Shown here piece after piece: positions 1 through 64,000 of a stretch of DNA of 64,000 nt. The position numbers and the translations under genes are program-made. The notes under the pieces were generated by a model. The model was not told the origin of the DNA, searched no databases, and saw only the letters and a program-made list of their open reading frames with translations. The DNA is from Antedon mediterranea (lineage: Eukaryota; Animalia; Echinodermata), in assembly GCF_964355755.1 (NCBI RefSeq), contig NC_092676.1, positions 3,387,888 to 3,451,887 on the forward strand, given 5' to 3'. How positions within the stretch are numbered: the stretch's first letter is position 1; each line of letters begins with the position of its first letter.

Positions 1-330
1 CAGACTTATGTTTTTATTTTACAGAGAATAAATAAATAGTATCAGATATCACAAATGTGTGAAGAAATACATTAAAAATATTATTTTATTCTCTCAGCTT
101 GAGTGTACTACTTACAGTACGCTCATGTAAATATATATTTAATTGAATATGTATAAGTAATTGTTTCTGTAATTGATTATTATAAGAGAGCAGACAAATT
201 AAACTTAATTTAAAGTAAATTTTTCCAAATGTTATTGTACTTGTTTGTTGATTAAGGAACAAATGAATGGAAAGGGCACCAGTTGAGATCAACGTTAACG
301 AGAATAAGAAAGAAAGTTGTAACAAAAAAA

Positions 331-703
331 AAATTAATATGACTGTGTAAAATCAGCAGACAATCAAAACGATAAAATGACTGAAACAGACAGTGAAAAT
401 GAGTATGATTATGTGGAAACATCAGGCATAGGCGTCAAAGAAGGCTCTGCAGAATACATTGAGGTTGTTGATGACACTGATGCTGATTCCATGATTGCAC
501 TACTAAAAACAGAAACTAGTAGGCCTACTGTGGCTGAGTACAATGATGCTTCAATACAACAAAACTATATTTCAATAAATATTAGAGAAAATGATAAAGA
601 GGCTGAGTTCGAAAACAGTAAATTACATCGTGTTAAAGGTATCTTCGACGTATACGAAAACGCATCTGTACGCACAAAACCACTGAAGTCTGCAAGGAAA
701 TAG
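331..703 (+). pseudogene. G0: remnant of a class-A cytoplasmic tail of the Ig receptor family
   Basis: ORF 377-703 (ETDSENEYDYVETSGIG...DVYENASVRTK) aligns to the C-termini of G2 and G9. No ectodomain or TM upstream; the upstream DNA resembles intergenic 32067-32470. Confidence 0.8.
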
Positions 704-1760
704 AAGAAGCAAAACAGAACCAAACGTAAGATCAAAAACAACGATGAAAACTTCACCAAACAATACATTACATCAAATACCTCTTTAAAAAAATAAATAT
801 CTGCCATTTCAGTTTCCCAGGTATGATCTATTAAGGCTTTTGTTAAGTGAACTTTCACTTTTTCCAAAATACTCATAATTTGACAAAATAAGCAATAATT
901 ACTAAATCATACGTTGAAATGTACAGTAATTAATTGGTTTGATGTTTAAGAAAATAAAATGAAATAAATTAGAGAGATGAATATTAACCAGAAAATAGAA
1001 GAGTAGGAAGTCCTAGAAAATAATTAGCAAGAATTGAAATCGTACAGGAAAAAAAGTCAGCAAACATAAGCATTCTAACGTGATCGTCAAAATGGTCTAT
1101 GATGGTTCTCTCTAAAACCTCGACTATACGTCATTAGATTTATATAAATATAATAATTATAACTAATAAACTTTAAGCAAGAACTAAATTGTTAAGTTAT
1201 TTACACGTTACAAGTTTCTAATTTTGTGAATATACATTTAATAAAATAATTGTACCAGGTATTACGAACGTTGGAAAGAAAGCTATCTTACACTTTAGTA
1301 ATTTTTATTAAAAGATAGAGAACAACTTTAACTTCAGCATTTATCAAGTATTCCTGTCGTGTGTGGCAGCAGACGGCAACTTACTTAAAAAGAAAAAAAG
1401 AAACAGGAATGATCCAACGTTTTAGTTTTAAGTTACTCTATAGGGGGCGGTATGCATTACTAGTTTTACCTATAGAATGGAATATGTTAAAATAACTGTA
1501 TACAGGTTACGTAGTTGATGCTAATATCACTTTAGCAGGGGTACGCTACAATACAGTTCACAGTAATCTGAGTGTTTAAACAGAGTATATTGTACCAACA
1601 ACGTGCACATGTGAGCATCTACAAAAAGTATTATAAAGGCTAATTTTAAGTCTAAGTATAATTGAATTTTGTATTATTATTTCTGGACATTTTTGATCCA
1701 TACAATCTGGAATTTGATGGGTAAGGTAATCGATATTGAAGTTTAGCAGACGTGTTTATA

Positions 1761-4040
1761 ATGGCTCATCATCAACATTGTACATTGCTGATGGTTATAT
1801 TGTATACTATGTTTTACTGCTGCTGTGCACAAACCTATACTTTTACAAAACATCCACAATCGGTTCTCGTTAAGGCTGGTTTCCTGTCGACGTAAGAACA
1901 TCACTTTTGTTGCGACTACGTCGATATGTCGTAAGAAATGCGGATTTTACAGGAAACCGATTACGATCAAAAATTTATAAAATCGACGCAACGTAAGAAA
2001 AATGGTAACGACAAACGATTTTACAGGAAACCGATGACCTAACAATTGTTGCGTTACGACGTTTTCTTCCGATTTTACAGGAAACCGGGATTTTTTATCT
2101 TACGCTTGAATGAACGCCCTTGCGTCACGTTTCTTACGTCTCTTACGAAAGTTGACTTGAAGTCAACTTTCGCAAGAGACGTAAGCGCAATCGTAACAAG
2201 TAACCAATGAACGACAAGGGTTATGACGTAATGTGTATGTCCTTATAGTGAAATAAAGCCGGACAATAACATTTGTATGTATTTACTACTATAATTTTAG
2301 TCCACTTTACGATGTTGTACATACTTTACAAATGCACAGTAGTTTCAATATAGGCCTAATAATTTTCTAATCAGGGAGTTTACAACTCATATCAAAATAT
2401 AATACTCTTATTTATGGACGTGCAATAAACAATCAGCATCGGTAGAAACGTCGCGAAAATGAACATTTGCAACAAGATAAGATATAGAAAGCCCCTTTGT
2501 AAGCAATAATATATTATTATGTAACTTTAAAAAAAAATTGTTTGCTTGATTTTGTATAATTTATATTGTTTTGTTAAATTTATTCTCATGCTCGATTAGA
2601 TATGCTTATAGGCCCATAGGCCAATGCCTAGTCTAGGGCCTAGGTCTAATAATAATAATAGGAATCTCGAAATGATTTGCCTTTTTTTAATTTTGAAAAC
2701 TATTTAAGGCTAGGCCTAGAGGGCCAGGATAATTAATTCATATGTTGATTCATACAAATAATACATAGGCCTACTAGCCTAGGCTAGGGGCCTAGGCTAG
2801 TTTGATTGTTTGGTCAAATCAATTCCTATTAGTACAGTATTAATTAAGTATTTTACTAATACTAGGGCCTAGCCTATCTACTGAAAATAACATGTTGGTG
2901 TGCTGCACTGACACTGCTGCTGAGTAGCTACAGGTACAATAACAACATTCAACATTTCGCGCGAAAAATGATAAAACCCGCTCTAAAAAGAAACACCAAT
3001 CAGAGATGTTGTTTCAAATACGTCATAAATCCGACCGACGTAAGAAAAAAATTTCAACTTTCGTAACAACACTAAAATCGACGTAAGCATACGACGTGTG
3101 TTTCACAGCCAAAATTTCAACTTTCGGGAGCAGCATAACTACAGATGTTTCTCTGCGGCCCGACACGATCTTGACTAAGGTCAACGACGTCAATTTTTTC
3201 TCAACTTTCGTAAGAGACGTAAGAAACGTATGAAACGCAAGAATCGTTGCAAAATTCGACTTCTTACGTCGACAGGAAACCAGCCTTTAAGGAAGGACAA
3301 ACAGCAACGTTGTCGTGTGAATGGACAACAGCACCAACACATGACGTTTTCTGGTCTTTTTTTCGCTCGTGTTGGTACGCCTAAATTAATTGAAAGTTTA
3401 ACATTAAAATACAATGTAACAAGTAAAGCAACATCTTCAAATCTTTCCATTTTTAATGTTGATTCTGATGACGTAGGAAGCTTAAGATACAGATGTGATA
3501 TCTTGGATAGTGATTCATACAGTCTTTCTGAACTTGCTTCTGTAGTGCTAGCAGAAATAACGTGCAATCCAGAGAATGGCAATGGTGAGATAGGAACAAC
3601 GCTGACATGTTCTTATATTTTGTCTCATCCGTTAGATAATGTTGATTTATTATGGTACAGATATGGAAGTGTAATTGAATCACATCACAAACAAATGCAT
3701 GTTTTAGAATCAAGGGTTTTGACTGCCGAAGACGATGGAGCTGTATTTACTTGTAAAGCCACAATGGGATCTCAAGTGATAGGAACTTGTGAAACTACTC
3801 CGCTAATATTGAACATAGATGCAGAGATTGAACAATAACCACCAGGTCCACTTCAGGTTGGTGATAGCTTTAATCTCACGTGCTTTGGGAAAGGTAGTCC
3901 TGATCCTGGTAATTATATTTATGAATGGATATGGAACAACATTTCTGTAGATTCTTTGAAAAGTAATTGGCGATTTGCAATAAGCAATGTATTTACTGTG
4001 AAGAGTGTGACAACCAAAGACAATGGTGAAATAGTTACTC
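1761..4040 (+). pseudogene. G1: Ig receptor pseudogene interrupted by a DNA transposon
   Basis: ATG 1761 (MAHHQHCTLL...CCCAQTYTFTKHPQSVLV), interrupted at 1873-3286, resumes KEGQTATLSCEW. Frameshift in the T-run near 3357-3363, TAA at 3836-3838 in place of TCA, and truncated in domain 3 at about 4040 where it joins intergenic-type sequence. Confidence 0.9.
1873..3286. mobile_element. Non-autonomous PIF/Harbinger-like DNA transposon (~1.4 kb)
   Basis: 26-bp perfect TIR aggctggtttcctgtcgacgtaagaa / ttcttacgtcgacaggaaaccagcct. TTA duplicated at 1870-1872 and 3287-3289. Removing the element restores the frame VLVKEGQ. Internal near-palindrome at about 2133-2185. Confidence 0.85.
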
Positions 4041-4809
4041 CATCCATTGATGTTTATTTTATCACATTCAGTATCAGTAAAACAAGTTTCTCCACGCCCA
4101 AAAAAAAAAGGGGACGAAAACCAAAATATTATGACAGAATGGAAAGCTAGTAAAAAACGGTATAAAAAACATCTTAATTTAACCGTTAACACGACATTTG
4201 CTACAACAGGAAAGATAAAGTTATGTGGAGTGTTCTAACCAGTCATAGTTAGCATTTTCAACTTAAACTCTCACTGACCACGCCTCCTCTGGAGGAAAAA
4301 TGGCAATGTATTAGGAAAGTATTTTTAAAGTATTACATCATTAATGTTAAATATTCAGTGGTGCTATTTCCCGGTATTTTATTTCTGCAGTAATCAAGTG
4401 TATCACTAGTGCTGAAGTAGATCATTCCAACTTATATAACAACAAAATAAAGACACAAGTACCAACGTTTAATGTTTGACTACGAATACAGGATCTAACC
4501 GTATACGAAGTTATTTAATATTGGAAATAATGTTGGATTAAAGTGTTTATAAACTGAGTACCATTTGTATCATACGTGTGAACAGGCAAACATTATTTAA
4601 TGTCTAAAACATTATTACTGGTGTCTTAGAATCGTCGCAATAAGGAATATAATTTATAGGAATATTTGCGTAAATCTCAATTTTATAAGGAAGTTCCAAT
4701 ATTCGGACGTCAATCGAGGCGCCTGCGTAATACCCTACTATTCCTACTATAACAACGCATGGGAACATCAATCGAACATTATGTCTGATGATATCTAATA
4801 TTGACTACA

Positions 4810-6936
4810 ATGTTTAAAATGTATCATCAACATTGTACATTGCTGTTTTACAAGTGCTTGATTATATTGTATAGTGTATTTCACTGTTGTTGTGCACAAT
4901 CCTATAATTTTACAAAACAACCAAAATCTGTTCTTGTTGGACAAGGAAGGACAGCAACGTTATCGTGTGAATGGAAACCAGCATTGTATGGAAACTATGA
5001 ATTTGCATGGTCATTTTTCCCCGATCAAAGTAGTAAAAACAATCAACGAATTGGAGTTTCAACTTCCAAGTACAATTTAACAAATATAGCAACCTCTGCA
5101 TATCTTTCCATTTTTAATGTTGGTTACAACGATGTAGGGAACTACAGGTGTGATATCTCGGAAGATGGTGGTTTATACAGTCTTTCTGAACTTGCTTCTG
5201 TAGTGCTAGCAGAAATAGTGTGCGATCCAAAAAATGGTGAGATTGGAACAACGCTGACATGTTCTTTTTATTTTTCTTATTATTATTCACGTGATATTGA
5301 TTTACTATGGTATAAAAACAGGAAACAAATTACATCAAAAGTACAAACAAATTATGTTATAAAATCAAGACCTTTGACTGTCGAAGACGATGGAGCTGTA
5401 TTCACTTGTAAAGCCATAATTAGATCTCAACATCAAATGACAGGAACTTGTGAAACTACTCCGCTAGTATTGACTATAGATGCAGAGATTGAACAATCAC
5501 CGCCAGGTACACATCAGGTTGGAGATAGCTTTAACCTTACCTGCTCAGGGAAAGGTAATCCTGATTATTATAATTATGAATGGACGTGGAATGACAAACC
5601 GGTAAGATCGTGGGCAAATGAAAGACGATTTGCAATAGATAATGTGCTTACTGTGAAGAGTGTATCAAGCAGTTACAATGACAAAATAGTTACTTGTACT
5701 ATTAGTCGCAATGGTCGTAACAGTAGTATAGCAACCTATACAGTGAACGTTATAGAGGAAATGACTACACGTTTGCTATCGACATCTGGTACGCGTACGC
5801 GAAACTCAATTACGCGTCAACTATCAACTGACGTCCCTGATGATGAGTCCCCAACCGTAATGACTACACATTTACAGTCGACACTAGGTATACATACACA
5901 CAAGTCAATTACATACATACTATCAGAAACTAATATCCAGGATAATGATTCTACAATAATATTAATTGTCATCATTGGCGTAGTTGCGATATCTCTTGTG
6001 ATTTTGATAACAGCAATTGTAAATTACATTTTACATAAAAGGCGCAAGAAACAGGATGAGAAAAAAACAAAAGCTGAAAGTGTAACATTGAAAGAACCAA
6101 TGTATGGTAACACTGATCAAGAAATTATTAAAACGCGCGTAAATGGCCGTCTGCGCGAAACGTTGATAACAGATTTTGCTGTATATGAAGAACCTGCAAT
6201 GTCAGACACACATGGAAACTTGGATATTGTTTACGAAGCCCATGACGTGCCGCCACACGACCAATTAACAGAAAAAGATAAGTATGATTATGTTACATCA
6301 GAAGAAATGACAGTTGAAATAGAAAGCAAAAACGAGTATGACTATGCAGCAATAGCAGACACCCACAGTGCCGAGATGACAACTGAACGACACAACTATG
6401 ATTATGTGGTATCAGCAGACATCCACATCACAGAAAATGAATATGACGATGTAAAATCAGCAGACGATCAAAGTGATGAAACAGACAGTGAAAATGAATA
6501 CGAGTATGTGGAAACATCAGGAATAGGCGTTACAGAAAAAGAAGGCTCTGCAGAACACATTGAGGTTGTCGATTACAGCGCTGATGACGATCCCAGTAAA
6601 GATTCACTAAAAACAGAAAATACCAGGCCTACAGCTAGCGAGTACAATGATGCTTCAATGTCACACACTTATATTTCCATCAATGATAATGATAATGAAT
6701 CTGAGTACGAAAACAGAAAATTACATCGTCTTAAAGGTATCTCGACTTCTGACAACTCAAAGACCAAATCCGAAAGTGTTAAATTATTACAGAGATCAGG
6801 AAGAGGTGGAATAACCATTTTAGATAACCGCGAGGATGACGTCAGTAAGGTGAATGCGAGTACAGTTGAAGTAAACGACGTGTACGAAAATGCATCGGTA
6901 CGCACAAAAGCAGTGAAGTGTGCTAAGAAAAAATAG
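4810..6936 (+). CDS. G2: single-exon 3-Ig-domain type I membrane receptor, class-A acidic Tyr-rich tail
   Basis: First ATG 4810 in ORF 4801-6936. Signal peptide; Ig motifs TLSC..W..DVGNYRC, TLTC..WYK..DDGAVFTC, FNLTC..WTW..VTC; Thr-rich stalk; TM IILIVIIGVVAISLVILITAIV; tail with repeated YDYV/YEYV/YEN motifs. Confidence 0.9.
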   Translation: MFKMYHQHCTLLFYKCLIILYSVFHCCCAQSYNFTKQPKSVLVGQGRTATLSCEWKPALYGNYEFAWSFFPDQSSKNNQRIGVSTSKYNLTNIATSAYLSIFNVGYNDVGNYRCDISEDGGLYSLSELASVVLAEIVCDPKNGEIGTTLTCSFYFSYYYSRDIDLLWYKNRKQITSKVQTNYVIKSRPLTVEDDGAVFTCKAIIRSQHQMTGTCETTPLVLTIDAEIEQSPPGTHQVGDSFNLTCSGKGNPDYYNYEWTWNDKPVRSWANERRFAIDNVLTVKSVSSSYNDKIVTCTISRNGRNSSIATYTVNVIEEMTTRLLSTSGTRTRNSITRQLSTDVPDDESPTVMTTHLQSTLGIHTHKSITYILSETNIQDNDSTIILIVIIGVVAISLVILITAIVNYILHKRRKKQDEKKTKAESVTLKEPMYGNTDQEIIKTRVNGRLRETLITDFAVYEEPAMSDTHGNLDIVYEAHDVPPHDQLTEKDKYDYVTSEEMTVEIESKNEYDYAAIADTHSAEMTTERHNYDYVVSADIHITENEYDDVKSADDQSDETDSENEYEYVETSGIGVTEKEGSAEHIEVVDYSADDDPSKDSLKTENTRPTASEYNDASMSHTYISINDNDNESEYENRKLHRLKGISTSDNSKTKSESVKLLQRSGRGGITILDNREDDVSKVNASTVEVNDVYENASVRTKAVKCAKKK

Positions 6937-7289
6937 AAGCAAAACAGAACCAAACGTAGGCCTACAGACAAAACATTTAAAACTGCATCAATAAATTCAT
7001 AAGAGACATAGATAGATGCACTGTTTCCTATAAGAAGTTTAATCGATATTTTAGTATAGCATTTACTTTAAAAATGAGAGAGAAGTTTATTAAACGTTTT
7101 GATCTTTTATGGATCATAATACACATCGGAATTACAATAAGGAAATTAACTTAAAAAAGCAATGTTTGGAAGTCAGTCAAAGTGCACGAGTCAGTGTACT
7201 ACAGTATTCTATTAGGCATATAACAACGCGTGGGAACATCACAACATTATAATTGTTTATAATTAGCTACATTTAATGCAAAGCTTACA

Positions 7290-8952
7290 ATGTCTCATCA
7301 TCAATATTGTACATTGCTGTTTTACAAGTGCCTGATTATATTCTATAGTGTATTTCACTGTTGTTCTGCACAATACTATACTTTTACAGAACATCCACAA
7401 TCGGTTCTCGTTACAAAAGGACAAACAGAAACATTATCGTGACAGTCATGTCATTTTCTGGTCAGCATTTCATAGAAGAACGTATACAAGAATTGATAGT
7501 TCAACTTTGAAGTGCAATGTAACAACTAAAGCAAAATCGTCATATCTTTCCATTGTTAATGTTGATTATGATGACGTAGGAAGATACAGGTGTGATATCT
7601 GGAATGGTGGTGATTCATACAATCTTTCACGAGAGGCTTCAGTAGTGTTAGGAGAAATAACGTGCAATCCAGAGAATGACAATGGTGAGATTGGAACAAC
7701 GCTGACATGTTCTTATTTTACTTCTTATTATTCACGTGATATTGATTTACTATGGTATGAAAACAGGAAACAAATTACATGAAAAGTAAAAAAAAAACAA
7801 AGTTACAAAAACAGAAGCGTTGACTGTCGAAGACGATGGAGCTGTATTTACTTGTACAGCCACACTCGCATCTCAACATCAAGTGATAGGAACTTGTGAA
7901 ACTATTCCGCTAGTATTGACTATAGATGCAGAGATTGAACAATCACCACCAGGTCCACTTCAGGTAGGTGATATCTTTAATCTTACCTGCTCAGGGAAAG
8001 GTAATCCTGATTATTATGAATATGAATGGACGTGGAATAACATACCGATACAATCGTCGCCAAGTAAAAGTCGATTTGCAATTGGCAATGTGGTTGTTGT
8101 GAATTGCGTATTAAGCAGTGACAATGGCAAAATAGTTACTTGTACTATTAGTCGTAATGGTCGCAACAGCAGTACAGCGAGCTATACAATAAACGTCTTA
8201 GAGCATGTGTTGAGTAAACCTACATCTTTACAGTCGACATCAAGTACACGTACGTACAAACCCATTACACGTCAAATATCAACAGCAAATGTTCGATATG
8301 ACGTTTCAATGATAGCAGGTTTACACACAGCATCCTTTACTATCACGCAGCATTCCATTACAGACAAAAAGTCCCAAATAGGCCTACAAACGGTTGTCAT
8401 TTGCGTATTTGCAATTTTGCTCCTCGTTTCTATAATAACAATAAGCCTATGTGTGTATTTGCAAAAAACAAAAAAGAAAAACACAATTCCTTCAGATCGA
8501 ATCTCCAATAATCGACAGTCAAATAATTTTGGATTATACGATACGATTATATTACATCATCTGGCATACACGTGACCACGACAGCCAGTGACGAAGTTCA
8601 GTATGATTATGCTATTTACACGGGCACACAAATCACCGAGGGGGTGAATAGCACGGAATACGAATACGAGGTTGGTGTATTATCTTCACGTACTGATAGT
8701 TTCAGAAAAGTCTGCACAAGTGATAAAGAGGTTGAGTACGAACATGATGACACAATAGGCCTAGGCCTACATCTCAAAGATATGACAGGCACTAACACTT
8801 CTGAAAATACATTAGATATTAGGAACAAAAGAATTAAACTATGTAAGCGCCTGAATGCAGCTGGTGGCACTGATGTAAACGTGTACGAAAATAAATCTGT
8901 ATGTACAAAAGCATTGACGTCAGCTACGACATCTTTTATACAAAAGAGATAA
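7290..8952 (+). pseudogene. G3: frameshifted Ig receptor pseudogene
   Basis: ATG 7290. Deletion and stop near 7440, TGA at 7780-7782, frameshifts near 7790-7820 and 8550-8575. Pieces 7348-7782, 7820-8575 and 8572-8952 cover D1-D3, TM and a tail ending VYENKSV. Confidence 0.85.
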
Positions 8953-9452
8953 AAACACAGTAATTGCATCAACTGAACACCTATACTCGAACGTTATATG
9001 TAGCAGTAATAGCAAATATACCGTATTTAATCGCAATATTATCGAAAAAAATAATTCTAGGCCTATATTATAAAAAATCTTGGCATTGAGCGAAATAGAA
9101 ATAAGAAATAAATAATAATAAAAGAGAAATATATCCAGTTGATAATATTGATAATTATATTTTCATTGTTTCACTATAGCCCGTATTGGGCCCGTATTAG
9201 CCTAAATGTTTCTGACACTCATGCAAGTATTTGCATTTTTTTGTAGTGCTTGAAACAACAGTTAACGACAATTATTATCGTCTTATGATTATTATAAATG
9301 TAGTGGTAGTATTTGGTGTACAACAATTAATTCAAAATTACGTTTATTATGATTAGAAAAAATAACAAGAATGTGGATTGTATGAGATTTATGAAATATC
9401 ATTGTGTTTGTTGTTCAAGGAAGTAAATTAAAATGATTTTATAAAGAAAACG

Positions 9453-9764
9453 TTTGGGATGAAAATGAAGACAGGATTTTACAAACGATTAAGAAGAATT
9501 TGAGACTTCTTGAAAGAAGGAAAATAATGTAAAAGATTTAAAGATTTATTGTCCCCCAAAAACATGAAAAATGAAGATTAATTCAATCACACTTTGAATA
9601 GGTTATTTTGGGATGAAAATGAAGACAGGATTTTACAAACGATTAAGAAGAATTTGAGACTTCTTGAAAGAAGGAAAATAATGTAAAAGATTTAAAGATT
9701 TATTGTCCCCCAAAAACATGAAAAATGAAGATTAATTCAATCACACTTTGAATAGGTTATTTTG
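9453..9764. repeat. 154-bp tandem duplication that includes the left end of a MITE
   Basis: tttgggatgaaaatgaagacagg... starts at 9453 and again at 9607; the copies look essentially identical. Confidence 0.85.
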
Positions 9765-10036
9765 TAGTTTTAATAAAGTGAATCACTTCCGTAGAAAAAA
9801 AAACGGGGAAAAATAGTGTTTTCACTTATAAAATAACATGATAAATAAATTCAACCACAAATCCATTGGCTGGCAGCCAATTTGACCATTTTTTGCTTTA
9901 AATTCCAGTTTTTCAGGTAAATACATTTTCTTTCGATCCAATTTTGGTCGAAGTCAATAACTATTATGTGACATTAAAATGGCATATTCAACAACAAAAA
10001 TTTAAAAAAATTATTTTTCAGGGGGACAATACATCT
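9696..10036. mobile_element. Kolobok-like MITE (TTAA TSD, AG...CT termini)
   Basis: ttaa|agatttattgtccccc ... gggggacaatacatct|ttaa. TIR related to the element at 16162-16706. Confidence 0.7.
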
Positions 10037-11059
10037 TTAATGTTTATTCTATAATTTATATCTGTGTGTTCACAGGAAATCATATTTTGAGGCAAAGTTT
10101 CCAGCCCTAATGAGACTCCTTTAACTAAGTTTTATATTAATGTCGTTTACTGTTTTTATATCTTGTTGTCTATAAATTTTATACATTTTTATATATATGC
10201 AAATATTTTCATATATTTTCTTTTTAAGCTTTTTAATGTAAAATGTTACGGTTTCAGCCTTTTGGCTATTTGTATCATTGATCGTCTGTTTTTGGACAAA
10301 CAAATATACCTGAATTATTATTATTATGCGATATGTGTAATGTTTCTTTATGAACACTGTAATAAGAAAAAAACATCAAATAAAATAAAAAAAAGGCTGT
10401 TTCTAAGTTGCTACGTTTTAAGGATAAAGGGGTCAATTGGCCTACAAGAGGAGAACATTAGCTTGTTGACTTTATTTCTGATCAAAGTAGAACATCATCA
10501 ATCAACAATTACAGTAGACAAGATAATATATAGAAACGTCGAGGGACACACAAGCTTCGGCTTTATAAGTCTCAACATCAGGTAAATCAAGTAAATCAAG
10601 TCAAAAACAAACTGAATCTCACTGCTCTTAAACATCATTAGCATGTTATTTTAGTTCAAAAAAGTTCGACAAACAATAACAGAATATATATAAACTAGTG
10701 GCACGTGTTCTATACAACATGAACCCAGTCAGCCAATTTGTGTAAACAATAAATAATATATATTAATATACTTTAATAAAAAACATTCCATCTCTTGTTG
10801 TCATTGATTGACTTTCCACTCAAATCGTTCCCGGGACAAGAAAGTTTGCTCTTTACATACAAAATAGAATTTTATTTCACAGTTTCAGTCTTAAAGGGGG
10901 CGGTATACAATACTAGAAAAATGTTGAATGCTTCCTCGTGATGAACTGTGTAGTGGTAGTTGACAAAAGTACAACTTTCTACAATATATATTAATAAAAT
11001 ATTGCACGAGCATTATTTTATAACATTTGTATAAACATCAATCATCGAGAAAGATAAAA

Positions 11060-11225
11060 CAGACAGCGGAAATAAATATGACTGCATGACGTCGGTAATA
11101 AAAACGATGACCACTAAAACAGACAGTAAAAATGAGTATGATTATGTGGAAACATAGGTGCAGCTACGGTGAAGAACGATTGTCACACGAGGAAGCCAGT
11201 AAAAACGGTAAGATAGGCGTACTGT
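11060..11225 (+). pseudogene. Degenerate class-A tail remnant
   Basis: acagacagtaaaaatgagtatgattatgtggaaaca matches the TDSENEYDYVET segment; gtcacacgaggaagcca resembles G8 31020-31037. Confidence 0.6.
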
Positions 11226-13111
11226 ATGTAAAAATTCAAATGTTGATGCACATTTTGCAGAGTGTGTACTAAACATTGAAACTTACATATTCAAATATAA
11301 TTGATTATAAAAACAACCTTCAACATGAAGGGAAAACATTAAAAGTGAAACCCTTAATTTATTTTACTTTAGATTTGACTTGCCTTTCGGTTCAATGCTC
11401 AGTATATATATATTCGTTCACACGGAAGACAGAGCCGTTCAACCCCCTTTAACAAAGTTTCCAATATTTGAACAGAACAGCGGCGTTTTCAACTTCGTGT
11501 GAATATAACTTAAAAATTGGGATCTAAAATTACAAATCTTTACTTCAATTGAATAGTCCGTTATACAGCATCACATGTGAATCACATGTATCTCCTAGTA
11601 TATCATAGACTATCACCCAACCACTAACCTATAACCTTATACATAATACAGGCACCACTGTGGTGGTACACATGAGATGCTGTTTAATTCGGAATGTCCC
11701 TATGATACACCATGTCGTATGTAGAGATACTGCACTGAGAATCGGGTAGTTAATTAGTTTGCTGATTTGGGTCATCAGCCAATCCGAGGCTTAATCATAC
11801 TCTGGTTCATTTTTTGGTAAATTTCTCAGAAGCTATGAATTAAAGTTAGAATTGAAGGGATGTCTTCGGCTTTCGGGAATGTACAAATTTTAGTTTTTGG
11901 TCCTAAACATAGTGCCACAACATTCTATTTAACATTAGTACTCATAGCATAGAACTAAAATATACGTTTATTTTATAAACTCACTTTGTACTTTATCAAA
12001 TGAATTGTTTCACAAACAAAAATGTTGAAACTGAAACTTACTGGTAATAATTTAAGAAAACATCACCGAATAGTTGTCACGAACACATCAGGTGTGTCAA
12101 AGTTTTAAATGGAAGTTTTTTGTTTTTGTTATTAAATTATTTTTCTGAAAAAGATACATGCTTCTTTTCATTAGACGTCTCTAACTAATAAATATTAGAA
12201 ATACTGCATGTATTTAAGAACAACTACATTATTTCAAAAGGAGCAACAACAAAAATGGAAGGAGCAGCAACAAAAATTGAAAAAAATAAAGTTTTGCTTA
12301 TTAGTACGATTTTAACACATTAATGCCACTGTTCCAAATGTTCCGGTCCGGTCATGTATTTATTTTACAGATTTCTTTATAAACTTAGATGACCTCCTTT
12401 ATACTATATGTCATGATACATTTATATCGATTTAATTGAAGAAATCGACGAAAACCAATTTAGAATTTCAGCATGGAAATCAGGAAAACAAATGGATAAA
12501 TAGTTTTAAAAAAGGGAAAACAAATACTAATCGGTGAATATTTATCTACATAAACTGTTGAGTACAAAAAATTTAGAAAAATACAATATATGTTACAGTA
12601 ACAATATCCATTGAGGCCTATTTTACCACATTCATTATGTATGCAGAATTGAATATTCAGTGGCGCTATTTCCTGGTATTTTATTTCTGCAGTAATCAAG
12701 TGTATCACTAGTGCTGAAGTAGATCATTCCAACTTATATAACAACAAATAAAGACACAATTGACAACGTTAAATGTTTGAGTACGAATACAGGATCTAAC
12801 CGTATACGAAGTTATTTAATATTGGAAATAATGTTGGATTAAAGTGTTTATAAACTGAGTACCATTTGTATCATACGTGTGAACAGGCAAACATTATTTA
12901 ATGTCTAAAACATTATTACTGGTGTCTTAGAATCGTCGCAATAAGGAATATAATTTATAGGAATATTTGCGTAAATCTCAATTTTATAAGGAAGTTCCAA
13001 TATTCGGACGTCAATCGAGGCGCCTGCGTAAGTACCCTACTATTCCTATTATAACAACGCATGGGAACATCAATCGAACATTATGTCTGATGATATCTAA
13101 TATTGACTACA

Positions 13112-14323
13112 ATGTTTATAATGGCTCATCATGAACATTGTACATTGCTGTTTTACAAGTGCTTGATTTTATTGTATAGTATATTTTACTGTTGTTGTGC
13201 ACAATCCTATACTTTTACAAAACAACCAAAATCTGTTCTTGTTGGACATGGAAACACAGCAACGTTATCGTGTGAATGGAGACCAGCATTGAATGAAAAC
13301 CATGTCGTTTTCTGGTCAGCATACCCTCATGTTGGTGGGTCGCATGCAATTGAAAGGTCAATTTTAAATTACAATTTAACAAATATAGCAACATCTGCAT
13401 ATCTTTCCATTTTTAATGTTGGTTACAATGATGTAGGAAGATACAGGTGTGATATCTGGAATGGTGGTGATTCATACAATCTTTCACGAGAGGCTTCAGT
13501 AGTGTTAGGAGAAATAACGTGCAATCCAGAGAATGACAATGGTGAGATTGGAACAACGCTGACATGTTCTTATTTTACTTCTTATTATTCACGTAATATT
13601 GATTTACTATGGTATAAAAACAGGAAACAAATTACATGAAAAGTATCACAAAGCAATGCTATAAAATCAAGAGCTTTGACTGTTGAAGACGATGTAGCTG
13701 TATTTACTTGTAAAGCCAGAATTAGATCTCAAAATCAAGTGATAGGAACTTGTGAAACTACTCCTATTATATTAAGTATAGATGCAGAGATTGTACAATC
13801 ACCACCAGGTACACTTCAGGTTGGAGATAGCTTCAACCTTACCTGCTTAGGGAAAGGTAATCCTGATTATTATAATTATGAATGGACGTGGAATGGCGAA
13901 CCAGTAGGATCGTCACCAAATGGAAAGCGATTTGCAATTGGCAATGTGGTTACTGCGACGAGTGTATCAATCAATGCTAATGGCAAAATAATTACTTGTA
14001 CCATTAGTCGTGATGGTCGTAATAGCAGTACAGCGAATTATACAATAAACGTTCTAGAGAACATTTCGAGTAGTCCTACAACTACACGATTGCAAACAAC
14101 ACCAACGCAACAAGTCGTTACAGACAAACTACTACCAACTACACGCTTACACACTACACGTTTGCAGTCGACACGTGCGCAACGACTCATTACAAATCCA
14201 GAAAGTACTAGCGCGGCTGAGTACGATAACGTTGCATTGCAACCAACAGATATTTGCAGCGAAGAGCCAAAGTACGAAAATAATAAACTACGTGTTAAAC
14301 GCTACAAGCATGACAACGTCTGA
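13112..14323 (+). pseudogene. G4: Ig receptor copy with an in-frame TGA (13637-13639) and deleted TM; could encode a secreted D1 product
   Basis: ORFs 13103-13639 and 13676-14323 are in the same frame. The stalk is joined directly to the late class-C tail (RLIT|NPES), so there is no TM. Confidence 0.8.
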
Positions 14324-14437
14324 CAATGTAAAAACCAAGTACGAAAATATTTACGCGCTGGCCATCAGTGAGGATAAATACAATGACGTCATATTGAGGA
14401 TCACAGAAGCGCATACTGACGACGCAAACGAGTACGA

Positions 14438-14720
14438 AAATGGATTAGAATGATTAAACCAGTAAACTCTGTTATCTAAATGGACTAGTACGATTAAACC
14501 AGTAAACTCTGTTATCTCAATGGATTAGTGCGATTAAAAACCGTAAAATCTGTTATCTAAATGGATTAGTACGATTAAATCTGTAAACTCTGTTATATAA
14601 ATGGATTAGTACGATTAACCTAGTAAACTCTATTATCTAAATGGATTAGTACGATTAAAAACAGTAAACTCTGTTATCTAAATGGATTAGTACGATTAAA
14701 CCAGTAAACTCTGTTATTCT
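14438..14720 (+). repeat. 40-bp minisatellite, ~7 copies
   Basis: Unit aaatggattagtacgattaaaccagtaaactctgttatct, directly after the class-C gene end. Confidence 0.95.
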
Positions 14721-15969
14721 AAACAAGAACACTTGGAACACTAAGATATAAAAACACACTGAATATTTATATAAAAAGGAAATTGTATGGTTTTCTATAA
14801 TCATTTAATAATGAATGTATAATAATAAGTAACATTTGCTGTTGTTCTGTCACATTTTTATTTTGAAATAATAATATTTTGCTGCGCCACGGGGTCTGGT
14901 TTATATTAACAGTATTCACGTTAGAAGAATAAATCTTTATTGTATTAATATTATTATTATAATATAATTATCTAATCTAAAAATCAAATCATTTTTCAAA
15001 ACTAGAGAGGAAGGCTTCTTTTTAATATTTGTCTCTAAACAACGTTCCGCAGATATACTATAGTATATAGTTTATAGGAAGCAATCAATTGTGAATCTAA
15101 ATGAGGGAAACGTGAGATTTCTCCAGGATCTAAATTTAATTTGAGCAACACAAAAACAATAAGGAAAAAGAAAGAAGTGTTACGAAATGATTAGCCCAAG
15201 ACTTGAAAACAGAGCCTATGATTGATTTATGATTAAGTACCGGTCCAGTCACGTGTTCAGTTTTATACAATCCGGGTTCCAACGAGCACTCCCTAAACTT
15301 GAGCGAGTTCAATGAGTCAATAGAAATGCTAATGCTTTACTGAATTTTGTATTATTTTCGACGATGATTATTGTTATAGGTATTTTGAAGGTGTTACGTT
15401 ATCTTAAACATGTGCGCATGCGCTATGACATTTATAATGTTTCATCAAGTTAACCATAATTTTAATAATTCCAATATCACAGTGAAGTCATGTCATGAGA
15501 AATAGTCTTATCGATTTAACTTGAAAAAACCCGACAAAAACCAATTTAGAATTTCAGTATAATAATCAGAAAAATGGATAAAAAGCTAAATAAAAGAAAA
15601 CAAATAATAATTGTTGAATATTTATCCACACAAAGTGTGAAGTTGAGTACGAGAAGAATACAATAGATATACTGTTAATACAGTATAGTGAACATATCCA
15701 TTGATGTCTATTTTATCACATTCAATATCAGTAAAACAAGTTTCTCCACGCCCAACAAAAAAGGGGACGAAAACCAAAATATTATGACAGAATGGAAAAC
15801 TAGTAAAAACGGTATAAAAAACATCTTAATTTAACCGTTAACACGACAATTGCTACGACAGGAAAGATAAAGTTATGTGGAGTGTTTTAACCAATCACAG
15901 TCACGAACTACTCAGCATTTACAACTTAAACTCTCACTCACCATACGCCTCCGACTGATAGACGTATAT

Positions 15970-15984
15970 CACGCCCTCTGGAGG
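15970..15984 (-). promoter_or_regulatory. CTCF/GC-box-like upstream motif (representative of a recurring element)
   Basis: Reverse complement is CCTCCAGAGGGCGTG; also at 53050 and 62374, with variants at 4279, 36755, 36790 and 45976. Confidence 0.3.
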
Positions 15985-16161
15985 AAAAATGACAATGTAT
16001 TAGGAAAGTATTTTTAAAGTATTACATCATTAATGTTGAATATTCAGTGGCGCTATTTCCTGATATTTTATTTCTGCAGTAATCAAGTTTATCACTGGTG
16101 CTGAAGTAGATCATTCCAACTTATATAAAGACAAAATAAAGACACAAGTGCCAACGTTTAA

Positions 16162-16706
16162 AGATGTGTTGTCCCTTGAAACACAAAAAATGAAAAAAAA
16201 AATATTCTAAATTTAAATTGGCCATATCAAAGTAATATTAAAGTTATTCACTTTAAGTCGAAAATTCGAGCCAAAAACACCAGTTTACGTAATTAACAGG
16301 TAAATTAATTAGATTACATTTCGTCTGAGAAATCGTCGCAAGCGAAAGTAAACAAATATTTCAAACCATGAATATGCATTATGCATGATGCTAATTAGGA
16401 TTGTTTACAACTCATCACGGTTGAGAAGGTGTTTTCACACAGATCGCGAGGAAGTTTTATGATTATGCATACAGAGTAGCCAAACAAGCGCATTGCATTA
16501 TGGGATATGTTTTGATTGAAAACTTTGACTGGAAGTCAAAGTTATTTTTTGAACAAAAAAATATCTGTATTTCGGTTAAATTATTTTTTTTTTGACTAAT
16601 TTTTGGTGAAAGTTATTAACTATTATGATACTTCAAAATGACCCACTTTTTTTCGAAATTTAAAAAAAAAATTTTTTTGGGAATTAGTCAAAGGGACAAT
16701 ACATCT
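16162..16706. mobile_element. Kolobok-like MITE (545 bp)
   Basis: TIR agatgtgttgtccctt / aagggacaatacatct; TTAA at 16158-16161 and 16707-16710. The paralogous empty site gccaacgtttaatgtttgac is at about 62554-62573. Confidence 0.85.
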
Positions 16707-17029
16707 TTAATGTTTGACTACGAATACAGGATCTAACCGTATACGAAGTTATTTAGTATTGGATATAATGTTGGATTGAAGTGTTTATCAATTGAGCAGC
16801 ATACGTGTGAACAAGCAAACATTATTTAATGTCTAAACATTATTACTGGTGTCTTTGAATCGTCGGAATAAGGAATATCATTTATAGGAATATTTGCGTA
16901 AATCTCAATTTGATAAGGAATTTCCAATATTCGGACGTCAGTCGAGGTGCCTTAGTCAGTATTGTACTATTCCTATTATAACAACGCGTGAGAACATCGA
17001 CCGTCTTATGATATCTAATATTTACTACA

Positions 17030-19036
17030 ATGTTTATAAAGACTTACCATCAACTTTGTACATTGCTGTTGTACAAGTGCCTGGTTATATTGTATGGTAT
17101 ACTTCACTGTTGTTGTGCACAATCCTATACTTTTACAAAACAACCAAAATCTGTTCTTGTTGGACAAAGAAACACAGCAATGTTGTCGTGTGAGTGGAAA
17201 CCAGCATTGAACGAAAACCATGTCGTTTACTGGTCAGCATACCCTCATGTTGGTGGGACGCAAGCAATCGATAGGTCAACTTTAAAGTACAATTTAACAA
17301 ATATAGCAACATCTGCATATCTTTCCATTTTTAATGTTGGTTACAACGATGTAGGAAGATACAGGTGTGATATCTCGGAAGGTGGTGGTTTATTCAGTCT
17401 TTCTGAACGTGCTTCTGTAGTTCTAGGAGAAATATTGTGCGATCCAAAAAATAGCAATGGTGAGATTGGAACAACGCTGACATGTTCCTATTTTACTTCT
17501 TATTATTCACGTGATATTGATTTACTATGGTATAAAAACAGGAAACAAATTACATCAAAAGTAAAACAAAACAATGCTATAAAATCAAGAGCTTTGACTG
17601 TTGAAGACGATGGAGCTGTATTTACTTGTAAAGCCAGAATTAGATCTCAAAATCAAGTGATAGGAACTTGTGAAACTACTCCTATTATATTAAGTATAGA
17701 TGCAGAGATTGTACAATCACCGCCAGGTCCACTTCAGTTTGGAGATAGCTTTAACCTTACCTGCTTAGGGAAAGGAAATCCTGATTATTATAATTATGAA
17801 TGGACGTGGAATGGCGAACCAGGAGGATCGTCACCAAATGGAAAGCGATTTGCAATTGGCAATGTGGTTACTGTGACGAGTGTATCAAGCAGATACAATG
17901 GCAAAACAGTTACCTGTACTATTAGTCGTAGTGGGCGTAACACAAGTACAGCAACATATACAGTAAACGTTATAGAACAAATGACTACACGTTTGCAGTC
18001 GACATCTGGTACGCGTACGCGCAACTCAATTACGGTCAGACTATCAGAAACTAATGTCGCGCATGACGTTTCACCAGTAATGACTAAAAGTTTACAGTCG
18101 ACACTAGGTACACGTACGTACAAGTCAATTACAGAAACTAATATCCAGGATAATGATTCTACAATAGTAATCATTGTCATCATTGGCGTAGTTGCGATAG
18201 CTCTTGTGAGTTTGATAACAGCGTTTATAATTTACGTTTTAAAGAAAAGGCACAAGACAAAACCCGAAAATGTACCATTGGAAAAACCAGTGTACGGTAA
18301 CACTGAACAAAACATTAACAGTTCTGAAATAGATAATTACCTTTGTGAAAATGTGGAGACAATATACGCAGAACCTGACCTGTCAGAAAATGGTTGCCAT
18401 GTTAAATATGACACGCCACAGAATGCATTAAATATTGATAAAACTGATGATTCTTTAGGTAAGCCAATGAAACCTAATGAAGCAAGTGATGCTAAGCCGG
18501 GAAAAATGACAAGTGCCGAAAGTACAGATGCAATACAAGTAAAACCGATCAAGGCCCGCAGTAAAGAAATTATTGAAGATCTGTATTCTAAGCCTAACAA
18601 ACGGAATGCGAAAACGCCGATCGAGGCCCAAAGCAAAGAGAATCTTGAAGATCTGTATACTAGGCCTAATAAACCGACTGCAAGCAGACCAATCAAGGCC
18701 CACAATGTTAAAGAAAGTCTTGAAGATCTGTATTCTAAGCCTAACAAACGGAATGCGAAAACGCCGATCGAGGCCCAAAGCAAAGAGAATCTTGAAAATC
18801 TGTATACTAGGCCTAATAAACCGACTGCAAGCAGACCAATCAAGGCCCACAATGTTAAAGAAAGTCTTGAAGATCTGTATTCTAAGCCTAACAAACCAAC
18901 GACAAGAACGCCAGAAATTACGCACGAAAATTCTACTAAAAAAAACGTAGAAGGCTTAACGTACGCAGAAATAGAGTTTACCCCTGAACCACAGGACTAC
19001 GGGCTTGATTACGCAACTGTACAGATTAAAAAGTAA
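17030..19036 (+). CDS. G5: 3-Ig receptor, class-B tail with five LY(S/T)(K/R)PNK repeats and paired ITIM-like motifs
   Basis: 668-aa ORF with SP, 3 Ig domains and TM IVIIVIIGVVAIALVSLITAFIIYVL; tail ends EGLTYAEI...GLDYATVQIKK. Confidence 0.9.
   Translation: MFIKTYHQLCTLLLYKCLVILYGILHCCCAQSYTFTKQPKSVLVGQRNTAMLSCEWKPALNENHVVYWSAYPHVGGTQAIDRSTLKYNLTNIATSAYLSIFNVGYNDVGRYRCDISEGGGLFSLSERASVVLGEILCDPKNSNGEIGTTLTCSYFTSYYSRDIDLLWYKNRKQITSKVKQNNAIKSRALTVEDDGAVFTCKARIRSQNQVIGTCETTPIILSIDAEIVQSPPGPLQFGDSFNLTCLGKGNPDYYNYEWTWNGEPGGSSPNGKRFAIGNVVTVTSVSSRYNGKTVTCTISRSGRNTSTATYTVNVIEQMTTRLQSTSGTRTRNSITVRLSETNVAHDVSPVMTKSLQSTLGTRTYKSITETNIQDNDSTIVIIVIIGVVAIALVSLITAFIIYVLKKRHKTKPENVPLEKPVYGNTEQNINSSEIDNYLCENVETIYAEPDLSENGCHVKYDTPQNALNIDKTDDSLGKPMKPNEASDAKPGKMTSAESTDAIQVKPIKARSKEIIEDLYSKPNKRNAKTPIEAQSKENLEDLYTRPNKPTASRPIKAHNVKESLEDLYSKPNKRNAKTPIEAQSKENLENLYTRPNKPTASRPIKAHNVKESLEDLYSKPNKPTTRTPEITHENSTKKNVEGLTYAEIEFTPEPQDYGLDYATVQIKK
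18575..18897 (+). repeat. Coding tandem repeat, 147-bp (49-aa, 24+25) dimeric unit in the G5 tail
   Basis: gaagatctgtattctaagcctaacaa at 18575, 18722 and about 18869. Confidence 0.9.
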
Positions 19037-19645
19037 CGTAATATTGTTACGTAACCGTTACGTATACAGTACTTACCGTTTACAACAATGTTTAATACGT
19101 TTATCACATGCTGTAGAAATTAATATTATTCAACTTTCGATATGTGACGTTCGGTCAGATCGTTTGTGACAGTTTCATGCAATGTGTATGTAGGCTTAAG
19201 ATTAACACAGAAGGTAATATGACATACGTCTCCAGCGACCTCCATAAAGAATATAGATTTAAATTAACAGACTATCACATTATCTACGTTAACGCGGATT
19301 GTTGTGAGTTATTTCTGTAACTTTGTATACAGTTTTTAATATAATTGATATAAAGTACCATTTTATTCTATAATAATTTTCTATGATAAATGAATACATA
19401 AATAGGATGCATTGCAGCCACATAAATATATAATTTAAGAAAGAAAGAACACTTGTTGGTAATTGTAAATATTAGATACAAAGTCAAATAATTCTTAGAT
19501 ATCATAGCCCTAAATCCGTTTACTTCATAATAGATGTATTGTAGTTGAATTCGGTTGCTTATCTATTTTGGTATTTATATTTAAAATAATAAATCTTGTG
19601 TTATGTAGGCCTAATTAACCTTGCGCATATAAATAAGTTACTTAA

Positions 19646-20101
19646 AGGCCAGGTACGGGATTGTTGGAATTTTATTTGTGTTACACGAGCTTGTAGAAAA
19701 CAAGTACTTTCTTATCAGTGTACACAAATTTTGTAAATAGAGAGGCATTTTAAAAAGCTATGAAAAACAAACGGTGTGTTATCAGATGACTAAATATAGG
19801 TAATATAATTCGAATATCACATTTCTGGTATTTTTATTCAACTTCAGATTTTTATTTTCATGCTATAGCAAAAATTATCCACCGTATATCCACCATCTTT
19901 TTCACCTTCTAGGGAGTCACCATACATGTTATTACATTAGGTTAACTACCGAACTACTGAAAAAAAGTCTTCCTGGTTTTTATAGCAGAATTTTGCCAAA
20001 TTTCATATTTGACCATTTTCGTCTTGATTCCTTTTAAAAATACTTGATTTATGTACAATTAACCAGATATTATATTTAAAATTCATGCCTGTACCTGAGC
20101 T
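19646..20101. mobile_element. Kolobok-like MITE (second family)
   Basis: ttaa|aggccaggtacggg ... cctgtacctgagct|ttaa; imperfect 14-bp TIR. Confidence 0.55.
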
Positions 20102-20690
20102 TTAAGATATTTTCTATTTTAAAGAAACTGATGTAGGCCTACAGTATACCGTATTTTAATGAATACTATCAAAACAAGAACATCTCGAAAAATGGGTGTT
20201 CAGTTATTATCATTATATAATTGATATATATTGATTAGATAGCTTAATATTATTGATTATGAAATTAAAGTTATTGATTATATATTTGATATTGATTGTT
20301 ATTGGGTTTTCAAAAGAAAGCCAAATGTGTAAGTTATTTTTCGTTCTTGTATGAGGAAGCAAACTGAACAATTATTTTGGAAATGAGGAGATTGAAACAA
20401 CACTGACGAGATCAAGGAAGTACAGGAAACAATTAGCTACAGTTATGAGTTATATAAACACTAATATGAATGTACGAGGTTAGAGATTGGTGGTTACATT
20501 AATTCCCTTTCTGTCGATGGTACTTCGGACAATTCTCCCCGAATGTTCAACAAGTCGGACTTCCGGAAAAAAGTAATTCAATATGACAGTAATTCCTACA
20601 TGATAAAAAAAAAAAAAGAAAAATGAAATAATTGAAAAAGTTGGAGATTGATGGTTACTTCAATTCCTGTGGTAATTCGTTCAACTCTTA

Positions 20691-20846
20691 AGCTCTGTCT
20701 ACACTATCAAACTAGTTTGACAAAAAAGGTGTGATGTGCCCAAATATGGTAGTGATATTCCCAACAATGGTAGTGGTATATCATGTCCATATATGGGCCC
20801 TTCACATTTTTTTTGTCACATAACATTTGATATTGTAGACAAAGCT
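20691..20846 (+). mobile_element. ~156-bp Harbinger/Tourist-like MITE
   Basis: tta|agctctgtctacactatcaaa ... tttgatattgtagacaaagct|tta. Confidence 0.75.
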
Positions 20847-21713
20847 TTACTGTTTAAAAAAAATGACCCACATTTTTCATTTTATTTGAAATTCATATAC
20901 AATTTAGATTTCAAAGATTTTTTTTGTTATCTTTTGTGGTTCACCACCACATTTATTCATTCAATGTTTCATTAGGGCCTACATAATTTGTTACTATTAT
21001 TTTCTGTTTTTCCTCATTAATATCATAATTTTAACCTTTAGTATCATCATTAATAAACATTCATTTGTTATTTTGTTTTCTGAATTACTAAACATTAATA
21101 TACAGAGTATTTACTTCTTAACATTCTTTTTTTTGCTAAATCCTCTATTTACAAACCAATTGTATATTAATTAAAATACCTAAATTTCAAAGATAAAAAC
21201 ACACAAAGTAACGCAAAAGGTTCAAGTATGTTTTTTTTAGCTTGTGGTTCATCAATATCTATAAGATTGCACTGCGGTAATGTACCGGTACTGCAATGGT
21301 AACAAGTTAAAACCAAACCAACTTCTCTTTCTCGATACTGGAGTAAAACTACAATTTATAACGCCTTCGATTTAAATTCCAAAAGGTCAAAGAATGTTGT
21401 TTTTGCTTTAGATTTTCCTTCGTGCTTCATCAATTGTACGGTAAAGTACCGGTATTACTGGTAACAAGTTAAAACCAAACCAACTTCTCTTTCTCCATAC
21501 TGATAGTAAACTCTAAATTAAAGACTAAAACTAACGCCTTCGAGGAAGCAACGGCAATGGAAGTTAAAGGGCGACAAATTTTACTTAATTCGTTTTTTAT
21601 GACATTAAATGGTCGCACAGACACTTCTGTTCATCTATTCATAGCAAAAAAACTATTCAAAACAAACAAGTTACGAAAACAGAAAGCCCTAATAAGGAAA
21701 CAAGAGCATATAA

Positions 21714-21869
21714 AGCCCTGTCCACACTATGTAACTTAATGTGACAACAACAAGTTATTGCCCATATACGGACATGATGATGTCACATCACTACCATATT
21801 TGGGCATACCACTACCATGGGCACATAACACTTTTGTTGTCAAACTAGTTTGATAGTGTAGACAGAGCT
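21714..21869 (-). mobile_element. Second copy of the ~156-bp MITE, inverted orientation
   Basis: taa|agccctgtccacactat ... tttgatagtgtagacagagct|taa. The internal cactaccatatttgggca is the reverse complement of the first copy. Confidence 0.75.
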
Positions 21870-22123
21870 TAATGCTGGTTGGACCAAAAATAGATCGGAA
21901 ATGAAAAATCGGAACATAAAGGCTTGCTTCTAAGTGTTCTCTATGTCTTGTCGTCACTTGGAAGGTAAACATATTATTATGTACACTTCTCTCCCAGGCT
22001 AGGTCACTGCGTATTGTATATTGTTACAGTATTTCTATCTATGTTCAGTATTATATACTTTCTTACTTACATACCACCTGTCCTATTGGTATATAAGTAC
22101 TCTAGGCGTTGTTTTCTGTTCTT

Positions 22124-22155
22124 CTGATGATGAGAATTGTTTCTCGAAACATGTC
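22124..22155 (+). ncRNA. Minimal hammerhead-ribozyme-like motif, probable Penelope-like element remnant
   Basis: CTGATGA-t-GAGAA-ttgt-TTCTC-GAAA-CATG-TC: core boxes, a 5-bp stem II and a palindromic CATG in place of helix III. tatataa lies about 30 bp upstream. Stem I pairs poorly. Confidence 0.4.
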
Positions 22156-22804
22156 ACATTTTAAGGCAGTTTGCCTATTCGTTAAATGCCTCGCTATACT
22201 CATATTAACTCGTAAGTTCGGTGGAATCATTCATGATTTATCTATTATATAATATGATTGTATGATTACCGTTGTTTTGATATTAGTAAATGAATTTAGA
22301 AATACCTCTTTACTAAACGAATCGGAATAAAATAAACTGAGATAATAACAGAAGCTGTGCGTGTGAAGCATACAACAACAGTGTCAAGGTAAAACATCCA
22401 AGTATTTTCATTTCGATTGGTTTGTTAAAAATGTCTAAATTCCTAATCCGGAGGTATTGAAGTAAATAAACACTGTATGGGGCATCATTGTATTATCACT
22501 GGATAACATACCACACAATACAATAATAACACATATGCAACAATCTTCTAAAATAACTTTATAATCGGATAAACAATTATTTCTATATGATTGGATATTG
22601 TATTGGGCACAAATGAAATCATATCGCGTGAGGCTTTAGTAATAATGTCTTTCAAAAGAATGCGTTAAAACATCAACTATTCTTACATTGTAGTCATTAC
22701 CATAAATGATTGGAATCTACAATAGTCCTAAACAATCTCAATTTTGGTAAGGAAGTTACTTTAAACCGATCAAAAGCAATATTTGAGAATTGACATTCAC
22801 AAGA

Positions 22805-24520
22805 ATGGCTCATTCTCAATATTGGACATTGCTGTTCTTCAAGTTTCTGATTATATTTCATATATCTCACTGTTGTCATGCGCAGTACTACAATTTTACA
22901 GAACATCCACAATCGGTTCTCGTTGCAGACGGACAAACTACAACGCTATCGTGTGAATGGACACCAGCATTGAATAACAACCATCTCGTAACATGGAAAT
23001 ACGATCGTGTTAATAGTCCTAAACGAATTGAAATTTCAGATACAAAATACGCATTAATGAACGAAGCAACATCTTCAAGTCTTTCCATTTCTAATGTTGG
23101 CTCTGGTGACGTAGGCAACTACATTTGTGAGATCTTCGAATGTGATTCATACAACAGTGTCTCATCTTCTACATTTGCTTCTCTAGTATTAGGAGAATTG
23201 ATATGTAATCCGGAGAATATTGTTGATATAGGAACAACGCTGATATGCTCCTTCACCTCTTCTGATAATTCATATATTATTAATTTACTATGGTATAACA
23301 ACGGAAAAAAAATAACTTCGGGACAACAACAAAACAATGATTTAGAATCAACGGCTCTGACTGCCGAAGACGAAGGAGGTGTATTTACTTGTAAAACCAC
23401 TATCGGATTTCAAAGTCAAGCGACAGGAACTTGTGAAACTACTCCACTAGTATTTCCAATAGATGCAGAGATTCAACAATCACCACCAGGTCCACTTCAG
23501 GTTGGTGATAGCTTTAATCTTACCTGCGTAGGGAAAGGTAATCCTGAAAATTATAATTACGAATGGACGTGGAATAACAACCCAGTAGAATCTATGACAG
23601 ATAGTCGATTTGCAATTGGCAATATGGTTATTGTGAATACTGTATCAGGCAGTGACAATGGCAAAATGGTTTCTTGTACTATTAGTAGTGGTGGTTACAG
23701 AAGTATAGCGAGCTATACAATAAACATTTTGGATCAGACGTCGAGTACAACTACAAGTATGTCGACACCAGATAGGCCTACACGTACGCAAAAACCAATT
23801 ACGGCGGTCAGACTCACAATACCTGATGACCCGGATGACATTTCAACAACAGTAATGACTACACGTTTAAAGTCGACACTAGATACACGTACGCAAAAAC
23901 CAATTACGGTCAGACTCACAACACATAATGTTCCGGATGACATTTCAACAACAGCAATGACTACACCAGGTACACGTTTGCAAAAACCAATTACACATCA
24001 ACTCACAACACATAAAGTCTCGGAAGACGTTTCCGCAACAGTAGACCTAATGAATACACGTTTAAACACAACACCTGTTACTGTAACGCGTTCTATTACA
24101 GAAATCCTAACGGTTGTAATTATCGTAGTTGCAATTTTACTCGTCGTTTCTTTGATAATAATAATAAGCCTATGTGTTTATTTGCAAAAAAGAAAAAAGA
24201 AAAACACAACTCCTTCAAATCGACTGTCAAATAATCTTGAGCACGTTTACTATTCCATTACGTCATCTAGCGCACACGTGACCTCGACAGCCAGTAACAC
24301 TAAGTATGATTATGTCATACACCCGTTCACACGCAATACGGAAGAATCCACTCCTGAGTACCTTGAATTGGACGATGGTTTCCAAGATGGCGCACCAAAA
24401 TCAGCAAGTAATACAGCCGCTGATTACGATGATGTTGCATCGGAACAAACAGATACTAATAACAAAGAGTACAAATACGAAAATGGTATGCTGCGGGATA
24501 AAGGTATCAGAGAGACATAA
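22805..24520 (+). CDS. G6: divergent 3-Ig receptor with a long repeated mucin-like stalk and class-C-related tail
   Basis: ATG 22805 in ORF 22790-24520. Three TR(T/L)QKPIT stalk units; TM ILTVVIIVVAILLVVSLIIIISLCVYL; tail YDYV, EYLEL, DYDDV, KYEN. Confidence 0.88.
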   Translation: MAHSQYWTLLFFKFLIIFHISHCCHAQYYNFTEHPQSVLVADGQTTTLSCEWTPALNNNHLVTWKYDRVNSPKRIEISDTKYALMNEATSSSLSISNVGSGDVGNYICEIFECDSYNSVSSSTFASLVLGELICNPENIVDIGTTLICSFTSSDNSYIINLLWYNNGKKITSGQQQNNDLESTALTAEDEGGVFTCKTTIGFQSQATGTCETTPLVFPIDAEIQQSPPGPLQVGDSFNLTCVGKGNPENYNYEWTWNNNPVESMTDSRFAIGNMVIVNTVSGSDNGKMVSCTISSGGYRSIASYTINILDQTSSTTTSMSTPDRPTRTQKPITAVRLTIPDDPDDISTTVMTTRLKSTLDTRTQKPITVRLTTHNVPDDISTTAMTTPGTRLQKPITHQLTTHKVSEDVSATVDLMNTRLNTTPVTVTRSITEILTVVIIVVAILLVVSLIIIISLCVYLQKRKKKNTTPSNRLSNNLEHVYYSITSSSAHVTSTASNTKYDYVIHPFTRNTEESTPEYLELDDGFQDGAPKSASNTAADYDDVASEQTDTNNKEYKYENGMLRDKGIRET

Positions 24521-25227
24521 CAAAATAAAGTACGCAACTATCAATTTTCTACGCATGTATTGGAACTACGATTACGTCACATTGGTGCGTACACGGCGTT
24601 GTTTGCTGATGAACGAGTCAATCGTGTACGAAAACTGTCTGATTTATATCTAAAGCAAACGTTAGAAGCATACAGTATGAAACTTAATCAAATCAATCAA
24701 TCATTGTATAGAAACCACTATCCCAACAGAGGTCTTGTTTAACATATAGCAAGATACATCTGCGAAGAAAAACAAGTAAATTGTAATTCTCATTACACGA
24801 AGGACAAAATAGACCGCACCATGGATCTAGTTTAAGTTTTAAAAAGGATATGCCTTCAAATAAATTTTTATATAATATTATAACAGTTATTTTATATAAA
24901 CCACTACCACCCCCATGGTCTAATATAAATCTAAATAAATAAGTGTACAGTTATATGCATTTAAAAAAGAGTATAGCAAAACATGTTAAGCTTGTATAGA
25001 CACAACAAAAGGAATTGACCAATGACAAGCGACAGTTCGAATAATACATTGCTTATGATTGGTAAAATTATTTACGTTGCGTTACGTCCTTGTGTTGCGT
25101 CTCTAGTGAGAACCAAGCATTAGAGGGAAAATGTACGCAATATTAGTACAAAATTATATAATTATTAGGAAGGAAGGAATATAGATGTACAGATTATGTT
25201 TAAATAACATAGTATAAAATGGCTCCA

Positions 25228-25340
25228 AGTAACGAGAGGAAAGCCATGAATAAACGTTATACTTATTTGATCATCATCAGGAATCGATGATCAAATAAAG
25301 ATTGAAACATTCAATCATGGCTTGCCTCTCCTTATTACTT
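25228..25340. repeat. Imperfect inverted repeat (~110 bp, MITE-like hairpin)
   Basis: gagaggaaagccatga...ttatttgatcatc / gatgatcaaataa...tcatggcttgcctctc. Confidence 0.6.
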
Positions 25341-25624
25341 AAGAAAACAACAACACTAGATTATTAACGAGCAATACGACAAGAATAACACAGGAATTAG
25401 GAAGGCAGGAAGTTTTACGAAACTATTTTAAAATGTATTGGTTTATCAAGTTGTCCGGTATCGTGTTTTGTTTTCACTTTCATTATGTTTCTAAGTGTAC
25501 AATGAACGAATAAAATAATGCCAGTCAATTATCTATCAACATATTATTGGTTAAGGAAACGAATTATAATATAAGTAACCTCCTAAATGATATTATGTTA
25601 GGCATATACAAACTTTCATTGTCT

Positions 25625-25790
25625 ACAAAGATTAATAGTTCACCCTCAACATTGGACTATGTTGTTTTACAAATGCTTGATTATATTTAATTATTATACA
25701 CTTGTTAAAAACCACCGATATCGGTTATCGTTGCGAAAAGACAAACACCAACGTCATCGTGTGAATGAACACCAGAATTATATGCAAACG
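25625..25790 (+). pseudogene. Decayed 5' end (signal peptide and start of D1) of a family member
   Basis: tcaacattggactatgttgttttacaaatgcttgattata ... tcggttatcgttgcg ... tcatcgtgtgaatgaacaccagaa resembles paralog 5' ends, with stops and indels. Confidence 0.6.
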
Positions 25791-26644
25791 ATGTAATATC
25801 TCAAATAGACGCAAACTCCGCCTGGTATAGAGGGTGAGGAGGCAATTTAGAAATCCAGAAACAAACTAAACATAAATCTATGTATATGTTTCCATCTAAT
25901 TGTAGCCTTACGTTAATCTAGTCAAACTAAGTGTTCAATGCTTACAAAACAAAGGAGGGGCCAATGCGGGGTTGGGGCGTTACACATTTACTGTCAATAC
26001 ACCTAGAGGTCTAGTCCTGCAGCCAAATCATGTTCCTTAGTTTAGAACATCAAATCGTAAACGACGCTCTCTAAGAGAAGATAGACATTTAAGCAGTAAG
26101 TTATCTTTTCATTAAAAAAACAATATAATGAGTACATATATTTAAATCAATAGTATGTTGAAATTACTATACTTGACAATACAGTGTTAATGTTCAGAAT
26201 TGTTAATTCTTATTCTTGTCAGTATTTATCAGGTATTCCTGTCGTGTGTGGCAGCAGATAGCAACTTACATAAAAAGAAACAAGGAAGATCAAACGTTTT
26301 AGTTCTAAGTTACTCGATAGGGGGCGGTATGCATTATTACTATATATTTTTCTTACCTATATAGAATGGAATAGGTTAAAATAACTTTATACAGGTTACG
26401 TAGTTGATGCAAATATCACTTTAGCAGGAGTACGCTACAATACAGTACACATTAATCAGAACGACTGAGTGTTACAGAGTATTATTTGTACCAAGGTGTG
26501 TGAACGTTAACAGCAACTATACAATATTAAGGAATACAGTATCGTTAAATTTGGTATACAATTCTGGACATTTTTTATTCGTATAGTCTTGAATTTGATA
26601 AGTAAGTAAATCGATCCCGGAACTTAACAGTCGCAGTGTTTATA

Positions 26645-28306
26645 ATGGCTCATCATCAATGTTGTACATTGCTGTTGTACAAGTGCCTGATTACATTGTA
26701 TAGTGTATTTCACTGCTGTTGTGCACAATCCTATACATTTACAAACGGTCCAGAATCGGTTCTCGTTGCTGAAGGACAAACAGTAACGTTATCTTGGGCA
26801 TGGACACCTGAATTGAATGAAAACCATTTTTTTAAATGGGTATACTATCCTGTTGGTAGAGCGGGTCAAGTAATTGAAAGTTCAACGTCAAAATACACTT
26901 TCACAAAAGGTACAACATTTTCAAATCTTTCCATTTTGAATGTTGGTCCTAATGATGTAGGAACATACTTGTGCCGTATCTCCGAAGGTGATCGTCTATA
27001 CAGTTACAGTGAAACTACTTATGTAGTGCTAGGAGTGTTAACGTGCAGTCCAGAATATGATAATGGTGACAAAGGAACAACGATGACATGTTCTTATGCT
27101 TCATCTTATCCTGCATATGCTATTGATTTACTATGGTATAAAAACGGGAATAAAATTACTTTAGCAGCACAACTACAAAATGGTATCAAAGAATCAAGAG
27201 CTTTGACTGCTGAAGACGATGGAGCTGTATTTACTTGTAAAGCCACAATTTATTCTGAAAAGATAGGAAGTTGTGAGACTACTCCGCTAATATTGAATAT
27301 AGATGCGGAGATTGAACAATCTCCGCCAGGTACACTTCAGGTTGGTGATAGCTTTACCCTTACCTGCTCAGGGAAAGGTAATCCTGAGTATTATAATTAT
27401 ACATGGACGTGGAGTGGCAAACCTGTAGGATCGTCATCAAATGAAAGGCCATTTGTAATAGGTAATTTGCTTATTGTGACGTGTGTATCAAGCAGTGACA
27501 ATGGCAAAATAGTTACTTGTACCATTAGTCGTGATGGCCGTAACAGCAGTACAGCGAGGTATACAAAACACGTCTTAGAGAATACGCCTACTGTTACAGA
27601 CTTACTATCAGCAAACAATGTCACAGACAACGAGCCTCAAACATTGATTATTGTCATTGGCGTAGTTGCAACAGTTATTGTGATTTTGATAACAGCAATT
27701 GTAATTTTCATTTTACATAAGAGGCGCAAGAAACAGGATGACAAAAAGACAAAACCTGAAAATGTACCATTGAAAGAACCAATGTATAGTAACACTGATA
27801 AAAATATTAACAGTTCTGAAAAATCACGCATACAAAATGGCCCTCGAAGTGAAAAGTTGAGAACAGATTTTACAGTATATGATGAGCCTACGATTTCAAG
27901 TTCAAATACTCAGTTGGAGACTATGTACGCCGAACCTGACAGGTTAGTAACTGGTCACGATGAAAGGTATGACACGCCACGGAACGCTATAAGTCTTGAT
28001 AATATCGATTCAGTGAGTACTGATCAAGCGAGTAACGCTAAGCCAAGAAAAACAAAAAGCAGAGAAAGTATTGATGCAATGTACGCGAAACCGAACAAGT
28101 CTCGCAGTAAAGAAAGTATTGATGATCTGTACGCTACGCCTAACAAACCGACTGCAAGAACGCCAGAGATTACCTGCGAAGATCCTACTAAGAAAAACGT
28201 AGAAGGCCTAACATACGCAGATATAGAGTTTAAAGGTGGTACGTCTCCAAACCCTGAACCACAGGACTACGGACTTGATTACGCAACTGTACAGATTATG
28301 AAGTAA
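26645..28306 (+). CDS. G7: 3-Ig receptor, short stalk, class-B ITIM-like tail; D1 lacks the first (B-strand) Cys
   Basis: ATG 26645. TLSWAW instead of TLSCEW; tail MYAKP, LYATP, LTYADI, LDYATV. Confidence 0.88.
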   Translation: MAHHQCCTLLLYKCLITLYSVFHCCCAQSYTFTNGPESVLVAEGQTVTLSWAWTPELNENHFFKWVYYPVGRAGQVIESSTSKYTFTKGTTFSNLSILNVGPNDVGTYLCRISEGDRLYSYSETTYVVLGVLTCSPEYDNGDKGTTMTCSYASSYPAYAIDLLWYKNGNKITLAAQLQNGIKESRALTAEDDGAVFTCKATIYSEKIGSCETTPLILNIDAEIEQSPPGTLQVGDSFTLTCSGKGNPEYYNYTWTWSGKPVGSSSNERPFVIGNLLIVTCVSSSDNGKIVTCTISRDGRNSSTARYTKHVLENTPTVTDLLSANNVTDNEPQTLIIVIGVVATVIVILITAIVIFILHKRRKKQDDKKTKPENVPLKEPMYSNTDKNINSSEKSRIQNGPRSEKLRTDFTVYDEPTISSSNTQLETMYAEPDRLVTGHDERYDTPRNAISLDNIDSVSTDQASNAKPRKTKSRESIDAMYAKPNKSRSKESIDDLYATPNKPTARTPEITCEDPTKKNVEGLTYADIEFKGGTSPNPEPQDYGLDYATVQIMK

Positions 28307-29331
28307 ATTTTTTTACGCAACATTTACCAGTACGTTTATTGTTACATTTATCATTAGGAATTAACCTTTGACATGTGACGTAACCGCATCGTTCAATATT
28401 GCTTGTACTGTATATACAAAGCTATTTTAATGCAATGTGTATTATTATAGGCCTAACAAGTAACAGTAAAACGAATTTCTATCGTAATGTTATACGTCAT
28501 ACGCATCTCAACAACGATCATGAAGGAATTTGTTGAAATTACTGGGATGCTAAAATTTTATTTTATTAGAAACAGTATAATTCTAAAGATTTTCTGAAAT
28601 ATCAGATTTTAGCCACATGGCAAGTGAAGCGTTTTGACAAATCATGGACACGTGTCCCACAAAAAAAAAATACAACTAATATTGGAAAACTTTCTCCATA
28701 ATTTCAAGTTTAACTTTATCTACGGAGGCCTAGCTCAACACGGATGTTCTTTGCTGCAGCCGTGCTATAGAAAGGACAGCAGTTGTGTACAAAGTAGCAG
28801 TAAAATAATCTTATAATGATAAAAAACAGGAAAGTCCCAAAGTTTAAATACAAGTTACACTCTAGGGGGCAGTATATCCTGCTACCGGTTTTACCTGACA
28901 TTCGATAATCTGTGACAATAACTTGAAACCGGATATCCAGTTATATAGCATATAACGAGCCTAACGTTCAAATACAGTGATTTGATACAGTACACAGGAA
29001 TCAGATCGAGTGAGTGTTTAAACTAGAAAAGCTGGCTCTTTCTGTATATATCGTAGCATTTTACAATACACAGTGATTAGAAACAGAATCATAATCGAAA
29101 AGGTGCTTAAACTGGACACAATTTCTATCATAACAAACGCGTGGCAACATCAACTAACAATATAATGTATACAGTTTTACATCGTATTAAGTATCTTTAA
29201 ATCATTGAAATCTAGTACTTCTCAACGTTTTTGTTCCGTACCAACAATCTCTATTTTGATAAGGAAATAATTTACACCAATCTATAGCAATATTTGGAAC
29301 TCAATCATCTGAAGAAAATACACAGTTCGTA

Positions 29332-31349
29332 ATGGCTCGTCAGCAATTGTACATTGCTAATTATATTGTATAGTATATTTCACTGCTGTTTTGGAAAAAC
29401 ATATTTGTTCACAGAAGATCCACAATCGGTTCTCGTTGCAGAAGGACAAACAGCAACGCTATCGTGTGTTTGGAAACCAGAATTGTTCGAACAGCATAAC
29501 TTTGAATGGGTATTATTCCCTCAGGATTACGGTGAATCTCAATCAATTAAAATGTCAAATTCAAAATACAATTTAATAAATAACGCAACATCTTCATATC
29601 TTTCCATTTCCAATGTTGATTCTGATGACGCGGGAAACTACAGGTGTGATATCATCGGAATGAATGAATTCAGTTATTCTGATCAGGCTGCCGTAGTGAT
29701 AGGAGAAATAATGTGCAATCCAGAATATGATAAAGGTGAGATAGGAACAAAGCTGAAATGTTCTTATACTTCTTCTTATCCTTTAAATGATATTTATTTA
29801 CGATGGTATAAAGACGGAAATATAGTAATATCAGACACAAAAGACAAACACGTTTTAGAATCAAGAGCTTTGACTGCTGAAGACGATGGAGCTGTATTTA
29901 CTTGTAAAGCCACAGTTGGATCTCAAGTGATAGGAACTTGTGAAACTACTCCTCTAGTATTGACTATAGATGCAGAGATTGAACAATCACCACCAGGTCT
30001 ACTTCAGGTTGGAGATAGCTTTAATCTTACCTGCTCAGGGAAAGGTAACCCCGATTATTATGAATATGAATGGACGTGGAATGGCAACCCCGTACGATCG
30101 TCACCAAATGAAAGTCGATTTTCAATAGAGAGTGTAGTTACTGTGAAGGATGTATCAAGCAGTGCTAATGGCAAAATAGTTACTTGTACTATCTGTCATA
30201 GTGGTCGTGACACCAGTGTAGCGAATCATACAATCAATATTTCAGAGAATATGCAAAGTACAACTGCACGTTCACACACAACACAAGTTACGCCTACTGT
30301 TACAGACCTACTATTACCAACCATTTTATCTGAAACCAAACTATCAACAAACAATGTCGCAGACAACGACCCCCAAATATTGATTATTGTCATTGGCGTA
30401 ATTGCAGCCGTTATTGTGATTTTGATAACAGCAATTGTAATTTTAATTTACATTTTACATAAAAGGCGCAAAAAACAGGATGGCAACAAGACAAAACCTG
30501 ACAATGTACCATTGAAAGAACCAATATACAACTCTGATCAAGAAAGTATTATTGAAACGCGCGTAGATGGCTCTCTGCGCGAAACGCTGATAACAGATTT
30601 GGCTGTATATGATGAACCTGCAATGTCAGACACACATGGAAACTTGCAGATTGTTTACGAAGACCCTGACGTGCCGCCACACGGCCAATTAACAGAAAAA
30701 GACAAGTATGATTATGTTACATCAGAAGAAATGACAGTTGAAAGAGAAAGCAAAAACGAGTATGACTATGCGGCAATAACAGACACTCACAGTGCCGAGA
30801 TGACAGATGAATCAGACATTAAAAATAACTATGATTATGTGGTATCAGTAGACACCCACAGCACAGAAAATGAATATGACGATGTAACATCAGCAGACGA
30901 TCAAAACGATGAAACAGAAAATGAGTATGATTATGTGGAAACATCAGGCATAGGCGCCACAGAAAAAGAAGGCTCTGCAGAATACATTGAACTTGTTGAT
31001 GACAACGCCGATGTCGCCTGTCACCAGAGGAAGCCACTAACAACTAATATCTAATATGCCTGCTGCATCCAAGTACAATGTTGCTTCAATGTCACAAACT
31101 TATAGAGCAAATGATAATGAGGCTGAGTACGAAAACAGTAAATTACATCGTCCCAAAGGTATCTCGACTTCTGACAACTCAAACACACAGTTATCACAGA
31201 GATCAAGAAGAGATGGAATAACCATTTCAGATAATCGCGAAGATGACGTCACCAAGGTGCATACGAGTACAGTTGAAGTACCTGATACAAACGACGTGTA
31301 CGAAAATGCATAGGTACGAACAAAAGCAGCGAAGGGTTCTAAGAAATAG
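29332..31349 (+). pseudogene. G8: probable pseudogene, class-A tail
   Basis: ATG 29332 is out of frame with ORF 29354-31054 (small deletion in the signal peptide). The tail is disrupted near 31010-31056 and has TAG at 31311-31313 in place of TCG. Confidence 0.75.
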
Positions 31350-32715
31350 AGGAAGAAAAACAGAACGAAACGTACAGAATAGTAATACAAAAACCAACAA
31401 TGAAAAGTGCACAAACGCATATTATCATAGAGACTACTGTCTCCAACACGTACAGGAGTGTGACTTATTCTTAAAAGTATTGTGAGACTAGCATGGGCCA
31501 TGATACTTCCATGGTAAGAGAAATAGAAAACTAGGCTAAATATATACGTTTATATCTTGAATTATTATAGCATGAGTTAAAAAAATATTGAAATTTTGTT
31601 TAAGGAAGTAAATTAAAAATATTATATTAGAAATAATCAATTCTGAGATGAACATAAACCAGAAAAGGGAAAGACAGGAAATATTAACAGATGATTAGCA
31701 AGAATTAAAACCGTACACAAATCAGGAAAGAAAAACAGATTTAAGGTCATCGATAACATATCCTTATTTGGCATGAAATAAGCAACAATAAAATATCAAC
31801 ATGTGCAAGTACACGTGATCGCCAACACGGTTTTTCCATGTTTCTATATAAAACTACGATTTTATACGTCATTAGATTTCTATATAAATATAATTTAAAT
31901 ATTAAACTTTAAGCAACAACTTATTATTGATCAATATTTACACGTTGCAAATTAGTAATTTTGTGAATAGGTATTTAATATATTTCGTATCATTTATATA
32001 AATATTTCTATTTATATTTTTGCTTTAAGGCTATCATTTTTATACTACAATAATTTTAAACTAGTTCAGACTTATGTTTTTCTTAGCAGAATAAATAAAT
32101 AAATAGTATCAGATATCACAAATGTGTGAAGGAATACGTTTAAAATGGTAACGTACCGTATTGTAAATATATAGTATCTTATTTCATAATGAATAACATT
32201 AAAAATATTATTTTATTCTCTCAGCTTGAGTGTAGGCCTACTACTCACAGTACGGTCATGTAAATATAGTATCTTATTTCATAATGGATAACAAAAATAT
32301 ATTTCATTGAATATGTAATTAATTGTTGCTATAATCGATTATTATTATTAAATATATTATAAAGAGCCATCAAATTAAACTTCGTTTGTACTTGTTTGTT
32401 GATTAAGGAACAAATGAATGAAAAGAGCAGCAGTTGAGATCAACGGTTAACGAGAATAAGAAAGTTGTAACCGAATAGTGACTAGGAAGGAAGACTTTGA
32501 GAATTTATACAAAGCGACAAATATAAATGTCAAAGGTCTTAGCTTGGTTATTTCAAACCCAAAATGCATTTTCTTTTACGAAATAAGGCCAAACATATCA
32601 GGGAAACGACATCCTTCTAAACATTGCACTGTATATAGTTCTTGATACATTTAAAACATTTCTGAAATAACTGTCCCGAAATGGAATTTGTTTAAAAGAT
32701 ATCTACACTAGAGTA

Positions 32716-34559
32716 AACAAGGCCAACAGCCATTAAGTCGCGTGCTACAATGCATAGTGATACCGGACCGACAGACAGACCGACAGACAGACCGACAGAC
32801 AGACAGACAGAGAGACCGACCGACCGACATAGTGAACTATACTGACCGAAATTACTGAACATGTTTAAAAATGTTGAAATGTTTAAAAACATTTATTTTT
32901 TTTTAATTTACACGTGCGTAGCCTGTCACTTTCGACGTGCTCGTATAACGTAATTTCGAGTTGAAAAGTAAGTCAAGAAAACAGAAATCGGGCAAAAAGA
33001 GTGCGCAATAACATTTAACGCGCAGTGCGCGCGCAAAAATATGCGCACTCATGGCAATTTTGTAAACGCTTAAAATTGCCTGAAATGTACTCTTATTTAA
33101 TCGAAAATAAATTTTGAAAATGTTAAGCGCGCGTAATAAAGTTTATTTGTATATATTTTTATATTACATCTAACAGTACCAACACTCACAGTAAGAAATT
33201 TGCGATTCAAATTGGGATCAAAAGTGGTTAATACCTTAACAGTATTGTACAGCATTGCAATACTATTTATGTTTATTCTCCAAGGGGGCCCATAAATCTA
33301 AATCTATACCTCTATGGTTAAACCAAATAATTTGGAATGTTTATTTGTATATTATATGTTTATAATCTAACAGTAGGGCCTACCCACACTCACAGTAATA
33401 AAGTTTATTTGTATATATTTTTATATTACATCTAACAGTACCAACACTCACAGTAAGAAATTTGCGATTCAAATTGCGATCAAAAGTGGTTAATACCTTA
33501 ACAGTATTGTACAGCATTGCAATACTATTTATGTTCATTCTCCAAGGGGGCCCATAAATCTAAATCTATACCTGTATGGTTAAACCAAATAATTTGGAAT
33601 GTTCCATTCATCACAAATCAATACATTTGTAAAAACGTATATTAAATGTATCAAAATAGTATTTTTTAAAGAAAATCGGCCTGTCTTCAACATTATGATG
33701 CTGTACTCGAACTGTTCAACCGGTTTTCAGCTATTAAAAACAATTATCGTAGGAGGAGATAGGAAAATGCGAAGCCTCCTCGCATTTTTGTGGCGGGTAT
33801 TTTTCAAGATGGACATCCATTAGACAGTGTATACCACGATCGGAAAACACCCCTATTTGGGGCAAATCGTTGAACCTAAATTCGTTTTAATCGTCAATAA
33901 CTAATTATCTAACTTAATTTAATTAGTAAACAGGGTTACATCAGGTGGTTAAAATCAGTACCGAAAGTACGAACCAACTTTATATACCATCGAGTAAAAA
34001 TTCTAGAAGTAAGGCGCGATTTACCGAATTTTGCCCTTACGTAAATTTATATATAGATATTGTTCCTCGACTTTCATTAGAGATTTTTAGTCGCGTGGAA
34101 GCGACTCTATAGTTCACTATGTCGGTCGGTCTGTCGGTCTGTCGGTCTGTCTGCGCAAAATTCATTTTTAATCAACTTTCTACGCGTTTCTTGTCATTTT
34201 GAGCATGTCAAAAATTCCCATACGCGCGCAAATTTTTACGCGCGTGGTGCGCACGTAGCGTTAAATACATACTTTTTCGCGTGATTTATGTTTTTGCAGC
34301 CTTTTCTAATAATTTTACCATCTTTTAAACAATTTAGACTTAAAATTACGTCATACGAGCACGTCGAATTGGATAATTTGCGCACGTTTTTGATGAAAAA
34401 GTTAAAAAAATTCGTCAAAATTATGCCTTTTTAGTCGCGTGGACGCGACTATAGTTCACTATGTCGGTCGGTCTGTCTGTCCGTCTGTCTGTCGGTCTGT
34501 CTGTCGGTCCGGTATCATTATGCATTGTAGCACGCGACTTAATGGCTGTTGGCCTTGTT
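32716..34559. mobile_element. Cluster of Helentron/DINE-1-like non-autonomous elements (HINE-like) in opposing orientations
   Basis: Complete short unit 34428-34559: ttttagtcgcgtg subterminal IR, (GTCY/GTCG)n microsatellite, cacgcgact and a terminal ggc..gcc hairpin. 5' end copy at 34084-34153; inverted 3' copy at 32716-32840. Further inverted blocks at about 32930 and 34345. Confidence 0.6.
33134..33602. repeat. ~260-bp-period tandem duplication
   Basis: taataaagtttatttgtatatatttttatattacatctaacagtaccaacactcacag... at about 33134 and 33396, both ending ...ggttaaaccaaataatttggaatgtt. Confidence 0.85.
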
Positions 34560-34908
34560 AAACAATGTTTCAGTTATAAAGCGCCTATGTATTTTAATAT
34601 GATTCCTAAAATCATTCGACAATCTGAAAATATTATTTCCTTTAAACGTGAACTTAAAGAATTTATTTCCAGCTAATATTGTTCGTATTATATATATATA
34701 TTTTATCTGTCAACGATTTTAACTTGTATATGAATTTTATAACCATTGTAAATTTTTAGGCCTAATTTATGTCATTTGAATATTCAATATTTTATGTGTT
34801 TTACTGTATGTATGTTTTATCGAGGGCCCTAAATGATCAGTTCAATTAGGAACTTGATAGGCTACTCTCAGTAAAGATGGAAATAAATAAATAAATAAAT
34901 AAATAAAT
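34560..34908 (+). mobile_element. 3' fragment of a CR1/L2-type LINE
   Basis: C-terminal peptide FSYKAPMYFNMIPKIIRQSENIISFKRELK, followed by a 3' UTR ending in (AAAT)n at 34881-34908. Confidence 0.65.
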
Positions 34909-37430
34909 TTCTCATTAGGAAGTGTTTTTTCATATAGAAATGAATGATAATTATCTATATAGTAATTACGCTCTATGCACGGAAATTGCGAATCTACCGA
35001 AGATTAGCAGGAGGCATTTGAAGATCAGAAGTGTTCTTAACCTAGGCCTAGTGTCTAGAACAACTTTGGTAGTTGTTGACATTATGCATGAGGACCTGTG
35101 TGTTATTGAACAACAATACCCCACATAGATTTAATGTGCATTAATATATATATAAGAAGTTTTCTCGTGGACAACAATATCTAAATGCAAATAGACTAAA
35201 AATAAAACAATAAGAACAAATTTATAAAACGTATAACATGAATAATAATCTAATGAAAAGAATCTACAGAACAAACAACGAAAACTGCACCAACGACGCA
35301 CCTTCATAGACACTTGTTTTGAGAATGTTTTGTCCCTAAATTAGAGGTTAATGCCAGGTATGATCTATTAAGGCTTTTATTATGTGAAATTTTTAACTTT
35401 CAACATTTGCAAACTACTGTCCCTACGTACAAGGGTGTGACTTTAAAGTATTGTAAGACTAGTATGGGCCATGATACTTCCATGGTAAGAGAAATAGAAA
35501 AGTAGGTTAAATATATACGTTAATATCTTGAATTATTATAGCATGAGCATTGTATTGTAATTTTGTTTAAGGAAGTAAATAAAAAAATATTATAATGTTA
35601 GAAATAATAAACTCTGAAATGAACATTAAGCAGAAGAAGGGAAGGAAGGAAGTACAAACAGATGATTAGCAAGAATTAAAACCGTACAGAAACGAGGAAA
35701 GAAACAGAGAATATAAAGTTCGTCGATAACAAATCCTAATTTGGCATGAAATAAGCAACAATAAAATATCAATATATGCAAGTACACGTGATCGTCCAAA
35801 CGGTTTTTCCATGTTTCTATATAAACTACGATTGTATACGTCATTATATTTTATATAAGTATAATATAGATATTAAACGTTAAGACATACAAAAGTAGGT
35901 AGCAAAAGGTAGATATGTACACGTTGCAAATTAGTAATTTTATTGAATATGTAAGTAATATAATACATATTTCTATTTCATATTTTTTCTTTAAGATTAT
36001 TATATTCTACATTCATTCTATATTCTATCTCAGACTTTTGTAATATTTTTCCTTTAAACGCTGGAAGGAATTCATTAAAAATGTTATTTTATTCTCTCAA
36101 GTGGAGTGTAGTCTATTGTTTTATTTTACTACATATTGAATAACATAAATATATTTCATTGAATATGTAATTGGTTTTGGTTTTATTATAAGAGAGCAAA
36201 CAAATTTAACATAATAAAGTGATTTTTTTTTCAAATGTTTGTTTTACTTGTTTGTTGTGTGAATTTACATTTGAATATAAAACGACAAACATTGAAAAAC
36301 GTTGAAAATTAAGCAATAATGGTTATTGTTTATTTATTTTTGTTTTTAGCTTTATATTTACATAAATAAAAAAATCTTAAATTAGGCTCTCAAAATGAGA
36401 TCTCATTTAGGTTAGTTGATTTTTATCGTCATCATAATTATTCATTTCTAGGCCTAATTGTTTAAATAATTATTTAAAAAAAAACAAAATTCAAAACATA
36501 CAAGCAGGTATATACTTTGTGGTGCCACTACTAGTTTGGTCCTTAGAAAACTTGCAATCCAAAAACATTGCACACATTTTACGGTGAAGAATATTAGAAT
36601 TGGAACTTGCTAGTTATCATGTCAGTATAGTGGGCCTATTGTGTTTAGTTAATTCACCCTATATACGCTTTATTATTTATATTTTTTAAATTATCTTATG
36701 TTTGCCACTGATAAACTAAAGTGAAGACCAATACTTAATAAAATAAATAATACGCACGCCCTCTTGAGGAAGCAAACGAAAGCTTGAAGCACGCCCTCTT
36801 GAGGAAGCAAACAGGAGTTTGAAGCCCTTCAATTCTACAATGTTTATTTAAAAACCTTTCTCAATAAAAAAATATATGGTCGTGGACATATATTCAATAA
36901 TTAGGCCTCTGTTGATCTATTCATACAGAATAAGAAATACAAATGTATAACGAACATGCGACAATAGTAATTGGATATTTTTCTAAAAAATACCTTACAA
37001 CATTGTGTACAAGTAGATCACAACAACTTACGTTTTAGACCAAACCTTCACTGTGGGGGCGGTAAACATTTATAGTACAGTAGTTTCAGCTATTTTACCT
37101 ATACAATAATGGAATAAGATGTTTACAAAACTTTAGAGTGGATACGCGGTTATTTCTGTATATAGCAAGTGACCAGGTTTGATGTATCAATACAGTGACT
37201 ACATAGTGTACAGGAATCAGATCGCGTGAGTGCTTAAACTGAGTACGATTTCATAACAACGCAAGTATCGACTAACAATAAGGTTTACATTATAAACATT
37301 ACTGTTTAATCATCAGAATTTACCTACGTTTATTTGTATACGTTTTAATTTTATCATGAATATCTAGTTTGGAAATTGATTTAAACTGAACTAAAGTAAT
37401 AGAAGCTGAACTACAAACTACCAAGTCGCA

Positions 37431-39332
37431 ATGTTTATAATGACTCATCATCATTGCTTGCTGTGCCTGATTGTGTTGTATAGTATATTTCACTGCTGTT
37501 TTGGACAAACCTATTTGTTCACAGAAGATCCACAACCGGTTCTCGTTGCAGAAGGACAAACAGCAACGCTATCATGTGTTTGGAAACCAGAATTGTTCGA
37601 ACAGCATAACTTTGAATGGGTATTTTTCCCTCAGGATGGTGGTCAGGCTCAATCAATTCGAATGTCAAATTCAAAACACAATTTAATAAATAACGCAACA
37701 TCTTCGAATCTTTCAATTTTTAATGTTGATTCTGAAGACGCGGGAGACTACAGGTGTGATATCATAGGAAATAATGAATACAGTTATTCTAATCAGGCTG
37801 CCGTAGTGATAGGAGAAATAAGATGCAATCCAGAATATGATACTGGTGAAATAGGAACAACGCTGACATGTTCTTATACTTCTTCTTATCCTTTAAATGA
37901 TATTGATTTACGATGGTATAAAGACGGAAATAGAGTAATATCAGACACACAAGACAAACACGTTTTAGAATCAAGAGCTTTGACTGCTGAAGACGATGGA
38001 GCTGTATTTACTTGTAAAGCTTTTATCGGACATCAAGTGATAGGAACTTGTGAAACTACTCCGCTAGTACTGACTATAGATGCAGAGATTGAACAATCAC
38101 CGCCAGGTACACTTCAGGTTGGTGATAGCTTTAATCTTACATGCACAGCAGGGAAAGGTAATCCTGAATATTATGAATATGAATGGATGTGGACTGACAA
38201 ACCAGTAGGATCGTCAACATGTAAAAATAAATTTGCAATAGGCCATGTCCTTACGGTTTTGGGTGCATCAATTAATACGAATGGCACAAACGCTACTTGT
38301 ATTATTAGTCGTGATGGTCGAAACATCAGTACAACGACCTATACAATAAATACAGTTTTCATAAGTTTGACCTCAACAACGACACATTCACACACGACAC
38401 CAGGTACGCATACACACAAGTCAAGTATATATAAACTATCAGAAACTACTAGACTAAAGATTGTCATTGGAGCCGTTTCAGTAGCGCTTGTGATGTCGAC
38501 GACAGGAAATATAATTTACTTGTTAAGAAAAAGGCGCAAAAAGATTAAACGAATAAGCCTGCAATTAAAATCAATGAATGACATTGAACAAAAGACTACA
38601 GATTCTGACGTTCATGGAAATTTGGTGACAGTTTTGACTGTTGATAAGCCTGGGATTTCAAAAGAGTCAAACGCAGAAGACAATTTAACCACTATGTCAT
38701 GTGATAAACGTACACTGGCAGCACGTGACCAATTACAAGACAACGTTGATTATGATTTTGTTGCATCAGCAGACAATCAAAGCACTGACAATACAGTAAA
38801 CAGCAACAATGAATGCCATGATTCGGCATTAGTAGACATTCACAACGACGAAATGACATCTGAAACAGGCAGTGAATATGAGTATGATTATGTGGAGACA
38901 TCAGGTATAGGGGCCACAGAAAATATCGGCTCTGCAGAATACATTGAGGTTGTCGAGGACAGCGCTAATGACGATTCCAGTAAAGATTCACTAAAAACAG
39001 AAAATACTAGGCCTACAGCTGGCGAGTACAATGATGCTTCAATGTCACAAACTTATATTTCCATAAATACTAGAACAAATGATAAAGAAGCTGAGTACGA
39101 AAACAGTAAATTACATCGTCTCAAAGGTATCTCGACTTCTGACAACTCAAAGACCAAGTCCGAAAGTGTTAAATTATCATCGAGATTAAGAAGAGATGGA
39201 ATAACCATTTCAGATAATCGCGAGGATGACGTCACCCTGGTGTATGCGAGTACAGTTGAAGTACCTGATAGAAACGACGTGTACGAAAATGCATCGGTAC
39301 GCACAAAAGCAGTGAAGTGTGCTAAGAAATAG
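37431..39332 (+). CDS. G9: 3-Ig receptor with atypical polar TM and class-A tail
   Basis: 633-aa ORF; D1 close to G8 and G11; TM IVIGAVSVALVMSTTGNIIYLL; tail ends DVYENASVRTKAVKCAKK. Confidence 0.9.
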   Translation: MFIMTHHHCLLCLIVLYSIFHCCFGQTYLFTEDPQPVLVAEGQTATLSCVWKPELFEQHNFEWVFFPQDGGQAQSIRMSNSKHNLINNATSSNLSIFNVDSEDAGDYRCDIIGNNEYSYSNQAAVVIGEIRCNPEYDTGEIGTTLTCSYTSSYPLNDIDLRWYKDGNRVISDTQDKHVLESRALTAEDDGAVFTCKAFIGHQVIGTCETTPLVLTIDAEIEQSPPGTLQVGDSFNLTCTAGKGNPEYYEYEWMWTDKPVGSSTCKNKFAIGHVLTVLGASINTNGTNATCIISRDGRNISTTTYTINTVFISLTSTTTHSHTTPGTHTHKSSIYKLSETTRLKIVIGAVSVALVMSTTGNIIYLLRKRRKKIKRISLQLKSMNDIEQKTTDSDVHGNLVTVLTVDKPGISKESNAEDNLTTMSCDKRTLAARDQLQDNVDYDFVASADNQSTDNTVNSNNECHDSALVDIHNDEMTSETGSEYEYDYVETSGIGATENIGSAEYIEVVEDSANDDSSKDSLKTENTRPTAGEYNDASMSQTYISINTRTNDKEAEYENSKLHRLKGISTSDNSKTKSESVKLSSRLRRDGITISDNREDDVTLVYASTVEVPDRNDVYENASVRTKAVKCAKK

Positions 39333-39847
39333 AAGAAGAATAACATAATCAACCGTACAGAATATTCATGCAAAAACAAACAATGAAAGAAACTTGTTTA
39401 TGAATGCTTAATCCCTAAATTAGAGGTTTATGGCAGGTATGATATCTTTAGTATTAAGGTTTTTATTAGTGAAATTGTTAACTTTCAACATTTGCAAACT
39501 AGTGTCCTTACGTACAGGGATGTGACTTAAAAGTATTGTAAGACTAGTATGGGCCATGGTACTTTCATGGTAAGAGAAATAGAAAAGTAGGCTAAATATA
39601 TAAGTTAATGTCTTGAATTATTATAGCATTAGTTAAAAAAGTATTGTAATTTTGTTTAAGGAAGTAAATAAAAATATTATATTAGAAATAATCAACTCTG
39701 AAATGAACATTAACCAGAAAAGGGAAGGAAGGAAGTATTAACAGATGATTAGCAAGAATTAAAACTGTACAGAAAAGAGAAAAGAAAAACAGAATAAAAT
39801 TCATCGATAAAATATCCTAATTTGGCATGAAATAAGCAACAATACTA

Positions 39848-40882
39848 ATGCTGACTATAGATGCAGAGATTGAACAGTCACCACCAGGTCCACTTCAGGC
39901 TGGGGATAGGTTTACCCTTACCTGTTCAGGGAAAGGTAATCTTGATTATTATGAATGGACGTGGAATGGCAAACCTAGGATAGGATCGTCGACAGATAAA
40001 AGTCGATTTGCAATAGATAATGTGCTTACTGCGACGAGAGTATCAATCAATGCTAATGGCAGAATAGTTACTTGTACTATTAGTCGTAGTGGTCGTAACA
40101 GCAGTACAGCGAGTTTTACAATAAATGTTCTACAGAACAATTCGAGTAGGCCTACTACTACACATTTGCAAACAACACCAACACAACAAGTCGTTACAGA
40201 CAAACTACTACCAACTACACGATTACACACTACACGTTTACATTCGACACGTACGCAACAAGTCTTTACAGACAAACAACTACCAACTACACGCTTACAC
40301 ACTACACGTTTACACACTACATGTTTGTCGACACGTACGCAACGATTCACTAAAGACCTAAAACTATCAGAAACTAATATATCGGCTGACAAGCCCCCAA
40401 CACTAATGGTTGTAATTAGTGTACTTGCAATTTTACTCGTAGTTTCTTTAATATTAATAATATACATGTATTTACAAAAAAGAAACGTATCTAGAGACAA
40501 CATAATTCCTTTAAATCGACCACCGAAAAATATTGGACACATTTACGATTATATTGTGTCTTCAGACACACAGATCAACACGAAAGGCCATGACACAAAC
40601 ACGTATGATTATGCCATATATCCGTGTACTCGCATCGCAGAGAACACAAGTGCTGAATACATTGAAGTAGAAGACAGTTTCCATGAGGGCCCACAAAAAC
40701 CAGAACAAAATATGACCGCAGTCGAGAACGATGATGTGTCCTTACAACCAACGGATATTTGCAGCAAAGAGGCCACGTACGAAAATGGTGAATTGCGTAT
40801 CAAAGGCATAGCAACTTCTGACAATATAACAACAATTAAGTACGAAAATACTAAATCATCTACGCATCTACAGGAAATATAA
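39848..40882 (+). pseudogene. G10: 5'-truncated copy (D3, stalk, TM, class-C tail only)
   Basis: The ORF begins at the D2/D3 boundary (LTIDAEIEQSPPG), fused to class-A 3'-flank sequence. No signal peptide, D1 or D2. Confidence 0.75.
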
Positions 40883-40990
40883 TTTACTTGTTAAGAAAAA
40901 GGCGCAAAAAGACAAAACGCATAAGCCCGCCATTAATATCAAAGAATGACATTAAAGAAAAGAAATACAGCAGAAACTACAAATTCTGAA
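40869..40990 (+). pseudogene. Remnant of a G9-like juxtamembrane segment
   Basis: acaggaaatataatttacttgttaagaaaaaggcgcaaaaaga is identical to G9 at about 38502-38544. Confidence 0.7.
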
Positions 40991-43050
40991 AACTTCGAAA
41001 ATGTCGACGTGGAGTGGATGGCAGAAATATGAATGTGAACGTGATCTTCAAAAATGGTCTATGATGGTTCTCTATAAAACATCGACTATACGTCATTATA
41101 TAAATATAATTGTTATTGATAGTTATTTACACGTTACAAGTAATTTTGTGAATATGCATTTAATAAATAAATATTATCCGGTATTACACACGTTGGAAAT
41201 TAAGCTATCTTTTTCTTTGTAAATTTTTTTTAATATAAAATAGCAAACAACTTTAACTTAATAAAGTTAATGAAGGTAACAATTAAAAGTGAAACCATTA
41301 ATTTGTTTAATACTTGTTTACTATGTTATTATTTAAAAAAACAATAACACTAAATTATAAGCGAGCAACACGACAAGAAAAACAAAGAAACAATTTGTTT
41401 TGTTATTGTTTTACTCTAGATTTTACTTGCTTTTCGGTTCAATGCTCAGTTAATTGCTGCATTCACACGGAAGACGGAGCCGTTCAATTTTTAATAGAAC
41501 TGTCTCTTATTTAATAAAACGGCGCCTAGGTAGGGTGGCGTACATTTTATTTTACGATAAATGTAAATATAGTAGGCTTATGAATAACAAAATAGATTTT
41601 ATGGAATATATATTTTTTTTATTAGATTATGTAATTGATTGTTATTATATGAGAGGAAACAAATTTAATAAAGTATAGCTAATATAGCTAATAGACTTTA
41701 AGCAAAAACTATATTATTCAGTAATTTACACGTTACAAGTTTGTAATTTGTGAATATGCATTTAATAAATAAATATAATCAGGTATTACACACATTGGGA
41801 AAAAGATATCTAATTCTTTGATAATTTTTATTAAAAGATAGAAAACAACTTTAATTTGATAAAGTTAATGAAGAAAAAACATTAAAAGTAAAATCATTAA
41901 TTTCTTTTATTATTGCTTTAACTCTAGATTTGACTTGCATTTCTGTTCAATGTACAATTTACATTCACACGGAAGACGGAGTCGTTCAATTCTTTATAGA
42001 ATGTATCTATTATTTAACAAAATTGCGCCTTCAACTTCGTGAAACGGAACAAGTTAGGCGTACATTTTATTTTACAGTAATGTAAATATAGTAGGCCTAC
42101 CTTATTCCATAATGAATAACAAAAATAAATTTCATTGAGAATATAATTATTTTTTTAGATTATGTAATCGATTGTCATCGTAAAAGAGCAAACAAATTTA
42201 ACTTTTAATAAAAGTATGTATTATTAGATAAAACTGAGATCAACGGTAACGACAATAAGGAAAGAAAGTTGTAAATACAGATAATTATGATTTTGCGAAC
42301 GAATTTATAAATGTGAAAGGCTATTAGTGAAACTGATGAAACTCAATATGGAAACAAAGAAAATGCCAAGTTCTTGATACTTTCTACATTTAGAAAATTG
42401 CTCAAAATAACTTTCCCCTAATGGACCTTGTTTAAAAGGTATCTAGAGTAGAGGAACAAATAATACATTAATTCGTTTTCTTAATTATTGATCAATAACT
42501 CACTAATATGTAAAATATATATAAGAACTCGTGGACAGCATTTAACTAAATGAAAAAAGACTAAAAATTAAAAAAAAAACACGAATTTATAAAACATAAA
42601 TAATAACCTAATGAACAGAAGAAAAAAAAAAATACAAGACTAACTAAACATAGCTTGTATGGACGAAAAATAAATGAAAAGACATCGTTAGGCCTAATAA
42701 TTGAAATAAAAAAAACCGAAATATTTCTAAAGAGAAAAATCATGATATATGTAAGAAAGTTAGAATTGATTTTTCAAATAATTTAGTTATAGTGTGCTAA
42801 GTGAAGAACAATTAATTTCAATTCAATTAGTGGTTATTATTATATTTAATATAACTACGACCGCCAGAGAAAGCAAAACTTTCCTAAATAAAATAATAGG
42901 CTTCTCCTTATCTATTCATATAGAACCAGAAATACAAATGTGAAATCATATAAACGAAGATGCGACAATAACAAAAATCGTTTTCAACATTAATGTAGAT
43001 CTCAACAATACATTACAACACAGGGATACTTCAGTTTTAGTCAAAATCGT

Positions 43051-43068
43051 CACTCTAGAGGGCGGTAT
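43051..43068 (+). promoter_or_regulatory. CTCF/GC-box-like upstream motif, forward type (representative)
   Basis: cactctagagggcggtat; related (t)agggggc(g/a)gta at 1441, 10895, 26318, 28863 and 37054, about 320-470 bp before ATGs (10895 is orphan). Confidence 0.3.
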
Positions 43069-43438
43069 ACAGTTGTACTACAGGAGCTTCCCCTATTTTA
43101 CAATAATGGAATAAGATATGTTTACAAAACTTTAGTGCGGATGCGCAGTTATTTCTGTATATAGCATGTGACCAGGTTTGATGTATCAATACAGTGACTA
43201 GATACAGTACAGGAATCAGATAGAGTGAGTGCTTAAACTGAGTACGATTTTATAACCACGCGAGTATCGACTAACAATAAGGCTTATTAAAAAAACATTG
43301 TTTGATCATCAGAATTTACCTACGTTTATTTGTATACGTTTTAATTTTATCATGAATATCTAGTTTGGAAATTGATTTAAACTGAACTAAAGTAATATTA
43401 AAAGCTGAACTAGAAACTACCAAATCGCAGTGTTTATA

Positions 43439-44920
43439 ATGACTCATCATCATTGCTTGCTGTGCCTGATTGTATTGTGTAGTATATTTTACGAATGTTT
43501 TGCACAAATATATGTCTTCACAGAAGACCCGAAATCAGTTCTTGTTGCTGAAGGAAACACAGCAAGTCTATCGTGCGAATGGAGACCAGAATTGGATGAA
43601 CGACATATCTTTGAATGGGTATTCTTCCCTGATGATGGTGGTCAGGCTCAATCAATTAGAATGTCAAATTCAAAGTACAATTTAATAAATAACGCAACAT
43701 CTTCGAATCTTTTTATTTCCAATGTTGCTTCTGATGACGTGGGATACTACAGGTTTGAGATCATCGGAATAAATAATGAATACAGTTTAGGCCTATCTGA
43801 TCCGGCTGCCGTAATGATAGGAGAAATAAGGTGCAATCCAGAATATGATAATGGTGAAATAGGAACAACGATGTCATGTTCTTATCTTTCTTCTTATCCT
43901 TCAAATGATATTTATTTACGATGGTATAAAGACGGAAATATAGTATTATCAGACACACAAGACAAACACGTTATAGAATCAAGAGCTTTGACTGCTGAAG
44001 ACGATGGCGCTGTATTTTCTTGTAAAGCCACACTGGTGGTATCTCAAATTCAAGTGATAGGAACTTGTGAAATTACGCCGCTAGTATTGACTATAGATAC
44101 AGAGATTGAACAATCACCACTAGGTCAACTTCAGGTTGGTGATAGCTTTAATTTTACCTGCTCAGGGAAAGGAAATCCTGATTACTATGATTATAAATGG
44201 ACGTGGAATGACAAACCAGTAGGATCGTCGCCAAATAAAAGACGATTTGCAATAGGTAATGTGCTTACTGCGATGAGTGTACCAAGCAGTGCTAATGGCA
44301 AAAACGCTACTTGTACCATTAGTCGTAGTGGTCGCAACAGCAGTACAGCGAGATATACAATAAACGTGCTAGAGAACATTTGGAGTAGGCCTAAAACTAC
44401 ACGATTGCAAACAACACCAGATAGACGTACGCAACAACTCATTACAGACCAAATCTCAGCAACTAATATCTCATCGGGTGACGAGTCCCCAACACTAATG
44501 GTTGTTATTAGTGTACTTGCAATTTCATTTGTAATTGCTTTAATATTAATAATATACATGCATTTACAAAAGAGGAACTTAGCTAGGGACAACACAATTC
44601 CTTCAAAACGACCGTCGACTAATATTGGGCACAATTACGATTACATTACGTCATCAGACACACACGTGACCACGGCAGTCAATGACATAGATAATAAATA
44701 CGATTATGCCGTATATCCGTGCACACGAAATGAGAAAAACGTCACTGATGAATATATTGAGGTAATCAATTTTTCCCAAGATGACCCACCAAAACCAGAA
44801 AGTAATATCGCGGCTGAGTACGCTAACGTTGCGTTGCAACCAACAGATATTTGCAGCGAAGAGCCAAAGTACGAAAATAATAAACTACGTGTTAAACGCT
44901 ACAAGCATGACAACGTCTGA
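43439..44920 (+). CDS. G11: 3-Ig receptor, G9-type D1 (second Cys changed to Phe), class-C tail
   Basis: ATG 43439. DVGYYRFEI instead of YRCDI; TM LMVVISVLAISFVIALILIIYM; tail ends KYENNKLRVKRYKHDNV. Confidence 0.87.
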   Translation: MTHHHCLLCLIVLCSIFYECFAQIYVFTEDPKSVLVAEGNTASLSCEWRPELDERHIFEWVFFPDDGGQAQSIRMSNSKYNLINNATSSNLFISNVASDDVGYYRFEIIGINNEYSLGLSDPAAVMIGEIRCNPEYDNGEIGTTMSCSYLSSYPSNDIYLRWYKDGNIVLSDTQDKHVIESRALTAEDDGAVFSCKATLVVSQIQVIGTCEITPLVLTIDTEIEQSPLGQLQVGDSFNFTCSGKGNPDYYDYKWTWNDKPVGSSPNKRRFAIGNVLTAMSVPSSANGKNATCTISRSGRNSSTARYTINVLENIWSRPKTTRLQTTPDRRTQQLITDQISATNISSGDESPTLMVVISVLAISFVIALILIIYMHLQKRNLARDNTIPSKRPSTNIGHNYDYITSSDTHVTTAVNDIDNKYDYAVYPCTRNEKNVTDEYIEVINFSQDDPPKPESNIAAEYANVALQPTDICSEEPKYENNKLRVKRYKHDNV

Positions 44921-46119
44921 CAATGTAAAAACCAAGTACGAACAAGATTGAAATTGTTAACGTCACATCAGACTGTAAAAAAACATCAAACGACTTAATT
45001 AATTATATAAAAATATATTATAATATTCCAGAGACGAAAATATCTTTTTAACTAATGTTGAGCGTAGAAAATATATTCAAAAAGTACCGAATCAAAATTA
45101 AGGAAGAGTGAGATTCTTTTCTGATCTAAATTATATGTAAACGAGCAACACAAAACAATAAGGAAGGAAAGGAGTTTTACGAAAAGATTATCTCAAGGTT
45201 TCAAAGCAGGTACAGTACTATGATTGGTTCATGATCAAGTGCCGGTCCGGTCACGTGTTCAGTTTTACATTCACGTTCAAAGAATGTTTTACACAATCCG
45301 GGTTCCGACGAGCACACCCCAAAGAAAAAATCGAGTGAGTTCAATCAGTCATTAGAAAGGATGTTGACTTTTGTTAAACTTTACTACCGAGTTTTAGATT
45401 GTTGATATTTGAACAGGTTTTGTGCGCAATGATATTCATAATATGTTTCATTACGTTAATCATAAGTCTATACGCAATATCACATTACATCGAATGTTTC
45501 ATGAGACATAGTCGTATATCGATTTAACTTGAAGAAAACGACGAAAACCATTATAGAAATTCAGCAAGGAGATCCGAAAAAAACAAATGGCATGATAAAA
45601 AGCTAAAAAATAAAGAAAAACAAATAATAATCGTTGAATATTTATCCACACAAATTGTGAAGTTGAGTACGAAAAGAATACATTAATACAGTATAGTGAC
45701 ATATTCCTTGAGGTTTGTTTTATCACATTCAAGATCAGTGCGTAGAATTATTGTAAAACAAGTTTCTCGACGCCCAAAAGAAAAGAGGACGAAAACCAAA
45801 GTATTATGACAAAATGTAAGACTAGTAAAAACGGTATAAAAAAAACATCTTACTTTGAACGTTAACACGACAGGTAAGAGAAAGTTATGTTTCAACCAAT
45901 CACAGTCACGAACAACTCAGCGTTTACAACTTAAACATTCACTGACCATAACGGTTTTAATCGATAGATGTACTTCACGCTCTCTCTAGGAAAAAATGGC
46001 AATGTATTAGGAAAGTATTTTTGCAGTATTACATCATTAATGTTGAATATTCAGTGGCACTATTTCCTGGTCATTTCTGCAGTAATCAAGTGTACCATTA
46101 GTAGTGAAATAGATCATTC

Positions 46120-46143
46120 CAGGGAAGAGTTAACTCTTCCCTG
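46120..46143. mobile_element. 24-bp perfect palindromic insertion with target-site duplication
   Basis: cagggaagagtt|aactcttccctg flanked by duplicated (g)atcattc(c). Paralogous promoters (about 4420, 12722, 16110) have the empty site agatcattccaac. Confidence 0.75.
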
Positions 46144-46446
46144 ATCATTCCAACTTATATAACAACTAAATAAAGACACTTGTAGTGTCAACGTGTAATG
46201 TTTGACTACGAATATAGGATATGACCGTATAAGAAGTTATTATTGGATATAATGTTTGATTGAAGTGTTTATAAATCTATGCGTACAGTCTACATTTTGA
46301 TAAGGAAGTTAACTTAAGCAATGTTTGGAAGTCAGTCAAAGTGCCCGAGTCAGTACTATAGTATTTTATTAGGCATATAACAACGCGTGGGAACATTACA
46401 ACATTATAATTGTTTATAATTAGCTACATTTAATGCAAAGCTTACA

Positions 46447-48003
46447 ATGGCTCAACATCAATATTGTACATTGCTGTTTTACAAGTACTTGATTATATCG
46501 TATAGTGTATTTTACTGCGGCTGTGCACAATTTTATACTTTTACACAACATCCACAATCGGTTCTCGTTGCTGAAGGACAAACAGCAACGTTATCGTGTG
46601 AATGGACACCAGCACTGATATATGTAAACCATAACTACATTGCATGGGCAGTATTTCCCAATCGTGGTAGGTCTGAGACAATTGAAAGTTCTAATTCAAA
46701 ATACAATTTAAGAAATGGAGCAACATTTTCATTTTTATCCATTCTCAATGTTGATTATAACGATGTCGGAAAATACAGGTGTGATATCTTTGATAGTGAT
46801 TCAACATACACTCTTTCTGAATCGGCTTCTGTAGTTCTAGGAGAAATAACGTGCAGTCCAGAGAATGACAATGGTGAGATTGGAACAACAATGACATGTT
46901 CTTATTTTACTTCTTATTATTCACGTGATATTGATTTACTATGGTATAAAAACAGGAAACAAATTACATCAAAAGTAAAACAAAATAATGTTATCAAATC
47001 AAATTTGACTGTCGAAGACGATGGAGCTGTATTTACGTGTAAAGCCACTGTCAGACCATCACATAGACTGATAGGAACTTGTGGAACTACTCCGCTAGTA
47101 TTGACTATAGATGCAGAGATTGAACAATCACCACCAGGTACACTTCAGGTTGGAAATAGCTTCAATCTTACCTGCTCAGCGAAAGGTAATCCTGATTATT
47201 ATAATTACGAATGGACGTGGAATAACAAACCTGTAGGATGGTCACCAAATAAAAGACTATTTGCAATAGGTAATGTGCTTACTGCGACGAGTGTATCAAT
47301 CAATGCTAATGGCAAAATGATTACTTGTACCATTAGTCGTGATGGTCGTAACAGCAGTACAGCGAATTATACAATAAACGTTATAGAGAACATTTCGAGT
47401 AGGCATACAACTAAACAACACTATACAACACCAGGTAGACGTACGCAAAAAGTCGTTACAGACAAACTACTACCAACTACACGCTTACACACTACACGTT
47501 TGCAGTCGACACGTCCGCAACCACTCATTACAGACAAACTATCAGAAAATATCTCTTCGGCTGACGAGCCCCCAACACTAATGGTTGTTATTAGTGTACT
47601 TGCAATTTCACTTGCAATTGCTTTAATATTATTAATATACATGAAAATACAAAAGAGGAACTTAGCTAGAGACAACACAATTCCTTCAAAACGACCGACG
47701 ACTAACATTGGACACAATTATGATTACATTACGTCATCAGACACACACGTGACCACGGCAGTCAATGACATAGATAATAAATACGATTATGCCGTATATC
47801 CGTGCACACGCAATGAGAAAATCGTCACTGCTGAATATATTGAGGTAGTCAACTTTTCCAAAGATGACCCAACAAATCCAGAAAGTAATAGCGCGGCTGA
47901 GTACGATAACGTTGCATTGCAACCAACAGATATTTGCAGCGAAGAGCCAAAGTACGAAAATAATAAACTACGTGTTAAACGCTACAAGCATGACAACGTC
48001 TGA
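46447..48003 (+). CDS. G12: 3-Ig receptor, class-C tail
   Basis: 518-aa ORF with SP, 3 Ig domains, stalk, TM and a tail with YDYI/YDYAVY/EYIEV/YDNV/YEN. Confidence 0.9.
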   Translation: MAQHQYCTLLFYKYLIISYSVFYCGCAQFYTFTQHPQSVLVAEGQTATLSCEWTPALIYVNHNYIAWAVFPNRGRSETIESSNSKYNLRNGATFSFLSILNVDYNDVGKYRCDIFDSDSTYTLSESASVVLGEITCSPENDNGEIGTTMTCSYFTSYYSRDIDLLWYKNRKQITSKVKQNNVIKSNLTVEDDGAVFTCKATVRPSHRLIGTCGTTPLVLTIDAEIEQSPPGTLQVGNSFNLTCSAKGNPDYYNYEWTWNNKPVGWSPNKRLFAIGNVLTATSVSINANGKMITCTISRDGRNSSTANYTINVIENISSRHTTKQHYTTPGRRTQKVVTDKLLPTTRLHTTRLQSTRPQPLITDKLSENISSADEPPTLMVVISVLAISLAIALILLIYMKIQKRNLARDNTIPSKRPTTNIGHNYDYITSSDTHVTTAVNDIDNKYDYAVYPCTRNEKIVTAEYIEVVNFSKDDPTNPESNSAAEYDNVALQPTDICSEEPKYENNKLRVKRYKHDNV

Positions 48004-48117
48004 CAATGTAAAAACCAAGTACGAAAATATTTACGCGCTGGCCATCAGTGAGGATAAATACAATGACGTCATATTGAGGATCACAGAAGCGCATACTGAC
48101 GACGCAAACGAGTACGA

Positions 48118-48856
48118 AAATGGATTAGAATGATTAAGCCAGTAAACTCTGTTATCTAAATGGACTAGTACGATTAAACCAGTAAACTCTGTTATCTCAA
48201 TGGATTAGTACGATTAAACCAGTAAACTGTGTTATCTAAATGGATTAGTACGATTAAAAACCGTAAACTCTGTTATCTAAATGGATTAGTACGATTAAAT
48301 CTGTAAACTCTGTTATCTAAATGGATTAGTACGATTAACGCAGTAAACTCTATTATCTAAATGGATTAGTACGATTAAAAACAGTAAACTCTGTTATCTA
48401 AATGGATTAGTACGATTAAATCAGTAAACTCTGTTATCTAAAAGGTAGTACGATTAAACCAGTAAACTCTGTTATTTAAATGGATTAGAACGATTAAAAA
48501 CAGTAAACTCTGTTATCTAAATGGATTAGTACGATTAAATCAGTAAACTCTGTTATCTAAAAGGTAGTACGATTAAACCAGTAAACTATATTATCTAAAT
48601 GGATTAGTACGATTAAAAACAGTAAACTCTGTTATCTAAATGGATTAGTACGATTAAATCAGTAAGCTCTGTTATCTAAAAGGTAGTACGATTAAACCAG
48701 TAAACTCTGTTATTTAAATGGATTAGTACGATTAAAAACAGTAAACTCTGTTATCTAAATGGATTAGTACGATTAAATCAGTAAACTCTGTTATTTAAAA
48801 GGTAGTACGATTAAACCAGTAAAATCTGTTATTTAAATGGATTAGAACGATTAAAC
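48118..48856 (+). repeat. 40-bp minisatellite, ~18.5 copies with a 3-unit higher-order structure
   Basis: Same unit as 14438. The shortened variant aaaaggtagtac recurs every third unit, four times. Confidence 0.95.
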
Positions 48857-49414
48857 TAAAATGTTTATATAAAATGTATGGTTTTCTTTAATCATTTAAT
48901 AATGAATGTAGAGAAAACACTGTAAATAAGTAAAATTTGTTGTTGTTCTGTCTAATTTTTATTTAAAATAATAATATTTGCTGCGTCACTGCGTCTGGTT
49001 TATATTAACAGTATTCTCGTTAGAAGAATAAATCTTTATTATATTAATATTATTATTATATAATTATCTAATCTAAAATCAAATCATTTTTCAAAACTAG
49101 AGAAGAAGGCTTCGTTTTATTATTTGTCTCTAAACAACGTTCCGCGGATATAATGTTGGATTGAAGTGTTTATCAATTGAGCAGCATACGTGTGAACAAG
49201 CAAACATTATTAAATGTCTAAACATTATTACTGGTGTCTTTGAATCGTCGGAATAAGGAATATAATTTATAGGAATATTTGCGTAAATCTCAATTTGATA
49301 AAGAATTTCCAATTTTCGGACATCAATCGAGGTGCCTTAGTCAGTACTGTACCATTCCTATTATAACAACGCATAGGAACATCGAACGTCTTATGATATC
49401 TAATATTGACTACA

Positions 49415-50979
49415 ATGTTTATAAAGACTTACCATCAACTTTGTACATTGCTGTTTTACAAGTGCCTGGTTATATTGTATAGTATATTTCACTGTTGCTG
49501 TGCACAATCCTATACTTTTACAAAACAACAAAAATCTGTTTTTGTTGGACAAAGAAACACAGCAATGTTGTCGTGTGAATGGAAACCAGCATTGAATGAA
49601 AACCATGTCGTTTACTGGTCAGCATACCCTCATGTTGGTGGGTCACCAGCAATCGCAATCGATAGGTCAACTTTAAAGTACAATTTAACAAATATAGCAA
49701 CATCTGCATATCTTTCCATTTTTAATGTTGGTTACAACGATGTAGGAAGATACAGGTGTGATATCTCGGAAGATGGTGATTTATTCAGTCTTTCTGAACG
49801 TGCTTCTGTAGTTCTAGGAGAAATATTGTGCGATCCAAAAAATAGCAATGGTGAGATTGGAACAACGATGACATGTTCCTATTTTACTTCTTATTATTCA
49901 CGTGATATTGATTTACTATGGTATAAAAACAGGAAACAAATTACATCAAAAGTACCACAAAACAATGCTATAAAATCAAGAGCTTTGACTGTTGAAGACG
50001 ATGGAGCTGTATTTACTTGTAAAGCCAGAATTAGATCTCAAAATCAAGTGATAGGAACTTGTGAAACTACTCCTATTATATTAAGTATAGATGCAGAGAT
50101 TGTACAATCACCGCCAGGTCCAGGTCTCAGGTTGGAGATAGCTTCAACCTTACCTGCTTAGGGAAAGGTAATCCTGATTATTATAATTATGAATGGACGT
50201 GGAATGGCGAACCAGTAGGATCGTCACCAAATGGAAAGCGATTTGCAATTGGCAATGTGGTTCCTGCGACGAGTGTATCAATCAATGCTAATGGCAAAAT
50301 AATTACTTGTACCATTAGTCGTGATGGTCGTAATAGCAGTACAGCGAATTATACAATAAACGTTCTAGAGAACATTTCGAGTAGGCCTACAACTACACGA
50401 TTGCAAACAACACCAACGCAACAAGTCGTTACAGACAAACTACTACCAACTACACGCTTACACACTACACGTTTGCAATCGACACGTGCGCAACGACTCA
50501 TTACAGACCAACTCTCAACAACTAATATCTCATCGGCTGACGAGCCCCCAACACTAATGGTTGTTATTAGTGTACTTGCAATTTCACTTGCAATTGCTTT
50601 AATATTAATAATATACATGAAAATACAAAAGAGGAACTTAGCAAGAGACAACACAATTCCTTCAAAACGACCGACGACTAACATTGGACACAATTATGAT
50701 TACATTACGTCATCAGACACACACGTGACCACGGCAGTCAATGACATAGATAATAAATACGATTATGCCGTATATCCGTGCACACGCAATGAGAAAATCG
50801 TCACTGCTGAATATATTGAGGTAGTCAACTTTTCCAAAGATGACCCAGCAAATCCAGAAAGTAATAGCGCGGCTGAGTACGATAACGTTGCATTGCAACA
50901 AACAGATATTTGCAGCGAAGAGCCAAAGTACGAAAATAATAAACTACGTGTTAAACGCTACAAGCATGACAACGTCTGA
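49415..50979 (+). pseudogene. G13: frameshifted copy (G5-like ectodomain, class-C tail)
   Basis: ORFs 49406-50161 and 50257-50979. ccaggtccaggtctcaggtt at about 50114-50133 versus ccaggtccacttcaggtt in paralogs (net +2 nt). Confidence 0.8.
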
Positions 50980-51093
50980 CAATGTAAAAACCAAGTACGA
51001 AAATATTTACGCGCTGGCCATCAGTGAGGATAAATACAATGACGTCATATTGAGGATCACAGAAGCGCATACTGACGACGCAAACGAGTACGA

Positions 51094-51375
51094 AAATGGA
51101 TTAGAATGATTAAACCAGTAAACTCTGTTATCTAAATGGACTAGTACGATTAAACCAGTAAACTCTGTTATCTCAATGGATTAGTGCGATTAAAAACCGT
51201 AAAATCTCTTATCTAAATGGATTAGTACGATTAAATCTGTAAACTCTGTTATATAAATGGATTAGTACGATTAACCTAGTAAACTCTATTATCTAAATGG
51301 ATTAGTACGATTAAAAACAGTAAACTCTGTTATCTAAATGGATTAGTACGATTAAACCAGTAAACTCTGTTATTT
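51094..51375 (+). repeat. 40-bp minisatellite, ~7 copies
   Basis: Same unit and variant order as 14438-14720. Confidence 0.95.
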
Positions 51376-51590
51376 TAAACAAGAACACTTGGAACACTAA
51401 GATATAAAAACACACTGAATGTTTATATAAAAAGGAAATTGTATGGTTTTCTATAATCATTTAATAATGAATGTATAATAATAAGTAACGTTTGCTGTTG
51501 TTCTGTCACATTTTTATTTTGAAATAATAATATTTGCTGCGCCACGGGGTCTTATATTAACAGTATTCACGTTAGAAGAATAAATCTTTA

Positions 51591-52012
51591 AGATCCGAGA
51601 AGTTCTCGGAGGCTGAGGTGTCAAATGCCTGCAAACAGATGAAATCTGGTGAAGCACTTAGTCTTGACGGTCTTCCCATCGAAATATGGAAATTACCTCA
51701 CACACCACCAACAAGACACTATATGCCAACCTTCCCCGTCTTACGACCATCATTCAAAAACGTCGCATGGGTCTGGCTGGTCATGCTATGAGAAGCTCTG
51801 AGCCAGCCTCAAGAGTACTCCTTTGGGAACCAGAAGAGAAAATGAAAGTGGGAAGACCCCAACTGACTTGGCTCGACAATCTGTTGAAAGATACCAAACT
51901 AGACCTGAGTGAACTGAGGGAGAGCATGCTTGATAGAGATGTGTGGAGACAAATTATCATGGCACCCACTAAGAATTAAGTCGTCGTGGGATGACATTAA
52001 GATAAGAAGAAG
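51591..52012 (+). mobile_element. Internally deleted RTE-clade LINE fragment
   Basis: Pre-RT peptide EAEVSNACKQMKSGEALSLDGLPIEIWK joined to the C-terminal TNKTLY...RRMGLAGHAMR...GRPQLTWLD...DRDVWR; (AAG)n tail. Absent from paralogous flanks at about 14940 and 61345. Confidence 0.75.
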
Positions 52013-53540
52013 ATTATTATTATAATATAATTATCTAATCTAAAAATCAAATCATTTTTCAAAACTAGAAAGGAAGGCTTCTTTTTAATATTGGTCTCTA
52101 AACAACGTTCCGCAGATATACTATAGTATATAGTTTATAGGAAGCAATCAATTGTGAATCTAAATGAGGGAAACGTGAGATTTCTCCAGAATCTAAATTT
52201 AATTTGAGCAACACAAAAACAATAAGGAAAAAGAAAGAAGTGTTACGAAATGATTAGCCCAAGACTTGAAAACAGAGCCTATGATTGATTTATGATTAAG
52301 TACCGGTCCAGTCACGTGTTCAGTTTTATACAATCCGGGTTCCAACGAGCACTCCCTAAACTTGAGCGAGTTCAATGAGTCAATAGAAATGCTAATGCTT
52401 TACTGAATTTTGTATTATTTTCGACGATGATTATTGTTATAGGTATTTTGAAGGTGTTGCGTTATCTTAAACATGTGCGCATGCGCTATGACATTCATAA
52501 TGTTTCGTCAAGTTAACCATAATCCTAATAATTCCAATATCACTGTAGGGCTATATGATATCATTTTTCAATGTGTCATAAAATAGTCTTATTGATTTAA
52601 CTTGAAGAAAACCGATTTAAAATTTCAGTATGAAGATCAGAAAAAATTGATAAAAAGCTAAATAAAAGAAAAACAAATAATATAATATTTATCCACACAA
52701 ATTGTGAAGTTGAGTACAAAAAGAATACAATAGATATACTGTTAATACAGTATAGTGAACATATCCATTCGGGTCTATTTAATCACATTCATTACCAGTG
52801 CGTACAATTATTGTAAAGCAAGTTTCTACCCACCCAAAAGAAAAGGGGAAAAACAACAAAAGTATTATGACAGAATGTAAGACTAGTAAAAACGGTATAA
52901 AAAACATCTTAATTTAACCGTTAACACGACATTTGCTACGACAGGCAAGGTAAAGTTATGTGGAGTGTTTTAACCAGTCACAGTTACGAACTACTCAGCA
53001 TTTACAATTAAATTCTCACTAACCACGCCCCCGACTGATAAACGTATATCACGCCCTCTGGAGGAAAAATGACAATGTATTAGGAAAGTATTTTTAAAGT
53101 ATTACATCATTAATGTTGAATATTCAGTGGCGCTATTTCCCGGTATTTTATTTCTACAGTAATCAAGTGTATCACTAGTGCTGAAGTAGATCATTTCAAC
53201 TTATATAACAACAAAATAAAGTTGTAATAAATAAAGTGCCAACGTGTAATGTTTGACTACGAATACAGGATCTAACCGTATAGGAAGTTTTTTAGTATTG
53301 GATATAATGTTGGGTTGAAGTGTTTATAAATTTAATGTCTAAAACATTATTACTGGTGTCTTAGAATCGTCGCAATAAGGAATATAATTTATAGGAATAT
53401 TTGCGTAAATCTCAATTTTATAAGGAAGTTCCAATATTCGGGCATCAATCGAGGCGCCTGCCTGCGTAAGTACCCTACTATTCCTATTATAACAACGCAT
53501 GGGAACATCGATCGTCTTATGATATCTAATATTTACTACA

Positions 53541-55091
53541 ATGTTTAAAATGTATCATCAATATTGTACATTGCTGTTTTTCAAGTGCCTGGTTATATTG
53601 TATAGTATATTTCACTGTTGTTGTGCACAATCCTATACTTTTACAAAACAACCAAAATCTGTTCTTGTTGGACAAAGAAACACAGCATCGTTATCGTGTG
53701 AATGGAGACCAGCATTGAATGAAAACCATGTCGTTTTCTGGACAGCATACCCAGATGTTGGTGCGTGGCAAGCAATCGATAGGTCAACTTTAAAGTACAA
53801 TTTAACAACTATAGCAACATCTGCATATCTTTCCATTTTTAATGTTGATTACAAAGATGTAGGGAACTACAGGTGTGATATCTCGGAAGATGGTGGTTTA
53901 TACAGTCTTTCGGAACAGGCTTCTGTAGTGATAGGAGAAATATTGTGCGATCCAAAGAATGGTGAGATTGGAACAACGCTGACATGTTCCAATTTTACTT
54001 TTTATTATTCACGTGATATTGATTTACATTTCTATAAAGACAGGAAACAAATTAAGTCCGATGTTAAAAATTATGTTATAAAATCAGGAGCTTTGACTGC
54101 CGAAGACGATGGAGCTGTATTCACTTGTAAAGCCACCACTGGAATCCAAAATCAAGTGATAGGAACTTGTGAAATTACGCCGCTAGTATTAACCATAGAT
54201 ACAGAGATTGAACAATCACCACCAGGTCCACTTCAGGTTGGGGATAGCTTTAATCTTACCTGCTCAGGGAAAGGCAAACATGATTACTATGATTACAAAT
54301 GGACGTGGAATGACAAACCAGTAGGATCGTCGCCAAATGAAAGGCGATTTGCAATAGGTAATGTTCTTACTGTGATGAGTGTACCAAGCAGTGCTAAGGG
54401 CGAAGACGCAACTTGTACTATTAGTCGTAGTGGTCGCAACAGCAGTACAGCGAGCTATACAATAAATGTGCTAGAGAAAATTTGGAGTAGGCCTACAACT
54501 ACACATTTGCAAACAATACCAGGTAGACGTACGCAACAAGTCGTTACAGACAAACTACTACCAACTACACGCTTACACACTACACGTTTACAGTCGACAC
54601 GTGCGCAACGACTCATTACAGACCTCCTATCAGAAACTAATATATCGGGTGACGAGCCCCCAGCTCTAATGCTTGTTATTAGTGTACTTGCAATTTTACT
54701 CGTAGTTTCTGTAATATTAATAATATACATGTATTTACAAAAGAGGAACTTAGCTAGAGACAACATAATTCATTCAAGTCAACCATCGAATAATATAGGA
54801 CACAATTACGATTACATTACGTCATCAGACACACACGTGACCACGGAAGTCAATGACATAGATAATAAATACGATTATGCCGTATATCCGTGCACACGCA
54901 ATGAGAAAAACGTCACTGCTGAATATTTTGAGGTAGTCTACTTTTCCAAAGATGACCCACCAAAACCAGAAAGTAATATCGCGGCTGAGTATGCTAACGT
55001 TGCATTGCAACCAACAGATATTTGCAGCGAAGAGCCAAAGTACGAAAATAATAAACTACGTGTTAAACGCTACAAGCATGACAACGTCTGA
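53541..55091 (+). CDS. G14: 3-Ig receptor, class-C tail
   Basis: 516-aa ORF; D1 of the G4/G5 type; D2 core Trp replaced (LHFYKD); TM LMLVISVLAILLVVSVILIIYMYL. Confidence 0.9.
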   Translation: MFKMYHQYCTLLFFKCLVILYSIFHCCCAQSYTFTKQPKSVLVGQRNTASLSCEWRPALNENHVVFWTAYPDVGAWQAIDRSTLKYNLTTIATSAYLSIFNVDYKDVGNYRCDISEDGGLYSLSEQASVVIGEILCDPKNGEIGTTLTCSNFTFYYSRDIDLHFYKDRKQIKSDVKNYVIKSGALTAEDDGAVFTCKATTGIQNQVIGTCEITPLVLTIDTEIEQSPPGPLQVGDSFNLTCSGKGKHDYYDYKWTWNDKPVGSSPNERRFAIGNVLTVMSVPSSAKGEDATCTISRSGRNSSTASYTINVLEKIWSRPTTTHLQTIPGRRTQQVVTDKLLPTTRLHTTRLQSTRAQRLITDLLSETNISGDEPPALMLVISVLAILLVVSVILIIYMYLQKRNLARDNIIHSSQPSNNIGHNYDYITSSDTHVTTEVNDIDNKYDYAVYPCTRNEKNVTAEYFEVVYFSKDDPPKPESNIAAEYANVALQPTDICSEEPKYENNKLRVKRYKHDNV

Positions 55092-55205
55092 CAATGTAAA
55101 AACCAAGTACGAAAATATTTACGCGCTGGCCATCAGTGCGGATAAATACAATGACGTCATATTGAAGATCACAGAAGCGCATACTGACGACGCAAACGAG
55201 TACGA

Positions 55206-55327
55206 AAATGGATTAGAACGATTAAACCAGTAAACTCTGTTATCTAAATGGACTAGTACGATTAAACTAGTAAACTCTGTTATATAAATGGATTAGTACG
55301 ATTAAACCAGTAAACTGTGTTATCTAA
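55206..55327 (+). repeat. 40-bp minisatellite, left part (~3 copies), split by a transposon
   Basis: The unit is interrupted at tatctaa|agcccc and resumes at 60923. Confidence 0.9.
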
Positions 55328-55505
55328 AGCCCCTTTCTCACAGATGTGCCTGCAATATACCGGTACAGTGCTGGCGTCGTGCCGGTATCGTTACCGGCAT
55401 ATACCCATTCTCATCGGACTATCGTGCCGGAAATATAACCGGTATATACCGGCTTTCTGTGAGAAAGGAGTCGGGCATATTCGGCCAATAAAAAGTCTCT
55501 GACAA

Positions 55506-58500
55506 TTATGTAAAAGATCGATGTTCTTACTTCAGGACTTTACATAAAACAATTATTGACTTCAAAGAAAGCAAAAATGATAAAATAATTATAGGTGGTG
55601 ACATGAATTGTGCTCTAGACAGAAAATTTGACCAAAAAGGTAGTGTCGATAGAGTAGATAATTCTGTTTTTACAATAACACATTTTATGAAAAATCTGAA
55701 TCTTAATGACATCTGGAGAAAAAATAACCCGGATACATGTCAATTCACATGGCGAAGGAAATCCACCCAAACGTACAGAAGGTTGGACTATTTTTTTATA
55801 TCTAACGACTTATGTGAATATGTTAACACATGTGATATCAGGCCGTCAATCATGTCTGATCACCAAGCCATATCCTTAAAAATAAGTTTAACTAATGAAG
55901 AAAGAGGCCCAGGATTATGGAAAATGAACAATTCTCACTTAGATAATGAAGATTATATAAACAACATCAAAAACATAATAGAAAGAGCTAGATTAGAAGA
56001 ACTTAACCCAAAGGATAAATGGGAAATGATTAAAGTAAAAATAAAGGAATTCTCCATAAAATATGGGAAAATGAAAAATAAAAATAAATGCAAAAGAAAA
56101 GAAATACTTCAACAGGAAATTGCTAACATTAATGATTTAATTATGAAAAAGGATAATACTGATAATAATATCCAGTATGAAACAGAATTAGATCAAAAAA
56201 AGAATGAACTTGAGCAAATTTACCTATTGGAAGCTAAAGGCGCTCAAATTAGATCAAGAGTAAAGTGGATAGAAGATGGCGAACGAAACACTAAATACTT
56301 TCTTGGTTTAGAGAAAAATAATAGTAATAAAAAACATATTAAAAAATTAAAAAAACAGGACGGATCCATTATATCAAATTCCACAGAGATATTGAAGGAA
56401 GAGGTTAATTTCTTCAAAAAAATATATGCAAAACAAGATGTTCCTTACAAATCAATTGATAAGTACCTATCTCATGTTAATTTAACTAAACTCACAGAGG
56501 CAGAACAAGAGATGTGTGAGGGTCATCTCTCTCTCTTCGAATGTGAGCAAGCAATAAAGAAAATGAAAAAAAATAAAGCTCCAGGCAGTGACGGTTTAAC
56601 AGTTGAGTTTTATCAACTCTTCTGGTACCTTATCTGTGACCTTGTTTGTGATGCACTAAATTATGGTTTTGCCACACAAGAAATGTCTGTGTCACAAAGA
56701 AGGGGAATAATCAACCTTATTTACAAAAAAGGTGATCACAAAGATTTAAATAACTGGCGCCCTATCACTTTACTCAATATTGACTACAAAATAGCTTCTT
56801 TTGTTCTTACAACAAGATTACATCGAGTTGCAAAGTATATAATAAACAATGACCAAAAAGGGTATGTAAAAGGTCGTTTTGGTGGTGACAATATAAGACT
56901 AATAGAGGACATAATTACTTACATGGAAAATGAACAGCTTGAAGGTATACTTATAAGTTTAGATTTCCAAAAAGCATTTGACAGTGTCAATAGATCATTT
57001 TTAATAGAAGCCTTAAATAAATTCAATTTTGGTATTTCATTTGTGAACTGGGTAAAAGCACTGTATAACAATACAAATTGTATATTCACAAATAATGGTT
57101 GGCAATCAGAAAGTTTTGCAATGCACCAAGGTATTAGACAAGGATGTCCCTTGTCTGCTCTATTGTTTATTTTAGTAGCTGAAGTCCTAGCTACAAAAAT
57201 AAGAGCATGTGATATGGTCAAAGGCCTGATTGTTCCTGCAGGCAATGGTATATTTAAAGATATTAAGATTGCACAGCTAGCAGATGACACTGTGCTTTTT
57301 CTAAAGGATATAAATAGTATGGATAACAGCATAAGTATTATTGAAAAGTTTGGAGAGGTTTCTGGATTAAAATTAAATAAGAATAAAACAAATGCTTTTT
57401 GGCTTGGCAGTTTAAGAGACTGCAAGGACACACATGGTAACATTTCTTGGACATCCACACCAATTCGGATATTAGGTATCTATGTTGGACATGATAAGGA
57501 ATATTGTTATCAAAAGAACTGGAAAGAAAAAATAGACGCATTAGAAAATACCCTAAAAACATGGGAGAAAAGACACCTCACTTTTTTTGGAAGAATTACT
57601 ATTGTAAAAACATTAGCGCTCTCAAAAATTATATACAATTCCTGCATTTTGCTAGTACCAGAAAAAGTAATAAAAGAGGTGGATAAATTAATTTTTAAAT
57701 TCATTTGGGAAACTAAGAAAGAGAAAATAAAAAGAAAAACCATGTGTGCCAATTACAGTCAAGGTGGTCTAAAAATGGTAGAATTCAGATCTCAGGTAAT
57801 ATCTTTCCAAGTTAAATGGTACAGGAGACTGTATGAAAACGATGATGCCAAATGGAAATATTTACCTACATTTTATATAGAAAAGATAGGCCCAAAATCA
57901 TTAACCTCAAATTTATCAAAAGTTCCGTGTAATATATCCGTACCACCATTTTACCTCTCAGTTATTAAGTCTATAGCAGTAGCTAATGCTTGTAATAATA
58001 GATTAAATAAGGAACCAATAAGCTATGATGACATTATTAATCAATCATTATGGGGTAATGAGTTTATATGTATTAAAAAGAAGCCGTTATATAACTGTAA
58101 CTGGATTAGTTCAGGGTTTTTAAAAATATATGATGTAATAAATAATAATGTGTTTAAGCCTGCGATAGAGATAAAAAGAAGGTTAAGATGTACACAAAAT
58201 TGGATCAGTGAATATTCATGTATATTGAAAGCCATTCCAAAAGAATGGAAATGTATTTTAAAATCAACACATGACATTAATGTAAATGATATACCTATTA
58301 CAAACAATAAGGTCTTAAATATGACGTCTAGACAATTATATAGATTCATAATAGATGCTCAATATATTACACCTACGGCACAGGTTAAGTGGGAATCCAT
58401 ATTTGGTAATATGCCATGGACAAAAATATGGGTTAAAAAAGTTTCTGGTCTTAAAGAAAAAAAACTGGCACATTTTAATTTTAAATTGTTGCACAGAATA

Positions 58501-58924
58501 TTGCCAACAAATGAAAGATTACATAGGTGGAGACTTGTAAATTCCCCATGTTGTGACACTTGCAATGTTATTGAGAATGATAAACATATGTTAGTAGAGT
58601 GCATAACAGTAAAATGTTTATGGAGAGAGATAAACGAAATAATTAGAGCAGTAAGCATACATATTCCTGTTTTTTCTTTCAAAAGACTTTTATTTGAAAC
58701 TGACAATAATTACGTAAATAAATTATACACTTTAGGAGCATTTTGTATTTATAAAGTAAAGATATTAAGTTTATTGGAAAAAGAAAAAAAAATCAATCTC
58801 CTACAAATGTTTAAATCTGAAAAAAAGATAAGAAATATGTAAATCTGCAGGTATACTGTATATGCTCAACCAGATTAAGGAAGAAAATATGTAAATGAGA
58901 TACCATGAATGATGAATCTATTAT

Positions 58925-58960
<36 letters not shown>

Positions 58961-60286
58961 CTTGCTACTATACTGTATGTTTTGTAAACATGTATACCTT
59001 GATGATTTGAAAACAAAAAGACAAAATGTGAAAAGCTTTTTATAGATTGATGATAAAAAAAAAATGATGAAGGATAAGAAGGTTTAGGTTTAAGTGGGGA
59101 AGTGTTTTCATCAAAGCTTTCATATTATAGGTATATACCGTATATATGTAATTTGCACATTCTTACTGCATGTGGAATTTTGAAATGATAAAATGGTTAA
59201 AAAGAAAAAAAAGAATGTCTAATTTTTTTAATGGATCATTAAACACAAATGTTGTTAAATGATAATGTATGTATAAAAAAATAATAGAATAAATAATAAG
59301 TAAAAAAAAAATAATTGAATGAACCCACATAGGAAAAAAAAAAGTTAAATGAAACTTTGATGGGTTATACTGTAGATGCAAAAAAGGATAATCTGTTGGA
59401 AATAAATTTTGTAAACATTTAAAGATCAAAAAAATCAATGTTAAAGGATGAGGAAAATATAATGTTAACAGTAAAAAGTTAGTAAGTAATTAGTATAACA
59501 GAGAATATGCATTGTTTAAATGAAAATATGTTTGCATAGATAAATCCAAAGAAAAATAAAATGGGACAAACCCATGGGATGGATTTATTAAACATAAACG
59601 TATTATAATTGTATGAAATGAATATGCATGTAGATGAAAAAAAAAAACAAAAACAACTATGTAAGAAAAAATAAGCTTTGTTAATGAAAATGTGTTATAG
59701 ATAATATGTATAAAAAGAGGAAACTATGTAATCAATGTGGTTAAATGATAATGTATGTATAAACAAAATAATATATGGAAATAGTTTTTTTTTTTTTTTT
59801 TAAAGAAAATAAGTAAAAAAAAAAAAAAGTGGAATGAATCCACATAAGAGAAGAAAGTAAAAAAGTTAAATGAAAATTTAAGAAGTTATAGATGCAAAAA
59901 AGGATCTGCTGGTTTTGTAAACATTAAAGAACAAAAATATTAATATTAATGTTAAAGGATGAGAACAATATTATGTTAACAGTAAACATGTAGTAAGTAA
60001 TGAGTATAACAGAGAATATGCATTGTTAAATGAAAATGTGGTAGATGAAAAAATCAAAAACAACTATGTAAGAAAAATAAAAGCTTGTTAATGAAAATGT
60101 GTTACAGATAATATGTTTAATCAATGTGATAATATGTAAACAAATGAATAAATAAGTATATGTATACAGATGATTAAACAAACATTGTAAATATAATGAT
60201 ATGTATAGTGTATAGTGAAAAATATAGGTAAAGAGAACAGTGGTTTGGAAATAAAAGTGGGATGAACCCACATAAGATAAAAAAAA
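55506..60286 (+). mobile_element. 5'-truncated L1/Tx1-clade non-LTR retrotransposon
   Basis: 16-bp TSD aaaaagtctctgacaa (55490-55505 and 60287-60302), poly(A) end, long ORF2 and a ~1.4-kb 3' UTR. Confidence 0.9.
55507..58842 (+). CDS. LINE ORF2 (partial APE endonuclease, reverse transcriptase, CCHC), N-terminally truncated
   Basis: Frame open from 55507 (…IIGGDMN, RLDYFF, SDH), then KAPGSDG, NWRPITLLN, LDFQKAFD, GIRQGCPLS, QLADD and CDTC…H…C. Confidence 0.9.
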   Translation, partial: YVKDRCSYFRTLHKTIIDFKESKNDKIIIGGDMNCALDRKFDQKGSVDRVDNSVFTITHFMKNLNLNDIWRKNNPDTCQFTWRRKSTQTYRRLDYFFISNDLCEYVNTCDIRPSIMSDHQAISLKISLTNEERGPGLWKMNNSHLDNEDYINNIKNIIERARLEELNPKDKWEMIKVKIKEFSIKYGKMKNKNKCKRKEILQQEIANINDLIMKKDNTDNNIQYETELDQKKNELEQIYLLEAKGAQIRSRVKWIEDGERNTKYFLGLEKNNSNKKHIKKLKKQDGSIISNSTEILKEEVNFFKKIYAKQDVPYKSIDKYLSHVNLTKLTEAEQEMCEGHLSLFECEQAIKKMKKNKAPGSDGLTVEFYQLFWYLICDLVCDALNYGFATQEMSVSQRRGIINLIYKKGDHKDLNNWRPITLLNIDYKIASFVLTTRLHRVAKYIINNDQKGYVKGRFGGDNIRLIEDIITYMENEQLEGILISLDFQKAFDSVNRSFLIEALNKFNFGISFVNWVKALYNNTNCIFTNNGWQSESFAMHQGIRQGCPLSALLFILVAEVLATKIRACDMVKGLIVPAGNGIFKDIKIAQLADDTVLFLKDINSMDNSISIIEKFGEVSGLKLNKNKTNAFWLGSLRDCKDTHGNISWTSTPIRILGIYVGHDKEYCYQKNWKEKIDALENTLKTWEKRHLTFFGRITIVKTLALSKIIYNSCILLVPEKVIKEVDKLIFKFIWETKKEKIKRKTMCANYSQGGLKMVEFRSQVISFQVKWYRRLYENDDAKWKYLPTFYIEKIGPKSLTSNLSKVPCNISVPPFYLSVIKSIAVANACNNRLNKEPISYDDIINQSLWGNEFICIKKKPLYNCNWISSGFLKIYDVINNNVFKPAIEIKRRLRCTQNWISEYSCILKAIPKEWKCILKSTHDINVNDIPITNNKVLNMTSRQLYRFIIDAQYITPTAQVKWESIFGNMPWTKIWVKKVSGLKEKKLAHFNFKLLHRILPTNERLHRWRLVNSPCCDTCNVIENDKHMLVECITVKCLWREINEIIRAVSIHIPVFSFKRLLFETDNNYVNKLYTLGAFCIYKVKILSLLEKEKKINLLQMFKSEKKIRNM

Positions 60287-60922
60287 AAAAAGTCTCTGAC
60301 AAAATAATTATTGAGGGCGTTCTTTATTGTTATTATTTTTGTCTAGCGATGATATGGCGGCGAATGTTAAGTTACAGATTATTATCTTCCTTTATAGCAT
60401 ATTTATGCAATACATGCTATGTACAGTATATTGTGCATATATTATACAGGTATAGCAATTAATTTGCCGTCATCGGCAATCTGTAAAACACCTTAGAAGG
60501 CTGTATAGGCCTACAATTTACAAGGCGACGAAAGGTCAGGCACCAACAAACAAAGAGCTAATGGCCTAGCCTAGCGGCCTATATAGATTATGCTACAAAT
60601 TTCTTCTTGTCCCCTTATTTTAAGCAGCTCTCTTATCTCATTATCCCTCCAGTTCGACATTGTTATTGTTAATTGAATTGAATAGGCGCCAAAGTGATAC
60701 ACTTGACTGCGCAAGGTGTCAAAGCCTCGACGGGGAACCCTGGAATATAACGGCAATACGTTCTCACAGAATGCCCGTCTGGCATTGCGGGGAATATCCC
60801 TAGAATATTACTAGGTCTAAAGCAGGTCATGTTGATGATGCCAAGACCAAGAAAACCATACCGGCATGGTAATGGTATATTCCCGCAATATTCCTGGCAC
60901 ACAACTCTGTGAGAAAGGGGCT

Positions 60923-61125
60923 TAAATGGATTAGTACGATTAAAAACCGTAAACTCTGTTATCTAAATGGATTAGTACGATTAAATCTGTAAACTCTGTT
61001 ATATAAATGGATTAGTACGATTAACCAAGTAAACTCTATTATCTAAATGGATTAGTACGATTAAAAACAGTAAACTCTGTTATCTAAATGGATTAGTACG
61101 ATTAAACCAGTAAATTCTGTTATTC
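60923..61125 (+). repeat. 40-bp minisatellite, right part (~5 copies)
   Basis: Continuation of the 55206 array after the transposon. Confidence 0.9.
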
Positions 61126-62884
61126 TAAACAAGAACACTTGGAACACTAAGATATAAAAACACACTGAATGTTTATATAAAAAGGAAATTGTATGGTTTT
61201 CTATAATCATTTAATAATGAATGTATAATAATAAGTAACATTTGCTGTTGTTCTGTCACATTTTTATTTTGAAATAATAATATTTGCTGCGCCATGGGGT
61301 CTGGTTTATATTAACAGTATTCACGTTAGAAGAATAAATCTTTATTATATTAATATTATTATTATTATATAATTATCTAATCTAAAAATCAAATCATTTT
61401 TCAAAACTAGAGAGGAAGGCTTCTTTTAATATTTGTCTCTAAACAACGTTCCGCAGATATACTATAGTATATAGTTTACAGGAAGCAATCAATTGTGAAT
61501 CTAAATGAGGGAAAAGTGAGATTTCTCCAGAATCTAAATTTAATTTGAGCAACACAAAAACAATAAGGAAAAAGAAAGAAGTGTTACGAAATGATTAGCC
61601 CAAGACTTGAAAACAGAGCCTATGATTGATTTATGATTAAGTACCGGTCCAGTCACGTGTTCAGTTTTATACAATCCGGGTTCCAACGAGCACTCCCTAA
61701 ACTTGAGCGAGTTCAATGAGTCAATAGAAATGCTACTGCTTTACTGAATTTTGTATTATTTTCGACGATGATTATTGTTATAGGTATTTTGAAGGTGTTA
61801 CGTTATCTTAAACATGTGCGCATGCGCTATGACATTTATAATGTTTCATCAAGTTAACCATAATTTTAATAATTCCAATATCACAGTGAAGGCATGTCAT
61901 GAGAAATAGTCTTATCGATTTAACTTGAAAAAACCCGACAAAAACCAATTTAGAATTTCAGTATAATAATCCGAAAAATGGATAAAAAGCTAAATAAAAG
62001 AAAACAAATAATAATTGTTGAATATTTATCCACACAAAGTGTGAAGTTGAGTACGAGAAGAATACAATAGATATACTGTTAATACAGTATAGTGAACATA
62101 TCCATTGATGTCTATTTTATCACATTCAATATCAGTAAAACAAGTTTCTCCACGCCCAACAAAAAAGGGGACGAAAACAAAAATATTATGACAGAATGGA
62201 AAACTAGTAAAAACGGTATAAAAAACATCTTAATTTAACCGTTAACACGACAATTGCTACGACAGGAAAGATAAAGTTATGTGGAGTGTTTTAACCAATC
62301 ACAGTCACGAACTACTCAGCATTTACAACTTAAACTCTCACTCACCATACGCCTCCGACTGATAGACGTATATCACGCCCTCTGGAGGAAAAATGACAAT
62401 GTATCAGGAAAGTATTTTTAAAGTATTACATCATTAATGTTGAATATTCAGTGGCGCTATTTCCTGATATTTTATTTCTGCAGTAATCAAGTTTATCACT
62501 GGTGCTGAAGTAGATCATTCCAACTTATATAAAGACAAAATAAAGACACAAGTGCCAACGTTTAATGTTTGACTACGAATACAGGATCTAACCGTATACG
62601 AAGTTATTTAGTATTGGATATAATGTTGGATTGAAGTGTTTATCAATTGAGCAGCATACGTGTGAACAAGCAAACATTATTTAATGTCTAAACATTATTA
62701 CTGGTGTCTTTGAATCGTCGGAATAAGGAATATCATGTATAGGAATATTTGCGTAAATCTCAATTTGATAAGGAAGTTCCAATATTCGGACGTCAGTCGA
62801 GGTGCCTTAGTCAGTATTGTACCATTCCTATTATAACAACGCGTGGGAACATCGACCGTCTTATGATATCTAATATTTACTACA

Positions 62885-64000
62885 ATGTTTATAAAGACTT
62901 ACCATCAACATTGTACATTGCTGTTGTACAAGTGCCTGGTTATATTGTATGGTATACTTCACTGTTGTTGTGCACAATCCTATACTTTTACAAAACAACC
63001 AAAATCTGTTCTTGTTGGACAAGGAAACACAGCATCGTTATCGTGTGAATGGAAACCAGCATTGAATGAAAACCATGTCGTTTACTGGTCAGCATACCCT
63101 CATGTTGATGGGTCGCAAGCAATCGATAGGTCAACTTTAAAGTACAATTTAACAACTATAGCAACATCTGCATATCTTTCCATTTTTAATGTTGATTACA
63201 ACGATGTAGGAAGATACAGGTGTGATATCTCGGAAGGTGGTGATTTATTCAGTCTTTCTGAAGAGGCTTCTGTAGTTCTAGGAGAAATAACGTGCAATCC
63301 AGAGAATGACAATGGTGAGATTGGAACAACGCTGACATGTTCTTATTTTACTTCTTATTATTCACGTGATATTGATTTACTATGGTATGAACACAGGAAA
63401 CAAATTACATCAGAAATGCAACAAAATAAGGCTATAAAATCAAGAGCTTTGACTGTTGAAGACGATGGAGCTGTATTTACTTGTACAGCCACAATTAGAT
63501 CTCAAAATCAAGTGATAGGAACTTGTAAAACTACTCCTCTAATATTGACTATAGCTGCCAAGATTGAACAATCACCGCCAGGTACACTTCAGGTTGGAGA
63601 TAGCTTTAACCTTACCTGCTCAGGGAAAGGTAATCCTGATTATTATAATTATACATGGACGTGGAATAACAAACCGGTAGGATCGTCACCAAATGAAAGA
63701 CGATTTTCAAAAGATAATGTGCTTACTGTGAATAGTGTTTCAAGCGGTGCAAATGGCAAAAAAGTTACTTGTACTATTAGTCGCAGTGGTCGTAACAGCA
63801 GCATAGCAACCTATACAGTGAACGTTACAGAGCAAATGACTACACGTTTGCAGTCGACATCTGGTACACCTACCCGCAACTCAATTACACGTCATCTAAC
63901 AACCAAAGTCCCTGATGACGTGTCCCCAACAGTAATGACAACACGTTTACAGTCGACACCAGGTACACATGCACACAAGCCAATTACGGTCGGACTATCA
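62885..64000 (+). CDS. G15: 3-Ig receptor, partial (runs off the window; absent from the ORF track)
   Basis: Manual translation from ATG 62885 is open for 372 codons: MFIKTYHQHCTLL…SLSCEWKP…DVGRYRCDISEGGDLF…DDGAVFTC…FNLTC…VTCTI…Thr-rich stalk. Confidence 0.88.
   Translation, partial: MFIKTYHQHCTLLLYKCLVILYGILHCCCAQSYTFTKQPKSVLVGQGNTASLSCEWKPALNENHVVYWSAYPHVDGSQAIDRSTLKYNLTTIATSAYLSIFNVDYNDVGRYRCDISEGGDLFSLSEEASVVLGEITCNPENDNGEIGTTLTCSYFTSYYSRDIDLLWYEHRKQITSEMQQNKAIKSRALTVEDDGAVFTCTATIRSQNQVIGTCKTTPLILTIAAKIEQSPPGTLQVGDSFNLTCSGKGNPDYYNYTWTWNNKPVGSSPNERRFSKDNVLTVNSVSSGANGKKVTCTISRSGRNSSIATYTVNVTEQMTTRLQSTSGTPTRNSITRHLTTKVPDDVSPTVMTTRLQSTPGTHAHKPITVGLS

Follow-up and report, generated by a model that had tools for sequence, protein, structure and literature searches.

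The DNA considered here, referred to as the window, is a stretch of 64,000 bp carrying a tandem array of receptor-like genes. Fifteen units bear at least part of an ectodomain: eight are intact, six are broken (40%), and one is still open where the window ends. There are also two remnants. All are on the + strand, in head-to-tail order. An intact copy is a single ORF with an ATG, a signal peptide, three Ig domains (D1 to D3), a Ser/Thr-rich stalk, a transmembrane segment (TM), a cytoplasmic tail, and a stop codon. The tails form three classes: I, with two ITIM-like motifs and YxxP repeats; L, which is long, with YDYV, YDDV, and YEN motifs; and S, which is short and L-like. This layout bears out the first-pass annotation, which had reported about 15 head-to-tail copies plus remnants, about 40% of them disrupted or truncated, in an array apparently running past the right edge.

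From left to right, the units are as follows. A remnant of the distal half of an L tail (332–703) has 49% identity to the tail of g4810. The broken copy at 1755–4048 extends from the signal peptide to D3; a TIR element (1873–3286), with a TTA duplication, splits the gene, and further lesions are a frameshift near 3367 and a stop codon at 3836–3838. The first intact gene, g4810 (4810–6936; 708 aa), has a type a D1 and a long L tail containing YDYV twice, YDDV, YEYV, and YEN twice. Two broken copies come next: 7290–8900, with an S-type tail and frameshifts near 7447 and 7788, and 13112–14330, with a type a D1, a stop codon at 13637–13639, an S-type tail end, and a 342 bp deletion near 14193 through which the TM was lost. 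Intact g17030 (17030–19036; 668 aa) joins a type a D1 (17120–17422) to D2 (17423–17695), D3 (17696–17974), a TM (18170–18232), and an I tail with seven YxxP and two ITIM-like motifs (18956–18973 and 19004–19021). The most divergent copy, g22805 (22805–24520; 571 aa), has a type e D1 and an S tail. The second remnant, a decayed signal peptide and D1 start (25647–25790), precedes g26645 (26645–28306; 553 aa), which has a type d D1 and an I tail with ITIM-like motifs at 28208–28225 and 28274–28291. Broken copy 29345 (29329–31330) has a type b D1, an L tail, and frameshifts inside the signal peptide and near 31044. Type b and an L tail are also found in intact g37431 (37431–39332; 633 aa), the TM of which is weak (mean hydropathy 1.9). 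A broken, 5′-truncated copy (39839–40882) starts at the D2/D3 junction and retains D3, stalk, TM, and an S tail. Then come intact g43439 (43439–44920; 493 aa), a recombinant with a type b D1 and an S tail; intact g46447 (46447–48003; 518 aa), with a type c D1 and an S tail; a broken recombinant (49415–50979) with a frameshift near 50123; and intact g53541 (53541–55091; 516 aa), a recombinant with a type a D1 and an S tail. The open copy at the window edge (62885–64000) has a type a D1 that is 95% identical to that of g17030, and no part of its tail falls inside the window.

The description of the genes as intronless holds for the coding sequence, as the eight complete single ORFs indicate, but not necessarily for the 5′ UTR, where an intron is possible. 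It is plausible that the founder gene of the array was a retrocopy. Copies are born and lost by tandem duplication. None of 67 intergenic frames gave a Pfam match, and an Rfam search gave no match. No NF-κB site is shared upstream of the copies, such a site occurring in two of 14 upstream regions. The window also encodes a LINE protein, the best protein matches of which, at 49%, say nothing about the host clade.

That the array was produced by false duplication in the assembly is exceedingly improbable. Two block pairs are about 99% identical, as an artefact might leave them (14519–16161 with 60925–62565, and 14193–14939 with 50849–51590). Nevertheless, the coding paralogues differ by 5–35% in DNA, with distinct lesions, and single copies can be recognised in independent short-read contigs of two organisms. 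D1–D2 of copy 22805 is covered without indels by contigs of all four runs, which represent two organisms and three studies. Given this divergence and coverage, the array observed in the earlier annotation is real. Contig depths summed where D3 begins amount to 17–34 times the depth of the 22805-specific contig; this ratio is not a copy number and at most hints at tens rather than hundreds of copies. One run, X8, was considered as an RNA source and rejected, its reads being DNA-like: intergenic repeats are far deeper than genes, and intergenic contigs are present.

The architecture given earlier, signal peptide-Ig-Ig-Ig-stalk-TM-Tyr-rich tail, is seen in the eight complete ORFs, and Pfam and AlphaFold agree with it. 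A Pfam scan of 11 proteins (10 receptor ORFs and the LINE) placed Ig families above the cut-offs in all 10 receptor ORFs and found no Fn3 in them. Structure prediction had been proposed as a check, and the AlphaFold model has three β-sandwich domains (pLDDT 75). The three Ig domains are contiguous, D2 following directly on D1. The stalk is 28–42% Ser/Thr and is only about 20 aa long in g26645.

The copies exchange sequence with one another, for the most part in late D2 and in D3, and D1 types, stalks, and tails are thereby brought into new combinations. AU tests rejected one shared tree for D1, D2, and D3 in six of six cross-comparisons (p 0.012 or lower), and in all seven triplets chosen for a breakpoint test the signal was above all 2000 permutations. 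Type a D1 is joined to an I tail in 17030, to an L tail in 4810, and to S tails in 53541, 49415, and 13112; type b is joined to L tails in 37431 and 29345 and to an S tail in 43439. D1 DNA identity to g17030, which carries an I tail, is 92% for g53541 (S), 97% for broken 49415 (S), and 85% for g4810 (L). Copy 49415 is 93–99% like g17030 from promoter to D3, and its tail is 98–99% like that of g46447.

Selection tests were run with custom code on at most 10 sequences, and branch lengths were allowed to vary only by a scale factor. In D1, comparison of M1a with M2a gave evidence of positive selection (2ΔL 15.5, P 4e-4). The signal persists when loops and gap columns are removed (P 0.002), where it rests on about 1% of sites; it also persists once the broken copy is left out, and P is 1.5e-5 for the seven copies that have both Cys residues. 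In null simulations with a tree switch, none of 137 reached the observed D1 value, the maximum being 7.1. Mean site ω in D1 is 1.34 on the C-C′D and F-G segments versus 0.74 elsewhere (P 2e-4). The signals for D2 and D3 are weaker (P 0.006–0.09). D1 changes adaptively on the C/CC′/C′/FG/G face, and conservation is seen in the Ig core.

Might the array be mostly a decaying amplification, in which only one or two genes are useful while the others drift, with unequal crossing-over as a by-product? Six of the 15 units are broken, mean pairwise dN/dS is 0.86–0.90 for signal peptide, D1, and D2, tails are near neutral, and canonical D1 cysteines have been lost in two intact copies (in g26645 the first is Trp, and in g43439 the second is Phe). 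In copy 22805, the 30 orthologous variants comprise 19 replacement and 11 silent changes (ω about 0.6), and neutrality is not rejected (P 0.2). Yet none of these variants is a stop or an indel, and a fully neutral model is rejected for each domain (2ΔL 47–84). About half of the ectodomain codons, in every domain, are under purifying selection (ω 0.16–0.20). Eight long ORFs survive 5–35% divergence in DNA of 33% GC, and the positive selection is robust to controls. Decay is an improbable account of the array.

The tails are Tyr-rich: 6% of residues are Tyr (91/1520), versus 12 Phe and no Trp. Whole-tail dN/dS is 0.50–1.21, and frameshifts have shortened most S tails. Tyr is retained more than other two-codon residues, clearly in 10 of 14 tail pairs and nominally in nearly all. 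The paired ITIM-like motifs occur in two of the eight intact copies, g17030 and g26645, and both motifs are conserved between them, with counts that exceed those in shuffles only modestly (P 0.07 and 0.03). The I-tail end matches these two genes only, and no separate downstream ITIM exon was found within the window. Y[DE]x[VP] is enriched in g4810, g22805, and 29345 (0/500 shuffles each). The NVEGLxYA[DE] tail motif is found again in Saccoglossus P0219.

The nearest relatives, among the matches listed, are unnamed hemichordate and crinoid receptors with 23–26% identity and a nephrin/KIRREL-like module. These come from the best 150 of 1894 matches in a HMMER profile scan, in which giant multi-Ig proteins dominate and beyond which closer short relatives may lie. 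The top five of 158 proteins by single-stretch ectodomain score are XP_077864653.1 and XP_077865053.1 of Saccoglossus, XP_070550306.1 of Ptychodera, XP_078001388.1 of Glandiceps, and XP_033121820.1 of Anneissia. A reciprocal profile built from the relatives ranked all 10 proteins from the window among its 12 best matches in a set of 163, where the 163 were pre-selected matches rather than a blind set. These (V)-V-C2-I proteins, which bear automatic names only and were compared by protein sequence, share with the array the D2 pattern L-x-x-x-D-[DN]-G-x3-C...C-x3-P and the D3 pattern NP-x3-Y-x-W. The four hemichordate relatives have one additional N-terminal Ig domain, and the Anneissia model has two such three-domain modules in tandem. 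XP_077864653.1 has an ITIM-like tail in common with the I tails. Word-index protein searches gave nothing among 2587 candidates with a single ectodomain or among 7992 with alignment A1, and none of 135 pattern matches in metagenome contigs was confirmed; these blanks are weak, because the full HMMER scan did reach distant relatives. Atlas, PDB-sequence, and fold searches gave generic Ig matches that discriminate no family; in the fold search, Kirrel2, Neph1, Rst, and SYG-1 tie with titin and antibody domains (Z 12.7–13.3). The earlier statement that no named family is recognised agrees with these unnamed relatives. Judged on protein sequence, the array belongs, as one branch, to an unnamed hemichordate/crinoid group of V-C2-I receptors, and its ancestry is not wholly new.

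These relationships raise the question of whether a nephrin/KIRREL-like gene gave rise to a code for adhesion or cell identity, used in neuronal wiring, gamete contact, cell fusion, or filtration junctions, with tails linked to actin via Nck/Grb2-type adaptors. The ectodomain V/I-C2-I module appears to resemble that of nephrin/KIRREL (IRM) proteins, which form an adhesion lineage; P0233 bears the name 'kin of IRRE-like'; nephrin-like proteins stand high in the reciprocal profile, those of Bemisia and Centruroides ranking directly below the ambulacrarian and window proteins; and the tails carry YDxV and YxN motifs, which are of the nephrin/Neph1 type. Gamete-recognition proteins likewise show positive selection. 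However, molecules that serve in wiring and filtration usually persist as stable orthologues, whereas 40% of the array copies are broken and the pairing of D1 with tails has been shuffled. KIRREL has five Ig domains, and nephrin has eight to nine plus Fn3, in few stable copies; the array has three Ig domains, no Fn3, 15 copies, high turnover, positive selection, and a separate ITIM-like class. An adhesion code is thus considered unlikely.

Precedents for the logic of the array are found in three systems. Hydractinia Alr (10.1101/2022.03.04.482883) also consists of clustered Ig receptors with pseudogenes, domain shuffling, and tyrosine-motif tails; 12 of its 41 models are pseudogenes, its tails are of the ITAM/ITIM kind, and each Ig domain, spacer, and TM forms a separate exon. 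The array genes instead have one coding exon. Alr has an Fn3-like spacer in place of the Ser/Thr stalk, and many ITAMs, whereas a canonical ITAM is found in none of the 12 array tails scanned. Alr members average 24% mutual identity, whereas array ectodomains are 57–96% identical to g17030. Botryllus FF/FcoR (PMC12582321) resembles the array in the three Ig domains of FcoR, its ITIM-type tails, and intergenic recombination that mixes ectodomains and tails. FcoR differs in its Ig-Sushi-Ig-Ig ectodomain, where a Sushi domain separates Ig1 from Ig2, and also has numerous exons, alternatively spliced transcripts, and paired FF partners; the array shows none of these features. Vertebrate Siglec-11/16 (PMC5701461) place like ectodomains on inhibitory versus other tails, homogenised by sequence exchange, with frequent null copies. 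Near-identical ectodomains on inhibitory-type (ITIM-like) and non-ITIM tails are likewise found in the array.

LILR, KIR, and NITR are further vertebrate paired receptors, the members of which give opposing signals within one cell. Activating members of such vertebrate systems have a short tail and a charged TM residue, whereas none of 11 array TM segments contains D, E, K, or R, and the tails are 117–305 aa long. The array thus lacks a charged TM residue for DAP12/FcR-γ. It has no introns in the coding sequence, and its long tails would signal directly. Siglecs bind sialic acid and are defined by an essential F-strand Arg in D1 and a non-canonical D1 disulphide; in the array, the residue after the F-strand Cys is Asp or Glu in nine of 10 copies, with Arg in g26645 only, and the canonical Cys pair is present in eight of 10. 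By analogy, the array would work like Alr, FcoR, and Siglec yet is none of them, because defining features of each are absent.

In an allorecognition locus, D1 variants would recognise self in trans, each according to its allele or copy, and ITIM-like versus non-ITIM tails would set tolerance or rejection; this has been proposed for Alr and FF/FcoR, with which the array has its genomic logic in common. The selected D1 face is the face used in Ig-Ig contacts. Graft rejection exists in echinoderms (PMC2248247). Variation at copy 22805 is, however, modest for a self marker when set against Alr, which is marked by homophilic binding and by extreme allelic polymorphism, with tens to hundreds of alleles of Alr1/2. 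Organism A differs from the window at 4/558 (0.7%) and 11/503 (2.2%) bases, in few haplotypes of one copy, and organism B at 17–18/592. Because of these small differences in organism A, allorecognition is less likely than innate immunity, and it is rated rather improbable.

The reading we favour, with a probability of roughly 0.6, is that the array is an undescribed family of germline innate-immune receptors, with inhibitory and activating members and a putative immune function. Judging from the relatives at 23–26% identity, the host is likely an echinoderm or a hemichordate. In these tandem, single-exon, three-Ig receptors, recombination has joined the same tip-domain types to different Tyr-rich tails. 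The C/CC′/C′/FG/G face of D1 would bind a changing ligand, such as a microbial adhesin, a glycan, or a self marker mimicked by microbes. I tails phosphorylated by Src-family kinases would recruit SHP-type phosphatases through the two C-terminal ITIM-like motifs and damp the response. L and S tails, through YDYV, YDDV, and YEN, would bind SH2 proteins of the Src/Nck/Grb2 type directly, and these would promote remodelling of actin, engulfment, or activation; the term activating is used provisionally, because there is no canonical ITAM and no charged TM residue. An independently expanded recognition-receptor system had been proposed for this locus. Independent expansion, fast turnover, and the lack of a named close relative stand, given the birth and death of copies, positive selection on the D1 face, ITIM-like versus non-ITIM tails, and unnamed best relatives at only 23–26% identity. 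The tail classes, the D1-tail recombination, the domain-wise selection, and the hemichordate/crinoid relatives go beyond that proposal.

A broader and more tentative possibility is that echinoderms and hemichordates share an ancient receptor family, the ITIM tail of which predates the split of the phyla, and that in this lineage the family now exists as a single-exon array in which crossover in the conserved D2/D3 region replaces exon shuffling and continues to yield new combinations of ligand face and tail. Such a family might form a paired-receptor or graft-recognition system with activating members that need no ITAM adaptors.

Ig receptors that are clustered, recombine, and carry tyrosine motifs of opposing kinds are already known from vertebrates, Hydractinia, and Botryllus. 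A literature search did not find them for echinoderms or hemichordates. Sea urchin immune-repertoire papers of 2006 reportedly mention a small number of V-C-TM genes, and these could affect how new the array is. In the array, tails are swapped with no need of exon shuffling or splicing, and typing and expressing a copy is simple, since each has one coding exon. If these genes act in immune cells and the host belongs to the ambulacrarians, the array would fill a gap between cnidarians and chordates and would provide a short list of candidates for inhibitory and activating recognition.

The window, animal DNA of 33% GC, carries 15 receptor units, all on the + strand, plus two remnants. Eight of the units are complete single ORFs of 493–708 aa, and one remains open at the right edge. 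The other six are disrupted: their lesions are frameshifts, stop codons, a deletion, a 5′ truncation or a transposon insertion. The receptor array reported by the first-pass annotation is confirmed, as is its domain layout, found in each intact gene: signal peptide, three Ig domains (D1, D2 and D3, counted from the tip), S/T-rich stalk, one uncharged TM segment and a cytoplasmic tail of 117–305 aa. The pieces starting at 1755 and 3292 are a single gene interrupted by a 1.4-kb inverted-repeat element.

Two inverted-repeat elements with TTA/TAA flanks lie at 1873–3286 and 20688–21872; the latter is of very high copy, as judged by contig depth. Another, at 55328–60922, has a TAA duplication, sits in a 40-bp minisatellite behind g53541 (the receptor gene starting at 53541) and is presumably PIF/Harbinger-like. 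Nested in it is a 5′-shortened LINE ORF (55603–58842) with RVT_1 and zf-RVT domains, whose best relatives are 49% identical.

DNA identities between paralogues are 65–95% in D1, 71–93% in D2 and 76–93% in D3. Part of copy 17030 is present in nine sequencing runs from two organisms and three studies, and contigs of four of these nine were compared with the window. In each of the four, D1–D2 of copy 22805 is recovered as one ungapped contig of 503–592 bases, differing from the window at 4, 11, 17 and 18 positions. Because the run with the best match may be the source sample, independent support comes from the other three. After 4 of 34 rows were left out as paralogue-derived, the 30 classed variants at copy 22805 include no stops, and the 19 replacement and 11 silent changes do not differ significantly from neutral. 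Contigs of runs X2, X5 and X6 are missing 7 bases where the tail of copy 29345 is frameshifted (window 31044); possible explanations are polymorphism of this lesion or a paralogous source for the contigs. Two pairs of non-coding blocks, 14519–16161 with 60925–62565 and 14193–14939 with 50849–51590, are 98.5–98.9% identical and reflect very recent duplication or conversion.

The AlphaFold model has three Ig sandwiches, and fold searches confirm the Ig fold without pointing to any family. Among 10 copies, the V-frame core of D1 (Trp, Lys, Leu, Asp, Tyr) is kept in all and its Cys pair is complete in eight; four Cys in D2 and two in D3 are invariant.

The tails fall into three classes. I tails (17030, 26645) contain 5–7 copies of YxxP, and their C-terminal end bears two ITIM-like motifs, LTYA[ED]I and LDYATV. 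L tails (4810, 29345, 37431 and the remnant at 332) are long, rich in acidic residues and marked by YDYV, YDDV, YEYV and YEN. S tails, found in 8 units, correspond by homology to the distal part of the L tail and in most cases end early after a frameshift. L and I tails have a membrane-proximal part in common (49–53% for g26645). Of all tail residues, 6% are Tyr, and an acidic residue precedes 73 of the 91 tail tyrosines by at most 4 positions; the ITIM excess alone is statistically modest (P 0.07, 0.03). No canonical ITAM was found in any tail scanned. One frameshift is common to five S copies (14303–14323, 44900–44920, 47983–48003, 50959–50979, 55071–55091) and gives the tail end HDNV, which we take to be a possible class III PDZ-binding end; in most of these copies the older frame can still be read past the stop and holds four further tyrosines. 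In the g17030 tail, a 72/147-bp in-frame repeat (18544–18897) multiplies the motif DLY[ST][KR]PNK.

Codon models (our own code, 10 ectodomains) reject neutrality in D1, D2 and D3 each, with about half of sites at omega 0.16–0.20. D1 contains a positively selected class (M2a, P 4e-4; M8, P 2e-5), a signal that persists without loops and gap columns, without the broken copy and without the Cys-lacking copies. Of 137 null simulations in which the tree changed mid-domain, none approached the observed D1 value. Signals in D2 and D3 are weaker. With strands assigned from the AlphaFold model, the high-posterior D1 sites lie on strand C at alternating outward-facing residues (65, 67), in the CC′ loop, C′ and the FG loop, and on strand G (127). 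By established Ig biology, this C/CC′/C′/FG/G side of the domain would be the one that binds ligand. Overall, the tails evolve close to neutrality, with preferential retention of tyrosines.

Domains and tails have been reassorted. The D1, D2 and D3 trees mutually reject one another; all three tail classes occur behind D1 of sequence type a, and two of them, L and S, behind type b. Up to about codon 204, gene g53541 agrees with g17030 at 129 of 152 informative sites; beyond that point it does so at 28 of 306. In copy 49415, similarity to g17030 gives way to similarity to g46447 near codon 282. In g43439, a g37431-like stretch is followed by one from an S-type parent, the change falling between codons 193 and 263 depending on which parent is used; the g4810 switch is within the tail. 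Among the seven breakpoint triplets, picked after identity profiles had been inspected, five of six S-type or D3 breakpoints map to the later part of D2 or to D3. Conservation along the gene peaks at the start of D3 (0.90–0.91). Hydractinia Alr genes are reported to reassort domains by exon shuffling (10.1101/2022.03.04.482883) and Botryllus FF/FcoR genes by intergenic recombination (PMC12582321). Thus, a one-exon gene here reaches a like outcome through crossover or conversion.

The 40-bp minisatellite (3–18 copies; 14438–14723, 48118–48856, 51094–51373, 55206–55328, 60923–61129) starts where the former S-tail frame ends and marks one S-gene subgroup; it may promote unequal crossing-over. A conserved GGGCGG box, 310–374 bases upstream of 1755, 26636, 37431 and 43430, defines one upstream type; of the 14 upstream regions, the remaining 10 lack it, so promoter types may also have been reassorted.

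No near-identical protein is on record. A full HMMER scan covering 1.84 billion representatives yielded 1894 matches, and the best 150 of these were ordered anew by the score of their best single stretch. The five highest (73–52 bits; 23–26% identity) came from Saccoglossus (two), Glandiceps, Ptychodera and the crinoid Anneissia, followed by a tick protein at 47 bits. Against 163 pre-selected proteins, a profile of the relatives’ modules ranks all ten window proteins among the first 12, the others being a further Saccoglossus protein and a nephrin-like protein of a whitefly. From these similarities we infer descent from a nephrin/KIRREL-like module and a host that is probably an echinoderm or a hemichordate. 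The tail of the Saccoglossus relative P0219 has EPMY, YAQVNK and NVEGLMYAEL aligned with the I tail; such short common motifs could be convergent. The Anneissia relative (XP_033121820.1) has two complete V-C2-I-TM-tail modules in one gene model, probably two adjacent genes that annotation has merged, which hints that this crinoid also has tandem copies.

The array does not belong to Alr, FcoR, Siglec or IRM (the nephrin/KIRREL adhesion proteins), and precedents for such receptor systems already exist in two other invertebrates. In the literature searched, which took in few subscription papers, no such family is described in echinoderms or hemichordates. In the available text, a 2026 review of sea cucumber immunity has no occurrence of ITIM or IgSF (PMC13673367), and a 2025 review of invertebrate IgSF names ITIM for LILRB only (PMC11999971).

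The array has undergone duplication, loss, D1–tail reassortment and adaptive change on one face. The earlier proposal of a recognition-receptor system holds in part and is sharpened, its immune role being putative. D1 would be in an arms race with its ligand. I tails would recruit a phosphatase, and L and S tails would directly recruit Src/Nck/Grb2-type proteins, an assignment modelled on p130Cas, nephrin and Neph1. A microbe engaging an inhibitory copy might then be answered by a non-inhibitory copy bearing the same tip, for which Siglec-11/16 offers a precedent (PMC5701461). In its working, the array would resemble a clustered paired-receptor system.

Follow-up and report, generated by a model that had tools for sequence, protein, structure and literature searches.

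A tandem array of candidate three-Ig membrane receptors, each in one open coding frame, with relatives in echinoderms and hemichordates

In cnidarians and tunicates, allorecognition is run by clustered Ig receptors whose tails carry tyrosine motifs, and in the accounts of these systems diversity leans on exons and splicing (bioRxiv 10.1101/2022.03.04.482883; PMC12582321). The Alr genes of Hydractinia are described there as having an exon of their own for each Ig domain, for the spacer and for the membrane helix "without exception", together with alternative splicing and ITAMs (bioRxiv 10.1101/2022.03.04.482883), and the FcoR receptors of Botryllus are reported to have ITIM and hemITAM swapped by alternative splicing of many exons (PMC12582321). 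Intronless tandem immune genes as such are already known, which limits the surprise of finding another such set, and one review lists an intronless invertebrate IgSF gene, Aplysia AcFREP1, beside a four-exon paralogue (PMC11999971). In the literature searched, which comprised main texts mostly from outside the subscription journals, no description of an intronless Ig receptor array or of the present family was found; the same literature yielded no Ig receptor clusters of this type in the echinoderm/hemichordate lineage.

The locus described here lies in a window of 64 kb, by which we mean the whole stretch of DNA analysed. A reading made earlier from the sequence alone (the sequence-only reading) had set its frames against Ig receptor genes with one domain per exon, and that contrast holds for Hydractinia Alr as described (bioRxiv 10.1101/2022.03.04.482883). 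Our main reading, with a probability of roughly 0.68, is that the window carries a tandem array of three-Ig membrane receptors, one frame each, every copy being a patchwork of parts shared with others; the receptors would belong to an old family of echinoderms and hemichordates and signal through tail tyrosines in immune or self/non-self recognition. The array would thereby offer a comparable mix-and-match without introns or splicing, and its relatives span echinoderms and hemichordates.

Receptor units and their coding frames

Mapping with tblastn placed 16 whole or partial units in the 64-kb window, all on the + strand: eight complete copies, six broken or partial copies, one tail-only fragment and one copy cut at the window end (Table 1). 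The complete frames, named here by their first positions (4810, 17030, 22805, 26645, 37431, 43439, 46447 and 53541), encode 493-708 aa. Ig Pfam matches above cut-off (Ig_3/Ig_2/I-set) are present in all eight, as is one 21-residue hydrophobic segment per copy, with a hydropathy of 3.0-3.65 in seven copies and 1.87 in 37431; signal peptides were judged by eye from the sequence and the structure model. Frames, Pfam and hydropathy thus agree with the sequence-only reading that signal peptide, three Ig domains, stalk, transmembrane segment and tail run unbroken in every complete copy (8/8). By their Ig folds, leader and single membrane helix, the complete copies are predicted to be type I membrane receptors of the IgSF. 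One cysteine of the canonical pair in domain 1 is lost despite intact frames in two copies, the first cysteine in 26645 and the second in 43439.

Table 1. Features of the receptor array, with the parts of the first complete frame (positions of the window)
Feature	Position	Strand	Details
Tail-only fragment, type B	332..703	+	
Ectodomain fragment, broken	3230..4048	+	
Promoter-like stretch	4682..4752	+	shared motif T-K-R-TAAG-K-AA with GGAAGTTCC; TATAA 62 nt before ATG
Receptor gene with tail type B	4810..6936	+	708 aa, single frame, acidic tail, 17 tyrosines, 0 strict ITIM, 0 ITAM
Signal peptide, predicted	4810..4896	+	hydrophobic N-terminus; helix 2-26 in first structure model (pLDDT 58.7)
Ig domain 1, V/I type	4897..5205	+	highest variability of the domains, mainly in C, C-C' and F-G segments
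Ig domain 2	5206..5478	+	four cysteines (138, 151, 200, 214), the family signature
Recombination switch zone in other copies	near end of Ig domain 2 (5206..5478 in 4810)		
Ig domain 3	5479..5754	+	strongest conservation among domains, dN/dS 0.60
Ser/Thr-rich stalk	5755..5955	+	36% S+T
Transmembrane helix	5956..6018	+	uncharged; switch point of 4810 at codons 396-398 (before, 17030-like; after, 29345-like)
Cytoplasmic tail of 4810	6019..6936	+	D/E at most 3 residues before 14/17 tyrosines
AATAAA, candidate polyadenylation signal	6990..6995	+	
Broken copy	7289..8952	+	several frame changes
Broken copy	13112..14323	+	stop in domain 2; without stalk and membrane segment
Complete copy, tail type A	17030..19036	+	668 aa; seven YxxP motifs, two C-terminal ITIMs
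Complete copy, tail type C	22805..24520	+	571 aa; most divergent ectodomain
Complete copy, tail type A	26645..28306	+	553 aa; two ITIMs; first cysteine of domain 1 replaced
Broken copy	29325..31330	+	start out of frame; 573-codon open frame; late frame change in type B tail
Complete copy, tail type B	37431..39332	+	633 aa; one ITIM match; weaker membrane segment
Partial copy	39839..40882	+	only domain 3, stalk, membrane segment and type C tail
Complete mosaic copy	43439..44920	+	493 aa; domains 1-2 37431-like; domain 3 and type C tail 53541-like
Complete copy, tail type C	46447..48003	+	518 aa
Broken copy	49415..50979	+	frame change where domain 3 starts
Complete mosaic copy	53541..55091	+	516 aa; domain 1 17030/62885-like; domain 3 and type C tail 43439-like
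Copy open up to window end	62885..64000	+	372 codons

At the DNA level, there is one open coding frame per copy. The 4810 frame runs on the + strand from the ATG at 4810 to the TAG at 6936 without an internal stop, and an AlphaFold model of its ectodomain, which supersedes the earlier structure model, consists of three beta-sandwiches with a mean pLDDT of 82.8. Under random substitution this frame survived in 14/2000 trials at 5% change, in 0/2000 at 10% and in 0/2000 at 15%; the copies differ by 1-34% per domain, and the result at 10% indicates that frames of such divergence have been kept open by selection. Nucleotide alignment of nine ectodomains with 4810 revealed net indels that did not exceed 15 nt and were almost always multiples of 3, and no intron-sized inserts between aligned copies. 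Pooled dN/dS was 0.76 in the leader, 0.78 in domain 1, 0.82 in domain 2 and 0.60 in domain 3. Stalk length, by way of internal repeats, ranges from 22 to 124 aa across copies.

The claim that the array spread by tandem duplication is upheld, together with a birth and death of copies, and this spread likely took place at the DNA level, since the units have flanks in common. The accompanying claim of compact units of about 3-6 kb stands for 7 of the 14 gaps, which lie inside that range, but the real spacing is wider, at 1.6-9.3 kb with a median of ~3.7 kb. Short pieces of leader from this gene family also stand by themselves at 1767-1892 and 25647-25789.

Upstream of the frames, 9 of 13 starts are preceded at 41-150 nt by a shared motif, and 8 of 13 have a TATAA at 53-71 nt from the ATG. 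The TAAG motif gave 10 matches against 1.1 expected, a difference whose significance is overstated because the pattern was drawn from the aligned units, which are themselves duplicates. The motif and TATAA together favour a promoter near the start, and the elements within the promoter-like stretch may be of the GATA, Ets and NF-kB kinds. The TAAG motif was also considered as the splice acceptor of a 5' UTR intron, which seems less likely than a promoter element given its AAG end and its variable distance from the ATG (41-150 nt).

The DNA between the units holds transposons and repeats. An insertion at 55328-60922, within a 40-bp repeat behind copy 53541, has 17-bp terminal inverted repeats and a TAA duplication, and we take it to be PIF/Harbinger-like. 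Nested in it is a 5'-truncated LINE of L1/Tx1 type (55490-60302) with a 16-bp target-site duplication, a poly(A) end and an open frame of 1116 codons that contains RVT_1 and zf-RVT; its full-length relatives are ~1255 aa long and up to ~40% identical over their full length, and its insertion is likely recent. Interspersed repeats of very high depth in 4/4 runs lie at ~9340-10670, 16010-17340 (bins) and 19340-20000, a 154-bp tandem pair lies at 9453-9764, and CpG depletion is absent over positions 1-64000 (observed/expected 0.99).

Tail types and recombination inside the frame

The copies carry tails of type A, which have YxxP repeats and a terminal pair of ITIMs (17030, 26645), of type B, which are long, acidic and multi-tyrosine (4810, 37431 and the broken 29325), or of type C, which are short and multi-tyrosine (22805, 43439, 46447, 53541). 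With the strict definition [ILVS]xYxx[ILV] given in the Alr paper (bioRxiv 10.1101/2022.03.04.482883), ITIMs are present in 3/8 copies, two each in 17030 and 26645 and one in 37431. Neither an ITAM nor a charged membrane residue was found in any of the eight complete copies of the 64-kb window, so the classic activating partner is missing from the window. Of the traits that mark a paired ITIM/ITAM cluster, the array thus displays a tandem cluster with pseudogenes and recombination as well as predicted inhibitory members with ITIMs, and within the window it lacks activating members. In the tail of 17030, a 72/147-nt repeat at 18544-18897 multiplies the Y-x-x-P motif. Past the type C stop (55092-55230; also behind 14323, 48003 and 50979), another frame continues with more tyrosine motifs, which suggests a longer ancestral tail that was shortened through a shared frame change.

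Related ectodomains are joined to different tails, as in 4810 (B), 17030 (A) and 53541 (C), and relationships differ from domain to domain within one copy. In domains 1-2, copy 43439 has 83-91% identity with 37431 and 29345, but its domain 3 matches that of 53541 at 93%; domain 1 of 53541 is 92-94% identical to 17030 and 62885. An incompatibility test in our own implementation gave p=0.001 on 227 informative sites and the same on 80 third-position sites, and each domain rejected the trees of the other two in AU tests, which favour a domain's own tree. Triplet scans revealed switches in site support from 102/129 to 31/252, from 111/132 to 13/74 and from 178/236 to 10/83. The switches lie inside domain 2 in 43439 (codons 193-200) and 53541 (codons 195-211), and inside the membrane helix in 4810 (codons 396-398). 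Four of five triplets were at the permutation floor of p=0.002 and one was at p=0.01, for triplets picked after the identity tables had been viewed. Within-exon shuffling, as the sequence-only reading had proposed, is therefore backed by the conflicting domain trees and by switch points inside domain 2 and the membrane helix, and the comparisons support the view that the copies are mosaics of one another, recombined within the coding frame.

Unequal crossover and gene conversion are the likely means by which the copies multiply and exchange parts. Since there are no introns, new pairings of ectodomain and tail would come about by crossover in conserved coding patches, namely the end of domain 2 and the membrane helix, and not by splicing. 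A 40-bp tandem repeat of 3-18 copies follows type C tails at 14438-14723, 48118-48856, 51094-51373, 55206-55328 and 60923-61129, and could possibly aid unequal crossover.

Relatives and origin of the intronless state

Word-indexed homologue searches with the ectodomain returned no relative among 4759 candidates or among 7986 longer candidates, and scans of metagenome contigs returned none either. A full HMMER profile scan of 1.84 billion proteins gave mostly long multi-Ig proteins among the matches listed. The six best single-stretch matches of the 150 listed scored 57-73 bits, with the next at 48 and the other 144 at or below 48, and all six are uncharacterised echinoderm or hemichordate proteins, from a starfish, a crinoid and three acorn worm genera: XP_022110264 (Acanthaster), XP_033121820 (Anneissia), XP_077864653 and XP_077865053 (Saccoglossus), XP_070550306 (Ptychodera) and XP_078001388 (Glandiceps). 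They are colinear with the array over three Ig domains at 18-24% identity, with stalk and membrane helix present. A four-cysteine domain 2 is found in 8/8 copies, 5/6 relatives and 6/150 listed matches, by a pattern that was written after the alignment had been seen. Two of the six relatives, the Acanthaster protein and one from Saccoglossus, end in a twin ITIM, and the tail of that Saccoglossus protein reads much like a type A tail. Tail types B and C, by contrast, were seen in the array and in none of the six relatives. Relative to these six, the window copies form one clade with support of 100 in a tree of ambulacrarian sequences only. In the Anneissia model XP_033121820, two complete receptors follow each other head to tail, so that the model probably represents two tandem genes merged by annotation.

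The shared layout, four-cysteine domain 2 and twin ITIM of these relatives indicate that the family they would form with the array is likely old, and from the twin ITIM at the end of the Acanthaster protein and of one Saccoglossus relative we infer that type A is the ancestral tail. The relatives also point to an ambulacrarian as the probable source of the window. Atlas gave one Echinodermata cluster at 0.92, as a lead only. Sequence and fold searches of the PDB gave generic Ig matches; among the top ones, vertebrate SIRP, CD22 and nectin-like ectodomains share the three-Ig fold, generically and at 12-19% identity, and no orthology is claimed. The SIRP, CD22 and nectin-like genes are multi-exon, with a similar ITIM logic.

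How the frames came to be without introns can be read in more than one way. The single-exon state may be older than the echinoderm-hemichordate split, with the array as a local expansion; we regard this as quite possible, if short of even odds. Layout, four-cysteine domain 2 and twin ITIM occur in both phyla (compared as proteins), the double receptor in the Anneissia model hints at a compact tandem there, and sea urchin TLRs are described as mostly single-exon and in tandem arrays (PMC3367398), but the acorn-worm proteins have four Ig domains, with an extra N-terminal one, where the array has three.

The sequence-only reading had instead made the founder a retrocopy: a spliced parent of the same genome would have been reverse-transcribed and its lineage-specific copy would have seeded the array. 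This proposal remains tentative. It would remove all coding introns at once, and the L1/Tx1-type element in the window, with its target-site duplication, poly(A) end and long frame, indicates that the machinery likely exists. The L1/Tx1 clade copies cellular mRNAs. Other invertebrate Ig receptor families are described as multi-exon (bioRxiv 10.1101/2022.03.04.482883; PMC12582321), and intronless mollusc IAPs have been interpreted as retrocopies (PMC8917759). However, the claim went without the poly(A) scar that would mark such an origin, as there is no A-run of at least 8 within 300 nt after the polyadenylation signal in any complete copy, an absence that weighs little since scars would decay at such divergence; moreover, no closer spliced-type parent stands among the 150 listed matches, in which the nearest relatives are 18-24% identical. 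Stepwise intron loss takes the share left beside the retrocopy and the ancestrally intronless family. The simplest guess would be that the introns were lost by an RNA-mediated event, possibly very early.

A bolder form of the argument, which we consider doubtful, is that the array represents an undescribed, ancestrally single-exon, ITIM-bearing Ig family of echinoderms and hemichordates that re-pairs ligand domains with tails by in-exon crossover and is a candidate for self/non-self recognition. If true, it would constitute a splicing-free route to paired-receptor diversity.

Proposed role and comparison with known systems

Variation in domain 1 is concentrated, with identities of 0.35-0.44 in the C, C-C' and F-G segments against ~0.70 in A, B, E and F. 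The face formed by C, C-C' and F-G is used for ligands by many Ig receptors. pN clearly exceeds pS only in short segments (0.41 vs 0.24 in F-G), and a dN/dS near 0.8 is equally compatible with relaxed selection and with mixed purifying and positive selection. By the proposed mechanism, the variable face of domain 1 would bind a ligand and a kinase would then phosphorylate the tail tyrosines; type A tails, with their twin ITIM, would recruit SH2 phosphatases and lead to inhibition, and those of types B and C would serve as docking sites for other SH2 adaptors. By analogy with Alr and FcoR, a part in immunity or in telling self from non-self is predicted. If the role is immune, the array puts forward definite candidate receptors for the sister group of chordates; with one frame per gene the repertoire would be readable straight from genomes, as with sea urchin TLRs.

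The array could instead serve as an adhesion or cell-identity code, comparable to clustered protocadherins or nectin-like molecules, which we consider unlikely. The top fold matches include the ectodomains of nectin-like 4, NCAM and DIP, all of them generic (TM-score 0.3-0.4), and single large exons, a trait of protocadherins, count in favour of such a code. Every unit, however, has a tyrosine-rich tail and stop of its own, the window showed no constant exon common to the units, and broken or partial internal copies make up 6 of the 16 units, the kind of turnover that is typical for immune families.

A more basic objection to an immune receptor array of single frames is that the frames are not truly single-exon, either because short in-frame introns lie in stalk or tail or because the assembly absorbed cDNA-like sequence. 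The wide length variation of stalk and tail speaks for such introns, as does a donor-like GGTGAGA at codon ~143 in 6/10 copies, but the length changes trace to internal repeats, and the tails keep their tyrosines and behave as coding sequence, since their pN/pS (0.34-0.80) is below 1 in 9/9 pairs. GTAAG is scarcer in the frames (0.18 per kb) than on the antisense strand (1.19 per kb), and GT..AG ends were found at 0 of the 15 listed joints (of 37). Contigs from public runs span 6/6 domain junctions, and 4/6 in a second organism, among 32 listed of 1665 pieces; these bridging contigs, of unrecorded run type, are read as DNA because the same runs or samples also cover intergenic DNA (X5, and runs sharing samples with X2 and X7). 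Run X5 was considered as RNA and rejected as such; with 30/30 bins covered, including repeats and intergenic DNA, it was treated as DNA-like. Transposons and pseudogenes interleaved with the copies also speak against this objection. Altogether, hidden introns within the frames are unlikely, and the objection as a whole is very improbable; minor splicing from the donor-like site at codon ~143 and a 5' UTR intron are possible. Capture from a DNA virus, or carriage by one, would account for the missing introns, and a viral "CD2 homolog" cluster (Atlas score 0.88) is a lead only. This viral origin is scarcely credible, because the viral contig scan found no relative, viral fold matches are generic (10-17% identity), the best sequence relatives are animal and viral genes are absent from the frames of the window.

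As an array of receptors in single frames, the locus can be placed among the described systems as far as their accounts go. Sea urchin TLRs, from what is likely a related lineage, resemble the array in gene architecture, being mostly single-exon receptors in large tandem arrays with many pseudogenes (PMC3367398), but they are LRR-TIR proteins, whereas the array encodes Ig domains with tyrosine tails. AcFREP1 combines Ig with a fibrinogen lectin in a single gene and is not a membrane-receptor array. FcoR shares with the array its Ig receptors, variable clusters and interchangeable tyrosine-motif tails (PMC12582321); in the array, unlike FcoR, tails would be exchanged by recombination inside one frame. 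Like the array, Alr has its Ig receptors in clusters, with spacer, membrane helix and tyrosine motifs, with pseudogenes and with shuffling at the level of domains, whereas the array has one frame per gene, no ITAM and no domain-per-exon structure. The array is not a member of the Alr or FcoR families, but it would work in the manner of Alr, FcoR and the paired-receptor clusters of vertebrates.

Follow-up and report, generated by a model that had tools for sequence, protein, structure and literature searches.

Innate self/non-self sensing in vertebrates is built around Ig receptor clusters that diversify their outer domain and carry swapped signalling tails. To our knowledge, few such clusters have been reported from other animals, Hydractinia Alr and Botryllus FF/FcoR being examples. 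The locus analysed here is of a kind already known from KIR/LILR, SIRP, CEACAM, Botryllus FcoR and Hydractinia Alr. Vertebrate IgSF receptors are encoded with one domain per exon, the nectin/Necl, Kirrel/SYG-1, Dpr/DIP and IgLON families pair through the GFCC' sheet of D1, and the tails of adhesion families bear PDZ or 4.1 motifs and not ITIM or YxN. In the portions of the reports drawn on here, the Botryllus FcoR family (fuhc region) is large and consists of type I receptors, 520-610 aa in length, that begin with a V-type Ig domain and continue with additional Ig domains, a single transmembrane (TM) segment and long tails containing ITIM, hemITAM or YxxI/L/V core motifs; intergenic recombination occurs in this family (PMC12065747, PMC12582321). 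Likewise, the excerpted account of Hydractinia Alr describes a cluster of single-pass receptors that have one to three Ig-like domains, of which domain 1 is variable; pseudogenes are numerous, and some tails contain ITAM or ITIM (PMC9546547). A further case would help to show how frequently this design has evolved, here in an intron-free form with canonical Ig motifs and ITIM pairs.

The window, that is, the whole 64-kb stretch of DNA that was analysed, contains 15 same-strand (+) paralogs or fragments, as read from the ORFs and their translations (Table 1). Eight of them have an uninterrupted ORF, in a ninth (G15) the frame is still open where the window stops, and the remaining six are broken or truncated. 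The architecture encoded per copy starts with a signal peptide and a D1 of V/I type, followed by two Ig domains of C2-like character and a stalk rich in Thr and Ser; a single TM helix then leads into a long tail with many Tyr residues. Introns are absent, with a single ORF running from the signal peptide to the stop codon in the uninterrupted copies.

Table 1. Positions of the array copies and of the D1 features of G2 in the window.
Feature	Positions	Strand	Description
G1	3230..4048	+	Pseudogene; D1-D3 remnants in two frames; stop in EIEQ*PPG
G2	4810..6936	+	708-aa uninterrupted ORF; D1 4897-5217, D2 5218-5478, D3 5479-5754, then Thr/Ser stalk and TM
G2 tail	within 4810..6936	+	304 aa, type A, 18 Tyr, 3 YxN motifs
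D1 stretch of G2	4960..5200	+	LSCEW (B-strand Cys) to G strand
G2 codons, P(omega>1) at least 0.7	4999-5001; 5005-5007; 5014-5016	+	Columns 38, 40 and 43, in this order
Further G2 codons, P(omega>1) at least 0.7	5041-5043; 5140-5142; 5170-5175; 5191-5193	+	Columns 52, 85, 95-96 and 104, in this order
G3	7296..8575	+	Pseudogene; pieces spread over three frames
G4	13112..14323	+	Likely pseudogene; in-frame stop 13637-13639; without TM segment; D1 13202-13516
G5	17030..19036	+	668-aa uninterrupted ORF; D1 17120-17434; type-B tail, strict ITIMs LTYAEI and LDYATV
G5 tail repeat	within 17030..19036	+	Internal tandem repeat, 147 bp
G6	22805..24520	+	Uninterrupted ORF; D1 22883-23200, the most divergent; long repeated stalk; type-C tail
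G7	26645..28306	+	Uninterrupted ORF; D1 26726-27040, Trp in place of Cys1; type-B tail, ITIMs LTYADI and LDYATV
G8	29333..31054	+	Likely pseudogene; signal region without ATG; tail resumes in another frame 31059-31319; D1 29396-29710
G9	37431..39332	+	633-aa uninterrupted ORF; D1 37506-37820; type-A tail; polar residues in TM segment
G10	39839..40882	+	5'-truncated; keeps D3, stalk, TM and type-C tail only
G11	43439..44920	+	Uninterrupted ORF; D1 43505-43828 of G8/G9 type, Phe in place of Cys2; type-C tail
G12	46447..48003	+	Uninterrupted ORF; D1 46528-46848, 3-residue insertion after PAL; type-C tail
G13	49415..50979	+	Pseudogene; frameshift near 50120; D1 of G5 type; type-C tail
G14	53541..55091	+	Uninterrupted ORF; D1 53628-53942, 86% identical to G5 D1; type-C tail
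G15	62885..64000	+	Open to window end; D1 62975-63289, 92% identical to G5 D1

The array resembles each of these systems in part. With the KIR/LILR, SIRP, CEACAM, CD300 and FcR-like families it shares a tandem multigene cluster with pseudogenes, diversification that is strongest in the membrane-distal Ig domain, domain exchange among paralogs, and xTYAxI/L-type ITIM pairs in some tails, as far as the general pattern of the vertebrate families is described (PMC1193534, PMC7042247, PMC2413239, PMC3210942, PMC12447643). The ectodomains of SIRP alpha and gamma are among the Foldseek matches to the array ectodomain; unlike vertebrate IgSF receptors, the array genes have no introns. The features common to the array and Botryllus FcoR, in those portions of the FcoR reports, are type I receptors with a V-type N-terminal Ig domain, more Ig domains, one TM segment, long tails with Tyr motifs and recombination between genes. 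In contrast, the same portions describe FcoR genes as multi-exon and alternatively spliced, with a Sushi domain between Ig1 and Ig2 (PMC12065747, PMC12582321), whereas an array gene is one ORF; no Pfam match to a Sushi domain was obtained at E up to 1 for whole array proteins or up to 0.1 for D2 alone. Clustering, the single-pass topology, a variable domain 1, pseudogenes and ITIM in some tails are shared with Hydractinia Alr, as excerpted. In that account, however, each Alr domain, the ECS and the TM segment lie on their own exon and the domains are without most canonical Ig motifs (PMC9546547), while the array has single uninterrupted ORFs with canonical Cys-Trp-Cys and DxGxYxC and with Pfam Ig matches above cut-offs.

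The Pfam models that match the family proteins above their cut-offs are Ig_3, Ig_2, I-set and ig. The alignment displays the canonical Ig motifs, namely the B-strand Cys, the C-strand Trp and the F-strand DxGxYxC, the exceptions being G7, without Cys1, and G11, without Cys2. On the basis of these matches and motifs and of the modelled fold, which has the features of an Ig beta-sandwich, the family is assigned to the immunoglobulin superfamily. When the D1 of G2 was scanned alone, it scored 34.4 bits for V-set (cut-off 26) and 30.2 bits for I-set; in the whole-protein scan, the V-set scores of G5 and G6 (15.5 and 16.8 bits) were both under the cut-off. The AlphaFold model of D1 (pLDDT 90.1) has a short C' strand, at residues 50-52, but lacks a C'' strand. 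Its structural matches do not separate I-set from V domains, with VIA-align Z of 13-14.4 to both I-set and V-type D1 domains and Foldseek TM of 0.7-0.82. For D2 alone, Pfam matches to Ig_2 and C1-set were found, and a putative extra disulfide is noted in this domain. The full-ectodomain AlphaFold model is poor over D2 (pLDDT ~35), so that the mapping of sites was confined to D1.

The variability of the ectodomain was characterized on an alignment of 11 sequences and 298 columns. The peptide strings on which the first-pass annotation had based its picture of D1 are all present in the translations, both the segments after Cys1 of G2, G5, G6, G7, G9 and G12 and those after Cys2 (ISEDGGLY, IWNGGDSY, IFECDSYN, IIGNNEYS, IFDSDSTY). 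The concentration of indels that it had described in two D1 segments is equally apparent: all 12 gapped columns of D1 fall in columns 27-56 and 89-106, and gaps affect 12 of 114 columns in D1, whereas D2 and D3 are gapped in 9 of 91 and 3 of 93 columns, respectively. Mean amino-acid identity is 0.59 in D1, 0.66 in D2 and 0.70 in D3, and within D1 it is 0.45 in segment 1, 0.42 in segment 2 and 0.68 in the framework. Mean column entropy follows the order D1 (0.96), D2 (0.82), D3 (0.71), the difference being significant between D1 and D3 (p 0.024) and not between D1 and D2 (p 0.24). Mean entropy is 1.27 in the D1 segments and 0.74 in the D1 framework (Mann-Whitney p 7e-4), a comparison that is partly circular because the segments were picked after inspection. 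The most variable 30-column window of the 269 along the ectodomain begins at column 38, just ahead of the D1 Trp, and D2 has entropy hot spots of its own in columns 151-165 and 181-190. Near-invariance is borne out for the blocks LTxEDDGAVFTC and EIEQSPPG, with a sliding entropy of 0.28-0.46 (columns 166-180) and ~0.3 (columns 206-225). D1 is the most variable of the domains, but the term hypervariable is overstated, since D1 falls into a few types, with 77-92% identity among G4, G5, G14 and G15 and 72-86% among G8, G9 and G11.

Site models were fitted to the same 11 sequences, four of which (G4, G7, G8, G11) are broken or without a canonical Cys, on per-domain trees with home-made GY94/F3x4 maximum-likelihood code, checked by simulation only; the site posteriors are NEB values, in which parameter uncertainty is ignored. 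In D1, M2a is preferred over M1a (2dlnL 16.4, p 2.8e-4), with omega2 of 3.19 and p2 of 0.12. The M7 versus M8 comparison suggested by the first-pass annotation gives 21.7, and M8a versus M8 gives 17.1. These values indicate that a few D1 codons, ~12% at omega ~3.2, are likely under diversifying selection; taking into account that the comparison covers 11 paralogs of one haplotype, not alleles, this selection is to be understood as acting between paralogs. The proposal of diversifying selection is supported for a class of few sites and not for the segments as a whole, whose pN/pS is not significantly above 1. Along the gene, pS is fairly even (0.07-0.38) and pN spans 0.05-0.38. A dN/dS of at most 1 together with similar variability in D1, D2 and D3, which would have spoken against the proposal, was not the pattern found.

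On the predicted structure, all 12 D1 sites with P>0.5 map to strands C, C', F and G or to the CC' and FG loops, corresponding to 12 of the 44 positions in C, CC', C', F, FG and G and to none of the 63 elsewhere (Fisher p 8.5e-6). The first-pass annotation had placed the variation on a BC/CC'/FG face. The CC' and FG loops are confirmed and strands C, C', F and G must be added, but none of the six BC-loop positions has P>0.5. No site of the A-B-E-D sheet of D1 has a posterior above 0.5, and of the 13 occurrences of an N-glycosylation sequon in D1, 12 map to the opposite sheet, on strand A, D or E. Judged from the model and by analogy, the GFCC' sheet of D1 is the predicted ligand-binding face.

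The excess of replacements could also stem from relaxed constraint, the C-C' region and the FG loop being tolerant and drifting near-neutrally in a decaying family, with the omega>1 class as noise at a few indel-adjacent sites. This possibility is rather unlikely, although several observations are in its favour. The pN/pS of the whole D1 segments is 1.18 (bootstrap CI 0.85-1.64), compatible with neutrality, and M0 omega is high throughout (0.50-0.63); beyond the six defective copies, two more are without a D1 cysteine. However, the D1 test remains significant with the seven intact genes only (LRT 21.4) and under four different alignments (23.2, 25.0 and 35.1 for three alternative MAFFT alignments), and its value is 14.4 on the whole-ectodomain tree; in a parametric bootstrap under M1a, none of 74 simulations reached the observed 15.98 and three exceeded 5.99. 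Several top D1 sites (columns 40, 43, 52 and 104) adjoin indels, and the test is no longer significant once 14 gap-flanking and 12 gap columns are removed (3.08, p 0.21), whereas it amounts to 15.1 on gap-free columns and to 11.0 (p 0.004) in the seven sequences without indels, and column 104 holds seven different residues among 11 sequences, of which 10 are unambiguously aligned. Furthermore, the candidate sites all lie on one sheet, which drift of exposed loops alone would not predict. Much less probable still is a recombination artefact, in which gene conversion shuffles a small number of old D1 lineages and a wrong single tree inflates nonsynonymous change. Recombination has indeed exchanged domains among the copies, and its main breakpoint falls within the conserved block of D2: PHI is significant for the whole ectodomain (p 0.001) and within D2 (p 0.001), neither the D2 data (dlnL 26, p-AU 0.0015) nor the D3 data (dlnL 67, p-AU 8e-4) are compatible with the D1 tree, a breakpoint scan raises lnL by 152, and D2 columns 129-151 occur in two haplotype-like forms with pN/pS of 1.8-2.8. 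Inside D1, by contrast, no signal is detected (PHI p 0.23), the best single breakpoint lies after column 174, in late D2, and the D1 result holds in a recombination-aware partition. D1 and the N module (columns 1-160) are each significant on their own tree, the latter with an LRT of 25.1 (p 3.5e-6) and with eight of its nine sites with P>0.8 in D1. The situation is different for the test in D2 (10.3, p 0.006), which is confounded by recombination within the domain and is therefore unreliable and discounted; the first part of D2 on its own is not significant (p 0.098). In D3, M7 versus M8 is significant (11.2), but this is not counted as selection because M8a versus M8 (3.0) and M1a versus M2a (2.89, p 0.24) are not.

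A third alternative accepts the selection and assigns it another cause, namely an adhesion or cell-identity code, not of immune type, in which D1 domains would bind one another homophilically or heterophilically, as they do in nectin/Necl, Kirrel/SYG-1, Dpr/DIP and IgLON. It is considered distinctly unlikely, being placed between the two alternatives above. The likeness to the nectin/Necl-CADM, Kirrel/SYG-1, Dpr/DIP and IgLON families includes a three-domain ectodomain (V-C2-C2 in nectin/Necl), and D1 is structurally tied with RIG-5 Ig1, Kirrel2 D1, SYG-1 D1, Neph1 and Dpr/DIP Ig1 (Z 13.2-13.8). These Z values are equally shared by titin I-set and antibody V domains and are therefore not diagnostic of adhesion families. 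For the whole ectodomain, the Foldseek matches to the V-C2-C2 adhesion and D1-pairing families reach E of 1e-10 to 1e-12, the V-C2-C2 ectodomains of Necl-4 and nectin-1 being among the top rows. On the other hand, adhesion genes are usually conserved, single-copy and intron-containing, and they are not arrayed with pseudogenes, whereas the array has rapid turnover, many pseudogenes and ITIM pairs. The best explanation, which we hold to be somewhat more probable than all others together, is that in the D1 of these tandem, intron-free type I receptors about a tenth of the codons, all on the C-C'-F-G sheet, are likely diversifying on the predicted ligand-contact face.

The cytoplasmic tails, 111-304 aa long in the full copies, belong to three unrelated classes, A, B and C (11 tails scanned). 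Strict ITIMs ([ILVS]xYxx[ILV]) are paired in two of the 11 tails, those of G5 and G7, as LTYAEI or LTYADI plus LDYATV; at the motif level, both copies have the ITIM-bearing tails of putative inhibitory members of paired receptors. An activating partner of the KIR/LILR/SIRP type, combining a charged TM residue with a short tail or carrying an ITAM, was not seen among the window copies: no strict ITAM occurs in the 11 tails scanned and no charged residue (K, R, D, E) was read in any TM segment of these copies. Similar D1 domains are joined to unrelated tails, as in G5 versus G14 (D1 86% identical) and in G9 versus G11 (76%).

Under the diversifying-selection reading, the C-C'-F-G sheet would be selected because it is the sheet predicted to contact ligand: D1 would bind a variable ligand through its glycan-free GFCC' face, and binding would be read out through tyrosine phosphorylation of the tails. 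The paired-ITIM tails of G5 and G7 may recruit SH2 phosphatases and so mediate inhibition, while the YxN-rich A and C tails may recruit Grb2-type adaptors. The same D1 type with different tails (G5 versus G13/G14; G8/G9 versus G11) could then act like paired receptors, in a family that would turn over by birth and death, like immune-type or self/non-self recognition receptor clusters. The array would also provide compact, easily cloned natural D1 variants for ligand hunting; if the family is already annotated and ordinary in the organism, it would be a routine example of paralog diversification.

A more far-reaching reading is that of an independently evolved non-vertebrate recognition locus, that is, a retrogene-like, intron-free V-C2-C2 family, diversified on the GFCC' sheet, whose module has been swapped onto double-ITIM or other Tyr tails within the conserved D2 block, and which would represent a germline-encoded system of the paired-receptor or histocompatibility type, without sequence relatives in present-day databases. 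This reading is tentative and, taken as a whole, doubtful. No sequence relative was found at E<=0.001 among 5.8 billion proteins (queries G2 residues 30-330 and the 286-aa ectodomain), in a search that was word-seeded and length-limited and is therefore weak evidence of family isolation. A profile search of PDB sequences returned generic Ig matches only, for example titin, VEGFR, NCAM, CEACAM1 and antibody light chains, and a protein atlas search returned only generic Ig clusters (scores 0.92-0.94).

Nine sequencing runs from three studies, under two organism labels, share words with the window; the best contains 0.45 of the words and none is listed as RNA. Under each of the two labels, Logan contigs with a likeness of at least 97% cover genes as well as spacers. 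The summed contig depth is lowest at 5008-5084 and highest at 5470-5623, and a run guessed to be RNA has more contig cover on gene bodies than on single-copy spacers; contig depth cannot rank parts, and neither pattern is taken as evidence. An Rfam gathering scan gave no matches, and the antisense ORFs listed in the window were dismissed as by-products of repeats. A viral origin was rejected, as the several-kb spacers, the pseudogenes and a LINE speak for a cellular genome. The reverse transcriptase of the LINE has 1310 relatives, with identities of 49% or less.

In the outermost Ig domain (D1) of G2, one of the tandem paralogs G1-G15, the interval 4960-5200 starts at the B-strand Cys and extends to the G strand, and all peptide strings quoted in the first-pass annotation are found in the translations. 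In the alignment of 11 ectodomains (298 columns; D1, 1-114; D2, 115-205; D3, 206-298), D1, D2 and D3 show mean identities of 0.59, 0.66 and 0.70, mean column entropies of 0.96, 0.82 and 0.71, and 12/114, 9/91 and 3/93 gapped columns, respectively. Identity is 0.45 in columns 27-56 and 0.42 in columns 89-106 vs 0.68 in the remaining D1; in a post hoc comparison, the entropy of these two segments is 1.27 vs 0.74 in other D1 columns (p 7e-4), and variability over 30 columns peaks, for the ectodomain as a whole, in the window that begins at column 38. The entropy of D1 differs from that of D3 (p 0.024) and not significantly from that of D2 (p 0.24), which has hot spots of its own at columns 151-165 and 181-190. 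The near-invariance ascribed to the LTxEDDGAVFTC and EIEQSPPG blocks is upheld by alignment and entropy. The term "hypervariable" needs qualifying: the most variable stretch does lie in D1, but there are only a few D1 types. G4, G5, G14 and G15 form one (77-92% identical) and G8, G9 and G11 another (72-86%), with G2, G6, G7 and G12 outside both. In G7 (LSWAW) and G11 (YRFEI), both otherwise open, the canonical D1 disulfide lacks one cysteine.

The domain trees conflict, as the D1 tree is rejected by both the D2 data (dlnL 26, p-AU 0.0015) and the D3 data (dlnL 67, p-AU 8e-4). PHI is significant over the whole ectodomain and also inside D2 (p 0.001 each), and not inside D1 (p 0.23) or D3 (p 0.31). 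In a single-breakpoint scan, the best position falls after column 174, within a conserved D2 block (dlnL +152), with a lesser local optimum at the D1/D2 border. Consequently, the selection tests were performed per domain and per module, on paralogs from one haplotype, with our own GY94/F3x4 likelihood code and fully optimised branch lengths.

For D1, M0 gives an omega of 0.63, and 2dlnL reaches 16.4 for M1a vs M2a (p 2.8e-4; omega2 3.19 for 12% of codons), 21.7 for M7 vs M8 and 17.1 for M8a vs M8. The D1 statistic is 21.4 for seven intact genes, 15.1 for gap-free columns, 14.4 on the whole-ectodomain tree, 23.2, 25.0 and 35.1 under three other alignments, and 11.0 (p 0.004) for seven indel-free sequences. 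Parametric bootstrapping with M1a as the null gave the expected behaviour, with 5.99 exceeded in 3/74 replicates and the observed 15.98 reached in 0/74. The D2 value (M1a vs M2a 10.3, p 0.006) is confounded by recombination, and for D2 columns 115-160 on the N-module tree the same comparison is not significant (p 0.098), nor is it for D3 (2.9, p 0.24; M8a vs M8 3.0). The N module (columns 1-160) yields 25.1 (p 3.5e-6), with 8/9 sites of P>0.8 in D1, and the C module (columns 175-298) 6.6 (p 0.038). The D1 signal is lost once gap-flanking columns are also removed (3.08, p 0.21), and pN/pS by counting is 1.18 (CI 0.85-1.64) for the whole D1 segments, vs 0.63 in the D1 framework, 0.86 in D2 and 0.64 in D3. 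The evidence therefore concerns a small class of sites and not the segments as blocks. The interpretation in the first-pass annotation is partly borne out: diversifying selection is likely on about one tenth of D1 codons, all on one sheet.

AlphaFold gives a confident model of D1 alone (pLDDT 90.1), with strands A 4-7, A' 12-15, B 20-27, C 34-41, C' 50-52, D 59-64, E 67-72, F 81-89 and G 93-105 in mature G2 numbering. The 12 columns with posterior >0.5 (38, 40, 43, 46, 51, 52, 54, 85, 91, 95, 96 and 104) occupy 12/44 positions in C, CC', C', F, FG and G vs 0/63 elsewhere (Fisher p 8.5e-6). As an independent line, 12 of the 13 occurrences of an N-glycosylation sequon in D1 map to the opposite sheet (strands A, D or E). 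The variable face is thus the GFCC' sheet and not the suggested BC/CC'/FG surface, of which the CC' and FG sites stand and the BC loop holds no site with posterior >0.5. From the model and by analogy, the GFCC' face is a putative ligand contact, since binding of this sort is common among V-type and I-type receptor domains.

In Pfam, D1 lies on the V-set/I-set border and D2 and D3 are C2-like (Ig_2, Ig_3); these scans found no Sushi or other domain in the receptor. Structure-search neighbours are generic Ig proteins (titin, obscurin, antibody V, neuroplastin, Kirrel, SYG-1, Dpr/DIP, nectin/Necl, SIRP), matches of a PDB sequence profile search are just as generic, and word-seeded searches of 5.8 billion proteins returned no relative; judged by sequence, the family is apparently undescribed. 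D2, for which the AlphaFold model is poor, carries four conserved cysteines in all copies, the canonical pair plus two, and its sequence suggests an extra disulfide linking the domain's start and end. Its B-C region (columns 129-151) occurs in two haplotype-like forms with many nonsynonymous and few synonymous differences (pN/pS 1.8-2.8, pS 0.07-0.12), and which form a copy carries is independent of its D3.

Six-frame motif scanning, together with tblastn using G2 as protein query, places 15 copies or large fragments of this one family in the window, every one on the + strand. The Met-to-stop ORF is uninterrupted in eight (G2, G5, G6, G7, G9, G11, G12, G14) and that of G15 is open up to the window end; G1, G3 and G13 have frameshifts, G4 has an in-frame stop and no TM segment, the signal region of G8 is without an ATG and its tail lies in a shifted frame, and G10 is 5'-truncated. 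Full copies are single intron-free ORFs. Each product has a signal peptide and three Ig domains, then a repeated stalk rich in Thr, Ser and Arg, a single TM helix and a basic stop-transfer stretch; the tail is 111-304 residues long and contains 8-18 tyrosines.

Positions of features in the window
Feature	Position	Strand	Remarks
Orphan tail fragment	332-700		receptor family
Orphan signal-peptide fragments	1767-1892; 25647-25789		receptor family
[GT]ATAAGGAA[GT]T	4684 (G2); 12985 (G4); 16912 (G5); 46299 (G12); 53419 (G14); 62767 (G15)	+	
D2 of G2	5218-5478		four cysteines
D2 B-C region of G2	about 5260-5330		two forms
High-depth spacers	9339-10672; 16009-17342; 19344-20000		
Tandem duplication	9453-9764		exact, 154-bp
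Spacer segmental duplication	14193-14939 vs 50849-51590		98.5% identity
Spacer segmental duplication	14519-16161 vs 60925-62565		98.9% identity
40-bp satellite arrays	14438-14723; 48118-48856; 51094-51373; 55206-55328; 60923-61129		directly downstream of genes with type-C tail
G5 tail repeat	18544-18896		147-bp, 2.4 copies, 96% matches
Antisense ORF	18337-18996	-	
G7 D1 cysteine loss	26789		
G11 D1 cysteine loss	43748		
LINE-type ORF	55492-58842	+	RVT_1 + zf-RVT; endonuclease part 5'-truncated; between G14 and G15

The tails fall into three mutually unrelated classes: A (G2, G8, G9), B (G5, G7), with two strict ITIMs each (LTYAEI or LTYADI, plus LDYATV), and C (G6, G10-G14), with YxN motifs. 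ITAMs and charged TM residues were absent from the tails and TM segments examined. Like D1 types are joined to unlike tails, D1 being 86% identical between G5 (class B) and G14 (class C) and 76% between G9 (class A) and G11 (class C). The tandem repeat within the tail of G5 multiplies a tyrosine motif, E[DN]LY[ST][KR]PNK, and the antisense ORF over it was rejected as a gene, being a by-product of this repeat.

In broad outline, the design of the array resembles that of the clustered paired Ig-like receptors of vertebrates. Likeness in design also extends to Hydractinia Alr (PMC9546547) and Botryllus FcoR (PMC12065747, PMC12582321). The array belongs to neither: Alr has non-canonical domains, each on its own exon (PMC9546547), and the multi-exon FcoR includes a Sushi domain (PMC12065747, PMC12582321). 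The kind of system is already known and the sequence family apparently new; ligand binding and an immune-type function are putative.

The window is AT-rich (GC 0.25-0.38 in 2-kb bins), and self-comparison reveals tandem and recent segmental duplication. Both spacer duplications lie between family members and are very recent. The 40-bp satellite arrays belong to the duplicated unit, where unequal crossing-over might make use of them. Three spacers are probably high-copy dispersed repeats, since their summed contig depth is very high in three sequencing runs. The closest relatives of the LINE ORF are at most 49% identical to it. Taken together, the Ig and tyrosine motifs, the LINE and the intron-free genes point to an animal genome, probably a non-vertebrate one. 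All six occurrences of [GT]ATAAGGAA[GT]T lie about 120-150 nt upstream of an ATG, with degenerate versions upstream of G6, G7, G9 and G11; the motif is a candidate promoter element of TATA-like or GATA/ETS-like type, or might reflect no more than shared ancestry.

Follow-up and report, generated by a model that had tools for sequence, protein, structure and literature searches.

A tandem array of mosaic three-Ig receptor genes in Antedon mediterranea, probably shaped by unequal crossing-over and gene conversion

The window analysed here, a 64,000-nt stretch of Antedon mediterranea contig NC_092676.1, holds 16 genes or gene fragments arranged head to tail, all on the plus strand and with uninterrupted reading frames (Table 1). 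The coding region of each gene is one open frame of ~1.5-2 kb, specifying in order a signal peptide, three Ig domains (D1-D3), a stalk, a transmembrane (TM) helix and a tyrosine-rich tail. These are the parts of a type I receptor of the Ig superfamily: signal peptide, Ig folds, one TM helix and a cytoplasmic tail. A Pfam scan gave Ig_3, Ig_2, I-set or V-set matches on 9/9 receptor frames, no match to Sushi and none to Fn3 at E<=0.1, the stalk instead being Thr-rich. AlphaFold modelled Ig strands for D1 and D3, with a low-confidence model of D2, and the top Foldseek matches were Ig tandems at 11-16% identity. Frames of >=150 aa revealed no second gene family in the window. Two D1 types, alpha and beta, have several members, and G6, G7 and G12 each have their own. 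The proteins are predicted non-self or cell-recognition receptors; an adhesion or neural role would suit the Ig architecture equally well.

Table 1. Genes, gene pieces and a repeated unit in the array, numbered from the first nucleotide of the window
Feature	Position	Strand	Description
G0	329..703	+	3' end of class-A tail, gene cut by window start (tblastn with G2, G8, G9; translation)
G1	1761..4048	+	Broken; leader, 1.4-kb insertion in D1, D1-D3 with stop
G1, 3' side			Direct join to alpha-type upstream DNA, without TM or tail
G2	4810..6936	+	Intact; alpha-like mosaic D1, G5-type stalk end
G2, 3' half			G7/G8-type TM (5956-6033); class-A tail, 300 aa, 17 Tyr
G3	7290..8790	+	Broken; frameshift deletion in D1, D2 stop in common with G4, frameshifts
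G3, 3' half			G6-type TM, C-like tail
G4	13112..14323	+	Broken; alpha D1; D2 carries a stop; deletion of TM and most of C tail
Junction-spanning unit, copy 1	14193..17976	+	C-tail end, 40-bp satellite (14438-14723), alpha upstream DNA, alpha D1-D2
G5	17030..19036	+	Intact; alpha D1, G2-type late D3 and stalk, TM (18164-18241), class-B tail
G5, tail			7 YxxP motifs (72/147-bp internal repeat); two C-terminal ITIM-like motifs (about 18956-18973 and 19004-19021)
G6	22805..24520	+	Intact; own D1 type, long Thr-rich stalk, divergent C-like tail
G7	26645..28306	+	Intact frame; own D1 type, Trp replaces first D1 cysteine
G7, 3' half			G8-type stalk end, TM (27641-27715), class-B tail
G7, tail			5 YxxP and two ITIM-like motifs (about 28208-28225 and 28274-28291)
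G8	29332..31400	+	Broken twice; beta D1, class-A tail
G9	37431..39332	+	Intact frame; beta D1, class-A tail with decayed proximal part
G10	39836..40882	+	5'-truncated piece: D3, stalk, TM, C tail
G11	43439..44920	+	Intact frame; beta D1-D2 joined near 44045 to G14-type D3 and C tail
G12	46447..48003	+	Intact; own D1 type, G3-type upstream DNA, C tail
G13	49415..50979	+	Frameshifted; G5-like D1-D2, G4-like D3 and stalk, G12-like C tail
G14	53541..55091	+	Intact; alpha D1 joined near 54141 to G11-type late D2-D3 and C tail
G15	62885..64000	+	Alpha D1, G2-type D3 and stalk; cut by window end, tail outside window

Damage is common in the array: 6/14 complete loci are broken, and orphan pieces lie among them. 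In G8, the ATG (29332) is out of frame with the remainder, and a tail frameshift near 31010-31050 is followed by a later stop. G13 carries a net +2 frameshift near 50120-50128, such that translation from its ATG ends at 50161, after D2; the predicted product is a two-Ig protein lacking the TM helix. Among the open frames, one canonical D1 cysteine is missing in G7 and in G11 (Phe replaces the second in the latter), and the TM of G9 is weakly hydrophobic, with a best 19-residue Kyte-Doolittle mean of 1.94 versus 3.1-3.6 in the other 11.

A sequence-only reading of this DNA had proposed combinatorial swapping of ectodomains and three classes of tail; its gene numbering could be reproduced, and all four of its sequence observations hold. 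G8, G9 and G11 do have a D1 type in common (83-92% nt identity among them versus 62-74% to the other 11 aligned genes; 73-86% at the aa level), and their tails are A, A and C. Likewise, G5 and G13, which pair nearly identical ectodomains with B and C tails, are 97%, 99% and 90% identical at the nt level in D1, D2 and D3. Their differences are concentrated in the final third of D3, beyond alignment column ~905, where G13 resembles G4 (98% identity over D3), and their stalks differ. This pair, the only one of its kind, does not support the idea of one ectodomain with two signalling outputs, as G13 is frameshifted and makes no tail. The D1 of G15, whose tail lies outside the window, is 92% identical to that of G5. 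The best intact B-versus-C pair, G5/G14, shows 85/78/72% aa identity in D1/D2/D3, and G9/G11, both intact frames with A versus C tails, 76/83/67%. G2 and G5 have a stalk end in common, as described, and their D1 domains are 75% identical in aa, differing in the most variable D1 loop. In the grid formed by the two multi-member D1 types and three tails, intact frames fill 5/6 cells (G2 is alpha-A, G5 alpha-B, G14 alpha-C, G9 beta-A and G11 beta-C); the empty cell is beta-B.

The tails are not three unrelated classes, and the idea of three independent signal classes is not supported. Class A has a B-like TM and proximal part and a C-like distal part. G2, G7 and G8 do have a TM and juxtamembrane segment in common on A, B and A tails; we rejected this as stand-alone proof of swapping, because every A or B tail is attached to this class of TM and common ancestry explains it. 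The real evidence lies instead in a conflict among four genes, G2, G5, G7 and G8: before and in the TM, 18/21 informative sites put G2 with G5, and after the TM 24/29 put it with G8, the distal part being poorly aligned.

Genes with similar 5' halves (upstream DNA, D1, D2) differ in the 3' half to which these are joined (late D3, stalk, TM, tail), and the trees for these segments conflict, in agreement with the recombination first proposed and by the kind of test suggested with it. AU tests covered 11 genes: the D3 and TM trees are rejected by the D1 data (p about 1e-26), each of the four other trees is rejected by the TM data (p at most 1e-5), and the D1 tree is accepted by the D2 data (p=0.36). 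Genes that lack segments were excluded, namely G0, G1, G4, G10 and G15 from the AU tests and G0, G1 and G10 from PHI and MaxChi; the upstream-DNA alignment is gappy, and its tree therefore carries little weight. PHI was 0.453, versus 0.564 +/- 0.007 over 10,000 permutations (p=1e-4). The near/all incompatibility ratio was 0.80, versus a minimum of 0.972 in 25 one-tree simulations, and the best MaxChi was 92.3, versus a maximum of 25.8 in 40 such simulations. This control rules out rate variation along the gene as the source of the PHI and MaxChi signals.

For 9/13 genes the best triplet MaxChi exceeds that simulated maximum, as in G13 (91.6; 137/149 versus 1/21 sites), G14 (90.2) and G11 (74.7; 112/136 versus 12/64 sites), although a gene flagged in this way may be a parent rather than the hybrid. 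The ectodomains of the other four (G2, G6, G7 and G12) do not rise above it. Breakpoints fall at columns 644-707, the end of D2, and 827-902, in D3. These strongest switches lie in the stretch most alike among the genes, mean pairwise identity peaking at 0.87-0.90 at the D2/D3 border versus 0.62 in the variable part of D1. Donor painting places switches inside D1, D2, D3, stalk and tail, which argues against clean exchange of modules at domain borders; many of the tail and stalk switches are alignment noise, visible as very-low-identity segments.

The spacers carry a related signature. A near-identical unit (95-100%) running from the C tail of one gene through the spacer into the alpha D1 of the next is present in four copies, the first of which is listed in Table 1; the others span G12>G13, G13>G14 and G14>G15. 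Pairwise, 14193-14939 matches 50849-51590 at 98.5% identity, 14519-16161 matches 60925-62565 at 98.9%, and 16761-17976 matches 49146-50369 at 94.9%. This repeated tail-to-D1 unit is the putative footprint of unequal crossing-over within genes. At a finer scale, no site separates G3 from G4 over columns 353-529 and two sites do so over 353-579, a tract containing their common D2 stop, which was presumably passed between them by a short conversion. Duplications, deletions and pseudogenes occur together in the array, and its tandem paralogues, all on one strand, give conflicting trees for their 5' and 3' parts; both features are those of a hybrid-gene (birth-and-death) receptor cluster of the BG/KIR type.

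The most probable account, in our judgement, is that these tandem three-Ig genes are mosaics produced by unequal crossing-over and gene conversion in uninterrupted coding regions, that they encode recognition receptors and that the B tail is likely inhibitory. Misaligned neighbours would cross over within the conserved D2-D3-TM block, yielding a hybrid gene along with a duplicated or deleted spacer; the frame would be kept in hybrids because the exchange is homologous, and short conversions would add further patches. The partial D1-by-tail matrix would then be what birth-and-death evolution has left at present, perhaps after filtering by selection, and not the work of a dedicated swapping device. 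For the older hybrids, crossing-over is indistinguishable from long conversion tracts.

The tails offer some indication of function. Two ITIM-consensus motifs occur in the last 35 residues of 2/2 B tails and 0/10 others, with shuffle probabilities of 0.0009 and 0.0005 for the tandem ITIM-like motifs of the two B tails, and G5 and G7 have conserved the block that holds these motifs (pN/pS 0.62). At the motif level, the B tails are candidates for the ITIM-bearing, inhibitory side of a paired-receptor system; the ITAM pattern of an activating member was found in 0/12 tails, and the listed TM cores contain no Lys, Arg, Asp or Glu. From these motifs, B tails are likely inhibitory: once phosphorylated, they would bind tandem-SH2 phosphatases through the two ITIM-like motifs, and also YxxP-binding adaptors. 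The acidic, Tyr-rich A and C tails would, by their motifs, be kinase substrates docking other SH2 adaptors.

Might the apparent hybrids be something else? The youngest of them, and the 98-99% duplicated units, could be assembly artefacts arising from uncollapsed or switched haplotypes. In favour of this are two blocks, 747 and 1643 bp long, whose copies are 98.5-98.9% identical, and G13, which lies within 1-4% of its donors on each side of its switch. However, G11, G14, G2, G7 and G8 are 6-14% from their nearest donors on both sides, which is impossible for an assembly join; each junction-unit copy has private insertions, deletions and satellite lengths, and G3 and G4 have a stop in common. 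We regard this explanation as highly improbable. Only slightly less so is the idea that the array is largely decaying, with near-neutral copies shuffled into functionless combinations. Besides the broken loci and the conversion-spread stop, whole-domain dN/dS (Nei-Gojobori) is near 0.9 for D1 and D2, and given this, together with the lost cysteines of G7 and G11, some open frames may indeed be decaying, the weak TM of G9 pointing the same way. Against general decay, eight frames of 500-710 codons have stayed open despite 10-35% nt divergence, and M0 omega is 0.53-0.72, with a conserved site class. Tail pN/pS is <1 in 10/10 pairs (range 0.38-0.91), and tyrosines are kept more than other residues in 9/10, with the equal 9/9 counts included; the exception is G2/G9.

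A third alternative involves selection. The sequence-only reading envisaged a specificity-by-signal matrix built by recombination, and in its selected form each D1 type would be kept in an inhibitory (B) and a non-inhibitory (A/C) version, as in paired receptors with homogenised ligand domains. In its favour, intact frames fill five of the six cells, with alpha D1 on all three tails; G5 and G13 have few differences over D1-D2; and homogenisation confined to ligand domains has been described for paired receptors (PMC3210942). Site models, run with a custom script, gave their strongest signal for diversifying selection in D1 (2dL=17.5, versus 8.3 in D2 and 6.7 in D3), on a single tree and with a value inflated by recombination. 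On the other side, no tail is made by G13, the nearly identical partner, G8 carries two breaks, beta-B is missing, and G2 and G5 part ways in the most variable D1 loop. In addition, none of 12 tails has an ITAM, the listed TM cores contain no charged residue, and switches are spread over all regions. Passive crossing-over yields the same pattern, and in one haplotype a selected matrix is indistinguishable from such a by-product. We consider selection for the matrix unlikely, and favour the by-product of crossing-over and conversion.

Searches turned up no close relative of the family. Word-indexed searches, which scored about 8,000 candidates each, had no match at E<=1e-3 for G7 and none at E<=1e-5 for the full-length alignment. 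A profile search of 1.84 billion representatives gave 1,913 matches at E<=0.001, the best 150 being mostly long multi-Ig proteins. Seven of these 150 were retrieved, four of them named, and among those retrieved the nearest look-alikes are hemichordate proteins, at about 25-29% identity; the best single-pass matches over D1-D3 (22-29%) are XP_077864653.1 and XP_077865053.1 (Saccoglossus), XP_070550306.1 (Ptychodera) and XP_078001388.1 (Glandiceps). These hemichordate Ig receptors have four Ig domains rather than three, and automatic names only. The C-terminus of XP_077864653.1 carries two ITIM-consensus motifs, the first in a tail-B-like context, though its match to tail B is weak by itself (E=0.035 in a 150-protein set). 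A search with the Saccoglossus protein returned no match beyond the query, a PDB sequence search gave seven matches, all distant Ig proteins, and the Atlas gave generic Ig receptor clusters at 0.93-0.94. As a literature search found no description of this receptor family, it is apparently undescribed.

The value of the locus lies in a compact, apparently new family from a lineage whose immune receptors are poorly catalogued. With one open frame per gene, heads and tails are directly clonable and swappable, and such swaps could show whether ITIM-based inhibition and head-tail re-pairing predate chordates. A wider proposal, which we advance tentatively and think unlikely, is that these genes belong to a hitherto undescribed invertebrate family, probably ambulacrarian, of Ig receptors with one coding exon each. 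Crossing-over in frame would continually re-pair their variable D1-D2 binding heads with an inhibitory ITIM tail or acidic tyrosine tails and shed secreted two-Ig decoys such as G13, while selection would keep matched inhibitory and non-inhibitory versions. It would be an ITAM-free germline paired-receptor system independent of those of vertebrates and tunicates, and, if selection does maintain matched pairs, paired-receptor logic would have arisen independently once more.

Receptor clusters are already known to form hybrid genes, as in chicken BG, human KIR and Botryllus FF/FcoR, and the mechanism will come as no surprise to a specialist. Hydractinia Alr is likewise an invertebrate cluster of single-pass Ig-family genes and pseudogenes, with a V-set D1 and some ITIM tails (PMC9546547), but Alr proteins include an Fn3-like segment, each domain has its own exon, and many of the tails bear ITAMs, features absent here. 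With KIR the array has in common that receptor genes of a tandem cluster form hybrids and change in copy number (PMC2816608), and like KIR and other paired receptors it sets similar ectodomains on different tails (PMC2816608, PMC3210942). KIR rearrangements are tied to Alu sites (PMC2816608), whereas exchange here is inside coding DNA, and opposing function is established in those systems (PMC2816608, PMC3210942), while no activating partner motif was found here. Botryllus FcoR genes are Ig-Sushi-Ig-Ig, multi-exon and paired with FF, with hemITAMs and motif swaps by splicing, none of which was seen here; they too form an invertebrate Ig-family cluster with ITIMs and other Tyr motifs in their tails, and FF/FcoR ectodomains and intracellular regions are described as mixed and matched via intergenic recombination (PMC12582321). 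Chicken BG genes are multi-exon, with one V domain and few pseudogenes reported; the genes here encode three Ig domains and a tail with Tyr motifs in one continuous frame, many of the copies are broken, and we claim no homology. The likeness is one of process: both are same-strand tandem Ig-family genes with split 5' and 3' lineages, and in BG the two ends fall in separate lineages around a scrambled middle, as established by AU/SH and PHI tests, the hybrids being ascribed to unequal crossing-over or deletion (PMC4046983).

A single family of receptor genes occupies the window: 16 tandem genes or gene pieces (G0–G15, in order), all on the + strand, plus one LINE. G+C content is 33% and CpG is not depleted (observed/expected 0.99), which would argue against a vertebrate source; CpG drops sharply at the LINE (8–15 CpG per 2 kb versus 40–80 elsewhere), which sits between G14 and G15 and between two pieces of a 40-bp satellite. 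Intact members have one open frame encoding a signal peptide, three Ig domains (D1, D2, D3), a Thr-rich stalk, a transmembrane (TM) helix and a tyrosine-rich tail. Judging from these continuous frames, the coding region appears to be one exon. Most start codons have, ∼40–140 bases 5′ of them, a conserved T-rich motif that ends in AG; it may be the acceptor site of an intron in the 5′ UTR, in which case the coding region would be the last exon.

G0 and G15 are truncated by the window ends, leaving 14 complete loci, eight with an open frame (G2, G5, G6, G7, G9, G11, G12, G14) and six broken (G1, G3, G4, G8, G10, G13). Functional genes may be fewer than eight, because one D1 cysteine is missing from each of G7 and G11 and the TM of G9 is weak. 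In G13, the reading frame shifts by a net +2 at the D2/D3 border, and the product read from the ATG has 249 residues, with no TM or tail; the ATG of G8 is out of frame, with a second frameshift in the tail. D1 of G1 is interrupted by an element that looks like a non-autonomous DNA transposon, and the third copy of a dispersed repeat adjoins G10 at its missing 5′ half.

Coordinates of repeats, relics and other features in the window
Feature	Position	Strand	Remarks
Element in G1 D1	1872-3287		1.4 kb; 38-nt terminal inverted repeats, more internal inverted repeats
Conversion tracts common to G3, G4, G15	7576-7827, 13428-13570, 63279-63389		over D1/D2 border; G3/G4 stop premature
154-bp tandem repeat	9453-9764		two copies, 100% identical
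Orphan relic	11041-11160		fragment of A tail, upstream of G4
40-bp minisatellite	14438-14723		downstream of G4 C tail
T-rich/AG motif (example)	16900-16920		
72/147-bp repeat in tail B of G5	18544-18897		
Orphan relic	25560-25790		leader and D1 start, upstream of G7
Dispersed repeat	31433-32077, 35308-36041, 39388-39844		80–89% identity
40-bp minisatellite	48118-48856		downstream of G12 C tail
40-bp minisatellite	51094-51373		downstream of G13 C tail
40-bp minisatellite	55206-55328		downstream of G14 C tail
LINE-type ORF2	55492-58842	+	1116 open codons; endonuclease, RVT_1, zf-RVT
T-run after ORF2	58926-58960		
40-bp minisatellite	60923-61129		upstream of G15

That the array is a cluster of hybrid genes is real and well supported. 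The sequence-only reading had proposed combinatorial swapping of ectodomains and tails (classes A, B and C), and its examples are correct at the sequence level. G5 and G13 have near-identical ectodomains with B and C tails, though frameshifted G13 yields no tail; G8, G9 and G11 have a common D1 type (beta, 83–92% nucleotide identity) with A, A and C tails, though G8 is doubly frameshifted; G2, G7 and G8 have a common TM/juxtamembrane region with A, B and A tails; and G2 and G5 have a common stalk end. The alignment of 13 ectodomains had 802 ungapped columns with 255 informative sites and gave a PHI of 0.453, compared to 0.564 ± 0.007 in 10,000 permutations. To control for rate clustering, we simulated data on a single tree, using the site rates observed. 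The near/all ratio was 0.80 in the data and at least 0.972 in all 25 simulation runs, and the best MaxChi was 92.3 in the data and at most 25.8 in 40 runs, excluding rate clustering as the source of these signals. Over 858 triplets, the best MaxChi exceeded 25.8 in 9/13 genes, with breakpoints at the D2 end and in D3; for G2, G6, G7 and G12, the best ectodomain triplet fell within this simulated maximum.

The incongruence expected among segment trees was also found, in the 11 genes for which no segment is missing. For D1 data, the tests rejected the D3 and TM trees, and for TM data every other tree; the D1 tree was acceptable for D2 data, and the D2 tree was only mildly rejected for D1 data (P = 0.0095). 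Hence, the main split is between the 5′ and 3′ halves. Around the TM region, G2, G5, G7 and G8 present all four combinations, G2 pairing with G5 at 18/21 informative sites up to the TM and with G8 at 24/29 later sites, in a part that aligns poorly. Painting with a copying model showed each gene to be a patchwork, with switches in D1 (25), D2 (12), D3 (17), stalk (14), TM (2), tail (21), leader (4) and upstream DNA (6); some of those counted in the stalk and tail are alignment noise.

Assembly errors might mimic such hybrids. G11, G14, G2, G7 and G8 were not made by an assembly join, because they differ by 6–14% from their nearest donors on either side of the switch; G13 and the 98–99% blocks could be haplotype artefacts. 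Elsewhere, the 154-bp tandem repeat either arose very recently or was duplicated by the assembly.

A unit comprising the C-tail end, the 40-bp satellite, alpha-type upstream DNA and alpha D1–D2 spans four junctions, G4>G5, G12>G13, G13>G14 and, with the LINE interrupting it, G14>G15. Its copies are mostly 95–100% identical, each with private insertions and deletions. Because this unit starts and stops inside genes, we infer that misaligned neighbours cross over, every event yielding one hybrid gene. The satellite (3 to 18.5 copies) may help misalignment. Mean identity, 0.62 where D1 is variable, is 0.83–0.90 over alignment columns 584–824, and the strongest breakpoints lie in or adjoining the most alike stretch. 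In a frame free of introns, exchanges would land in coding DNA and, being homologous, would keep the frame. Short conversion apparently occurs too: columns 353–579 contain 2 differences between G3 and G4, and a shared stop lies inside this tract. Deletion products include G10, the orphan leader and tail pieces, and G1, now joined to alpha upstream DNA.

The three tail classes did not prove separate. A and B tails share the TM, juxtamembrane and ∼100 proximal residues (G7/G8 56%, E = 1e-31), and A and C tails a distal acidic tyrosine region (G2 versus G10–G14 32–36%, E about 1e-11), ruling out three unrelated modules. YxxP motifs and acidic Tyr motifs serve as binding sites for particular SH2 proteins. 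By motif, the tails are of two kinds. Both B tails carry 5–7 YxxP motifs and two C-terminal ITIM-consensus motifs (shuffle probabilities of the pair, 0.0009 and 0.0005); A and C tails have no C-terminal ITIM-consensus motif, and 0/12 tails match the ITAM pattern (consensus as in PMC9546547). Tail B of G5 is lengthened by a 72/147-bp in-frame repeat with one YxxP motif per unit, fewer being present in G7.

Two D1 types have several members, beta and alpha, the latter comprising G4, G5, G13, G14 and G15 (90–97% nucleotide identity) and G2 (79–83%). The suggestion of a specificity-by-signal matrix gains from five D1/tail pairs on intact frames (alpha-A, alpha-B, alpha-C, beta-A, beta-C), but beta-B is absent among intact frames in the window, switches fall inside domains and tail classes overlap; selection maintaining such a matrix seems unlikely. 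Of the three domains, D1 varies most and gives the highest site-model signal (2dL 17.5 versus 8.3 and 6.7), in a test inflated by recombination. Plain dN/dS is 0.90, 0.90 and 0.66 for D1, D2 and D3, and tail pN/pS of 0.38–0.91 (10 pairs) indicates mild purifying selection. From sequence, a recognition receptor, its B form inhibitory, is most likely; an adhesion role is possible.

Sequence, profile and structure-database (PDB) searches found no close relative. Among 150 listed hits, the best single-pass matches were four hemichordate proteins (22–29% identity), and only XP_077864653.1 ends in two ITIM-consensus motifs in a context like tail B. An ambulacrarian source would be no more than a guess from these matches. 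No description of the family was found in the literature searched, which omits most subscription journals. By architecture, the array falls outside the Alr and FcoR families, and it departs from paired receptors in one defining respect, having no activating motif. The same process has already been published for chicken BG genes (PMC4046983), human KIR (PMC2816608), paired leukocyte receptors (PMC3210942) and, among invertebrates, for Botryllus FF/FcoR (PMC12582321).
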